DNA of 64,000 nucleotides from Cetorhinus maximus (taxonomy: Eukaryota). The position numbers and the translations under genes were made by a program. Below, piece after piece: positions 1 to 64,000 of this stretch. The stretch's first letter is position 1; each line of letters starts with the position of its first letter. The stretch lies in assembly GCF_964194155.1 (NCBI RefSeq), contig NC_135906.1:6572001-6636000 (forward strand), in the 5' to 3' direction. Under the pieces are notes generated by a model. It was not told the origin of the DNA. It searched no databases and saw only the letters and a program-made list of their open reading frames with translations.

Positions 1-1761
1 ATTTGTAGTCTCCACGAATGGGAATAGTTTGATCTGGTTTCATCACAGGGAGTGTGGGTACTGCCCATTCCAAAAATTGGACTGGCTGGATGATGCCCAG
101 CTTCACTAAGCGGCACAATTCTGCATCCACCTACTCCATTACGGCATAAGGCACAGGTCTAGCCTGAAAGAAACAGGGTATCACCCCCAAATCTACATAT
201 ATTTTTGTCTGTAAGCCTTTTGTCTTTCCCAGTTTATCTTGAAATACGCTGTCGTACATTCTTAACAGCTGAGGAATTCCTTCTGTTCTCACTTGAAAGA
301 TTTCTGACCAGTTGTGCCTAATTTTTTTGTAACTGGTCCTGGCCCAGAAGACCAGGCTCTTCATCCGTCACGATAACCACTGGCAGCCATAAGGACACAG
401 GGAAAGTGCCAATGCCTTTTAACTGTGTTGACTCTCCAGTGTACACCTTCAGTTGAACCGTGCTTTGCTACAGATTCAATGGCTCGTTTCGATAATTAAA
501 TGTCTGTTCTCCCACCCGTGTAGTCAAATTTCTTGTGTCTATCTCCATGACGAGAAACTTCCCATTCACTTGAGGGGGAATGTTTATTGGTTCAGTTTTT
601 GCTGATTTGACATTGTATAGGGAATAGGTATCATTATCAGCAGCTTCAGATCAATAATATTGTGCACTTCAAACTTCTTGGTCTGCTGTCTGATTGGCTG
701 TCTCAATTTCGCCCTGAATTACTTTATTATGTGCCCCTTCCTGTGGCTGTAATGGCATTCTGCCTGTTTAAATCTGCAGGTTTCCAGTACATGGTTACAC
801 ACACATCTGTAAAGGTAAATTTCTGAATTGTTTCGGAGATTCTTCCATTTTGCTTTTTCATTTTTTCAACAGCAGAGACTGTCTCCCGCTTCCCGGCTGT
901 CTGTGCGGTTTACGGGCCCCGCCCAGTGCTAGGTTCCCGCCCCACTGAAGAATGGCGCCATGTTGTACACTCTGTAAACCTGCGAGTCCCTCTCAGCCCG
1001 CTCCATCGCTAGCGCTATTTCCATGGCCCACTTCAAATCAATGTTAACATCAGCAAGTAAATGGTGCTGAATGGCATCGTCGTGAACGCCACAAACTAAC
1101 CGGTCCTGCAGCGTGTCATTGAGTGTATCTCCGAAGAGGCAGAGCTCCATCAATTGCTTCAACTTCGCTATATAGGTTGTGATGGACTCTTCTGGGGTCC
1201 CTATTCTGGAGTTAAACGTATGCTTCAGCTGAAAATACAACTTTATGAGGTTTACCGATTCACTATAAGGTTTAGAATTGGAGGCGTTCGGGGTTGTCAG
1301 ACTACAGGTGAGTTTATATTTGTTGCTAACACAGACTCTTAAAGGAATTGCTTTCTGCTTCTTCTTCACTGTTATTTCATTTGCCTTGAAATAAAAACCT
1401 GGGCGCTCTATGTACTGGCTCTGATCTTCCATGGCTGGGCCATACAGGTCGACTCTGCCAAAATGTGGCATGACTGGTGAGTATAATCTTCTAAAGAATT
1501 GATATACTCACATTCACAAGGCGAGGTGCAGCGTCGGAGCTATTCATCCTCATCGCCAAATGGAATGAACTTGATGTAACGGACAGGTTTCTTACCTGAA
1601 ACAGGTCACTTCATTCCACAGCTCATTTAGAAGCTACTTACTGGAAACAGATCCAAGACTAGAAAGCTCCACCCTCAGGATTACCCGCTCTGGGCTCATT
1701 CGTCAGAACAATCATGTGACCCCTAAAGGCAGTAGGAAAGGTTAAACCTAGAATCACTACA
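1..1761 (-). mobile_element. 5' part of a decayed short-LTR Ty3/Gypsy (Mag-like) retrotransposon: LTR, PBS, gag, protease, start of RT
   Basis: gag ORF 929-1471 (LQDRLVCGVHDDAIQHHLL), decayed zinc-knuckle region at about 720-810, protease remnant MEIDT at about 535-549, ARPVPYA, and RT start WAVP..KPD..IRGDYK. LTR at about 1561-1761; PBS at 1545-1558. Confidence 0.88.
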
Positions 1762-1799
1762 ACTTAAGAAAATGGCTTTGGATTTCCAATATTAAATTT

Positions 1800-2920
1800 C
1801 AGCTCATCTATTACTGGATGTCAGACAAGCAGTTGGATAGATGAGAGGCTGTGGAGGGGTTGAGGAATTGGATGGTGCGGTACATTTCCAGGAAAGTCTA
1901 GAAAAGACAGGCAGGGATTTGGGAGATGAGAACACTCTGACATGGGAGAGGAAAGGGAGGCTGGAGATGGGAAGCTTAATTACACGGGCAGCTGGGTCGA
2001 GGGTTTTTTTGTGAGCTGTCGGTAGTGATGGCAGGTTTGAAAGGGAGGGAGAAAGGACCTGAGGAGAGGAAATATTGAATATTAGACAGGAAGTGAAATT
2101 GAGTGGGGGGAAGGAGGTCATCATTTCAATGGGAATAGTGTTAAAGGAACATGATGTGATGTGTCGGGGACAAGATGTGGTCAGTGTGGGTCTGAGGAAA
2201 GTTAGAGAAAGTGGAGAAAGAAGCAGGTTCGGGGATATGCTGGCAGGGGAGGGGCTGAGCTACAGAGGATGTTTGGCCCGGGAGAGGTGAGGGGAGTGGC
2301 AGAGGCGGCTGATCGGTTGGACTTAATCTCTGTGACAAAAAAGTCCATGAGCTCTTTCACCTTGTTGGAGATGAAGGTGGTGGGGAGAGGGGTTTAGGAA
2401 GAGGGTTTGCAGTAGAGAAGAGGAGCTGGAGGGTTATCTGAGCATTGTAGCCTGATGCTGGAATAGTGATCAGCTTCGGATATGGTGATAGGACAGCCGG
2501 ACACAATCAGGGTGAATGCGGTAAAGCCGGCTCTGGTGTTGGCTAAAGCAATTGTTCAGCATGACTGTTCACGTCTGCGTCACTTGGGCTTATGGGAACA
2601 GAGATAAGGGCCGTAGCTGGAGATGGTCTGGGGAGAGAGAGAGGAATGGCTTTTTTGGGTCCTGGGGCATCACAGATGGAGGTGAGGGTGTGGTTGGGCA
2701 GATTGGGAGTTGCAGAAATGTTATGTTGAAAAGAGAGCCAAAGGGAGGTTAGTTGGGATTAGGAAATGGACACAGGAGGGAGTGGAGCTGGGAGGGGTAA
2801 GGGGATTTGGGAGGAGTGTGATACAAGGAAGTGATCGGTGATGGCCTTATCTGTGATCTACACGATGGGATTAGCGAGGCCGCGTCCGATGTCAAAGCTC
2901 ATCGACAATATCATGAACTC
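1800..2920 (-). mobile_element. Degenerate L2-like LINE ORF2 fragment (also about 19017-20137, 36234-37354 and 53450-54570)
   Basis: Minus-strand KKTLDP..LPISSLPFLSHV resembles the L2 RT-entry motif KKPSLDP..NYRPISLLPFLSK; strong C/T bias on the coding strand. Boundaries are approximate. Confidence 0.7.
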
Positions 2921-3651
2921 AAAAGTTCCAGACCATAACCAGACCCTGACACTCAGAACCATTCACAGTTTCAGTTCCAATAGTGCAGTGGAGTCAAATT
3001 CAACATCAGGAATCTCTAATGATTAAATAAAATATATCACCCCTCTGATCTCACTCATTGTATGGACAGTGTCTCACTAATCAGTGATAGAGATAGTCAG
3101 CTAAAGCCAGTTAGCTACATTTTACAAAGTGTCTGAATCCAGATGTGAAGAGCAGAAACCTTCACAAGGCAACAACTGGGCAAAACCCAGAAAGTTTCTT
3201 CAATGTTTACGGTGGATTTGGGGAATACAAGTTACTGAGTTGTTTATTTGACGTGTGTGGGGTGAATCAATAGAAAATCCTTGGGACACGCACTCGTGAG
3301 TCCGTGTGAGGGATTTTGTGGGTGACACCGCGAAGACACAGGTGAATTGGTGAAAACTGTCATCAGAGAATTGACCCAAAGAGAAGGAGCTCTGGGATTC
3401 CGCCCGAGCTGTGCTGGACCTCACTTGGAGATGTCCGATTCTGCCCAGCAAAATAAATGGCAAATCCCAAATCCCCATCGATGATAAATATGCTGGAGGA
3501 TTCACTAAAACAGCGGCACTCATGGAGTGAGAGTTTACTCCACTTCCCTGGTGTAAATTTTATTCTCATCGAGGTGAATGACCTCAGTGCTGGAGATTGG
3601 AACACTTTCTGATTGGAGCCGGAGAGTTAGTATGAACCTATCGCAGGGCAC

Positions 3652-3969
3652 ATACAGCACAAGTTAGATACAGAGTAAATCTCCCTCTAGAGGGTCCCCC
3701 TAAAACACTCCCAGAGCATGTACAGCACGGGGTAGACACAGAGTAAATCTCCCTCTACAGTGTCCGCATAAAACACTCCCGGAGCAGGTACAGCACGGGG
3801 TTAGATACAGAGTAAAGCTCCCTCTCCACTGTCCCATCAAACACTCCGAGGACAGGTACAGCACGGTGTTAGATACAGAGTAAAGTTCCCTCCATACTGT
3901 TGCTATGCACCAATCCCAGGATAGGTACAGCACAGGGTTAGATACAGAGTAAAGCTCTCTGTACACTGT
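3652..3969 (+). repeat. 68-bp minisatellite, about 4.7 copies
   Basis: Unit GTACAGCACGGGGTTAGATACAGAGTAAAGCTCCCTCTACACTGTCCC..AAACACTCCC.. starts at 3652, 3720, 3788, 3856 and 3925. Confidence 0.92.
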
Positions 3970-4128
3970 TTCACTAATTTAAAATTGGGAGATAATTACA
4001 GGTTGTTGTTGTAGCAGTGTGAGAGTCTCCATTCCCCATCGCAGCATTTACCAGTCTGCACGCCAGACTCCCTGGGTCAGTGCCCACCAGTCATCCTCAT
4101 GGATCAATGAACAAAACCACATGAGATG

Positions 4129-4366
4129 ATTGGATTAATGGTGCCTTCAGCATGAGAACTTGTGGAGCTGAATTCAGTCAGGTGACACCAGAGCAACTCA
4201 GAGTGATTCCTATTGGTCCAAATAAAATTGGCCTTCCTGGTAATAAATCCATGAGTTCTGTCTGTCATTGGTGGAGATTGTGAAGATTTGGGCTGGTTAA
4301 TTGGTTCAATGTTGCTGCTTCTGGTCTCATTGGTGTCAGGTGAGTGCAGCTTGTGTGTACATAAGG
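4129..4366 (+). promoter_or_regulatory. Putative ZP3 proximal promoter (repeated in each unit)
   Basis: Six ATTGG (inverted CCAAT) motifs at 4129, 4212, 4227, 4267, 4300 and 4329; CAGGTG E-boxes at 4179 and 4337; TATA-like TACATAAG at about 4358-4365, upstream of the ATG. Confidence 0.6.
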
Positions 4367-4408
4367 TGCTGCTCGGTGGTTGAAGGGATGGTTGAGTTGT
4401 TTGGTATC

Positions 4409-7400
4409 ATGGGGGATTTTGTAGTGAGGGCTTTGTTCCCAGTGCTGGTGTTAGTTGGAGCTGTTTGTGGCACTGATACTTGGCAACAGTTTCTAGGCCA
4501 GAGCTTTACATGGGCCAGAGTCAGAGCCACCCCTGTGCCTCAGACAGTCTCTCCTCCTGGGCCTCCCTTTGGTTCCCATTTCCGTGTATCTCCACTGCAG
4601 ACTGTGATGGTGCAGTGTGGAGAGGAAAAGCTGCTGCTCAGGGTCCAGCTGGATTTATTTGGAACCAGGCACCTGATCAAAGCTGCTGACCTGACTCTGG
4701 GGACAGAAGGTTGTCGGCCAACAAGGATCTACTCTCAGAACCACACTGTCCTCTTTGACTATGGACTCCATGAGTGTGGCAGCAGGTTGCAGGTAATGGG
4801 AATCCTCAGCTCTTGCTCTAATCTTGGGCTGTAGATTGTTCCCCACCCTTCATTCCAACACTGGGTGAGATGTCAATGATATTGAGGAGATACCTGTCAC
4901 CTGCTTTCTAAAACCCCAAGTTAGCTTTCTATTGTGTATTGTACTTTGCTTTAACTTGTTTCTGAGTGTCTCCGAACTTGTGACAACAGCCCTATTGGTC
5001 TTGAACCACCTTTTTGGTTCCTCCAAACTTTGCCTTTTGTTGTTTTGAGGATTTTCGGCTCTCTTCCCCTCATTCAGATCGATCCAACTGGAGGCTTCGG
5101 TTTCAGTCCGGTTTAATCCAATTGAGTTGTGTCTTAAATGAAGAAAATGAAATGAGAATTGAAATTTATTGCACTAAAGAGGAACTCCACACTTCCCACT
5201 TTTCCTGTCATTGGAATAAATGGGGCCCTAGTTTCAAACTGTTCTATTTCCATGCTCCATATTACTGTCCAATTGTGGCTCCTTTTACTGTTAACTGAAG
5301 CTGTCCTTTTGTTGACTCCCTTTCCTATTCATGGATCCTGGTCTTGTTCTGATGATCTCACTCTTTGGATAAAGGGCTGAGGTTGCATAGCAACAAATAA
5401 CCAGATGAGGTCACATGGCCCCTCAAGCCTGTTCCCCAATCATTAGGATCCTGGCTGATCTTCTACACAACCTCCATGTTCCTGTCCTCTTAACATATAT
5501 TCTTAGATTCCCTTAAAGCCCCAAAATAAATCCATCTGCCTTGAATGTGTCCAATGACTGAGCATTCCCAGATCTCTGGAGTACAGAATTCCTAAGGTAC
5601 ATGATCTGCTGGATGAAGTAATTCCCTGTCACAATCTTAAATGACTGACCCCTGACCTGAGATGAACGCCCCAATAGTCAAGTCTCTCCAGTTGGGGGGA
5701 AGGCAGCCTCTTCACACTGACCCTGTCAATCCCCCTCAGAATTGTTTCCAGGGGATGGGATGACTTCATTGTTAACCCCTGTGGAGAACATTCTCATTTC
5801 AGATCAGTTCTTCATTCCTTAACCTGATTCTTTCAGATGGTTGGAGATTTCCTCATCTACACCACCCACCTGAACCACACCCCAGAGTATCATGGATCTG
5901 TCATTGTGAGAACGAATGGAGCTGTCGTTCCCATTGAGTGTCGTTATTTTAGGTGAGAATCTTTACTCGATTGTCAATAAGATCTACAGCTGCTGGTGGT
6001 CTCTGAAGTTGTCCTAAAATGACTCCCCTGCCTTTCCAGGAAGGGCAACGTGAGCAGTGACCCCATCAAGCCCACCTGGATCCCATTCATCTCCACCAAG
6101 TCTGGAGAAGGGCATCTGTCATTCTCTCTGCGCCTAATGAATGGTATGTGATGGGCGGAGGGGAGTGATTTCCTCTAGTCACTCACTGGGAGTTACAGCC
6201 ACTGTCTCTAACCCTTGTCCTCTTGTACTTCAGGTGACTGGCTTACAGAGCGTACTTCGACTGTCTACTACCTGGGTGAGCTCATTCACATTGAGGCCTC
6301 TGTTTCAATGACCAACCACATGCCCCTGAAGCTCTACATTGACCGCTGTGTAGCTACATTGAGCCCAGACAAGGATTCCACCCCGAGATACAGCATCATT
6401 GACCACAATGGGTAAGGATCTGTCTGCTTTCTCCAGCTGGTCCCATCTCAATGGCTTCACTTGATTCACTTCCTGTCTCTTTTTAATCTTTCTTCAGTTG
6501 CCTCCTGGACAGCAAAGCTGAGGACTCCTTTTCAACCTTTGTGTTGCCAAGAGACGAGCGGGAGCTGGACAAGCTCCGGTTTGACCTGGATGCGTTCCGT
6601 TTCCTTGGAGATGACCGTTCCTTGGTAAGAGGAAGCTGATCATTGGGGTCTCCATGTTGGGAGGGAGTCACTGAATCATGACTTGTGTTGAATGTGTCCC
6701 TCAGATTTTCATCACCTGTCACCTGAAAGTTGCTCCAGTTGATCAGAGGGATTCCAGGAACAAAGCTTGTACTTTCCAGAAGTTGCAGAATGTGTAAGTT
6801 CCCTCTCTCTCTCTCTCCCTCAGGGATGTGTTGTGTGGGGTTGTGATGCACAACCTGGTTGATGGGCTGTTTCTCTTGTTTAGCTGGACCCCACTGGAGG
6901 CATGGAGCACTGACATTTGTGCCTGTTGCCATGTGGGTAACTGTGGTGCCACAAGGGAGTTGTGGTTTGGTCCCAGAGGAAGGAGAGATCTTGTACCTGA
7001 AGCTGGTAGGACATTGATCCTCTAGATGTTGGATGTCCCACTTTCCCCTCACTAACTGAAATGTTTGATGTTGCAGAGAGTGAAGCTGGATTGAAGTGGG
7101 AGGGTGAGGCCTCACTTGGACCCCTGCTCATTCTGGATACTGATGTGACCAAGCTGGCAACAGAGTCCCTGAATGAGGCTGAGCGAAGGATGCAGGAGAG
7201 GTCTCCAGGTGGTGAGTTGGCCGACTGCTGGTTTCCATTTTCCCCCTCCGTGTTTCCTTCACTAACCATTGGTTTCTCATTGCTTTGTAGGTGTGGAGTC
7301 TGAGGTGGTCCTGATCGTGGCCCTGACTGTGACAGCTGTCTCTCTGATCTCTGCTTCATTGCTGGCCTTGTTCCTGTACAGGAAACACAAGCAAACTCTG

Positions 7401-7412
7401 GTCAACCAGTGA
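4409..7412 (+). CDS. zp3: Zona pellucida sperm-binding protein 3 (ZP3/ZPC)-like egg-coat protein, copy 1, 9 exons
   Basis: Exons 4409-4792, 5837-5952, 6040-6143, 6234-6411, 6498-6624, 6705-6793, 6884-7005, 7077-7211 and 7291-7412. All introns are GT-AG with consistent phases; 1377 nt gives 458 aa (alternative in-frame ATG at 4388). Motifs: signal peptide, [82 protein letters not shown], furin site RGRR, LGPLLIL patch and a C-terminal TM helix. Confidence 0.95.
5390..5750 (-). mobile_element. CR1-like LINE 3' end remnant in ZP3 intron 1 (in every unit)
   Basis: ggcccctcaagcctgttcccc..ggatcctggctgatc and the following sequence resemble the antisense 3' end of chondrichthyan CR1 LINEs. Recognised from memory, not aligned. 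Confidence 0.55.
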
Positions 7413-7422
7413 CCAAATGATC

Positions 7423-7428
7423 AATAAA
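7423..7428 (+). terminator. Polyadenylation signal of ZP3 (also at 24640, 41857 and 59073)
   Basis: AATAAA 10 nt after the TGA stop, followed by a GT/T-rich tract (tgtctgggtgttgatttgt). Confidence 0.75.
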
Positions 7429-7549
7429 GTAGTGATTCCTTGATCTTCTGTCTGGGTGTTGATTTGTCTCCATCCTCAACACGTTCAATATCTCCATGGA
7501 ACTATTGGCCGGCTTCGGTGTATCCAAGCACAGAACTAGGCCTCCGGAA

Positions 7550-7705
7550 TGATGAAACAAAAAGAAAAACAAAAGCTGTTGGAAAAACTCAGCAGCTCTG
7601 CCAGCATCTGTGGAGTGAAATAGGGTTCATGTTTTGAGTCCAGATGATTCTCTTCAGTTTTTCTTTTTGTTTCTCATTTCTATCTTCTGCAGTATTTTGC
7701 TCTTA
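7550..7705. repeat. Short interspersed repeat remnant, possibly Penelope-derived, downstream of ZP3
   Basis: gctgttggaaaaactcagcagctctgccagcatctgtggag and a degenerate inverted counterpart (tctgcagtattttgc) resemble a common chondrichthyan repeat. Unverified. Confidence 0.35.
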
Positions 7706-8384
7706 TCTCCCGAATGATGGGTTTACTGAAGGCAGAGAGAAGCACTAACTTTCACTCCTTTGGGCTACTGCTCATTTTTCTGCCTACGTCAGAACCCTGG
7801 CTCCTTAACTTTAACTACCAGGTGTGGGGCAGGGGGGTGTGAGCAGGTCTGGGGCCTCCTTGTGGACCTGCTCCTGAGCCTGGCTGCTGTGGGTGTTTAC
7901 TCAGGCTGCCTCATTCTCTTCCATGCTGATGTTCACCCCCTGGAGAGGGGACTCACTGTATTGGAATGTTTGAGGTTTGCTGTCATCAGTGGTTATGAGG
8001 TCACAACTGCAACCATTATTTTAGTTTCATCACCCATTAGACTTTTTTTGACACTTGAGCTGCTGCTCTTAAAAGCTAATTTTTGGGTAGTGATAACTCA
8101 TTCTCACTGAGCAAACTATGAACTAAAGCTTGTGTATTGTGGGAATAGTGAACCTGCAGATCAACCACAGAAGGTGGCGTGAGAGCTAGCATAGTTTTGT
8201 AACATGGTCTGAGAGAAACATTAACTGCTAATAACTGGGAGGTAATTAATTTTCAAGTGCACCAGCTTTCCCATCTTAATACAATCTTTCTGTACATGAA
8301 TTAAACAGCTGAAGTCCTACTAATTTAATACTGCTTTGAAAATCCTCCTTTCCACCCCAGGGATCCTTTATACTTTTGGGCATT

Positions 8385-8670
8385 TGATGGTTCCCTAGTG
8401 TTGATATCACTGGACCTGTCATCTAGAGGTCCAAGCTAATGCTCTTGCTATAGGTGGTGGAAATTAAGGTCAAATAATAAATCTGGAATATTAAAAACCC
8501 ATCTGGTTAACTAATGCCTTCGAGGAAAGGGTATCTCCCCTCCTTACCTGGTCTGTGTGTGACTCCACACCCACAGCAGTGTGGTTAACACTAAACTGCA
8601 TTTTGCAATAGCCTGGCAAGTTACTCAGCTCAAGGACAAGTGCTGGCCTTGCCAGTGATGCCCACATCCT
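8385..8670 (+). mobile_element. Degenerate tRNA-derived SINE, SacSINE1/DeuSINE-like (in every unit)
   Basis: tRNA-like head followed by aaaaacccatctggttaactaatg..ccttacctggtctg..gtgactcca.acccacagca..gctggccttgccagtgatgcccacatcc. The family assignment is tentative. Confidence 0.55.
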
Positions 8671-8804
8671 GGGAGAAGATTTTTAAAAATGTAAGATGGA
8701 ATTTTATGAAAAGTAATAGTTACACAACCAAAAGACCTGAAATATGAAATTAAATATTAACTATATGGGGCTAAACTGTCAAATTATTAAGGTTCATGAA
8801 TGAG

Positions 8805-9480
8805 TGTGTATGGACTTCCAGAGGGCATTCAATAATCTTTCACATCCAGAATGGAGGAAAAATGAAAATGGTGATTGAGAGCATCATCAGACCATCAGGA
8901 TGTGGCATATGTTGGTTCCCAGGGGTCTGATCTGGTGCTTGAACTTCACCCGTGACTTAAATATCCAACTGTCTATTCGCACAAGTTTGCAGGTGATGTT
9001 AATCATCAATCCGAGAGGAATAGGGACACAAATGAGATTGAGTGAGTGGGCCAAACAATGGCAAATGTCATTCCGTGCAGGCGAGTAAGGTCAACCGCTC
9101 TGGAACCAAGCAAGGGAAAATTACGTTTTTGTCTGAATGGTGGAGGAACAAAGATGTGAGAGAATTCAAACAATCATTATAAACTAGCGTAATGAAAATT
9201 GTTGGAATATTGGACTCTCAAAGGGAGGGATGTGATGCTTCAGTTTTCTAGAAACTTGGGTACACACACATCTGGATTTCAATCTGGACTTTTGGGAACC
9301 AAACATCAAATGACACTTCTGTTCTCTGAGTTTCAATACTGATTGTTTTTATCCAAAGACTTCATTTTGCTCAATGTTTAACTTTCCTGATTTTCAAGAT
9401 TGACGGCTGATCTGATTGAGCTGTTTAAACTGTTCCAAGGATTTGGTAGGGTAGCGATGGGGGAATTATTTCCTCTTCTG
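8805..9480 (+). mobile_element. Highly decayed CR1-like LINE RT fragment (in every unit)
   Basis: MDFQRAFN at about 8810 resembles DFQKAFDKV; RLSEWAKQWQMSF in ORF 8900-9088 resembles CR1 RT; DLIELFKL-like motif at about 9410. Confidence 0.65.
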
Positions 9481-9507
9481 GGTTACTTGAAGTCTGGCTC
9501 AGCCTTA

Positions 9508-12500
9508 GGTAGTTACCAGTAAGAGGGATGCAGTCATTGGAAAGGGATTTATGTAATCAACTCCTTTAGAAACTACATGCTTGAGCCAGGACCACAACGA
9601 GAAAGCGTCAACCCCAGGATTACCCGCAGTTAGGACACATTCGTCTGTACAATCACATGACTTCTAAAGGCAGTAGGGAAGGTTATACCTACAATCACGA
9701 CATTTCCTCCCCCTTTAGTTTTCTTTACATTTCCTATTTACAAAGAATATTTTAATCCACCACATGTACATATATGCTTTGGTCATGTGGTTAAATATTA
9801 AATCTTTCTCATACATTTAGAGCAGCGTAGCTCCATCACTTCAGACTCTCCCACTGGATCGACCTGATCAGGAACTGCAGTATCAGGGACATCCTTCGAC
9901 AGTAGTAGTTCAGAATTTGGGACTTCAACAGAGACATCAGGTATGTCTATTCAAGGTCGATCCGTCACCTCAGGGAATAAAGGTTCAAGATGTCTTGTGG
10001 AATAGCTGATTGTTGGAATGTCCCTCTCAACCTTAGATGATCCACATATTTTCAAACAATCTGGTCTTTCACTTCCACTTGGAATGACAAGGGTCCAGTT
10101 TCAGATAAAATTATACCAGGAACCCAACTAGGTCCATTTCCAAAATTCCACAGGAAAACTGAATTTCCCACAGTAAATCTTCGAACTTTACTATGAATAC
10201 GGTGAATTAATTTCTGACTACTCTAATTCTTCTCTACCTTCCCCTTGAAGTTTGGAAACACCAGACCAACCGTGTATGAAGGCGACATTTCATCACTAGT
10301 TCAGATGGTGTTGAACCCGTAGTTGCTGAGGAGCCGTACCTTAATTGAGAAGAAAGCATGAAAGTCAAATTTCTAAAGTACCTTTGGATAAAACTTCTTC
10401 ATTCCTGATGTGAAAGTTTGCACTGCTCTTCCAGCTAACCCATTTGATGAGGGGTGATATTGTGCTGTTTAATATGTTTCATTCCATTTAAACTCATGAA
10501 TCTCTGAAATTCTGTACTCGTGAATGCTGGACCGTTATCCTAAATAATGATGTCCGCTAGGCCACGTATACTGAAACATTGGCAAGGCTTTTCAATAGTT
10601 GCGCATGATGTCAGTGATCTAACTTCATACACATCCATTCACTTGGAATGTGCATTGATGATCAATAAAAACATGGTGGAATGGCTTTATCCTCCCTCAT
10701 CAGTATAGTCCATCACTCTGGTGAAATGTTGTTTGTGCAGACACTGGTGTCATTTCTTCACTCCAAATATTACTGATAAACCTTCCTTTTCAAGTTGTAA
10801 ATTGCCCTTCATGGTTTCAGAGAGGGTTCTCGAGACATAGCCGGTTGGCCTTTCGGAACCAACTTCCATCATGTGTGATAACAGCGCTCCCACACCGTAA
10901 GGAGATGCATCAAGCACCACAGGTTAATATTAATTCTTTTGATGGGTCATAATGTACCAGTAAACATGACGTATGTAATAGCTTCTTGACTTTCATGAAG
11001 GTGCTTCTCGTTGTGCATTCCATGACCAAACATGGTTCTTTTCGAACAGTACATGTAATGGTTCAAACACTGTTGACAAGTTTGACAAGAAGTGACTATA
11101 ACCATTTATCGTTCCCAAAAAAGACTTGAGTTCAGTGACACTGATCGGAGAGGGTGCCATTCAATTCCCCTGACTTTCTCCTCTACTCCTTTGGCATCCG
11201 CTCGGTGACACAAGTAAGCAAAGTATGTCGCTTGGAAGGCATATTTCTCTTCTTCCAGCTGTACACTAGCTTCCAAAAATCATCTTCAAACCTTTTCTAG
11301 GTTGACCAACTGTTCGGCTTCCACTGACCCTGTGATTAGGACATCATCCAGGTATACCACTACGTGGGGAAGTACTTGCAGTGGACTTTCCATGGTCCTT
11401 TGGAAGATTGCACATACAGATGATATAACAAAGGGTAGGCGTGTATATTGTTGCAGGCCCTTGTGCATGTTAATGGTTTCGTGCTGTCCAGCTTTAGCTG
11501 TTGGGATGCATGGCTCATGTCCAGTTTGGATTAAGATTTTCGTCCTGCTAGTTTAGCGTACAAATCGTCAATCCTCGGGATAGGATATTTATCTAGTTTA
11601 CGTCACGAAGAGATATTAATGTCTATAATGTTATTGGAAATCACTTTTAAAATGGAATTGTAAGGTGTCTTGTGTCAGTGTGTTTGACTGTGTGAAAATT
11701 AATTAGATTAAAGCCAGCCAGTCTGGGAGCTTTGATGTACAGTCGTTCTGAGATGTTAATTAGATGAACATAAGAAGAAGGTAAAGTGTAAATTTGCATT
11801 TGTTGATTAAAGGATTAAAGGGCAGGACTAAAATCTTGCACCTAGCTAGAAGACGCCAAGCAATGTGTTTACTTTTTTTCAGCTTACTAATAAAATTGGT
11901 GGAATGAAAGGATATTATTGTTAGGAGATGTAACATTAACAGCCTGGTGATACAATGGAAAATTTACATTCAAAGAAAACACTAGGTATAAACAGAAAAG
12001 AGTTTGTGTGTTTAAGGCAAAGGCATTTATGATCTAACCAGCCTGTAAGCCCTACAACTGTGTCTGCAAAGGAACCAAATTGCAAGGAACCTCATTTTGA
12101 ATTTGTAAGGCCAAATATGCTTTTCCTCGTGTTTGTTTAAAGTCTATGGTTATTATTGGCTTGGTGGAGATTTACCTGGAAGTGATAAATTTGCAGATTT
12201 GTTTAAAAGTTACGATGGTATTAATTTGTAGATGTGTAAGTCGTTAATTTGTTGTTAAGTTAATAAATGTTTAATTTAGTTTGATATAAAAACATTTTGA
12301 GGCACAGTGGTCTTATTCCTGAATTCAGAGCTGCAAATTAAATATACCATTTGAAAATACAGGTTATGAAAGTTGTTCAAGTTTCCCTCTGGGATTTAAA
12401 CAACTCAGCCTTTACCAAGTGCTGAGTCATAATAATTGGGGGCTCTTGGCAGGATATTATTTGTAATTTTTTGCTTAGTTCAGAATGGGTGAATCTTAAG

Positions 12501-15500
12501 GATAGGAGTACGAGAAGCACTTTGTATTCAGGAGTTGGTGAAGCTTTTTGTTAGTTGTGAGGCTGCAAGATGGCTTTGGAAATTGCTAAGACTTGTCTGG
12601 GAGTAGAAGATATAACTCTGATTGTGTTACAAATAGTATCCAAGGATAAGTTAACAGATTTGGCAGATAAGTTAAAATTAGTGTTGCCTGTAGGGGTGAA
12701 GAAAGCAGATATAATTAAAGGTACAGCACAGCCTCTACAGTTGGAAGTGATACCTGACACCAGTGAGTCACAGCTGGAGGTAGTGAGACTTGAGTTACAA
12801 ATGAAGAGGCTGTAACTTGAACAATCAAAGGGACTGAAAAAAATCTTGAATTAGAAGCAAAGGAAAGAAAAGGGCATTTCAAAGGGAACAAGCAGAAAGG
12901 CAGGAGAAAGAAAGGAAGCTGGACCTGGGATTTCAGGCAAGAGAGAAGGATAAAGAAAGAGTGGTAAGGGAAAGAGAGAAGGAAAGAGAAAGAGAATAAT
13001 TTCTTAAAAGGTTAGAATTTCAAAAAGAGACCTGAGATTCGGAGGAGAGTTCTGATGATGAAAAATCCTTTAACCGAAAGCCCAGTGGGGAGATGTTTAG
13101 GATTGTACAAGCTGTTCCAAAGTTTAAGGAAAAAGATGTTGATGCATTCTTTATTTCATTTGAGAAGATAGCGAAAATGATGAAATGGTCACTGGAGTAT
13201 TGGACATTGGTGTTACAATCCAGGTTGTTGGGTAGAGCAGATGAGCCTTTTTCTATCTGAAGAGGTATCAGTGAAAAATGATGTGTTGAAAAAGGCTATT
13301 TTGAGTGAATAGGAGTTAGTTCCTGAGGCCTACATGCAGAAATCTGGGAATATAAGAAAACAGGCTGGGCAAACTTATATATTTACTTTGAGAGAGTAAA
13401 ACAATATAATTTTGACTGGTGGATACCAGCATTAAAAATAGAGACAACCTTTGCAGCTCTTAGAGAAGAAATTCTTCTGGAAGTATTTAAAGTTTCAATT
13501 CCTTCGGTAGTGTGAACTCAAGTGGGGAACAGAGAGTTCAAATGGTAAGACAAGAAGCAGTTCAAGCTGATGATTATGAGTTAGTACACAGAGCTAAACA
13601 TTTTTTCCTTTAGCCTTTTAAATCCAAAAAGGATGGAAAGTGGGAAGGTGAAAGGAAGTGCGTAGTTAGGGAAGAGAAAGGGTAGCTGGAAATTCCCAGA
13701 AAGTTTTTTCTCAGAATAAAAAGGAAGGTGCTGAGGAGTGACTTTTGAAAATTGAAAAGTGAGGTGTTTTCATTGTAATAAAGTGGGGCATACAACGTCA
13801 GTGTGTTGGAAATTATAGAGAAAATCTGTTGGAATTATTGGGGTGCAGAAAAGTTCTGGAAAGAAAAGTACTGTGGGTTCTGAGGTTCAGGCACAGGAAA
13901 AACAATTGTTTGAGAACAGGTAAAGCAGTAAGTTTCAGTAAAAGGTAAAGGAGTGGGAATGTGTTCACAATTTGCCCAGGAGAAATCGGAGGGGCAAGTC
14001 GCAAAAATGTTAAAGACTTTGTGTGTGAAGGGAAAGTCTTTCCTTGTGTCCAGGGTGGAGTAGGTAAAAATGTTAACATTTTAAGAGACACAGGGGCTAG
14101 TCAATCATTAATGTTGTGGGGTAGTGATATTTGTGTTGAGAGGGATTACTGCAGGAGCAGTTGATAATAAGCGGGGTTTGTGGAGATGCTAAACCTTCCA
14201 CCCTTTTGGAAGATAAATTTCAAGAGCAAATGGAAGAAAGGGGAAGTTATTGTTGGAGTTGTGGGGAAATTGCCCTTTGCAAGGTTTCAAATTATTTTGG
14301 ATAATGATATAGTTGGGCCAGAGATTTGTGTGATGCCTCTGGTAGTTGAGTAGCCTGTAGAAGCGTTTTCAACAGAGGTGTTACAGAGAGAGCATCTTGG
14401 ATTGTTTCCAGCTTGTGTGGTAAAGAAATCACACGCTCATAGATTGAAACAAGAACAAACAAGCAGGGGAAGCAGCTCAAAGGCAAGAAGAAGGTGTCAA
14501 AATCCAATCAGCTGGCCATGTATTTAATAACACTGTTCAGGAAGAAAGCACAATTCAGCAGAAATGTTTAACTCAAAGAGGTGAGTGGAGTTACAGAAAA
14601 AATGATTTGCAATTAAAAAAGTTATAACAGGCAGCTTACTCAGAATAAGAGGCAACATGCATTCCAGTATGTTATTACCTTAAGGGTGATATGTAAATGA
14701 GAAAATAGAGGCCAGATTATGTCTCAGCAAATGAAAGTTGGGGCGAGATGCAGCAGATTGCTGGCCCATTAGGTTATAGAAATGAAATGTTGAGAATTGA
14801 TCATGAAATTCCAAATGGGTGGGGTGGGGGGAGTTGGTGGGTGATATTTAGGAATTAGGAAAACAGAGGAAAAGATACAGAGGTTTCTTTTTTGGCCAGG
14901 ATTGCACATGGATGTAGTGAAGTTCTGTAGAACATATCACACTTGTCTGGAAATAGGGAAACCACAAGCATTGATTAAGCCGGCACATTTAATTCCAATA
15001 CCAGCATTTGAAGAAACTTTAACTAGGGTCACCATTGATTGTGTAGGAGCCCTCCCTCAGACAAAAAGTGGAAATCAGTACTTACTGACAATCATTGATG
15101 TGTCTACCAGGTTCCCTGAAGCGATACCTTTAAGAAATATTACAACCAAGAAGATTGTGGAGGAGTTCACTAAATCTTTTACAAGATATGGTTTACCTAA
15201 GGAAATTCAATCAGATCTGGAGTCAAATTTCATCTCACAGCTATTAAAGGAAGTAATGAACAGTTAGGGGATAAAACAGTTTAAGTCAACACTTATCATC
15301 CAGAGTCACAAGGAGCTTTGGAAAGATTGCATCACACTTTAAAACTGTGATAAGAGCCATACTATCAGTATTATCCACAACATCGGGATGCAGGAATTAC
15401 ATTCTTGTTATTTGCTATTAGAGACGCTCCTAATGCATTGCCTGGTTTTAGCCTTTCTGAACTAGTTTATGGTCATGAGGTAAGGGGACCACTGAAATTG

Positions 15501-18500
15501 ATTCATGAGAAATTGGTGTGTCAAAATTCAGAATCTATTCTCCTATATTACATATCTAATTTCAGGGAAAGATTGAATAGAGCACATGAGTTGTCTCGGG
15601 AAGATTTAAAGATGTCACAGCTAGTAATGTAAATGAAGGCAGACAAGAAAGCAACAGCTCACCAGCATTGTACCTAGAGAGAAAGTGCTAGTTCTGTTAC
15701 CAATCCTAGGTGATTATTTAAATGCAAGGTTTAGTAGGGCCTTGCAGGGTGAAAAGAAATCGAGTGAAATATATGATTTAATAAATACCCCAGATAGAAG
15801 AAAGAAGCAAAGGGTGTGTTACGTAAATATGTTTAAAATGTACTTTGACAGGGAAAAGGAACAAAAAGAGGTATTAGTGATGATGGATGATGCAGGACTC
15901 TGAAATTGATTTTTCTCTAATCAAATTGGATAATGAGGGGGTACTTGAAAATTTAAATGAAAGATCAAGTTATCTTCCAAGCAAGATCAAAGTCATTTAG
16001 AAAAGCTATTGCACTCACACAAACCTATTTGTGGGAATAAGTTGGGGAAGACCCATTTAGCAATACGTGATGTATCTAAACAAGTTTCATCTTAAGTAAG
16101 GCAATATCCTTATAGATTAAATCCGGCAAAGTTATCACCAATACAAAAAGAAATTGATTTCATGCTTCAAAATGATATCGTTGAGTCTAGGTGCAGCAAC
16201 TGGAGTTCGCCTATTGTACTTGTCCTGCAGTTGGATGGAACCCAAAGTCTATGTGTGGACTATCGAAAGGTGAATGCTGTGAAATAAGCGGATTCATTTC
16301 CTATACCACGGTTAGAATATTGCATTGAGAAAGTGGGACAATCGAAGTTTATCACAAAGATTGAAATGCTAAAAGGATATTGGCAGGTATGGTTGTCGGA
16401 AAGAGCAAAGGAGATATCGGCTTTTCTGATACCAAATGGACTACATCAGTTTAAAGTCATGCCATCTGGTTTGCAGAATGCACCTGCAACATTGCAAAGA
16501 CTGACAAACAAAATAATTGCAGGTCTAAGCAATTGCGCTGCTTATATTGAAGATCTGATAGTTTTCCATCAGAGGTGGGAGGAGCATTTACAGCATCTGG
16601 AAAATTATTCACTCGACTACAAGAAGCTAATTTGGTGATGAACTTGGCGAAAAGTGAATTTGCAAAAGTGCAAGTTACGTATCTAGGCCATACCATTGGG
16701 CATGGTAAGGTGGCTCTGGGAGATGCAAAACTAAAAGGATATCGTGGATTTCCCAGTGCCTACAACAAAACGGGAGGTTTTGCGATTTCTGGAGAACGAG
16801 TGGGCTTTACTGGCAATTACTACCAAACTTTAGCCAAGCGGTAGCTCCAATGACTGACCTATTAAAAATGAACAATAGCTTCAATGGACACTGGAATGTC
16901 AGAAGCCATTTGACAGTTTGAAAACTGTATTGACCACTTGTGTGGTACCCAATTATGCCAAGCAATTTATGTTGGCCATTGACGCGAGTGATAATGCCAT
17001 TGGGGCCATACATTTAGAACAGGGTGACACCGGAATTGAATTATATAAAAAGCCTCTTGAGGCTTGGTGGTTTTATTCCTGAATTCAGAGCTGCATCTCA
17101 AAAATACCAATTGAAAATATAGGTTATGACAGTTGTTCAAGTTTCCCACTGGGATTTAAACAAGTCACCCTTTACCAACTGCTGTGTCATAAGATTTAGC
17201 AGCCTTGTTCACAGTTAATTTGTAGTCTCCACGAATGGGAATAGTTTGATCTGGTTTCATCACAGGGAGTGTGGGTACTGCCCATTCCAAAAATTGGACT
17301 GGCTGGATGATGCCCAGCTTCACTAAGCGGCACAATTCTGCATCCACCTACTCCATTACGGCATAAGGCACAGGTCTAGCCTGAAAGAAACAGGGTATCA
17401 CCCCCAAATCTACATATATTTTTGTCTGTAAGCCTTTTGTCTTTCCCAGTTTATCTTGAAATACGCTGTCGTACATTCTTAACAGCTGAGGAATTCCTTC
17501 TGTTCTCACTTGAAAGATTTCTGACCAGTTGTGCCTAATTTTTTTGTAACTGGTCCTGGCCCAGAAGACCAGGCTCTTCATCTGTCACGATAACCACTGG
17601 CAGCCATAAGGACACAGGGAAAGTGCCAATGCCTTTTAACTGTGTTGACTCTCCAGTGTACACCTTCAGTTGAACCGTGCTTTGCTACAGATTCAATGGC
17701 TCGTTTCGATAATTAAATGTCTGTTCTCCCACCCGTGTAGTCAAATTTCTTGTGTCTATCTCCATGACGAGAAACTTCCCATTCACTTGAGGGGGAATGT
17801 TTATTGGTTCAGTTTTTGCTGATTTGACATTGTATAGGGAATAGGTATCATTATCAGCAGCTTCAGATCAATAATATTGTGCACTTCAAACTTCTTGGTC
17901 TGCTGTCTGATTGGCTGTCTCAATTTCGCCCTGAATTACTTTATTATGTGCCCCTTCCTGTGGCTGTAATGGCATTCTGCCTGTTTAAATCTGCAGGTTT
18001 CCAGTACATGGTTACACACACATCTGTAAAGGTAAATTTCTGAATTGTTTCGGAGATTCTTCCATTTTGCTTTTTCATTTTTTCAACAGCAGAGACTGTC
18101 TCCCGCTTCCCGGCTGTCTGTGCGGTTTACGGGCCCCGCCCAGTGCTAGGTTCCCGCCCCACTGAAGAATGGCGCCATGTTGTACACTCTGTAAACCTGC
18201 GAGTCCCTCTCAGCCCGCTCCATCGCTAGCGCTATTTCCATGGCCCACTTCAAATCAATGTTAACATCAGCAAGTAAATGGTGCTGAATGGCATCGTCGT
18301 GAACGCCACAAACTAACCGGTCCTGCAGCGTGTCATTGAGTGTATCTCCGAAGAGGCAGAGCTCCATCAATTGCTTCAACTTCGCTATATAGGTTGTGAT
18401 GGACTCTTCTGGGGTCCCTATTCTGGAGTTAAACGTATGCTTCAGCTGAAAATACAACTTTATGAGGTTTACCGATTCACTATAAGGTTTAGAATTGGAG

Positions 18501-18978
18501 GCGTTCAGGGTTGTCAGACTACAGGTGAGTTTATATTTGTTGCTAACACAGACTCTTAAAGGAATTGCTTTCTGCTTCTTCTTCACTGTTATTTCATTTG
18601 CCTTGAAATAAAAACCTGGGCGCTCTATGTACTGGCTCTGATCTTCCATGGCTGGGCCATACAGGTCGACTCTGCCAAAATGTGGCATGACTGGTGAGTA
18701 TAATCTTCTAAAGAATTGATATACTCACATTCACAAGGCGAGGTGCAGCGTCGGAGCTATTCATCCTCATCGCCAAATGGAATGAACTTGATGTAACGGA
18801 CAGGTTTCTTACCTGAAACAGGTCACTTCATTCCACAGCTCATTTAGAAGCTACTTACTGGAAACAGATCCAAGACTAGAAAGCTCCACCCTCAGGATTA
18901 CCCGCTCTGGGCTCATTCGTCAGAACAATCATGTGACCCCTAAAGGCAGTAGGAAAGGTTAAACCTAGAATCACTACA
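9508..18978 (-). mobile_element. Decayed short-LTR Gypsy (Mag-like) element interrupted by a nested element; own segments 9508-11600 and 17195-18978
   Basis: 3' LTR at about 9508-9702 and PPT at 9703-9716 (tttcctccccctttt on +). Integrase motifs (NAHSKW, NGPAFTSTEF, YHPSSNGLA) at about 10400-10670, RNase H DASPYGVGAVLSH at about 10870-10912, RT YLDD in ORF 11286-11468. gag at 18146-18688 and 5' LTR at about 18778-18978. Many stops and frameshifts. Confidence 0.88.
11601..17194 (+). mobile_element. Decayed Gmr1-like Gypsy LTR retrotransposon (gag-PR-IN-RT-RH) nested in the RT of the minus-strand element
   Basis: TSD TTTA at 11597-11600 and 17195-17198. 5' LTR at about 11601-12434; PBS TGGGGGCTC at 12437 (tRNA-Pro type). 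gag from 12570, CFHCNKVGHTTSVC knuckle at 13765-13806, protease LRDTGASQS at about 14080. Integrase (14902-15900: IDCVGALP, TRFPEAIPL) lies before RT (16100-16850: LKGYWQV, YIEDL) and RNase H (IDASDNAIGA, about 16980). 3' LTR remnant at about 17041-17194. Confidence 0.9.
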
Positions 18979-20868
18979 ACTTAAGAAAATGGCTTTGGAT
19001 TTCCAATATTAAATTTCAGCTCATCTATTACTGGATGTCAGACAAGCAGTTGGATAGATGAGAGGCTGTGGAGGGGTTGAGGAATTGGATGGTGCGGTAC
19101 ATTTCCAGGAAAGTCTAGAAAAGACAGGCAGGGATTTGGGAGATGAGAACACTCTGACATGGGAGAGGAAAGGGAGGCTGGAGATGGGAAGCTTAATTAC
19201 ACGGGCAGCTGGGTCGAGGGTTTTTTTGTGAGCTGTCGGTAGCGATGGCAGGTTTGAAAGGGAGGGAGAAAGGACCTGAGGAGAGGAAATATTGAATATT
19301 AGACAGGAAGTGAAATTGAGTGGGGGGAAGGAGGTCATCATTTCAATGGGAATAGTGTTAAAGGAACATGATGTGATGTGTCGGGGACAAGATGTGGTCA
19401 GTGTGGGTCTGAGGAAAGTTAGAGAAAGTGGAGAAAGAAGCAGGTTCGGGGATATGCTGGCAGGGGAGGGGCTGAGCTACAGAGGATGTTTGGCCCGGGA
19501 GAGGTGAGGGGAGTGGCAGAGGCGGCTGATCGGTTGGACTTAATCTCTGTGACAAAAAAGTCCATGAGCTCTTTCACCTTGTTGGAGATGAAGGTGGTGG
19601 GGAGAGGGGTTTAGGAAGAGGGTTTGCAGTAGAGAAGAGGAGCTGGAGGGTTATCTGAGCATTGTAGCCTGATGCTGGAATAGTGATCAGCTTCGGATAT
19701 GGTGATAGGACAGCCGGACACAATCAGGGTGAATGCGGTAAAGCCGGCTCTGGTGTTGGCTAAAGCAATTGTTCAGCATGACTGTTCACGTCTGCGTCAC
19801 TTGGGCTTATGGGAACAGAGATAAGGGCCGTAGCTGGAGATGGTCTGGGGAGAGAGAGAGGAATGGCTTTTTTGGGTCCTGGGGCATCACAGATGGAGGT
19901 GAGGGTGTGGTTGGGCAGATTGGGAGTTGCAGAAATGTTATGTTGAAAAGAGAGCCAAAGGGAGGTTAGTTGGGATTAGGAAATGGACACAGGAGGGAGT
20001 GGAGCTGGGAGGGGTAAGGGGATTTGGGAGGAGTGTGATACAAGGAAGTGATCGGTGATGGCCTTATCTGTGATCTACACGATGGGATTAGCGAGGCCGC
20101 GTCCGATGTCAAAGCTCATCGACAATATCATGAACTCAAAAGTTCCAGACCATAACCAGACCCTGACACTCAGAACCATTCACAGTTTCAGTTCCAATAG
20201 TGCAGTGGAGTCAAATTCAACATCAGGAATCTCTAATGATTAAATAAAATATATCACCCCTCTGATCTCACTCATTGTATGGACAGTGTCTCACTAATCA
20301 GTGATAGAGATAGTCAGCTAAAGCCAGTTAGCTACATTTTACAAAGTGTCTGAATCCAGATGTGAAGAGCAGAAACCTTCACAAGGCAACAACTGGGCAA
20401 AACCCAGAAAGTTTCTTCAATGTTTACGGTGGATTTGGGGAATACAAGTTACTGAGTTGTTTATTTGACGTGTGTGGGGTGAATCAATAGAAAATCCTTG
20501 GGACACGCACTCGTGAGTCCGTGTGAGGGATTTTGTGGGTGACACCGCGAAGACACAGGTGAATTGGTGAAAACTGTCATCAGAGAATTGACCCAAAGAG
20601 AAGGAGCTCTGGGATTCCGCCCGAGCTGTGCTGGACCTCACTTGGAGATGTCCGATTCTGCCCAGCAAAATAAATGGCAAATCCCAAATCCCCATCGATG
20701 ATAAATATGCTGGAGGATTCACTAAAACAGCGGCACTCATGGAGTGAGAGTTTACTCCACTTCCCTGGTGTAAATTTTATTCTCATCGAGGTGAATGACC
20801 TCAGTGCTGGAGATTGGAACACTTTCTGATTGGAGCCGGAGAGTTAGTATGAACCTATCGCAGGGCAC

Positions 20869-21186
20869 ATACAGCACAAGTTAGATACAGAGTAAATCTC
20901 CCTCTAGAGGGTCCCCCTAAAACACTCCCAGAGCATGTACAGCACGGGGTAGACACAGAGTAAATCTCCCTCTACAGTGTCCGCATAAAACACTCCCGGA
21001 GCAGGTACAGCACGGGGTTAGATACAGAGTAAAGCTCCCTCTCCACTGTCCCATCAAACACTCCGAGGACAGGTACAGCACGGTGTTAGATACAGAGTAA
21101 AGTTCCCTCCATACTGTTGCTATGCACCAATCCCAGGATAGGTACAGCACAGGGTTAGATACAGAGTAAAGCTCTCTGTACACTGT
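20869..21186 (+). repeat. 68-bp minisatellite, unit 2
   Basis: Same as 3652-3969. Confidence 0.92.
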
Positions 21187-21625
21187 TTCACTAATTTAAA
21201 ATTGGGAGATAATTACAGGTTGTTGTTGTAGCAGTGTGAGAGTCTCCATTCCCCATCGCAGCATTTACCAGTCTGCACGCCAGACTCCCTGGGTCAGTGC
21301 CCACCAGTCATCCTCATGGATCAATGAACAAAACCACATGAGATGATTGGATTAATGGTGCCTTCAGCATGAGAACTTGTGGAGCTGAATTCAGTCAGGT
21401 GACACCAGAGCAACTCAGAGTGATTCCTATTGGTCCAAATAAAATTGGCCTTCCTGGTAATAAATCCATGAGTTCTGTCTGTCATTGGTGGAGATTGTGA
21501 AGATTTGGGCTGGTTAATTGGTTCAATGTTGCTGCTTCTGGTCTCATTGGTGTCAGGTGAGTGCAGCTTGTGTGTACATAAGGTGCTGCTCGGTGGTTGA
21601 AGGGATGGTTGAGTTGTTTGGTATC

Positions 21626-24600
21626 ATGGGGGATTTTGTAGTGAGGGCTTTGTTCCCAGTGCTGGTGTTAGTTGGAGCTGTTTGTGGCACTGATACTTGG
21701 CAACAGTTTCTAGGCCAGAGCTTTACATGGGCCAGAGTCAGAGCCACCCCTGTGCCTCAGACAGTCTCTCCTCCTGGGCCTCCCTTTGGTTCCCATTTCC
21801 GTGTATCTCCACTGCAGACTGTGATGGTGCAGTGTGGAGAGGAAAAGCTGCTGCTCAGGGTCCAGCTGGATTTATTTGGAACCAGGCACCTGATCAAAGC
21901 TGCTGACCTGACTCTGGGGACAGAAGGTTGTCGGCCAACAAGGATCTACTCTCAGAACCACACTGTCCTCTTTGACTATGGACTCCATGAGTGTGGCAGC
22001 AGGTTGCAGGTAATGGGAATCCTCAGCTCTTGCTCTAATCTTGGGCTGTAGATTGTTCCCCACCCTTCATTCCAACACTGGGTGAGATGTCAATGATATT
22101 GAGGAGATACCTGTCACCTGCTTTCTAAAACCCCAAGTTAGCTTTCTATTGTGTATTGTACTTTGCTTTAACTTGTTTCTGAGTGTCTCCGAACTTGTGA
22201 CAACAGCCCTATTGGTCTTGAACCACCTTTTTGGTTCCTCCAAACTTTGCCTTTTGTTGTTTTGAGGATTTTCGGCTCTCTTCCCCTCATTCAGATCGAT
22301 CCAACTGGAGGCTTCGGTTTCAGTCCGGTTTAATCCAATTGAGTTGTGTCTTAAATGAAGAAAATGAAATGGGAATTGAAATTTATTGCACTAAAGAGGA
22401 ACTCCACACTTCCCACTTTTCCTGTCATTGGAATAAATGGGGCCCTAGTTTCAAACTGTTCTATTTCCATGCTCCATATTACTGTCCAATTGTGGCTCCT
22501 TTTACTGTTAACTGAAGCTGTCCTTTTGTTGACTCCCTTTCCTATTCATGGATCCTGGTCTTGTTCTGATGATCTCACTCTTTGGATAAAGGGCTGAGGT
22601 TGCATAGCAACAAATAACCAGATGAGGTCACATGGCCCCTCAAGCCTGTTCCCCAATCATTAGGATCCTGGCTGATCTTCTACACAACCTCCATGTTCCT
22701 GTCCTCTTAACATATATTCTTAGATTCCCTTAAAGCCCCAAAATAAATCCATCTGCCTTGAATGTGTCCAATGACTGAGCATTCCCAGATCTCTGGAGTA
22801 CAGAATTCCTAAGGTACATGATCTGCTGGATGAAGTAATTCCCTGTCACAATCTTAAATGACTGACCCCTGACCTGAGATGAACGCCCCAATAGTCAAGT
22901 CTCTCCAGTTGGGGGGAAGGCAGCCTCTTCACACTGACCCTGTCAATCCCCCTCAGAATTGTTTCCAGGGGATGGGATGACTTCATTGTTAACCCCTGTG
23001 GAGAACATTCTCATTTCAGATCAGTTCTTCATTCCTTAACCTGATTCTTTCAGATGGTTGGAGATTTCCTCATCTACACCACCCACCTGAACCACACCCC
23101 AGAGTATCATGGATCTGTCATTGTGAGAACGAATGGAGCTGTCGTTCCCATTGAGTGTCGTTATTTTAGGTGAGAATCTTTACTCGATTGTCAATAAGAT
23201 CTACAGCTGCTGGTGGTCTCTGAAGTTGTCCTAAAATGACTCCCCTGCCTTTCCAGGAAGGGCAACGTGAGCAGTGACCCCATCAAGCCCACCTGGATCC
23301 CATTCATCTCCACCAAGTCTGGAGAAGGGCATCTGTCATTCTCTCTGCGCCTAATGAATGGTATGTGATGGGCGGAGGGGAGTGATTTCCTCTAGTCACT
23401 CACTGGGAGTTACAGCCACTGTCTCTAACCCTTGTCCTCTTGTACTTCAGGTGACTGGCTTACAGAGCGTACTTCGACTGTCTACTACCTGGGTGAGCTC
23501 ATTCACATTGAGGCCTCTGTTTCAATGACCAACCACATGCCCCTGAAGCTCTACATTGACCGCTGTGTAGCTACATTGAGCCCAGACAAGGATTCCACCC
23601 CGAGATACAGCATCATTGACCACAATGGGTAAGGATCTGTCTGCTTTCTCCAGCTGGTCCCATCTCAATGGCTTCACTTGATTCACTTCCTGTCTCTTTT
23701 TAATCTTTCTTCAGTTGCCTCCTGGACAGCAAAGCTGAGGACTCCTTTTCAACCTTTGTGTTGCCAAGAGACGAGCGGGAGCTGGACAAGCTCCGGTTTG
23801 ACCTGGATGCGTTCCGTTTCCTTGGAGATGACCGTTCCTTGGTAAGAGGAAGCTGATCATTGGGGTCTCCATGTTGGGAGGGAGTCACTGAATCATGACT
23901 TGTGTTGAATGTGTCCCTCAGATTTTCATCACCTGTCACCTGAAAGTTGCTCCAGTTGATCAGAGGGATTCCAGGAACAAAGCTTGTACTTTCCAGAAGT
24001 TGCAGAATGTGTAAGTTCCCTCTCTCTCTCTCTCCCTCAGGGATGTGTTGTGTGGGGTTGTGATGCACAACCTGGTTGATGGGCTGTTTCTCTTGTTTAG
24101 CTGGACCCCACTGGAGGCATGGAGCACTGACATTTGTGCCTGTTGCCATGTGGGTAACTGTGGTGCCACAAGGGAGTTGTGGTTTGGTCCCAGAGGAAGG
24201 AGAGATCTTGTACCTGAAGCTGGTAGGACATTGATCCTCTAGATGTTGGATGTCCCACTTTCCCCTCACTAACTGAAATGTTTGATGTTGCAGAGAGTGA
24301 AGCTGGATTGAAGTGGGAGGGTGAGGCCTCACTTGGACCCCTGCTCATTCTGGATACTGATGTGACCAAGCTGGCAACAGAGTCCCTGAATGAGGCTGAG
24401 CGAAGGATGCAGGAGAGGTCTCCAGGTGGTGAGTTGGCCGACTGCTGGTTTCCATTTTCCCCCTCCGTGTTTCCTTCACTAACCATTGGTTTCTCATTGC
24501 TTTGTAGGTGTGGAGTCTGAGGTGGTCCTGATCGTGGCCCTGACTGTGACAGCTGTCTCTCTGATCTCTGCTTCATTGCTGGCCTTGTTCCTGTACAGGA

Positions 24601-24629
24601 AACACAAGCAAACTCTGGTCAACCAGTGA
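21626..24629 (+). CDS. zp3: ZP3/ZPC-like gene, copy 2
   Basis: Same 9-exon structure as copy 1 at offset +17217; no disabling change seen. Confidence 0.95.
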
Positions 24630-26724
24630 CCAAATGATCAATAAAGTAGTGATTCCTTGATCTTCTGTCTGGGTGTTGATTTGTCTCCATCCTCAACACG
24701 TTCAATATCTCCATGGAACTATTGGCCGGCTTCGGTGTATCCAAGCACAGAACTAGGCCTCCGGAATGATGAAACAAAAAGAAAAACAAAAGCTGTTGGA
24801 AAAACTCAGCAGCTCTGCCAGCATCTGTGGAGTGAAATAGGGTTCATGTTTTGAGTCCAGATGATTCTCTTCAGTTTTTCTTTTTGTTTCTCATTTCTAT
24901 CTTCTGCAGTATTTTGCTCTTATCTCCCGAATGATGGGTTTACTGAAGGCAGAGAGAAGCACTAACTTTCACTCCTTTGGGCTACTGCTCATTTTTCTGC
25001 CTACGTCAGAACCCTGGCTCCTTAACTTTAACTACCAGGTGTGGGGCAGGGGGGTGTGAGCAGGTCTGGGGCCTCCTTGTGGACCTGCTCCTGAGCCTGG
25101 CTGCTGTGGGTGTTTACTCAGGCTGCCTCATTCTCTTCCATGCTGATGTTCACCCCCTGGAGAGGGGACTCACTGTATTGGAATGTTTGAGGTTTGCTGT
25201 CATCAGTGGTTATGAGGTCACAACTGCAACCATTATTTTAGTTTCATCACCCATTAGACTTTTTTTGACACTTGAGCTGCTGCTCTTAAAAGCTAATTTT
25301 TGGGTAGTGATAACTCATTCTCACTGAGCAAACTATGAACTAAAGCTTGTGTATTGTGGGAATAGTGAACCTGCAGATCAACCACAGAAGGTGGCGTGAG
25401 AGCTAGCATAGTTTTGTAACATGGTCTGAGAGAAACATTAACTGCTAATAACTGGGAGGTAATTAATTTTCAAGTGCACCAGCTTTCCCATCTTAATACA
25501 ATCTTTCTGTACATGAATTAAACAGCTGAAGTCCTACTAATTTAATACTGCTTTGAAAATCCTCCTTTCCACCCCAGGGATCCTTTATACTTTTGGGCAT
25601 TTGATGGTTCCCTAGTGTTGATATCACTGGACCTGTCATCTAGAGGTCCAAGCTAATGCTCTTGCTATAGGTGGTGGAAATTAAGGTCAAATAATAAATC
25701 TGGAATATTAAAAACCCATCTGGTTAACTAATGCCTTCGAGGAAAGGGTATCTCCCCTCCTTACCTGGTCTGTGTGTGACTCCACACCCACAGCAGTGTG
25801 GTTAACACTAAACTGCATTTTGCAATAGCCTGGCAAGTTACTCAGCTCAAGGACAAGTGCTGGCCTTGCCAGTGATGCCCACATCCTGGGAGAAGATTTT
25901 TAAAAATGTAAGATGGAATTTTATGAAAAGTAATAGTTACACAACCAAAAGACCTGAAATATGAAATTAAATATTAACTATATGGGGCTAAACTGTCAAA
26001 TTATTAAGGTTCATGAATGAGTGTGTATGGACTTCCAGAGGGCATTCAATAATCTTTCACATCCAGAATGGAGGAAAAATGAAAATGGTGATTGAGAGCA
26101 TCATCAGACCATCAGGATGTGGCATATGTTGGTTCCCAGGGGTCTGATCTGGTGCTTGAACTTCACCCGTGACTTAAATATCCAACTGTCTATTCGCACA
26201 AGTTTGCAGGTGATGTTAATCATCAATCCGAGAGGAATAGGGACACAAATGAGATTGAGTGAGTGGGCCAAACAATGGCAAATGTCATTCCGTGCAGGCG
26301 AGTAAGGTCAACCGCTCTGGAACCAAGCAAGGGAAAATTACGTTTTTGTCTGAATGGTGGAGGAACAAAGATGTGAGAGAATTCAAACAATCATTATAAA
26401 CTAGCGTAATGAAAATTGTTGGAATATTGGACTCTCAAAGGGAGGGATGTGATGCTTCAGTTTTCTAGAAACTTGGGTACACACACATCTGGATTTCAAT
26501 CTGGACTTTTGGGAACCAAACATCAAATGACACTTCTGTTCTCTGAGTTTCAATACTGATTGTTTTTATCCAAAGACTTCATTTTGCTCAATGTTTAACT
26601 TTCCTGATTTTCAAGATTGACGGCTGATCTGATTGAGCTGTTTAAACTGTTCCAAGGATTTGGTAGGGTAGCGATGGGGGAATTATTTCCTCTTCTGGGT
26701 TACTTGAAGTCTGGCTCAGCCTTA

Positions 26725-29700
26725 GGTAGTTACCAGTAAGAGGGATGCAGTCATTGGAAAGGGATTTATGTAATCAACTCCTTTAGAAACTACATGCTTG
26801 AGCCAGGACCACAACGAGAAAGCGTCAACCCCAGGATTACCCGCAGTTAGGACACATTCGTCTGTACAATCACATGACTTCTAAAGGCAGTAGGGAAGGT
26901 TATACCTACAATCACGACATTTCCTCCCCCTTTAGTTTTCTTTACATTTCCTATTTACAAAGAATATTTTAATCCACCACATGTACATATATGCTTTGGT
27001 CATGTGGTTAAATATTAAATCTTTCTCATACATTTAGAGCAGCGTAGCTCCATCACTTCAGACTCTCCCACTGGATCGACCTGATCAGGAACTGCAGTAT
27101 CAGGGACATCCTTCGACAGTAGTAGTTCAGAATTTGGGACTTCAACAGAGACATCAGGTATGTCTATTCAAGGTCGATCCGTCACCTCAGGGAATAAAGG
27201 TTCAAGATGTCTTGTGGAATAGCTGATTGTTGGAATGTCCCTCTCAACCTTAGATGATCCACATATTTTCAAACAATCTGGTCTTTCACTTCCACTTGGA
27301 ATGACAAGGGTCCAGTTTCAGATAAAATTATACCAGGAACCCAACTAGGTCCATTTCCAAAATTCCACAGGAAAACTGAATTTCCCACAGTAAATCTTCG
27401 AACTTTACTATGAATACGGTGAATTAATTTCTGACTACTCTAATTCTTCTCTACCTTCCCCTTGAAGTTTGGAAACACCAGACCAACCGTGTATGAAGGC
27501 GACATTTCATCACTAGTTCAGATGGTGTTGAACCCGTAGTTGCTGAGGAGCCGTACCTTAATTGAGAAGAAAGCATGAAAGTCAAATTTCTAAAGTACCT
27601 TTGGATAAAACTTCTTCATTCCTGATGTGAAAGTTTGCACTGCTCTTCCAGCTAACCCATTTGATGAGGGGTGATATTGTGCTGTTTAATATGTTTCATT
27701 CCATTTAAACTCATGAATCTCTGAAATTCTGTACTCGTGAATGCTGGACCGTTATCCTAAATAATGATGTCCGCTAGGCCACGTATACTGAAACATTGGC
27801 AAGGCTTTTCAATAGTTGCGCATGATGTCAGTGATCTAACTTCATACACATCCATTCACTTGGAATGTGCATTGATGATCAATAAAAACATGGTGGAATG
27901 GCTTTATCCTCCCTCATCAGTATAGTCCATCACTCTGGTGAAATGTTGTTTGTGCAGACACTGGTGTCATTTCTTCACTCCAAATATTACTGATAAACCT
28001 TCCTTTTCAAGTTGTAAATTGCCCTTCATGGTTTCAGAGAGGGTTCTCGAGACATAGCCGGTTGGCCTTTCGGAACCAACTTCCATCATGTGTGATAACA
28101 GCGCTCCCACACCGTAAGGAGATGCATCAAGCACCACAGGTTAATATTAATTCTTTTGATGGGTCATAATGTACCAGTAAACATGACGTATGTAATAGCT
28201 TCTTGATTTTCATGAAGGTGCTTCTCGTTGTGCATTCCATGACCAAACATGGTTCTTTTCGAACAGTACATGTAATGGTTCAAACACTGTTGACAAGTTT
28301 GACAAGAAGTGACTATAACCATTTATCGTTCCCAAAAAAGACTTGAGTTCAGTGACACTGATCGGAGAGGGTGCCATTCAATTCCCCTGACTTTCTCCTC
28401 TACTCCTTTGGCATCCGCTCGGTGACACAAGTAAGCAAAGTATGTCGCTTGGAAGGCATATTTCTCTTCTTCCAGCTGTACACTAGCTTCCAAAAATCAT
28501 CTTCAAACCTTTTCTAGGTTGACCAACTGTTCGGCTTCCACTGACCCTGTGATTAGGACATCATCCAGGTATACCACTACGTGGGGAAGTACTTGCAGTG
28601 GACTTTCCATGGTCCTTTGGAAGATTGCACATACAGATGATATAACAAAGGGTAGGCGTGTATATTGTTGCAGGCCCTTGTGCATGTTAATGGTTTCGTG
28701 CTGTCCAGCTTTAGCTGTTGGGATGCATGGCTCATGTCCAGTTTGGATTAAGATTTTCGTCCTGCTAGTTTAGCGTACAAATCGTCAATCCTCGGGATAG
28801 GATATTTATCTAGTTTACGTCACGAAGAGATATTAATGTCTATAATGTTATTGGAAATCACTTTTAAAATGGAATTGTAGGGTGTCTTGTGTCAGTGTGT
28901 TTGACTGTGTGAAAATTAATTAGATTAAAGCCAGCCAGTCTGGGAGCTTTGATGTACAGTCGTTCTGAGATGTTAATTAGATGAACATAAGAAGAAGGTA
29001 AAGTGTAAATTTGCATTTGTTGATTAAAGGATTAAAGGGCAGGACTAAAATCTTGCACCTAGCTAGAAGACGCCAAGCAATGTGTTTACTTTTTTTCAGC
29101 TTACTAATAAAATTGGTGGAATGAAAGGATATTATTGTTAGGAGATGTAACATTAACAGCCTGGTGATACAATGGAAAATTTACATTCAAAGAAAACACT
29201 AGGTATAAACAGAAAAGAGTTTGTGTGTTTAAGGCAAAGGCATTTATGATCTAACCAGCCTGTAAGCCCTACAACTGTGTCTGCAAAGGAACCAAATTGC
29301 AAGGAACCTCATTTTGAATTTGTAAGGCCAAATATGCTTTTCCTCGTGTTTGTTTAAAGTCTATGGTTATTATTGGCTTGGTGGAGATTTACCTGGAAGT
29401 GATAAATTTGCAGATTTGTTTAAAAGTTACGATGGTATTAATTTGTAGATGTGTAAGTCGTTAATTTGTTGTTAAGTTAATAAATGTTTAATTTAGTTTG
29501 ATATAAAAACATTTTGAGGCACAGTGGTCTTATTCCTGAATTCAGAGCTGCAAATTAAATATACCATTTGAAAATACAGGTTATGAAAGTTGTTCAAGTT
29601 TCCCTCTGGGATTTAAACAACTCAGCCTTTACCAAGTGCTGAGTCATAATAATTGGGGGCTCTTGGCAGGATATTATTTGTAATTTTTTGCTTAGTTCAG

Positions 29701-32700
29701 AATGGGTGAATCTTAAGGATAGGAGTACGAGAAGCACTTTGTATTCAGGAGTTGGTGAAGCTTTTTGTTAGTTGTGAGGCTGCAAGATGGCTTTGGAAAT
29801 TGCTAAGACTTGTCTGGGAGTAGAAGATATAACTCTGATTGTGTTACAAATAGTATCCAAGGATAAGTTAACAGATTTGGCAGATAAGTTAAAATTAGTG
29901 TTGCCTGTAGGGGTGAAGAAAGCAGATATAATTAAAGGTACAGCACAGCCTCTACAGTTGGAAGTGATACCTGACACCAGTGAGTCACAGCTGGAGGTAG
30001 TGAGACTTGAGTTACAAATGAAGAGGCTGTAACTTGAACAATCAAAGGGACTGAAAAAAATCTTGAATTAGAAGCAAAGGAAAGAAAAGGGCATTTCAAA
30101 GGGAACAAGCAGAAAGGCAGGAGAAAGAAAGGAAGCTGGACCTGGGATTTCAGGCAAGAGAGAAGGATAAAGAAAGAGTGGTAAGGGAAAGAGAGAAGGA
30201 AAGAGAAAGAGAATAATTTCTTAAAAGGTTAGAATTTCAAAAAGAGACCTGAGATTCGGAGGAGAGTTCTGATGATGAAAAATCCTTTAACCGAAAGCCC
30301 AGTGGGGAGATGTTTAGGATTGTACAAGCTGTTCCAAAGTTTAAGGAAAAAGATGTTGATGCATTCTTTATTTCATTTGAGAAGATAGCGAAAATGATGA
30401 AATGGTCACTGGAGTATTGGACATTGGTGTTACAATCCAGGTTGTTGGGTAGAGCAGATGAGCCTTTTTCTATCTGAAGAGGTATCAGTGAAAAATGATG
30501 TGTTGAAAAAGGCTATTTTGAGTGAATAGGAGTTAGTTCCTGAGGCCTACATGCAGAAATCTGGGAATATAAGAAAACAGGCTGGGCAAACTTATATATT
30601 TACTTTGAGAGAGTAAAACAATATAATTTTGACTGGTGGATACCAGCATTAAAAATAGAGACAACCTTTGCAGCTCTTAGAGAAGAAATTCTTCTGGAAG
30701 TATTTAAAGTTTCAATTCCTTCGGTAGTGTGAACTCAAGTGGGGAACAGAGAGTTCAAATGGTAAGACAAGAAGCAGTTCAAGCTGATGATTATGAGTTA
30801 GTACACAGAGCTAAACATTTTTTCCTTTAGCCTTTTAAATCCAAAAAGGATGGAAAGTGGGAAGGTGAAAGGAAGTGCGTAGTTAGGGAAGAGAAAGGGT
30901 AGCTGGAAATTCCCAGAAAGTTTTTTCTCAGAATAAAAAGGAAGGTGCTGAGGAGTGACTTTTGAAAATTGAAAAGTGAGGTGTTTTCATTGTAATAAAG
31001 TGAGGCATACAACGTCAGTGTGTTGGAAATTATAGAGAAAATCTGTTGGAATTATTGGGGTGCAGAAAAGTTCTGGAAAGAAAAGTACTGTGGGTTCTGA
31101 GGTTCAGGCACAGGAAAAACAATTGTTTGAGAACAGGTAAAGCAGTAAGTTTCAGTAAAAGGTAAAGGAGTGGGAATGTGTTCACAATTTGCCCAGGAGA
31201 AATCGGAGGGGCAAGTCGCAAAAATGTTAAAGACTTTGTGTGTGAAGGGAAAGTCTTTCCTTGTGTCCAGGGTGGAGTAGGTAAAAATGTTAACATTTTA
31301 AGAGACACAGGGGCTAGTCAATCATTAATGTTGTGGGGTAGTGATATTTGTGTTGAGAGGGATTACTGCAGGAGCAGTTGATAATAAGCGGGGTTTGTGG
31401 AGATGCTAAACCTTCCACCCTTTTGGAAGATAAATTTCAAGAGCAAATGGAAGAAAGGGGAAGTTATTGTTGGAGTTGTGGGGAAATTGCCCTTTGCAAG
31501 GTTTCAAATTATTTTGGATAATGATATAGTTGGGCCAGAGATTTGTGTGATGCCTCTGGTAGTTGAGTAGCCTGTAGAAGCGTTTTCAACAGAGGTGTTA
31601 CAGAGAGAGCATCTTGGATTGTTTCCAGCTTGTGTGGTAAAGAAATCACACGCTCATAGATTGAAACAAGAACAAACAAGCAGGGGAAGCAGCTCAAAGG
31701 CAAGAAGAAGGTGTCAAAATCCAATCAGCTGGCCATGTATTTAATAACACTGTTCAGGAAGAAAGCACAATTCAGCAGAAATGTTTAACTCAAAGAGGTG
31801 AGTGGAGTTACAGAAAAAATGATTTGCAATTAAAAAAGTTATAACAGGCAGCTTACTCAGAATAAGAGGCAACATGCATTCCAGTATGTTATTACCTTAA
31901 GGGTGATATGTAAATGAGAAAATAGAGGCCAGATTATGTCTCAGCAAATGAAAGTTGGGGCGAGATGCAGCAGATTGCTGGCCCATTAGGTTATAGAAAT
32001 GAAATGTTGAGAATTGATCATGAAATTCCAAATGGGTGGGGTGGGGGGAGTTGGTGGGTGATATTTAGGAATTAGGAAAACAGAGGAAAAGATACAGAGG
32101 TTTCTTTTTTGGCCAGGATTGCACATGGATGTAGTGAAGTTCTGTAGAACATATCACACTTGTCTGGAAATAGGGAAACCACAAGCATTGATTAAGCCGG
32201 CACATTTAATTCCAATACCAGCATTTGAAGAAACTTTAACTAGGGTCACCATTGATTGTGTAGGAGCCCTCCCTCAGACAAAAAGTGGAAATCAGTACTT
32301 ACTGACAATCATTGATGTGTCTACCAGGTTCCCTGAAGCGATACCTTTAAGAAATATTACAACCAAGAAGATTGTGGAGGAGTTCACTAAATCTTTTACA
32401 AGATATGGTTTACCTAAGGAAATTCAATCAGATCTGGAGTCAAATTTCATCTCACAGCTATTAAAGGAAGTAATGAACAGTTAGGGGATAAAACAGTTTA
32501 AGTCAACACTTATCATCCAGAGTCACAAGGAGCTTTGGAAAGATTGCATCACACTTTAAAACTGTGATAAGAGCCATACTATCAGTATTATCCACAACAT
32601 CGGGATGCAGGAATTACATTCTTGTTATTTGCTATTAGAGACGCTCCTAATGCATTGCCTGGTTTTAGCCTTTCTGAACTAGTTTATGGTCATGAGGTAA

Positions 32701-35700
32701 GGGGACCACTGAAATTGATTCATGAGAAATTGGTGTGTCAAAATTCAGAATCTATTCTCCTATATTACATATCTAATTTCAGGGAAAGATTGAATAGAGC
32801 ACATGAGTTGTCTCGGGAAGATTTAAAGATGTCACAGCTAGTAATGTAAATGAAGGCAGACAAGAAAGCAACAGCTCACCAGCATTGTACCTAGAGAGAA
32901 AGTGCTAGTTCTGTTACCAATCCTAGGTGATTATTTAAATGCAAGGTTTAGTAGGGCCTTGCAGGGTGAAAAGAAATCGAGTGAAATATATGATTTAATA
33001 AATACCCCAGATAGAAGAAAGAAGCAAAGGGTGTGTTACGTAAATATGTTTAAAATGTACTTTGACAGGGAAAAGGAACAAAAAGAGGTATTAGTGATGA
33101 TGGATGATGCAGGACTCTGAAATTGATTTTTCGCTAATCAAATTGGATAATGAGGGGGTACTTGAAAATTTAAATGAAAGATCAAGTTATCTTCCAAGCA
33201 AGATCAAAGTCATTTAGAAAAGCTATTGCACTCACACAAACCTATTTGTGGGAATAAGTTGGGGAAGACCCATTTAGCAATACGTGATGTATCTAAACAA
33301 GTTTCATCTTAAGTAAGGCAATATCCTTATAGATTAAATCCGGCAAAGTTATCACCAATACAAAAAGAAATTGATTTCATGCTTCAAAATGATATCGTTG
33401 AGTCTAGGTGCAGCAACTGGAGTTCGCCTATTGTACTTGTCCTGCAGTTGGATGGAACCCAAAGTCTATGTGTGGACTATCGAAAGGTGAATGCTGTGAA
33501 ATAAGCGGATTCATTTCCTATACCACGGTTAGAATATTGCATTGAGAAAGTGGGACAATCGAAGTTTATCACAAAGATTGAAATGCTAAAAGGATATTGG
33601 CAGGTATGGTTGTCGGAAAGAGCAAAGGAGATATCGGCTTTTCTGATACCAAATGGACTACATCAGTTTAAAGTCATGCCATCTGGTTTGCAGAATGCAC
33701 CTGCAACATTGCAAAGACTGACAAACAAAATAATTGCAGGTCTAAGCAATTGCGCTGCTTATATTGAAGATCTGATAGTTTTCCATCAGAGGTGGGAGGA
33801 GCATTTACAGCATCTGGAAAATTATTCACTCGACTACAAGAAGCTAATTTGGTGATGAACTTGGCGAAAAGTGAATTTGCAAAAGTGCAAGTTACGTATC
33901 TAGGCCATACCATTGGGCATGGTAAGGTGGCTCTGGGAGATGCAAAACTAAAAGGATATCGTGGATTTCCCAGTGCCTACAACAAAACGGGAGGTTTTGC
34001 GATTTCTGGAGAACGAGTGGGCTTTACTGGCAATTACTACCAAACTTTAGCCAAGCGGTAGCTCCAATGACTGACCTATTAAAAATGAACAATAGCTTCA
34101 ATGGACACTGGAATGTCAGAAGCCATTTGACAGTTTGAAAACTGTATTGACCACTTGTGTGGTACCCAATTATGCCAAGCAATTTATGTTGGCCATTGAC
34201 GCGAGTGATAATGCCATTGGGGCCATACATTTAGAACAGGGTGACACCGGAATTGAATTATATAAAAAGCCTCTTGAGGCTTGGTGGTTTTATTCCTGAA
34301 TTCAGAGCTGCATCTCAAAAATACCAATTGAAAATATAGGTTATGACAGTTGTTCAAGTTTCCCACTGGGATTTAAACAAGTCACCCTTTACCAACTGCT
34401 GTGTCATAAGATTTAGCAGCCTTGTTCACAGTTAATTTGTAGTCTCCACGAATGGGAATAGTTTGATCTGGTTTCATCACAGGGAGTGTGGGTACTGCCC
34501 ATTCCAAAAATTGGACTGGCTGGATGATGCCCAGCTTCACTAAGCGGCACAATTCTGCATCCACCTACTCCATTACGGCATAAGGCACAGGTCTAGCCTG
34601 AAAGAAACAGGGTATCACCCCCAAATCTACATATATTTTTGTCTGTAAGCCTTTTGTCTTTCCCAGTTTATCTTGAAATACGCTGTCGTACATTCTTAAC
34701 AGCTGAGGAATTCCTTCTGTTCTCACTTGAAAGATTTCTGACCAGTTGTGCCTAATTTTTTTGTAACTGGTCCTGGCCCAGAAGACCAGGCTCTTCATCT
34801 GTCACGATAACCACTGGCAGCCATAAGGACACAGGGAAAGTGCCAATGCCTTTTAACTGTGTTGACTCTCCAGTGTACACCTTCAGTTGAACCGTGCTTT
34901 GCTACAGATTCAATGGCTCGTTTCGATAATTAAATGTCTGTTCTCCCACCCGTGTAGTCAAATTTCTTGTGTCTATCTCCATGACGAGAAACTTCCCATT
35001 CACTTGAGGGGGAATGTTTATTGGTTCAGTTTTTGCTGATTTGACATTGTATAGGGAATAGGTATCATTATCAGCAGCTTCAGATCAATAATATTGTGCA
35101 CTTCAAACTTCTTGGTCTGCTGTCTGATTGGCTGTCTCAATTTCGCCCTGAATTACTTTATTATGTGCCCCTTCCTGTGGCTGTAATGGCATTCTGCCTG
35201 TTTAAATCTGCAGGTTTCCAGTACATGGTTACACACACATCTGTAAAGGTAAATTTCTGAATTGTTTCGGAGATTCTTCCATTTTGCTTTTTCATTTTTT
35301 CAACAGCAGAGACTGTCTCCCGCTTCCCGGCTGTCTGTGCGGTTTACGGGCCCCGCCCAGTGCTAGGTTCCCGCCCCACTGAAGAATGGCGCCATGTTGT
35401 ACACTCTGTAAACCTGCGAGTCCCTCTCAGCCCGCTCCATCGCTAGCGCTATTTCCATGGCCCACTTCAAATCAATGTTAACATCAGCAAGTAAATGGTG
35501 CTGAATGGCATCGTCGTGAACGCCACAAACTAACCGGTCCTGCAGCGTGTCATTGAGTGTATCTCCGAAGAGGCAGAGCTCCATCAATTGCTTCAACTTC
35601 GCTATATAGGTTGTGATGGACTCTTCTGGGGTCCCTATTCTGGAGTTAAACGTATGCTTCAGCTGAAAATACAACTTTATGAGGTTTACCGATTCACTAT

Positions 35701-36195
35701 AAGGTTTAGAATTGGAGGCGTTCGGGGTTGTCAGACTACAGGTGAGTTTATATTTGTTGCTAACACAGACTCTTAAAGGAATTGCTTTCTGCTTCTTCTT
35801 CACTGTTATTTCATTTGCCTTGAAATAAAAACCTGGGCGCTCTATGTACTGGCTCTGATCTTCCATGGCTGGGCCATACAGGTCGACTCTGCCAAAATGT
35901 GGCATGACTGGTGAGTATAATCTTCTAAAGAATTGATATACTCACATTCACAAGGCGAGGTGCAGCGTCGGAGCTATTCATCCTCATCGCCAAATGGAAT
36001 GAACTTGATGTAACGGACAGGTTTCTTACCTGAAACAGGTCACTTCATTCCACAGCTCATTTAGAAGCTACTTACTGGAAACAGATCCAAGACTAGAAAG
36101 CTCCACCCTCAGGATTACCCGCTCTGGGCTCATTCGTCAGAACAATCATGTGACCCCTAAAGGCAGTAGGAAAGGTTAAACCTAGAATCACTACA
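26725..36195 (-). mobile_element. Decayed Mag-like Gypsy element, next copy (segments 26725-28817 and 34412-36195)
   Basis: Same as 9508-18978 at offset +17217. Confidence 0.88.
28818..34411 (+). mobile_element. Gmr1-like nested element, copy 2
   Basis: Offset +17217, same TTTA TSD. Confidence 0.9.
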
Positions 36196-38085
36196 ACTTA
36201 AGAAAATGGCTTTGGATTTCCAATATTAAATTTCAGCTCATCTATTACTGGATGTCAGACAAGCAGTTGGATAGATGAGAGGCTGTGGAGGGGTTGAGGA
36301 ATTGGATGGTGCGGTACATTTCCAGGAAAGTCTAGAAAAGACAGGCAGGGATTTGGGAGATGAGAACACTCTGACATGGGAGAGGAAAGGGAGGCTGGAG
36401 ATGGGAAGCTTAATTACACGGGCAGCTGGGTCGAGGGTTTTTTTGTGAGCTGTCGGTAGTGATGGCAGGTTTGAAAGGGAGGGAGAAAGGACCTGAGGAG
36501 AGGAAATATTGAATATTAGACAGGAAGTGAAATTGAGTGGGGGGAAGGAGGTCATCATTTCAATGGGAATAGTGTTAAAGGAACATGATGTGATGTGTCG
36601 GGGACAAGATGTGGTCAGTGTGGGTCTGAGGAAAGTTAGAGAAAGTGGAGAAAGAAGCAGGTTCGGGGATATGCTGGCAGGGGAGGGGCTGAGCTACAGA
36701 GGATGTTTGGCCCGGGAGAGGTGAGGGGAGTGGCAGAGGCGGCTGATCGGTTGGACTTAATCTCTGTGACAAAAAAGTCCATGAGCTCTTTCACCTTGTT
36801 GGAGATGAAGGTGGTGGGGAGAGGGGTTTAGGAAGAGGGTTTGCAGTAGAGAAGAGGAGCTGGAGGGTTATCTGAGCATTGTAGCCTGATGCTGGAATAG
36901 TGATCAGCTTCGGATATGGTGATAGGACAGCCGGACACAATCAGGGTGAATGCGGTAAAGCCGGCTCTGGTGTTGGCTAAAGCAATTGTTCAGCATGACT
37001 GTTCACGTCTGCGTCACTTGGGCTTATGGGAACAGAGATAAGGGCCGTAGCTGGAGATGGTCTGGGGAGAGAGAGAGGAATGGCTTTTTTGGGTCCTGGG
37101 GCATCACAGATGGAGGTGAGGGTGTGGTTGGGCAGATTGGGAGTTGCAGAAATGTTATGTTGAAAAGAGAGCCAAAGGGAGGTTAGTTGGGATTAGGAAA
37201 TGGACACAGGAGGGAGTGGAGCTGGGAGGGGTAAGGGGATTTGGGAGGAGTGTGATACAAGGAAGTGATCGGTGATGGCCTTATCTGTGATCTACACGAT
37301 GGGATTAGCGAGGCCGCGTCCGATGTCAAAGCTCATCGACAATATCATGAACTCAAAAGTTCCAGACCATAACCAGACCCTGACACTCAGAACCATTCAC
37401 AGTTTCAGTTCCAATAGTGCAGTGGAGTCAAATTCAACATCAGGAATCTCTAATGATTAAATAAAATATATCACCCCTCTGATCTCACTCATTGTATGGA
37501 CAGTGTCTCACTAATCAGTGATAGAGATAGTCAGCTAAAGCCAGTTAGCTACATTTTACAAAGTGTCTGAATCCAGATGTGAAGAGCAGAAACCTTCACA
37601 AGGCAACAACTGGGCAAAACCCAGAAAGTTTCTTCAATGTTTACGGTGGATTTGGGGAATACAAGTTACTGAGTTGTTTATTTGACGTGTGTGGGGTGAA
37701 TCAATAGAAAATCCTTGGGACACGCACTCGTGAGTCCGTGTGAGGGATTTTGTGGGTGACACCGCGAAGACACAGGTGAATTGGTGAAAACTGTCATCAG
37801 AGAATTGACCCAAAGAGAAGGAGCTCTGGGATTCCGCCCGAGCTGTGCTGGACCTCACTTGGAGATGTCCGATTCTGCCCAGCAAAATAAATGGCAAATC
37901 CCAAATCCCCATCGATGATAAATATGCTGGAGGATTCACTAAAACAGCGGCACTCATGGAGTGAGAGTTTACTCCACTTCCCTGGTGTAAATTTTATTCT
38001 CATCGAGGTGAATGACCTCAGTGCTGGAGATTGGAACACTTTCTGATTGGAGCCGGAGAGTTAGTATGAACCTATCGCAGGGCAC

Positions 38086-38403
38086 ATACAGCACAAGTTA
38101 GATACAGAGTAAATCTCCCTCTAGAGGGTCCCCCTAAAACACTCCCAGAGCATGTACAGCACGGGGTAGACACAGAGTAAATCTCCCTCTACAGTGTCCG
38201 CATAAAACACTCCCGGAGCAGGTACAGCACGGGGTTAGATACAGAGTAAAGCTCCCTCTCCACTGTCCCATCAAACACTCCGAGGACAGGTACAGCACGG
38301 TGTTAGATACAGAGTAAAGTTCCCTCCATACTGTTGCTATGCACCAATCCCAGGATAGGTACAGCACAGGGTTAGATACAGAGTAAAGCTCTCTGTACAC
38401 TGT
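38086..38403 (+). repeat. 68-bp minisatellite, unit 3
   Basis: Same as 3652-3969. Confidence 0.92.
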
Positions 38404-38842
38404 TTCACTAATTTAAAATTGGGAGATAATTACAGGTTGTTGTTGTAGCAGTGTGAGAGTCTCCATTCCCCATCGCAGCATTTACCAGTCTGCACGCCAG
38501 ACTCCCTGGGTCAGTGCCCACCAGTCATCCTCATGGATCAATGAACAAAACCACATGAGATGATTGGATTAATGGTGCCTTCAGCATGAGAACTTGTGGA
38601 GCTGAATTCAGTCAGGTGACACCAGAGCAACTCAGAGTGATTCCTATTGGTCCAAATAAAATTGGCCTTCCTGGTAATAAATCCATGAGTTCTGTCTGTC
38701 ATTGGTGGAGATTGTGAAGATTTGGGCTGGTTAATTGGTTCAATGTTGCTGCTTCTGGTCTCATTGGTGTCAGGTGAGTGCAGCTTGTGTGTACATAAGG
38801 TGCTGCTCGGTGGTTGAAGGGATGGTTGAGTTGTTTGGTATC

Positions 38843-41800
38843 ATGGGGGATTTTGTAGTGAGGGCTTTGTTCCCAGTGCTGGTGTTAGTTGGAGCTGTTT
38901 GTGGCACTGATACTTGGCAACAGTTTCTAGGCCAGAGCTTTACATGGGCCAGAGTCAGAGCCACCCCTGTGCCTCAGACAGTCTCTCCTCCTGGGCCTCC
39001 CTTTGGTTCCCATTTCCGTGTATCTCCACTGCAGACTGTGATGGTGCAGTGTGGAGAGGAAAAGCTGCTGCTCAGGGTCCAGCTGGATTTATTTGGAACC
39101 AGGCACCTGATCAAAGCTGCTGACCTGACTCTGGGGACAGAAGGTTGTCGGCCAACAAGGATCTACTCTCAGAACCACACTGTCCTCTTTGACTATGGAC
39201 TCCATGAGTGTGGCAGCAGGTTGCAGGTAATGGGAATCCTCAGCTCTTGCTCTAATCTTGGGCTGTAGATTGTTCCCCACCCTTCATTCCAACACTGGGT
39301 GAGATGTCAATGATATTGAGGAGATACCTGTCACCTGCTTTCTAAAACCCCAAGTTAGCTTTCTATTGTGTATTGTACTTTGCTTTAACTTGTTTCTGAG
39401 TGTCTCCGAACTTGTGACAACAGCCCTATTGGTCTTGAACCACCTTTTTGGTTCCTCCAAACTTTGCCTTTTGTTGTTTTGAGGATTTTCGGCTCTCTTC
39501 CCCTCATTCAGATCGATCCAACTGGAGGCTTCGGTTTCAGTCCGGTTTAATCCAATTGAGTTGTGTCTTAAATGAAGAAAATGAAATGGGAATTGAAATT
39601 TATTGCACTAAAGAGGAACTCCACACTTCCCACTTTTCCTGTCATTGGAATAAATGGGGCCCTAGTTTCAAACTGTTCTATTTCCATGCTCCATATTACT
39701 GTCCAATTGTGGCTCCTTTTACTGTTAACTGAAGCTGTCCTTTTGTTGACTCCCTTTCCTATTCATGGATCCTGGTCTTGTTCTGATGATCTCACTCTTT
39801 GGATAAAGGGCTGAGGTTGCATAGCAACAAATAACCAGATGAGGTCACATGGCCCCTCAAGCCTGTTCCCCAATCATTAGGATCCTGGCTGATCTTCTAC
39901 ACAACCTCCATGTTCCTGTCCTCTTAACATATATTCTTAGATTCCCTTAAAGCCCCAAAATAAATCCATCTGCCTTGAATGTGTCCAATGACTGAGCATT
40001 CCCAGATCTCTGGAGTACAGAATTCCTAAGGTACATGATCTGCTGGATGAAGTAATTCCCTGTCACAATCTTAAATGACTGACCCCTGACCTGAGATGAA
40101 CGCCCCAATAGTCAAGTCTCTCCAGTTGGGGGGAAGGCAGCCTCTTCACACTGACCCTGTCAATCCCCCTCAGAATTGTTTCCAGGGGATGGGATGACTT
40201 CATTGTTAACCCCTGTGGAGAACATTCTCATTTCAGATCAGTTCTTCATTCCTTAACCTGATTCTTTCAGATGGTTGGAGATTTCCTCATCTACACCACC
40301 CACCTGAACCACACCCCAGAGTATCATGGATCTGTCATTGTGAGAACGAATGGAGCTGTCGTTCCCATTGAGTGTCGTTATTTTAGGTGAGAATCTTTAC
40401 TCGATTGTCAATAAGATCTACAGCTGCTGGTGGTCTCTGAAGTTGTCCTAAAATGACTCCCCTGCCTTTCCAGGAAGGGCAACGTGAGCAGTGACCCCAT
40501 CAAGCCCACCTGGATCCCATTCATCTCCACCAAGTCTGGAGAAGGGCATCTGTCATTCTCTCTGCGCCTAATGAATGGTATGTGATGGGCGGAGGGGAGT
40601 GATTTCCTCTAGTCACTCACTGGGAGTTACAGCCACTGTCTCTAACCCTTGTCCTCTTGTACTTCAGGTGACTGGCTTACAGAGCGTACTTCGACTGTCT
40701 ACTACCTGGGTGAGCTCATTCACATTGAGGCCTCTGTTTCAATGACCAACCACATGCCCCTGAAGCTCTACATTGACCGCTGTGTAGCTACATTGAGCCC
40801 AGACAAGGATTCCACCCCGAGATACAGCATCATTGACCACAATGGGTAAGGATCTGTCTGCTTTCTCCAGCTGGTCCCATCTCAATGGCTTCACTTGATT
40901 CACTTCCTGTCTCTTTTTAATCTTTCTTCAGTTGCCTCCTGGACAGCAAAGCTGAGGACTCCTTTTCAACCTTTGTGTTGCCAAGAGACGAGCGGGAGCT
41001 GGACAAGCTCCGGTTTGACCTGGATGCGTTCCGTTTCCTTGGAGATGACCGTTCCTTGGTAAGAGGAAGCTGATCATTGGGGTCTCCATGTTGGGAGGGA
41101 GTCACTGAATCATGACTTGTGTTGAATGTGTCCCTCAGATTTTCATCACCTGTCACCTGAAAGTTGCTCCAGTTGATCAGAGGGATTCCAGGAACAAAGC
41201 TTGTACTTTCCAGAAGTTGCAGAATGTGTAAGTTCCCTCTCTCTCTCTCTCCCTCAGGGATGTGTTGTGTGGGGTTGTGATGCACAACCTGGTTGATGGG
41301 CTGTTTCTCTTGTTTAGCTGGACCCCACTGGAGGCATGGAGCACTGACATTTGTGCCTGTTGCCATGTGGGTAACTGTGGTGCCACAAGGGAGTTGTGGT
41401 TTGGTCCCAGAGGAAGGAGAGATCTTGTACCTGAAGCTGGTAGGACATTGATCCTCTAGATGTTGGATGTCCCACTTTCCCCTCACTAACTGAAATGTTT
41501 GATGTTGCAGAGAGTGAAGCTGGATTGAAGTGGGAGGGTGAGGCCTCACTTGGACCCCTGCTCATTCTGGATACTGATGTGACCAAGCTGGCAACAGAGT
41601 CCCTGAATGAGGCTGAGCGAAGGATGCAGGAGAGGTCTCCAGGTGGTGAGTTGGCCGACTGCTGGTTTCCATTTTCCCCCTCCGTGTTTCCTTCACTAAC
41701 CATTGGTTTCTCATTGCTTTGTAGGTGTGGAGTCTGAGGTGGTCCTGATCGTGGCCCTGACTGTGACAGCTGTCTCTCTGATCTCTGCTTCATTGCTGGC

Positions 41801-41846
41801 CTTGTTCCTGTACAGGAAACACAAGCAAACTCTGGTCAACCAGTGA
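38843..41846 (+). CDS. zp3: ZP3/ZPC-like gene, copy 3
   Basis: Same structure at offset +34434; no disabling change seen. Confidence 0.95.
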
Positions 41847-43941
41847 CCAAATGATCAATAAAGTAGTGATTCCTTGATCTTCTGTCTGGGTGTTGATTTG
41901 TCTCCATCCTCAACACGTTCAATATCTCCATGGAACTATTGGCCGGCTTCGGTGTATCCAAGCACAGAACTAGGCCTCCGGAATGATGAAACAAAAAGAA
42001 AAACAAAAGCTGTTGGAAAAACTCAGCAGCTCTGCCAGCATCTGTGGAGTGAAATAGGGTTCATGTTTTGAGTCCAGATGATTCTCTTCAGTTTTTCTTT
42101 TTGTTTCTCATTTCTATCTTCTGCAGTATTTTGCTCTTATCTCCCGAATGATGGGTTTACTGAAGGCAGAGAGAAGCACTAACTTTCACTCCTTTGGGCT
42201 ACTGCTCATTTTTCTGCCTACGTCAGAACCCTGGCTCCTTAACTTTAACTACCAGGTGTGGGGCAGGGGGGTGTGAGCAGGTCTGGGGCCTCCTTGTGGA
42301 CCTGCTCCTGAGCCTGGCTGCTGTGGGTGTTTACTCAGGCTGCCTCATTCTCTTCCATGCTGATGTTCACCCCCTGGAGAGGGGACTCACTGTATTGGAA
42401 TGTTTGAGGTTTGCTGTCATCAGTGGTTATGAGGTCACAACTGCAACCATTATTTTAGTTTCATCACCCATTAGACTTTTTTTGACACTTGAGCTGCTGC
42501 TCTTAAAAGCTAATTTTTGGGTAGTGATAACTCATTCTCACTGAGCAAACTATGAACTAAAGCTTGTGTATTGTGGGAATAGTGAACCTGCAGATCAACC
42601 ACAGAAGGTGGCGTGAGAGCTAGCATAGTTTTGTAACATGGTCTGAGAGAAACATTAACTGCTAATAACTGGGAGGTAATTAATTTTCAAGTGCACCAGC
42701 TTTCCCATCTTAATACAATCTTTCTGTACATGAATTAAACAGCTGAAGTCCTACTAATTTAATACTGCTTTGAAAATCCTCCTTTCCACCCCAGGGATCC
42801 TTTATACTTTTGGGCATTTGATGGTTCCCTAGTGTTGATATCACTGGACCTGTCATCTAGAGGTCCAAGCTAATGCTCTTGCTATAGGTGGTGGAAATTA
42901 AGGTCAAATAATAAATCTGGAATATTAAAAACCCATCTGGTTAACTAATGCCTTCGAGGAAAGGGTATCTCCCCTCCTTACCTGGTCTGTGTGTGACTCC
43001 ACACCCACAGCAGTGTGGTTAACACTAAACTGCATTTTGCAATAGCCTGGCAAGTTACTCAGCTCAAGGACAAGTGCTGGCCTTGCCAGTGATGCCCACA
43101 TCCTGGGAGAAGATTTTTAAAAATGTAAGATGGAATTTTATGAAAAGTAATAGTTACACAACCAAAAGACCTGAAATATGAAATTAAATATTAACTATAT
43201 GGGGCTAAACTGTCAAATTATTAAGGTTCATGAATGAGTGTGTATGGACTTCCAGAGGGCATTCAATAATCTTTCACATCCAGAATGGAGGAAAAATGAA
43301 AATGGTGATTGAGAGCATCATCAGACCATCAGGATGTGGCATATGTTGGTTCCCAGGGGTCTGATCTGGTGCTTGAACTTCACCCGTGACTTAAATATCC
43401 AACTGTCTATTCGCACAAGTTTGCAGGTGATGTTAATCATCAATCCGAGAGGAATAGGGACACAAATGAGATTGAGTGAGTGGGCCAAACAATGGCAAAT
43501 GTCATTCCGTGCAGGCGAGTAAGGTCAACCGCTCTGGAACCAAGCAAGGGAAAATTACGTTTTTGTCTGAATGGTGGAGGAACAAAGATGTGAGAGAATT
43601 CAAACAATCATTATAAACTAGCGTAATGAAAATTGTTGGAATATTGGACTCTCAAAGGGAGGGATGTGATGCTTCAGTTTTCTAGAAACTTGGGTACACA
43701 CACATCTGGATTTCAATCTGGACTTTTGGGAACCAAACATCAAATGACACTTCTGTTCTCTGAGTTTCAATACTGATTGTTTTTATCCAAAGACTTCATT
43801 TTGCTCAATGTTTAACTTTCCTGATTTTCAAGATTGACGGCTGATCTGATTGAGCTGTTTAAACTGTTCCAAGGATTTGGTAGGGTAGCGATGGGGGAAT
43901 TATTTCCTCTTCTGGGTTACTTGAAGTCTGGCTCAGCCTTA

Positions 43942-46900
43942 GGTAGTTACCAGTAAGAGGGATGCAGTCATTGGAAAGGGATTTATGTAATCAACTCCTT
44001 TAGAAACTACATGCTTGAGCCAGGACCACAACGAGAAAGCGTCAACCCCAGGATTACCCGCAGTTAGGACACATTCGTCTGTACAATCACATGACTTCTA
44101 AAGGCAGTAGGGAAGGTTATACCTACAATCACGACATTTCCTCCCCCTTTAGTTTTCTTTACATTTCCTATTTACAAAGAATATTTTAATCCACCACATG
44201 TACATATATGCTTTGGTCATGTGGTTAAATATTAAATCTTTCTCATACATTTAGAGCAGCGTAGCTCCATCACTTCAGACTCTCCCACTGGATCGACCTG
44301 ATCAGGAACTGCAGTATCAGGGACATCCTTCGACAGTAGTAGTTCAGAATTTGGGACTTCAACAGAGACATCAGGTATGTCTATTCAAGGTCGATCCGTC
44401 ACCTCAGGGAATAAAGGTTCAAGATGTCTTGTGGAATAGCTGATTGTTGGAATGTCCCTCTCAACCTTAGATGATCCACATATTTTCAAACAATCTGGTC
44501 TTTCACTTCCACTTGGAATGACAAGGGTCCAGTTTCAGATAAAATTATACCAGGAACCCAACTAGGTCCATTTCCAAAATTCCACAGGAAAACTGAATTT
44601 CCCACAGTAAATCTTCGAACTTTACTATGAATACGGTGAATTAATTTCTGACTACTCTAATTCTTCTCTACCTTCCCCTTGAAGTTTGGAAACACCAGAC
44701 CAACCGTGTATGAAGGCGACATTTCATCACTAGTTCAGATGGTGTTGAACCCGTAGTTGCTGAGGAGCCGTACCTTAATTGAGAAGAAAGCATGAAAGTC
44801 AAATTTCTAAAGTACCTTTGGATAAAACTTCTTCATTCCTGATGTGAAAGTTTGCACTGCTCTTCCAGCTAACCCATTTGATGAGGGGTGATATTGTGCT
44901 GTTTAATATGTTTCATTCCATTTAAACTCATGAATCTCTGAAATTCTGTACTCGTGAATGCTGGACCGTTATCCTAAATAATGATGTCCGCTAGGCCACG
45001 TATACTGAAACATTGGCAAGGCTTTTCAATAGTTGCGCATGATGTCAGTGATCTAACTTCATACACATCCATTCACTTGGAATGTGCATTGATGATCAAT
45101 AAAAACATGGTGGAATGGCTTTATCCTCCCTCATCAGTATAGTCCATCACTCTGGTGAAATGTTGTTTGTGCAGACACTGGTGTCATTTCTTCACTCCAA
45201 ATATTACTGATAAACCTTCCTTTTCAAGTTGTAAATTGCCCTTCATGGTTTCAGAGAGGGTTCTCGAGACATAGCCGGTTGGCCTTTCGGAACCAACTTC
45301 CATCATGTGTGATAACAGCGCTCCCACACCGTAAGGAGATGCATCAAGCACCACAGGTTAATATTAATTCTTTTGATGGGTCATAATGTACCAGTAAACA
45401 TGACGTATGTAATAGCTTCTTGACTTTCATGAAGGTGCTTCTCGTTGTGCATTCCATGACCAAACATGGTTCTTTTCGAACAGTACATGTAATGGTTCAA
45501 ACACTGTTGACAAGTTTGACAAGAAGTGACTATAACCATTTATCGTTCCCAAAAAAGACTTGAGTTCAGTGACACTGATCGGAGAGGGTGCCATTCAATT
45601 CCCCTGACTTTCTCCTCTACTCCTTTGGCATCCGCTCGGTGACACAAGTAAGCAAAGTATGTCGCTTGGAAGGCATATTTCTCTTCTTCCAGCTGTACAC
45701 TAGCTTCCAAAAATCATCTTCAAACCTTTTCTAGGTTGACCAACTGTTCGGCTTCCACTGACCCTGTGATTAGGACATCATCCAGGTATACCACTACGTG
45801 GGGAAGTACTTGCAGTGGACTTTCCATGGTCCTTTGGAAGATTGCACATACAGATGATATAACAAAGGGTAGGCGTGTATATTGTTGCAGGCCCTTGTGC
45901 ATGTTAATGGTTTCGTGCTGTCCAGCTTTAGCTGTTGGGATGCATGGCTCATGTCCAGTTTGGATTAAGATTTTCGTCCTGCTAGTTTAGCGTACAAATC
46001 GTCAATCCTCGGGATAGGATATTTATCTAGTTTACGTCACGAAGAGATATTAATGTCTATAATGTTATTGGAAATCACTTTTAAAATGGAATTGTAGGGT
46101 GTCTTGTGTCAGTGTGTTTGACTGTGTGAAAATTAATTAGATTAAAGCCAGCCAGTCTGGGAGCTTTGATGTACAGTCGTTCTGAGATGTTAATTAGATG
46201 AACATAAGAAGAAGGTAAAGTGTAAATTTGCATTTGTTGATTAAAGGATTAAAGGGCAGGACTAAAATCTTGCACCTAGCTAGAAGACGCCAAGCAATGT
46301 GTTTACTTTTTTTCAGCTTACTAATAAAATTGGTGGAATGAAAGGATATTATTGTTAGGAGATGTAACATTAACAGCCTGGTGATACAATGGAAAATTTA
46401 CATTCAAAGAAAACACTAGGTATAAACAGAAAAGAGTTTGTGTGTTTAAGGCAAAGGCATTTATGATCTAACCAGCCTGTAAGCCCTACAACTGTGTCTG
46501 CAAAGGAACCAAATTGCAAGGAACCTCATTTTGAATTTGTAAGGCCAAATATGCTTTTCCTCGTGTTTGTTTAAAGTCTATGGTTATTATTGGCTTGGTG
46601 GAGATTTACCTGGAAGTGATAAATTTGCAGATTTGTTTAAAAGTTACGATGGTATTAATTTGTAGATGTGTAAGTCGTTAATTTGTTGTTAAGTTAATAA
46701 ATGTTTAATTTAGTTTGATATAAAAACATTTTGAGGCACAGTGGTCTTATTCCTGAATTCAGAGCTGCAAATTAAATATACCATTTGAAAATACAGGTTA
46801 TGAAAGTTGTTCAAGTTTCCCTCTGGGATTTAAACAACTCAGCCTTTACCAAGTGCTGAGTCATAATAATTGGGGGCTCTTGGCAGGATATTATTTGTAA

Positions 46901-49900
46901 TTTTTTGCTTAGTTCAGAATGGGTGAATCTTAAGGATAGGAGTACGAGAAGCACTTTGTATTCAGGAGTTGGTGAAGCTTTTTGTTAGTTGTGAGGCTGC
47001 AAGATGGCTTTGGAAATTGCTAAGACTTGTCTGGGAGTAGAAGATATAACTCTGATTGTGTTACAAATAGTATCCAAGGATAAGTTAACAGATTTGGCAG
47101 ATAAGTTAAAATTAGTGTTGCCTGTAGGGGTGAAGAAAGCAGATATAATTAAAGGTACAGCACAGCCTCTACAGTTGGAAGTGATACCTGACACCAGTGA
47201 GTCACAGCTGGAGGTAGTGAGACTTGAGTTACAAATGAAGAGGCTGTAACTTGAACAATCAAAGGGACTGAAAAAAATCTTGAATTAGAAGCAAAGGAAA
47301 GAAAAGGGCATTTCAAAGGGAACAAGCAGAAAGGCAGGAGAAAGAAAGGAAGCTGGACCTGGGATTTCAGGCAAGAGAGAAGGATAAAGAAAGAGTGGTA
47401 AGGGAAAGAGAGAAGGAAAGAGAAAGAGAATAATTTCTTAAAAGGTTAGAATTTCAAAAAGAGACCTGAGATTCGGAGGAGAGTTCTGATGATGAAAAAT
47501 CCTTTAACCGAAAGCCCAGTGGGGAGATGTTTAGGATTGTACAAGCTGTTCCAAAGTTTAAGGAAAAAGATGTTGATGCATTCTTTATTTCATTTGAGAA
47601 GATAGCGAAAATGATGAAATGGTCACTGGAGTATTGGACATTGGTGTTACAATCCAGGTTGTTGGGTAGAGCAGATGAGCCTTTTTCTATCTGAAGAGGT
47701 ATCAGTGAAAAATGATGTGTTGAAAAAGGCTATTTTGAGTGAATAGGAGTTAGTTCCTGAGGCCTACATGCAGAAATCTGGGAATATAAGAAAACAGGCT
47801 GGGCAAACTTATATATTTACTTTGAGAGAGTAAAACAATATAATTTTGACTGGTGGATACCAGCATTAAAAATAGAGACAACCTTTGCAGCTCTTAGAGA
47901 AGAAATTCTTCTGGAAGTATTTAAAGTTTCAATTCCTTCGGTAGTGTGAACTCAAGTGGGGAACAGAGAGTTCAAATGGTAAGACAAGAAGCAGTTCAAG
48001 CTGATGATTATGAGTTAGTACACAGAGCTAAACATTTTTTCCTTTAGCCTTTTAAATCCAAAAAGGATGGAAAGTGGGAAGGTGAAAGGAAGTGCGTAGT
48101 TAGGGAAGAGAAAGGGTAGCTGGAAATTCCCAGAAAGTTTTTTCTCAGAATAAAAAGGAAGGTGCTGAGGAGTGACTTTTGAAAATTGAAAAGTGAGGTG
48201 TTTTCATTGTAATAAAGTGGGGCATACAACGTCAGTGTGTTGGAAATTATAGAGAAAATCTGTTGGAATTATTGGGGTGCAGAAAAGTTCTGGAAAGAAA
48301 AGTACTGTGGGTTCTGAGGTTCAGGCACAGGAAAAACAATTGTTTGAGAACAGGTAAAGCAGTAAGTTTCAGTAAAAGGTAAAGGAGTGGGAATGTGTTC
48401 ACAATTTGCCCAGGAGAAATCGGAGGGGCAAGTCGCAAAAATGTTAAAGACTTTGTGTGTGAAGGGAAAGTCTTTCCTTGTGTCCAGGGTGGAGTAGGTA
48501 AAAATGTTAACATTTTAAGAGACACAGGGGCTAGTCAATCATTAATGTTGTGGGGTAGTGATATTTGTGTTGAGAGGGATTACTGCAGGAGCAGTTGATA
48601 ATAAGCGGGGTTTGTGGAGATGCTAAACCTTCCACCCTTTTGGAAGATAAATTTCAAGAGCAAATGGAAGAAAGGGGAAGTTATTGTTGGAGTTGTGGGG
48701 AAATTGCCCTTTGCAAGGTTTCAAATTATTTTGGATAATGATATAGTTGGGCCAGAGATTTGTGTGATGCCTCTGGTAGTTGAGTAGCCTGTAGAAGCGT
48801 TTTCAACAGAGGTGTTACAGAGAGAGCATCTTGGATTGTTTCCAGCTTGTGTGGTAAAGAAATCACACGCTCATAGATTGAAACAAGAACAAACAAGCAG
48901 GGGAAGCAGCTCAAAGGCAAGAAGAAGGTGTCAAAATCCAATCAGCTGGCCATGTATTTAATAACACTGTTCAGGAAGAAAGCACAATTCAGCAGAAATG
49001 TTTAACTCAAAGAGGTGAGTGGAGTTACAGAAAAAATGATTTGCAATTAAAAAAGTTATAACAGGCAGCTTACTCAGAATAAGAGGCAACATGCATTCCA
49101 GTATGTTATTACCTTAAGGGTGATATGTAAATGAGAAAATAGAGGCCAGATTATGTCTCAGCAAATGAAAGTTGGGGCGAGATGCAGCAGATTGCTGGCC
49201 CATTAGGGTATAGAAATGAAATGTTGAGAATTGATCATGAAATTCCAAATGGGTGGGGTGGGGGGAGTTGGTGGGTGATATTTAGGAATTAGGAAAACAG
49301 AGGAAAAGATACAGAGGTTTCTTTTTTGGCCAGGATTGCACATGGATGTAGTGAAGTTCTGTAGAACATATCACACTTGTCTGGAAATAGGGAAACCACA
49401 AGCATTGTTTAAGCCGGCACATTTAATTCCAATACCAGCATTTGAAGAAACTTTAACTAGGGTCACCATTGATTGTGTAGGAGCCCTCCCTCAGACAAAA
49501 AGTACAAATCAGTACTTACTGACAATCATTGATGTGTCTACCAGGTTCCCTGAAGCGATACCTTTAAGAAATATTACAACCAAGAAGATTGTGGAGGAGT
49601 TCACTAAATCTTTTACAAGATATGGTTTACCTAAGGAAATTCAATCAGATCTGGAGTCAAATTTCATCTCACAGCTATTAAAGGAAGTAATGAACAGTTA
49701 GGGGATAAAACAGTTTAAGTCAACACTTATCATCCAGAGTCACAAGGAGCTTTGGAAAGATTGCATCACACTTTAAAACTGTGATAAGAGGCATACTATC
49801 AGTATTATCCACAACATCGGGATACAGGAATTACATTCTTGTTATTTGCTATTAGAGACGCTCCTAATGCATTGCCTGGTTTTAGCCTTTCTGAACTAGT

Positions 49901-52900
49901 TTATGGTCATGAGGTAAGGGGACCACTGAAATTGATTCATGAGAAATTGGTGTGTCAAAATTCAGAAACTCTTCTCCTAGATTACATATCTAATTTCAGG
50001 GAAAGATTGAATAGAGCACATGAGTTGTCTCGGGAAGATTTAAAGATGTCACAGCTAGGAATGTAAATGAAGGCAGACAAGAAAGCAACAGCTCACCAGC
50101 ATTGTACCTAGAGAGAAAGTGCTAGTTCTGTTACCAATCCTAGGTGATTATTTAAATGCAAGGTTTAGTAGGGCCTTGCAGGGTGAAAAGAAATCGAGTG
50201 AAATATATGATTTAATAAATACCCCAGATAGAAGAAAGAAGCAAAGGGTGCGTTATGTAAATATGTTTAAAATGTACTTTGACAGGGAAAAGGAACAAAA
50301 AGAGGTATTAGTGATGATGGATGATGCAGGACTCTGAAATTGATTTTTCTCTAATCAAATTAGATAATGAGGGGGTACTTGAAAATTTAAATGAAAGATC
50401 AAGTTATCTTCCAAGCAAGATCAAAGTCATTTAGAAAAGCTATTGCACTCACACAAACCTATTTGTGGGAATAAGTTGGGGAAGACCCATTTAGCAATAC
50501 GTGATGTATCTACACAAGTTTCATCTTAAATAAGGCAATATCCTTATAGATTAAATCCGGCAAAGTTATCACCAATACAAAAAGAATTTGATTTCATGCT
50601 TCAAAATGATATCGTTGAGTCTAGGTGCAGCAACTGGAGTTCGCCTATTGTACTTGTCCTGCAGTTGGATGGAACCCAAAGTCTATGTGTGGACTATCGA
50701 AAGGTGAATGCTGTGAAATAAGCGGATTCATTTCCTATGCCACGGTTAGAATATTGCATTGAGAAAGTGGGACAATCGAAGTTTATCACAAAGATTGAAA
50801 TGCTAAAAGGATATTGGCAGGTATGGTTGTCGGAAAGAGCAAAGGAGATATCGGCTTTTCTGATACCAAATGGACTACATCAGTTTAAAGTCATGCCATC
50901 TGGTTTGCAGAATGCACCTGCAACATTGCAAAGACTGACAAACAAAATAATTGCAGGTCTAAGCAATTGCGCTGCTTATACTGAAGATCTGATAGTTTTC
51001 CATCAGAGGTGGGAGGAGCATTTACAGCATCTGGAAAATTATTCACTCGACTACAAGAAGCTAATTTGGTGATGAACTTGGCTAAAAGTGAATTTGCAAA
51101 AGTGCAGGTTACGTATCTAGGCCATACCATTGGGCATGGTAAGGTGGCTCTGGGAGATGCAAAACTCAAGGATATCGTGGATTTCCCAGTGCCTACAATA
51201 AAACGGGAGGTTTTGCGATTTCTGGGGCACGAGTGGGCTTTACTGGCAATTACTACCAAACTTTAGCCAAGCGGTAGCTCCACTGACTGACCTATTAAAA
51301 ATGAACAATAGCTTCAATGGACACTGGAGTGTCAGAAGCCATTTGACAGTTTGAAAACTGTATTGACCACTTATGTGGTACCCAATTATGCCAAGCAATT
51401 TATGTTGGCCATTGACGCGAGTGATAATGCCATTGGGGCCATACATTTAGAACAGGGTGACACCGGAATTGAATTATATAAAAAGCCTCTTGAGGCTTGG
51501 TGGTTTTATTCCTGAATTCAGAGCTGCATCTCAAAACTACCAATTGAAAATATAGGTTATGACAGTTGTTCAAGTTTCCCACTGGGATTTAAACAACTCA
51601 GCCTTTACCAACTGCTGTGTCATAGGATTTAGCAGCCTTGTTCACAGTTAATTTGTAGTCTCCACGAATGGGAATAGTTTGATCTGGCTTCATCACAGGG
51701 AGTGTGGGTACTGCCCATTCCAAAAATTGGACTGGCTGGATGATGCCCAGCTTCACTAAGCGGCACAATTCTGCATCCACCTACTCCATTACGGCATAAG
51801 GCACAGGTCTAGCCTGAAAGAAACAGGGTATCACCCCCAAATCTACATATATTTTTGTCTGTAAGCCTTTTGTCTTTCCCAGTTTATCTTGAAATACGCT
51901 GTCGTACATTCTTAACAGCTGAGGAATTCCTTCTGTTCTCACTTGAAAGATTTCTGACCAGTTGTGCCTAATTTTTTTGTAACTGGTCCTGGCCCAGAAG
52001 ACCAGGCTCTTCATCTGTCACGATAACCACTGGCAGCCATAAGGACACAGGGAAAGTGCCAATGCCTTTTAACTGTGTTGACTCTCCAGTGTACACCTTC
52101 AGTTGAACCGTGCTTTGCTACAGATTCAATGGCTCGTTTCGATAATTAAATGTCTGTTCTCCCACCCGTGTAGTCAAGTTTCTTGTGTCTACCTCCATGA
52201 CGAGAGGCTTCCCATTCACTTGAGGGGGAATGGTTATTGGTTCAGTTTTTGCTGATTTGACATTGTATAGGGAATAGATATCATTATCAGCAGCTTCAGA
52301 TCAATAATATTGTGCACTTCAAACTTCTTGGTCTGCTGTCTGATTGGCTGTCTCAATTTCGCCCTGAATTACTTTATTATGTGCCCCTTCCTGTGGCTGT
52401 AATGGCATTCTGCCTGTTTAAATCTGCAGGTTTCCAGTACATGGTTACACACACATCTGTAAAGGTAAATTTCTGAATTGTTTCGGAGATTCTTCCATTT
52501 TGCTTTTTCATTTTTTCAACAGCAGAGACTGTCTCCCGCTTCCCGGCTGTCTGTGCGGTTTACGGGCCCCGCCCAGTGCTAGGTTCCCGCCCCACTGAAG
52601 AATGGCGCCATGTTGTACACTCTGTAAACCTGCGAGTCCCTCTCAGCCCGCTCCATCGCTAGCGCTATTTCCATGGCCCACTTCAAATCAATGTTAACAT
52701 CAGCAAGTAAATGGTGCTGAATGGCATCGTCGTGAACGCCACAAACTAACCGGTCCTGCAGCGTGTCATTGAGTGTATCTCCGAAGAGGCAGAGCTCCAT
52801 CAATTGCTTCAACTTCGCTATATAGGTTGTGATGGACTCTTCTGGGGTCCCTATTCTGGAGTTAAACGTATGCTTCAGCTGAAAATACAACTTTATGAGG

Positions 52901-53411
52901 TTTACCGATTCACTATAAGGTTTAGAATTGGAGGCGTTCGGGGTTGTCAGACTACAGGTGAGTTTATATTTGTTGCTAACACAGACTCTTAAAGGAATTG
53001 CTTTCTGCTTCTTCTTCACTGTTATTTCATTTGCCTTGAAATAAAAACCTGGGCGCTCTATGTACTGGCTCTGATCTTCCATGGCTGGGCCATACAGGTC
53101 GACTCTGCCAAAATGTGGCATGACTGGTGAGTATAATCTTCTAAAGAATTGATATACTCACATTCACAAGGCGAGGTGCAGCGTCGGAGCTATTCATCCT
53201 CATCGCCAAATGGAATGAACTTGATGTAACGGACAGGTTTCTTACCTGAAACAGGTCACTTTATTCCACAGCTCATTTAGAAGCTACTTACTGGAAACAG
53301 ATCCAAGACTAGAAAGCTCCACCCTCAGGATTACCCGCTCTGGGCTCATTCGTCAGAACAATCATGTGACCCCTAAAGGCAGTAGGAAAGGTTAAACCTA
53401 GAATCACTACA
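43942..53411 (-). mobile_element. Decayed Mag-like Gypsy element, third copy (segments 43942-46034 and 51628-53411)
   Basis: Same structure, with a few variant bases in the protease region. Confidence 0.88.
46035..51627 (+). mobile_element. Gmr1-like nested element, copy 3 (3' half is a divergent variant)
   Basis: Offset +34434, 1 bp shorter, with many substitutions after about 49200. Confidence 0.9.
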
Positions 53412-55301
53412 ACTTAAGAAAATGGCTTTGGATTTCCAATATTAAATTTCAGCTCATCTATTACTGGATGTCAGACAAGCAGTTGGATAGATGAGAGGCT
53501 GTGGAGGGGTTGAGGAATTGGATGGTGCGGTACATTTCCAGGAAAGTCTTGAAAAGACAGGCAGGGATTTGGGAGATGAGAACACTCTGACATGGGAGAG
53601 GAAAGGGAGGCTGGAGATGGGAAGCTTAATTACACGGGCAGCTGGGTCGAGGGTTTTTTTGTGAGCTGTCGGTAGTGATGGCAGGTTTGAAAGGGAGGGA
53701 GAAAAGACCTGAGGAGAGGAAATATTGAATATTAGACAGGAAGTGAAATTGAGTGGGGGGAAGGAGGTCATCATTTCAATGGGAATAGTGTTAAAGGAAC
53801 ATGATGTGATGTGTCGGGGACAAGATGTGGTCAGTGTGGGTCTGAGGAAAGTTAGAGAAAGTGGAGAAAGAAGCAGGTTCGGGGATATGCTGGCAGGGGA
53901 GGGGCTGAGCTACAGAGGATGTTTGGCCCGGGAGAGGTGAGGGGAGTGGCAGAGGCGGCTGATCGGTTGGACTTAATCTCTGTGACAAAAAAGTCCATGA
54001 GCTCTTTCACCTTGTTGGAGATGAAGGTGGTGGGGAGAGGGGTTTAGGAAGAGGGTTTGCAGTAGAGAAGAGGAGCTGGAGGGTTATCTGAGCATTGTAG
54101 CCTGATGCTGGAATAGTGATCAGCTTCGGATATGGTGATAGGACAGCCGGACACAATCAGGGTGAATGCGGTAAAGCCGGCTCTGGTGTTGGCTAAAGCA
54201 ATTGTTCAGCATGACTGTTCACGTCTGCGTCACTTGGGCTTATGGGAACAGAGATAAGGGCCGTAGCTGGAGATGGTCTGGGGAGAGAGAGAGGAATGGC
54301 TTTTTTGGGTCCTGGGGCATCACAGATGGAGGTGAGGGTGTGGTTGGGCAGATTGGGAGTTGCAGAAATGTTATGTTGAAAAGAGAGCCAAAGGGAGGTT
54401 AGTTGGGATTAGGAAATGGACACAGGAGGGAGTGGAGCTGGGAGGGGTAAGGGGATTTGGGAGGAGTGTGATACAAGGAAGTGATCGGTGATGGCCTTAT
54501 CTGTGATCTACACGATGGGATTAGCGAGGCCGCGTCCGATGTCAAAGCTCATCGACAATATCATGAACTCAAAAGTTCCAGACCATAACCAGACCCTGAC
54601 ACTCAGAACCATTCACAGTTTCAGTTCCAATAGTGCAGTGGAGTCAAATTCAACATCAGGAATCTCTAATGATTAAATAAAATATATCACCCCTCTGATC
54701 TCACTCATTGTATGGACAGTGTCTCACTAATCAGTGATAGAGATAGTCAGCTAAAGCCAGTTAGCTACATTTTACAAAGTGTCTGAATCCAGATGTGAAG
54801 AGCAGAAACCTTCACAAGGCAACAACTGGGCAAAACCCAGAAAGTTTCTTCAATGTTTACGGTGGATTTGGGGAATACAAGTTACTGAGTTGTTTATTTG
54901 ACGTGTGTGGGGTGAATCAATAGAAAATCCTTGGGACACGCACTCGTGAGTCCGTGTGAGGGATTTTGTGGGTGACACCGCGAAGACACAGGTGAATTGG
55001 TGAAAACTGTCATCAGAGAATTGACCCAAAGAGAAGGAGCTCTGGGATTCCGCCCGAGCTGTGCTGGACCTCACTTGGAGATGTCCGATTCTGCCCAGCA
55101 AAATAAATGGCAAATCCCAAATCCCCATCGATGATAAATATGCTGGAGGATTCACTAAAACAGCGGCACTCATGGAGTGGGAGTTTACTCCACTTCCCTG
55201 GTGTAAATTTTATTCTCATCGAGGTGAATGACCTCAGTGCTGGAGATTGGAACACTTTCTGATTGGAGCCGGAGAGTTAGTATGAACCTATCGCAGGGCA
55301 C

Positions 55302-55619
55302 ATACAGCACAAGTTAGATACAGAGTAAATCTCCCTCTAGAGGGTCCCCCTAAAACACTCCCAGAGCATGTACAGCACGGGGTAGACACAGAGTAAATCT
55401 CCCTCTACAGTGTCCGCATAAAACACTCCCGGAGCAGGTACAGCACGGGGTTAGATACAGAGTAAAGCTCCCTCTCCACTGTCCCATCAAACACTCCGAG
55501 GACAGGTACAGCACGGTGTTAGATACAGAGTAAAGTTCCCTCCATACTGTTGCTATGCACCAATCCCAGGATAGGTACAGCACAGGGTTAGATACAGAGT
55601 AAAGCTCTCTGTACACTGT
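55302..55619 (+). repeat. 68-bp minisatellite, unit 4
   Basis: Same as 3652-3969. Confidence 0.92.
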
Positions 55620-56058
55620 TTCACTAATTTAAAATTGGGAGATAATTACAGGTTGTTGTTGTAGCAGTGTGAGAGTCTCCATTCCCCATCGCAGCATTTA
55701 CCAGTCTGCACGCCAGACTCCCTGGGTCAGTGCCCACCAGTCATCCTCATGGATCAATGAACAAAACCACATGAGATGATTGGATTAATGGTGCCTTCAG
55801 CATGAGAACTTGTGGAGCTGAATTCAGTCAGGTGACACCAGAGCAACTCAGAGTGATTCCTATTGGTCCAAATAAAATTGGCCTTCCTGGTAATAAATCC
55901 ATGAGTTCTGTCTGTCATTGGTGGAGATTGTGAAGATTTGGGCTGGTTAATTGGTTCAATGTTGCTGCTTCTGGTCTCATTGGTATCAGGTGAGTGCAGC
56001 TTGTGTGTACATAAGGTGCTGCTCGGTGGTTGAAGGGATGGTTGAGTTGTTTGGTATC

Positions 56059-59000
56059 ATGGGGGATTTTGTAGTGAGGGCTTTGTTCCCAGTGCTGGTG
56101 TTAGTTGGAGCTGTTTGTGGCACTGATACTTGGCAACAGTTTCTAGGCCAGAGCTTTACATGGGCCAGAGTCAGAGCCACCCCTGTGCCTCAGACAGTCT
56201 CTCCTCCTGGGCCTCCCTTTGGTTCCCATTTCCGTGTATCTCCACTGCAGACTGTGATGGTGCAGTGTGGAGAGGAAAAGCTGCTGCTCAGGGTCCAGCT
56301 GGATTTATTTGGAACCAGGCACCTGATCAAAGCTGCTGACCTGACTCTGGGGACAGAAGGTTGTCGGCCAACAAGGATCTACTCTCAGAACCACACTGTC
56401 CTCTTTGACTATGGACTCCATGAGTGTGGCAGCAGGTTGCAGGTAATGGGAATCCTCAGCTCTTGCTCTAATCTTGGGCTGTAGATTGTTCCCCACCCTT
56501 CATTCCAACACTGGGTGAGATGTCAATGATATTGAGGAGATACCTGTCACCTGCTTTCTAAAACCCCAAGTTAGCTTTCTATTGTGTATTGTACTTTGCT
56601 TTAACTTGTTTCTGAGTGTCTCCGAACTTGTGACAACAGCCCTATTGGTCTTGAACCACCTTTTTGGTTCCTCCAAACTTTGCCTTTTGTTGTTTTGAGG
56701 ATTTTCGGCTCTCTTCCCCTCATTCAGATCGATCCAACTGGAGGCTTCGGTTTCAGTCCGGTTTAATCCAATTGAGTTGTGTCTTAAATGAAGAAAATGA
56801 AATGAGAATTGAAATTTATTGCACTAAAGAGGAACTCCACACTTCCCACTTTTCCTGTCATTGGAATAAATGGGGCCCTAGTTTCAAACTGTTCTATTTC
56901 CATGCTCCATATTACTGTCCAATTGTGGCTCCTTTTACTGTTAACTGAAGCTGTCCTTTTGTTGACTCCCTTTCCTATTCATGGATCCTGGTCTTGTTCT
57001 GATGATCTCACTCTTTGGATAAAGGGCTGAGGTTGCATAGCAACAAATAACCAGATGAGGTCACATGGCCCCTCAAGCCTGTTCCCCAATCATTAGGATC
57101 CTGGCTGATCTTCTACACAACCTCCATGTTCCTGTCCTCTTAACATATATTCTTAGATTCCCTTAAAGCCCCAAAATAAATCCATCTGCCTTGAATGTGT
57201 CCAATGACTGAGCATTCCCAGATCTCTGGAGTACAGAATTCCTAAGGTACATGATCTGCTGGATGAAGTAATTCCCTGTCACAATCTTAAATGACTGACC
57301 CCTGACCTGAGATGAACGCCCCAATAGTCAAGTCTCTCCAGTTGGGGGGAAGGCAGCCTCTTCACACTGACCCTGTCAATCCCCCTCAGAATTGTTTCCA
57401 GGGGATGGGATGACTTCATTGTTAACCCCTGTGGAGAACATTCTCATTTCAGATCAGTTCTTCATTCCTTAACCTGATTCTTTCAGATGGTTGGAGATTT
57501 CCTCATCTACACCACCCACCTGAACCACACCCCAGAGTATCATGGATCTGTCATTGTGAGAACGAATGGAGCTGTCGTTCCCATTGAGTGTCGTTATTTT
57601 AGGTGAGAATCTTTACTCGATTGTCAATAAGATCTACAGCTGCTGGTGGTCTCTGAAGTTGTCCTAAAATGACTCCCCTGCCTTTCCAGGAAGGGCAACG
57701 TGAGCAGTGACCCCATCAAGCCCACCTGGATCCCATTCATCTCCACCAAGTCTGGAGAAGGGCATCTGTCATTCTCTCTGCGCCTAATGAATGGTATGTG
57801 ATGGGCGGAGGGGAGTGATTTCCTCTAGTCACTCACTGGGAGTTACAGCCACTGTCTCTAACCCTTGTCCTCTTGTACTTCAGGTGACTGGCTTACAGAG
57901 CGTACTTCGACTGTCTACTACCTGGGTGAGCTCATTCACATTGAGGCCTCTGTTTCAATGACCAACCACATGCCCCTGAAGCTCTACATTGACCGCTGTG
58001 TAGCTACATTGAGCCCAGACAAGGATTCCACCCCGAGATACAGCATCATTGACCACAATGGGTAAGGATCTGTCTGCTTTCTCCAGCTGGTCCCATCTCA
58101 ATGGCTTCACTTGATTCACTTCCTGTCTCTTTTTAATCTTTCTTCAGTTGCCTCCTGGACAGCAAAGCTGAGGACTCCTTTTCAACCTTTGTGTTGCCAA
58201 GAGACGAGCGGGAGCTGGACAAGCTCCGGTTTGACCTGGATGCGTTCCGTTTCCTTGGAGATGACCGTTCCTTGGTAAGAGGAAGCTGATCATTGGGGTC
58301 TCCATGTTGGGAGGGAGTCACTGAATCATGACTTGTGTTGAATGTGTCCCTCAGATTTTCATCACCTGTCACCTGAAAGTTGCTCCAGTTGATCAGAGGG
58401 ATTCCAGGAACAAAGCTTGTACTTTCCAGAAGTTGCAGAATGTGTAAGTTCCCTCTCTCTCTCTCTCCCTCAGGGATGTGTTGTGTGGGGTTGTGATGCA
58501 CAACCTGGTTGATGGGCTGTTTCTCTTGTTTAGCTGGACCCCACTGGAGGCATGGAGCACTGACATTTGTGCCTGTTGCCATGTGGGTAACTGTGGTGCC
58601 ACAAGGGAGTTGTGGTTTGGTCCCAGAGGAAGGAGAGATCTTGTACCTGAAGCTGGTAGGACATTGATCCTCTAGATGTTGGATGTCCCACTTTCCCCTC
58701 ACTAACTGAAATGTTTGATGTTGCAGAGAGTGAAGCTGGATTGAAGTGGGAGGGTGAGGCCTCACTTGGACCCCTGCTCATTCTGGATACTGATGTGACC
58801 AAGCTGGCAACAGAGTCCCTGAATGAGGCTGAGCGAAGGATGCAGGAGAGGTCTCCAGGTGGTGAGTTGGCCGACTGCTGGTTTCCATTTTCCCCCTCCG
58901 TGTTTCCTTCACTAACCATTGGTTTCTCATTGCTTTGTAGGTGTGGAGTCTGAGGTGGTCCTGATCGTGGCCCTGACTGTGACAGCTGTCTCTCTGATCT

Positions 59001-59062
59001 CTGCTTCATTGCTGGCCTTGTTCCTGTACAGGAAACACAAGCAAACTCTGGTCAACCAGTGA
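56059..59062 (+). CDS. zp3: ZP3/ZPC-like gene, copy 4
   Basis: Same structure at offset +51650 (ATG at 56059, TGA at 59060-59062); no disabling change seen. Confidence 0.95.
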
Positions 59063-61157
59063 CCAAATGATCAATAAAGTAGTGATTCCTTGATCTTCTG
59101 TCTGGGTGTTGATTTGTCTCCATCCTCAACACGTTCAATATCTCCATGGAACTATTGGCCGGCTTCGGTGTATCCAAGCACAGAACTAGGCCTCCGGAAT
59201 GATGAAACAAAAAGAAAAACAAAAGCTGTTGGAAAAACTCAGCAGCTCTGCCAGCATCTGTGGAGTGAAATAGGGTTCATGTTTTGAGTCCAGATGATTC
59301 TCTTCAGTTTTTCTTTTTGTTTCTCATTTCTATCTTCTGCAGTATTTTGCTCTTATCTCCCGAATGATGGGTTTACTGAAGGCAGAGAGAAGCACTAACT
59401 TTCACTCCTTTGGGCTACTGCTCATTTTTCTGCCTACGTCAGAACCCTGGCTCCTTAACTTTAACTACCAGGTGTGGGGCAGGGGGGTGTGAGCAGGTCT
59501 GGGGCCTCCTTGTGGACCTGCTCCTGAGCCTGGCTGCTGTGGGTGTTTACTCAGGCTGCCTCATTCTCTTCCATGCTGATGTTCACCCCCTGGAGAGGGG
59601 ACTCACTGTATTGGAATGTTTGAGGTTTGCTGTCATCAGTGGTTATGAGGTCACAACTGCAACCATTATTTTAGTTTCATCACCCATTAGACTTTTTTTG
59701 ACACTTGAGCTGCTGCTCTTAAAAGCTAATTTTTGGGTAGTGATAACTCATTCTCACTGAGCAAACTATGAACTAAAGCTTGTGTATTGTGGGAATAGTG
59801 AACCTGCAGATCAACCACAGAAGGTGGCGTGAGAGCTAGCATAGTTTTGTAACATGGTCTGAGAGAAACATTAACTGCTAATAACTGGGAGGTAATTAAT
59901 TTTCAAGTGCACCAGCTTTCCCATCTTAATACAATCTTTCTGTACATGAATTAAACAGCTGAAGTCCTACTAATTTAATACTGCTTTGAAAATCCTCCTT
60001 TCCACCCCAGGGATCCTTTATACTTTTGGGCATTTGATGGTTCCCTAGTGTTGATATCACTGGACCTGTCATCTAGAGGTCCAAGCTAATGCTCTTGCTA
60101 TAGGTGGTGGAAATTAAGGTCAAATAATAAATCTGGAATATTAAAAACCCATCTGGTTAACTAATGCCTTCGAGGAAAGGGTATCTCCCCTCCTTACCTG
60201 GTCTGTGTGTGACTCCACACCCACAGCAGTGTGGTTAACACTAAACTGCATTTTGCAATAGCCTGGCAAGTTACTCAGCTCAAGGACAAGTGCTGGCCTT
60301 GCCAGTGATGCCCACATCCTGGGAGAAGATTTTTAAAAATGTAAGATGGAATTTTATGAAAAGTAATAGTTACACAACCAAAAGACCTGAAATATGAAAT
60401 TAAATATTAACTATATGGGGCTAAACTGTCAAATTATTAAGGTTCATGAATGAGTGTGTATGGACTTCCAGAGGGCATTCAATAATCTTTCACATCCAGA
60501 ATGGAGGAAAAATGAAAATGGTGATTGAGAGCATCATCAGACCATCAGGATGTGGCATATGTTGGTTCCCAGGGGTCTGATCTGGTGCTTGAACTTCACC
60601 CGTGACTTAAATATCCAACTGTCTATTCGCACAAGTTTGCAGGTGATGTTAATCATCAATCCGAGAGGAATAGGGACACAAATGAGATTGAGTGAGTGGG
60701 CCAAACAATGGCAAATGTCATTCCGTGCAGGCGAGTAAGGTCAACCGCTCTGGAACCAAGCAAGGGAAAATTACGTTTTTGTCTGAATGGTGGAGGAACA
60801 AAGATGTGAGAGAATTCAAACAATCATTATAAACTAGCGTAATGAAAATTGTTGGAATATTGGACTCTCAAAGGGAGGGATGTGATGCTTCAGTTTTCTA
60901 GAAACTTGGGTACACACACATCTGGATTTCAATCTGGACTTTTGGGAACCAAACATCAAATGACACTTCTGTTCTCTGAGTTTCAATACTGATTGTTTTT
61001 ATCCAAAGACTTCATTTTGCTCAATGTTTAACTTTCCTGATTTTCAAGATTGACGGCTGATCTGATTGAGCTGTTTAAACTGTTCCAAGGATTTGGTAGG
61101 GTAGCGATGGGGGAATTATTTCCTCTTCTGGGTTACTTGAAGTCTGGCTCAGCCTTA

Positions 61158-63250
61158 GGTAGTTACCAGTAAGAGGGATGCAGTCATTGGAAAGGGATTT
61201 ATGTAATCAACTCCTTTAGAAACTACATGCTTGAGCCAGGACCACAACGAGAAAGCGTCAACCCCAGGATTACCCGCAGTTAGGACACATTCGTCTGTAC
61301 AATCACATGACTTCTAAAGGCAGTAGGGAAGGTTATACCTACAATCACGACATTTCCTCCCCCTTTAGTTTTCTTTACATTTCCTATTTACAAAGAATAT
61401 TTTAATCCACCACATGTACATATATGCTTTGGTCATGTGGTTAAATATTAAATCTTTCTCATACATTTAGAGCAGCGTAGCTCCATCACTTCAGACTCTC
61501 CCACTGGATCGACCTGATCAGGAACTGCAGTATCAGGGACATCCTTCGACAGTAGTAGTTCAGAATTTGGGACTTCAACAGAGACATCAGGTATGTCTAT
61601 TCAAGGTCGATCCGTCACCTCAGGGAATAAAGGTTCAAGATGTCTTGTGGAATAGCTGATTGTTGGAATGTCCCTCTCAACCTTAGATGATCCACATATT
61701 TTCAAACAATCTGGTCTTTCACTTCCACTTGGAATGACAAGGGTCCAGTTTCAGATAAAATTATACCAGGAACCCAACTAGGTCCATTTCCAAAATTCCA
61801 CAGGAAAACTGAATTTCCCACAGTAAATCTTCGAACTTTACTATGAATACGGTGAATTAATTTCTGACTACTCTAATTCTTCTCTACCTTCCCCTTGAAG
61901 TTTGGAAACACCAGACCAACCGTGTATGAAGGCGACATTTCATCACTAGTTCAGATGGTGTTGAACCCGTAGTTGCTGAGGAGCCGTACCTTAATTGAGA
62001 AGAAAGCATGAAAGTCAAATTTCTAAAGTACCTTTGGATAAAACTTCTTCATTCCTGATGTGAAAGTTTGCACTGCTCTTCCAGCTAACCCATTTGATGA
62101 GGGGTGATATTGTGCTGTTTAATATGTTTCATTCCATTTAAACTCATGAATCTCTGAAATTCTGTACTCGTGAATGCTGGACCGTTATCCTAAATAATGA
62201 TGTCCGCTAGGCCACGTATACTGAAACATTGGCAAGGCTTTTCAATAGTTGCGCATGATGTCAGTGATCTAACTTCATACACATCCATTCACTTGGAATG
62301 TGCATTGATGATCAATAAAAACATGGTGGAATGGCTTTATCCTCCCTCATCAGTATAGTCCATCACTCTGGTGAAATGTTGTTTGTGCAGACACTGGTGT
62401 CATTTCTTCACTCCAAATATTACTGATAAACCTTCCTTTTCAAGTTGTAAATTGCCCTTCATGGTTTCAGAGAGGGTTCTCGAGACATAGCCGGTTGGCC
62501 TTTCGGAACCAACTTCCATCATGTGTGATAACAGCGCTCCCACACCGTAAGGAGATGCATCAAGCACCACAGGTTAATATTAATTCTTTTGATGGGTCAT
62601 AATGTACCAGTAAACATGACGTATGTAATAGCTTCTTGACTTTCATGAAGGTGCTTCTCGTTGTGCATTCCATGACCAAACATGGTTCTTTTCGAACAGT
62701 ACATGTAATGGTTCAAACACTGTTGACAAGTTTGACAAGAAGTGACTATAACCATTTATCGTTCCCAAAAAAGACTTGAGTTCAGTGACACTGATCGGAG
62801 AGGGTGCCATTCAATTCCCCTGACTTTCTCCTCTACTCCTTTGGCATCCGCTCGGTGACACAAGTAAGCAAAGTATGTCGCTTGGAAGGCATATTTCTCT
62901 TCTTCCAGCTGTACACTAGCTTCCAAAAATCATCTTCAAACCTTTTCTAGGTTGACCAACTGTTCGGCTTCCACTGACCCTGTGATTAGGACATCATCCA
63001 GGTATACCACTACGTGGGGAAGTACTTGCAGTGGACTTTCCATGGTCCTTTGGAAGATTGCACATACAGATGATATAACAAAGGGTAGGCGTGTATATTG
63101 TTGCAGGCCCTTGTGCATGTTAATGGTTTCGTGCTGTCCAGCTTTAGCTGTTGGGATGCATGGCTCATGTCCAGTTTGGATTAAGATTTTCGTCCTGCTA
63201 GTTTAGCGTACAAATCGTCAATCCTCGGGATAGGATATTTATCTAGTTTA
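61158..63250 (-). mobile_element. 3' part (LTR, IN, RH, RT) of the fourth Mag-like Gypsy copy
   Basis: Offset +51650 of 9508-11600; YLDD ORF at 62936-63118. Confidence 0.86.
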
Positions 63251-64000
63251 CGTCACGAAGAGATATTAATGTCTATAATGTTATTGGAAATCACTTTTAA
63301 AATGGAATTGTAGGGTGTCTTGTGTCAGTGTGTTTGACTGTGTGAAAATTAATTAGATTAAAGCCAGCCAGTCTGGGAGCTTTGATGTACAGTCGTTCTG
63401 AGATGTTAATTAGATGAACATAAGAAGAAGGTAAAGTGTAAATTTGCATTTGTTGATTAAAGGATTAAAGGGCAGGACTAAAATCTTGCACCTAGCTAGA
63501 AGACGCCAAGCAATGTGTTTACTTTTTTTCAGCTTACTAATAAAATTGGTGGAATGAAAGGATATTATTGTTAGGAGATGTAACATTAACAGCCTGGTGA
63601 TACAATGGAAAATTTACATTCAAAGAAAACACTAGGTATAAACAGAAAAGAGTTTGTGTGTTTAAGGCAAAGGCATTTATGATCTAACCAGCCTGTAAGC
63701 CCTACAACTGTGTCTGCAAAGGAACCAAATTGCAAGGAACCTCATTTTGAATTTGTAAGGCCAAATATGCTTTTCCTCGTGTTTGTTTAAAGTCTATGGT
63801 TATTATTGGCTTGGTGGAGATTTACCTGGAAGTGATAAATTTGCAGATTTGTTTAAAAGTTACGATGGTATTAATTTGTAGATGTGTAAGTCGTTAATTT
63901 GTTGTTAAGTTAATAAATGTTTAATTTAGTTTGATATAAAAACATTTTGAGGCACAGTGGTCTTATTCCTGAATTCAGAGCTGCAAATTAAATATACCAT
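63251..64000 (+). mobile_element. 5' LTR of the fourth Gmr1-like copy, cut by the window end
   Basis: Offset +51650 of 11601-12350. Confidence 0.85.

Follow-up and report, generated by a model that had tools for sequence, protein, structure and literature searches.

A near-identical tandem array of ZP3-like genes in the basking shark, probably a young part of an older multicopy cluster

Amplification of the egg-coat gene ZP3 is known in teleosts and usually regarded as a teleost matter, and the shark cluster is little described. Teleost copy numbers of 12-44 have been reported, with tandem ZP3/ZPC copies amounting to 20-22 in catfish, 39 in stickleback, 44 in salmon and 15 in zebrafish (PMC13704971). 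In the accessible parts of this catfish paper, text and supplement give no shark copy numbers, the words 'identical' and 'concerted' are not used, and copy number was not significantly related to chorion thickness (rho 0.286, p 0.493). In Antarctic notothenioids up to 37 copies of one ZP type occur and copy number tracks transcript level (PMC5059455). In the mouse, envelope thickness is sensitive to ZP3 dose, with 2.7 µm in heterozygous nulls vs 6.2 µm (PMC8391237). Our literature search found no description of a shark ZP3 array. Arrays of rDNA, histone and U2 snRNA genes consist of head-to-tail units under concerted evolution.

The basking-shark locus shares with the latter arrays head-to-tail units that are homogenised across the spacer, and paralogs that resemble one another more within a lineage than across lineages. 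It differs from them in that four units are seen, other paralogs of the same species are 4-5% diverged, and the gene is tissue-specific and contains introns. The teleost arrays belong to the same gene family and form tandem clusters too, and the same dosage hypothesis is already published for them (PMC13704971), whereas the shark unit of 17.2 kb is 99.9% identical between copies, introns and dead transposons included. Lineage-specific copy gain is common to the notothenioid expansion, which, however, was measured by qPCR, is tied to freezing and, as far as the text is available, lacks the word 'tandem' and an array anatomy (PMC5059455).

Our preferred reading, to which we assign a probability of roughly 0.6, is that the window, i.e. 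the whole stretch of 64,000 bp analysed here, represents the most recent sub-array within an ancient multicopy ZP3 cluster of sharks, renewed by unequal crossing-over. The cluster was probably kept multicopy for egg-coat output, a role of dosage that we infer.

The array and its gene

In the window, a unit of 17,217 bp is repeated head to tail 3.72 times; unit 3 counts 17,216 bp owing to a single 1-bp indel. Self-BLAST gave three diagonals only, at an offset of one period (1-46,784 vs 17,218-64,000, 99.876% identity), two periods (99.828%) and three periods (99.887%). Since the self-match starts at base 1 and stops at base 64,000, neither end of the array lies inside the window, as the first-pass annotation had stated. 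The duplication junction was not located. The window contains no flanking gene that would give the synteny by which, together with the phylogenetic clade, the ZP3.1, ZP3.2 and ZP3.3 subfamilies are told apart (PMC6262864). The near-identity of the units (99.83-99.89%) extends to non-coding DNA, and both tested microsatellites have the same length in every unit. A sensitive self-BLAST of one unit returned two LTR pairs and a minisatellite and nothing else. Rfam and tRNA scans of the window yielded no matches, nor did a sigma-70 promoter scan, which is not meaningful for a shark.

1..64000, no strand: tandem array of 3.72 units, with arbitrary unit starts at 1, 17218, 34435 and 51651
4409..7412, + strand: ZP3-like gene copy 1, nine exons
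4409-4792, 5837-5952, 6040-6143, 6234-6411, 6498-6624, + strand: exons 1-5 of copy 1
6705-6793, 6884-7005, 7077-7211, 7291-7412, + strand: exons 6-9 of copy 1
21626..24629, + strand: ZP3-like gene copy 2, coding sequence equal to copy 1
38843..41846, + strand: ZP3-like gene copy 3, coding sequence identical to the other copies
56059..59062, + strand: ZP3-like gene copy 4, coding sequence identical to the other copies

Each unit carries one intact nine-exon ZP3-like gene. Four complete copies lie in the window, in agreement with the earlier claim of at least four, one per unit. All eight introns of each copy are GT-AG, and the coding sequence of 1,377 nt encodes 458 residues without internal stop and is free of nucleotide differences in six of six pairwise comparisons. 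All four copies have a 6-residue N-terminal deletion ahead of ZP-N, which is absent from the basking-shark paralog P0230 and from four further full-length homologs compared.

The assignment to a ZP3-type egg-coat gene was borne out. A Pfam search, run exon by exon with six other exon pieces too short for a match, placed ZP-N on exon 1 (PF23344, 31.2 bits, cutoff 24.7) and ZP-C on exon 4 (PF00100, 47.3 bits, cutoff 24.6). The homolog P0121 (87% to the window protein) matched chicken ZP3 (3NK3) with an E of 4.7e-105 and fish ZP3 with 1.8e-71, but ZP2 only with 2e-4; by this sequence comparison via P0121, the array gene is closer to ZP3 than to ZP1/2/4. The protein has 13 cysteines; those at 70, 102, 123 and 163, at 240, 262, 308 and 325, and at 345, 347, 348 and 353 occupy conserved alignment columns, and the C-terminal ZP3 cysteine cluster is present. 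A furin site R-X-R-R lies at residues 364-367, the G-P-L columns of an EHP-like motif are conserved in the array protein and its shark homologs, and peaks at residues 1-23 and 419-448 would, from hydropathy alone, fit a signal peptide and a transmembrane segment. Judged from these features, the predicted product is a complete ZP3 precursor with signal peptide, ZP-N, ZP-C, furin site, EHP and membrane anchor, a layout in common with mammalian ZP3, although mouse ZP3 is single copy with 8 exons and the shark gene is multicopy with 9 (PMC8391237). As side observations, an upstream in-frame ATG at 4388 would lengthen the product by 7 residues, which are present in catshark and zebra shark homologs, and a polyA signal of copy 1 is found at about 7423-7428.

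The source had been suspected to be a cartilaginous fish, and it is indeed a lamniform: all 307 of 307 aligned residues of the array protein are identical to RefSeq entries for Cetorhinus maximus that are annotated as 'zona pellucida sperm-binding protein 3-like' (XP_078387202/203/204/206 and XP_078387208). The identical protein stands under at least four accessions, plus one variant, XP_078387208, that departs at its N- and C-termini, and several identical ZP3-like accessions sit on one 29.2-Mb sequence; the multicopy state is thus already within the public annotation. These models lack exon 1, with the signal peptide and half of ZP-N, and 23 residues including the furin site, both of which are encoded by the window and likewise by full-length shark homologs. 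The window corrects truncated basking-shark gene models, and it marks a locus of probably variable copy number. Truncated ZP3-like models are frequent in Carcharodon and Cetorhinus and may be pseudogenes or annotation faults. Over ZP-C, the array protein shares 95.1-96.3% of its residues with seven other Cetorhinus models. Homogenisation is therefore local, and the family-wide homogenisation of rDNA or histone arrays was not found in the basking shark; the earlier likening to these arrays was overstated.

Nested retrotransposons and the divergent tract

LTR-retrotransposon sequence makes up 9,421 of the 17,217 bp of a unit (54.7%), so that the earlier estimate of more than half dead transposon stands. 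Two elements are present per unit, B nested in A and both dead, with Pfam matches to RT, RNase H and integrase.

9558..18978, - strand: dead element A of Ty3/Gypsy type, running across the arbitrary unit boundary
9558-9702, - strand: 3' LTR remnant of element A, with a purine tract at 9703-9713
11601..17194, + strand: dead LTR element B, lying within the RT of element A
49208..52278, no strand: divergent tract of 3,071 bp with 38 substitutions and 1 indel (1.27%)
1790..2900, no strand: probable decayed LINE fragment, by motifs

Beyond the purine tract, element A comprises RNase H and RT pieces, is interrupted by element B and continues with its 5' part to a 5' LTR ending at 18978. Its LTR pair differs by a K2P of 0.26 over 143 bp; the 3' LTR lacks its outer end, and a target-site duplication could not be recovered. 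An origin of the array junction by recombination between these LTRs was considered and not adopted, as the outer ~58 bp of the 3' LTR and any target-site duplication are gone. Element B is flanked by a target-site duplication of 4 bp (11597-11600 and 17195-17198), has a 3' LTR shortened to 17043-17194 (K2P of the pair 0.13 over 149 bp) and contains 36 stops across its aligned part. We take it to be a Gmr1-like Ty3/Gypsy retrotransposon, whose traits it shows: LTRs, a short target-site duplication, an integrase domain placed ahead of RT and RNase H, and relatives carrying a SCAN domain. A Pfam search of the LINE-like fragments, which also occur at about 5370-5750 (intron 1) and 8780-9480, gave no supporting match, and their class is presumed from motifs.

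The window has 52 variable columns, 51 of substitution and one of indel, with 53 minor-allele events. The first-pass annotation had described only scattered SNPs between units over most of their length; the differences are not evenly scattered, since 39 of the 53 events fall inside 49,208-52,278, whereas the maximum in any 3.1 kb was 13 in 20,000 uniform permutations. Without this tract the units diverge by 0.02-0.08%, about 0.05%. Five further variants private to unit 4 follow the tract at 53,262-55,985 and stop 74 bp before the ATG. The tract crosses the B/A insertion junction, and because this junction is locus-specific, the donor must have been another copy of this same unit. At four variable LTR sites the tract equals element B's own 5' LTR at two, the majority type at one and neither at one. 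Transitions and transversions number 20 and 18 in the tract vs 12 and 2 in the background, a contrast on which we place no weight (Fisher p 0.052).

A tract diverged by 1.27%, against some 0.05% elsewhere, indicates that the region already had multiple copies well before its most recent expansion. The two options offered earlier, very recent amplification or concerted evolution, are better combined: a recent expansion (0.02-0.08%) lies atop an older multicopy state, as seen from the 1.27% tract and from the clustering by order described below. The nested transposons serve as internal clocks for array turnover in a slowly mutating vertebrate, with 26% and 13% for the LTR pairs, 1.3% for the tract and 0.05% for the background. 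We use relative ages only: at the epaulette-shark rate of 7e-10 per generation (PMC10587355), the tract would be ~9 million generations old, which is implausible for a long-lived species.

False duplication in the assembly, or a mis-joining of haplotypes where only one or two copies are real, would suit the extreme likeness of the units and the equal length of both tested microsatellites, and a switch between haplotypes could account for the abrupt tract. This is very improbable, given that four distinct unit sequences exceed two alleles, that 51 substitution columns stand against one indel column, with transitions in 12 of 14 background changes, that ancestral states are common to the tract and the 5' LTR, and that sets of identical copies exist in other shark assemblies too. 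The exact number and order of units may still be wrong in the assembly.

In the reading we prefer, unequal crossing-over between adjacent units would recently have multiplied one variant, marked by the 6-residue deletion, and overwritten most of the older unit type, with the tract as its remnant. The transposons would be passengers duplicated along with the gene. Selection may maintain many working copies, as growing oocytes would need much ZP3 to polymerise into the envelope; this is the weakest step.

ZP3-like genes in other sharks and in rays

Among 8,000 candidates scored, 11 other shark groups had 8-101 ZP3-like sequences each vs 1-6 per ray group, counts that take in isoforms, fragments and a few other species and that, with a shark query and an E cutoff of 1e-120, may underrate rays. 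Heptranchias had 101, Scyliorhinus 42 (two species), Heterodontus 27, Carcharodon 14 and Cetorhinus 10. Multicopy ZP3 was found in every shark order sampled, and with teleosts also multicopy, amplification is less exceptional than had been assumed.

The paralogs group by lineage and not by ancient orthology. The nearest neighbour belonged to the same order for 78 of 83 cluster representatives, and to the same species for 62 of 79, another species for 17. Order labels change seven times on the tree, the minimum possible, vs a mean of 55.9 after shuffling. The lamniform clade (support 100/95) includes the window protein on a terminal branch of 0.009; carcharhiniform, heterodontiform and sawshark copies do not each form a single clade. 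Within species, median ZP-C identity is 91-99% in 11 of 12 shark species, and identical proteins under several accessions occur also in Stegostoma and Mustelus. The pattern would fit birth-and-death evolution in which copies are homogenised locally, and not concerted evolution across the genome. Independent expansion, repeated from few copies, would yield a similar tree.

Neutral drift of copy number, in which a crossover-prone cluster expands one unit by chance and extra copies are tolerated, is unlikely but has several points in its favor. At 0.05% divergence intact copies are expected without selection, so selection on these four copies is not demonstrated: the lack of coding variants was suggestive of purifying selection on all 52 columns but not significant after tract removal (P=0.27), and the invariant 5.8-kb block across the gene was not significant (P 0.12-0.36). 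The unit carries its 55% dead cargo along, many relatives appear truncated, and the available parts of the teleost study report no significant link of copy number with thickness (PMC13704971). The recurrence of multicopy ZP3 in all sampled shark orders and in teleosts, and the high within-species ZP-C identity, argue against drift.

Should the shark cluster be old, large and under constant renewal, as we prefer to read it, dosage of egg-coat genes arose in parallel to teleosts or earlier, and the contrast of sharks with rays would provide a comparative test of the dosage idea, which was non-significant in teleosts. A further-reaching proposal, which we hold tentatively and with some doubt, is that sharks, unlike rays, retain a large tandem ZP3 family from their early history, each lineage replacing copies by fresh sub-arrays; gene number would then be under selection, vary among individuals and go with envelope thickness or oocyte output, and the window would show one such replacement under way, with part of the displaced unit still in it. 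The shark egg envelope is thick compared with that of rays; our literature search on this difference gave no quantitative source. The zona pellucida of catshark follicles thickens, as reported in the available parts of two studies (PMC10794776, PMC5932020).

Selective spread of a particular ZP3 variant, acting on gamete recognition or envelope properties and not on total dose, is improbable. The deletion found in the four array copies and in none of the homologs compared, and the distance of 4-5% to other basking-shark models, would speak for it, but the deletion lies outside the ZP module and the terminal branch is short.

A lamniform-specific adaptation to oophagy, where masses of unfertilised eggs as embryo food would require more egg-coat protein, is very improbable. 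Millions of small ova in the ovary of a basking shark, which Matthews is said to have described in 1950, would count for it. Oophagy occurs in Lamniformes (PMC10015161) and the window is lamniform, but non-lamniform counts are equal or higher (Heptranchias, Scyliorhinus and Heterodontus vs Carcharodon and Cetorhinus).

Two features lie upstream of the gene.

3653..3969, + strand: minisatellite of 68 bp, 4.6 copies with 82% matches, upstream of every gene copy
4109..4408, + strand: putative promoter by motif density, recurring in each unit

The putative promoter contains three E-boxes (4118, 4179, 4337) and six CCAAT/ATTGG boxes (4129, 4212, 4227, 4267, 4300, 4329). It is the densest CCAAT window of the unit, with 0.92 boxes expected (Poisson P 4e-4 for a motif picked post hoc). 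CCAAT boxes reportedly have a precedent in zebrafish zp genes.

Array structure and the ZP3-like gene

Compared with itself, the whole window matches from its first base to its last when offset by one period (99.876% identity), two periods (99.828%) or three (99.887%). It consists of nothing but tandem units with a period of 17,217 bp, unit 3 being one base shorter; the 17,217-bp array proposed in the first-pass annotation was confirmed by this self-comparison within the window (99.83-99.89%), the matches reaching both window ends. A duplication junction was sought in the window and not found, and Rfam and tRNA scans of the window gave no match.

On our reading of unit 1, the gene has nine exons on the plus strand. 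All eight introns were GT-AG and the 1,377-nt CDS had no internal stop in each of the four complete copies, whose CDSs were mutually identical, in agreement with the earlier description of one intact ZP3-like gene per unit. Two of eight scanned exon pieces matched Pfam above cutoff, exon 1 to ZP-N and exon 4 to ZP-C. The predicted 458-residue precursor showed a hydrophobic N-terminus, a transmembrane segment, eight core cysteines plus a ZP3-type cluster of four, three N-glycosylation sequons and a furin site at residues 364-367. By homology the gene is assigned to ZP3, because its full-length horn shark homolog (87% identity to the window protein) matched chicken ZP3 (E 4.7e-105) far better than ZP2 (2e-4).

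The array protein equalled basking-shark models XP_078387202/203/204/206 at 307/307 aligned residues and fell inside a lamniform clade (support 100/95), which bears out the cartilaginous-fish origin at first considered probable. These models lack exon 1 and 23 residues including the furin site; since exon 1 and the furin-site residues are present in other sharks' full-length proteins, the latter support the nine-exon model. The multicopy state is already discernible in public annotation, as truncated models, because several accessions equal the array protein. Another basking-shark protein, P0234 (XP_078387208), array-identical over most of its length with a differing C-terminal tail, is a candidate edge unit.

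Noncoding sequence and the divergent tract

The unit carries the following features:

3653-3969: minisatellite of 68-bp repeats immediately 5' of the putative promoter, same in all units
9,558 to 18,978, minus strand: element A, Ty3/Gypsy-type, across the arbitrary unit boundary
11,601-17,194: element B, inserted in the reverse transcriptase of A, with a 4-bp target-site duplication

The minisatellite is presumably a widespread shark repeat. Six CCAAT-type boxes lie within 300 bp upstream of the ATG against 0.92 expected, the motif having been picked after inspection; CCAAT boxes have a zebrafish precedent. The same 300 bp hold three E-boxes, and FIGLA is described as binding E-boxes of ZP genes in PMC13704971.

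Elements A and B, together 54.7% of the unit, are both dead, B because its aligned segments hold 36 stops; more than half of the unit is indeed dead transposon, as had been estimated. The LTR pair of A has a K2P of 0.26, and the LTR remnants of B differ by 0.13. In B the integrase precedes RT and RNase H, and its relatives carry SCAN domains.

Differences between units, first described as scattered SNPs, are sparse outside one tract (2-9 bases in 11,722, 0.02-0.08%), but 39 of 53 minor-allele events (52 columns) are concentrated at 49,208-52,278 (1.27%), against a maximum of 13 in 20,000 permutations under uniform scatter; past unit position 12,350 the comparison is between three units. The allelic diversity reported for another species, the epaulette shark (0.2%; PMC10587355), exceeds the between-unit difference outside the tract. 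With the tract set aside, the absence of coding variants was not significant (P=0.27).

The tract derives from another copy of the unit, since it crosses the B/A junction, which is unique to this unit. Four sites vary in the 3' LTR of B; the tract agrees with the 5' LTR at two of them, with the majority type at another and with neither at the last. Unit 3 scored higher for 4/5 intact reference polyproteins (e.g. 947 vs 874 bits), through one extra aligned segment, possibly a threshold effect. The tract looks like a real older lineage rather than noise. This implies that there are two types of unit, about 25 times as old as the most recent expansion, or else an ancient allelic haplotype.

After the tract, unit 4 has five more private variants (53262-55985), ending shortly ahead of the ZP3 ATG; towards the gene, divergence falls stepwise from 1.3% to 0.2% to 0. 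The sole variant common to two units, in intron 1 (window 5155 and 56805; units 1 and 4 vs 2 and 3), could reflect sub-lineages or a period of higher order.

ZP3 copies across sharks

Exon 1 as query returned 83 proteins. With the full-length homolog as query, 8,000 candidates were scored, and 92 clusters passed a cutoff of E 1e-120. Member counts treat identical copies as one and also take in isoforms, fragmentary sequences and a few proteins from other species; they were Heptranchias 101, Scyliorhinus 42 (two species), Pristiophorus 38, Chiloscyllium punctatum 34, Mustelus 32, Heterodontus 27, Stegostoma 25, Hemiscyllium 19, Carcharodon 14, Cetorhinus 10, C. plagiosum 9 and Rhincodon 8, with 1-6 sequences per group in rays and skates. 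Most copies of a species lie on a single chromosome-scale sequence.

Trees grouped the copies by lineage. With 102 rows, no non-lamniform species contributing more than 6, species labels took 28 changes against a minimum of 23 and 81.8 when shuffled. The analysis was repeated on 83 representatives with at least 150/168 ZP-C residues, which avoids bias from listing cluster members and omits unnamed, bacterial-labelled and most turtle rows. There, the nearest neighbour was of the same order for 78/83 and of the same species for 62/79, and order labels took 7 changes, the minimum. The orectolobiform, lamniform and hexanchiform copies were each recovered as a single supported clade, unlike those of carcharhiniforms, heterodontiforms and sawsharks.

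The "rDNA-like" homogenised amplification suggested initially holds for the near-identical units of the window but not for seven other basking-shark models, which are only 95-96% identical to the array protein; homogenisation within the basking shark is thus local.

Identical proteins occur under at least four accessions in Stegostoma and Mustelus. Consecutive accession runs recur across several scaffolds for the Mustelus proteins P0125-P0128, and consecutive accessions alternate for P0149/P0152 of Stegostoma, which may point to higher-order repeats containing several genes or to pairs of isoforms from identical genes. The Carcharodon model P0215 fuses C2H2 zinc fingers and ZP-C, suggesting that the shark ZP3 cluster adjoins a cluster of zinc-finger genes, or that the model is mis-joined. 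Two shark ZP3-like proteins, P0002, labelled Salmonella enterica (1.4-kb contig, 92% to the window protein, grouping with lamniform sharks), and P0113, labelled Aeromonas veronii (90 aa), look like contamination of bacterial assemblies.

Mechanism, dosage and precedents

The simplest account would be that sharks have an old ZP3 cluster where unequal crossing-over time and again multiplies a single unit and wears down others. The window would be a recent sub-array of this cluster, tagged by a 6-residue deletion common to the array copies. Selected ZP3 dosage is plausible, because half the ZP3 gives half the envelope thickness in mouse (PMC8391237) and transcript level follows copy number in notothenioids (PMC5059455); across teleosts the correlation of copy number with chorion thickness was not significant (PMC13704971). 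Oophagy as cause of the family fails, because other sharks hold as many copies.

For teleosts, tandem amplification of ZP3 and a dosage explanation for it are already published (12-44 copies; PMC13704971). No description of shark ZP3 arrays was found in literature on shark ZP genes and ZP concerted evolution, a search leaving most subscription journals uncovered, nor by term search in the accessible text of PMC8455134, PMC6262864, PMC8830517, PMC12155184 and PMC3554528, the last of which places one elephant-shark Zp3 next to Pax6.2. The array is a real, well-formed case of a phenomenon that is known elsewhere but seems little described in this group. Turtle ZP3-like clusters (P0070-P0083) have up to 61 members from several species, on an 85-Mb chromosome; a table in a catfish paper lists 8 ZP3 for the red-eared slider (PMC13704971).
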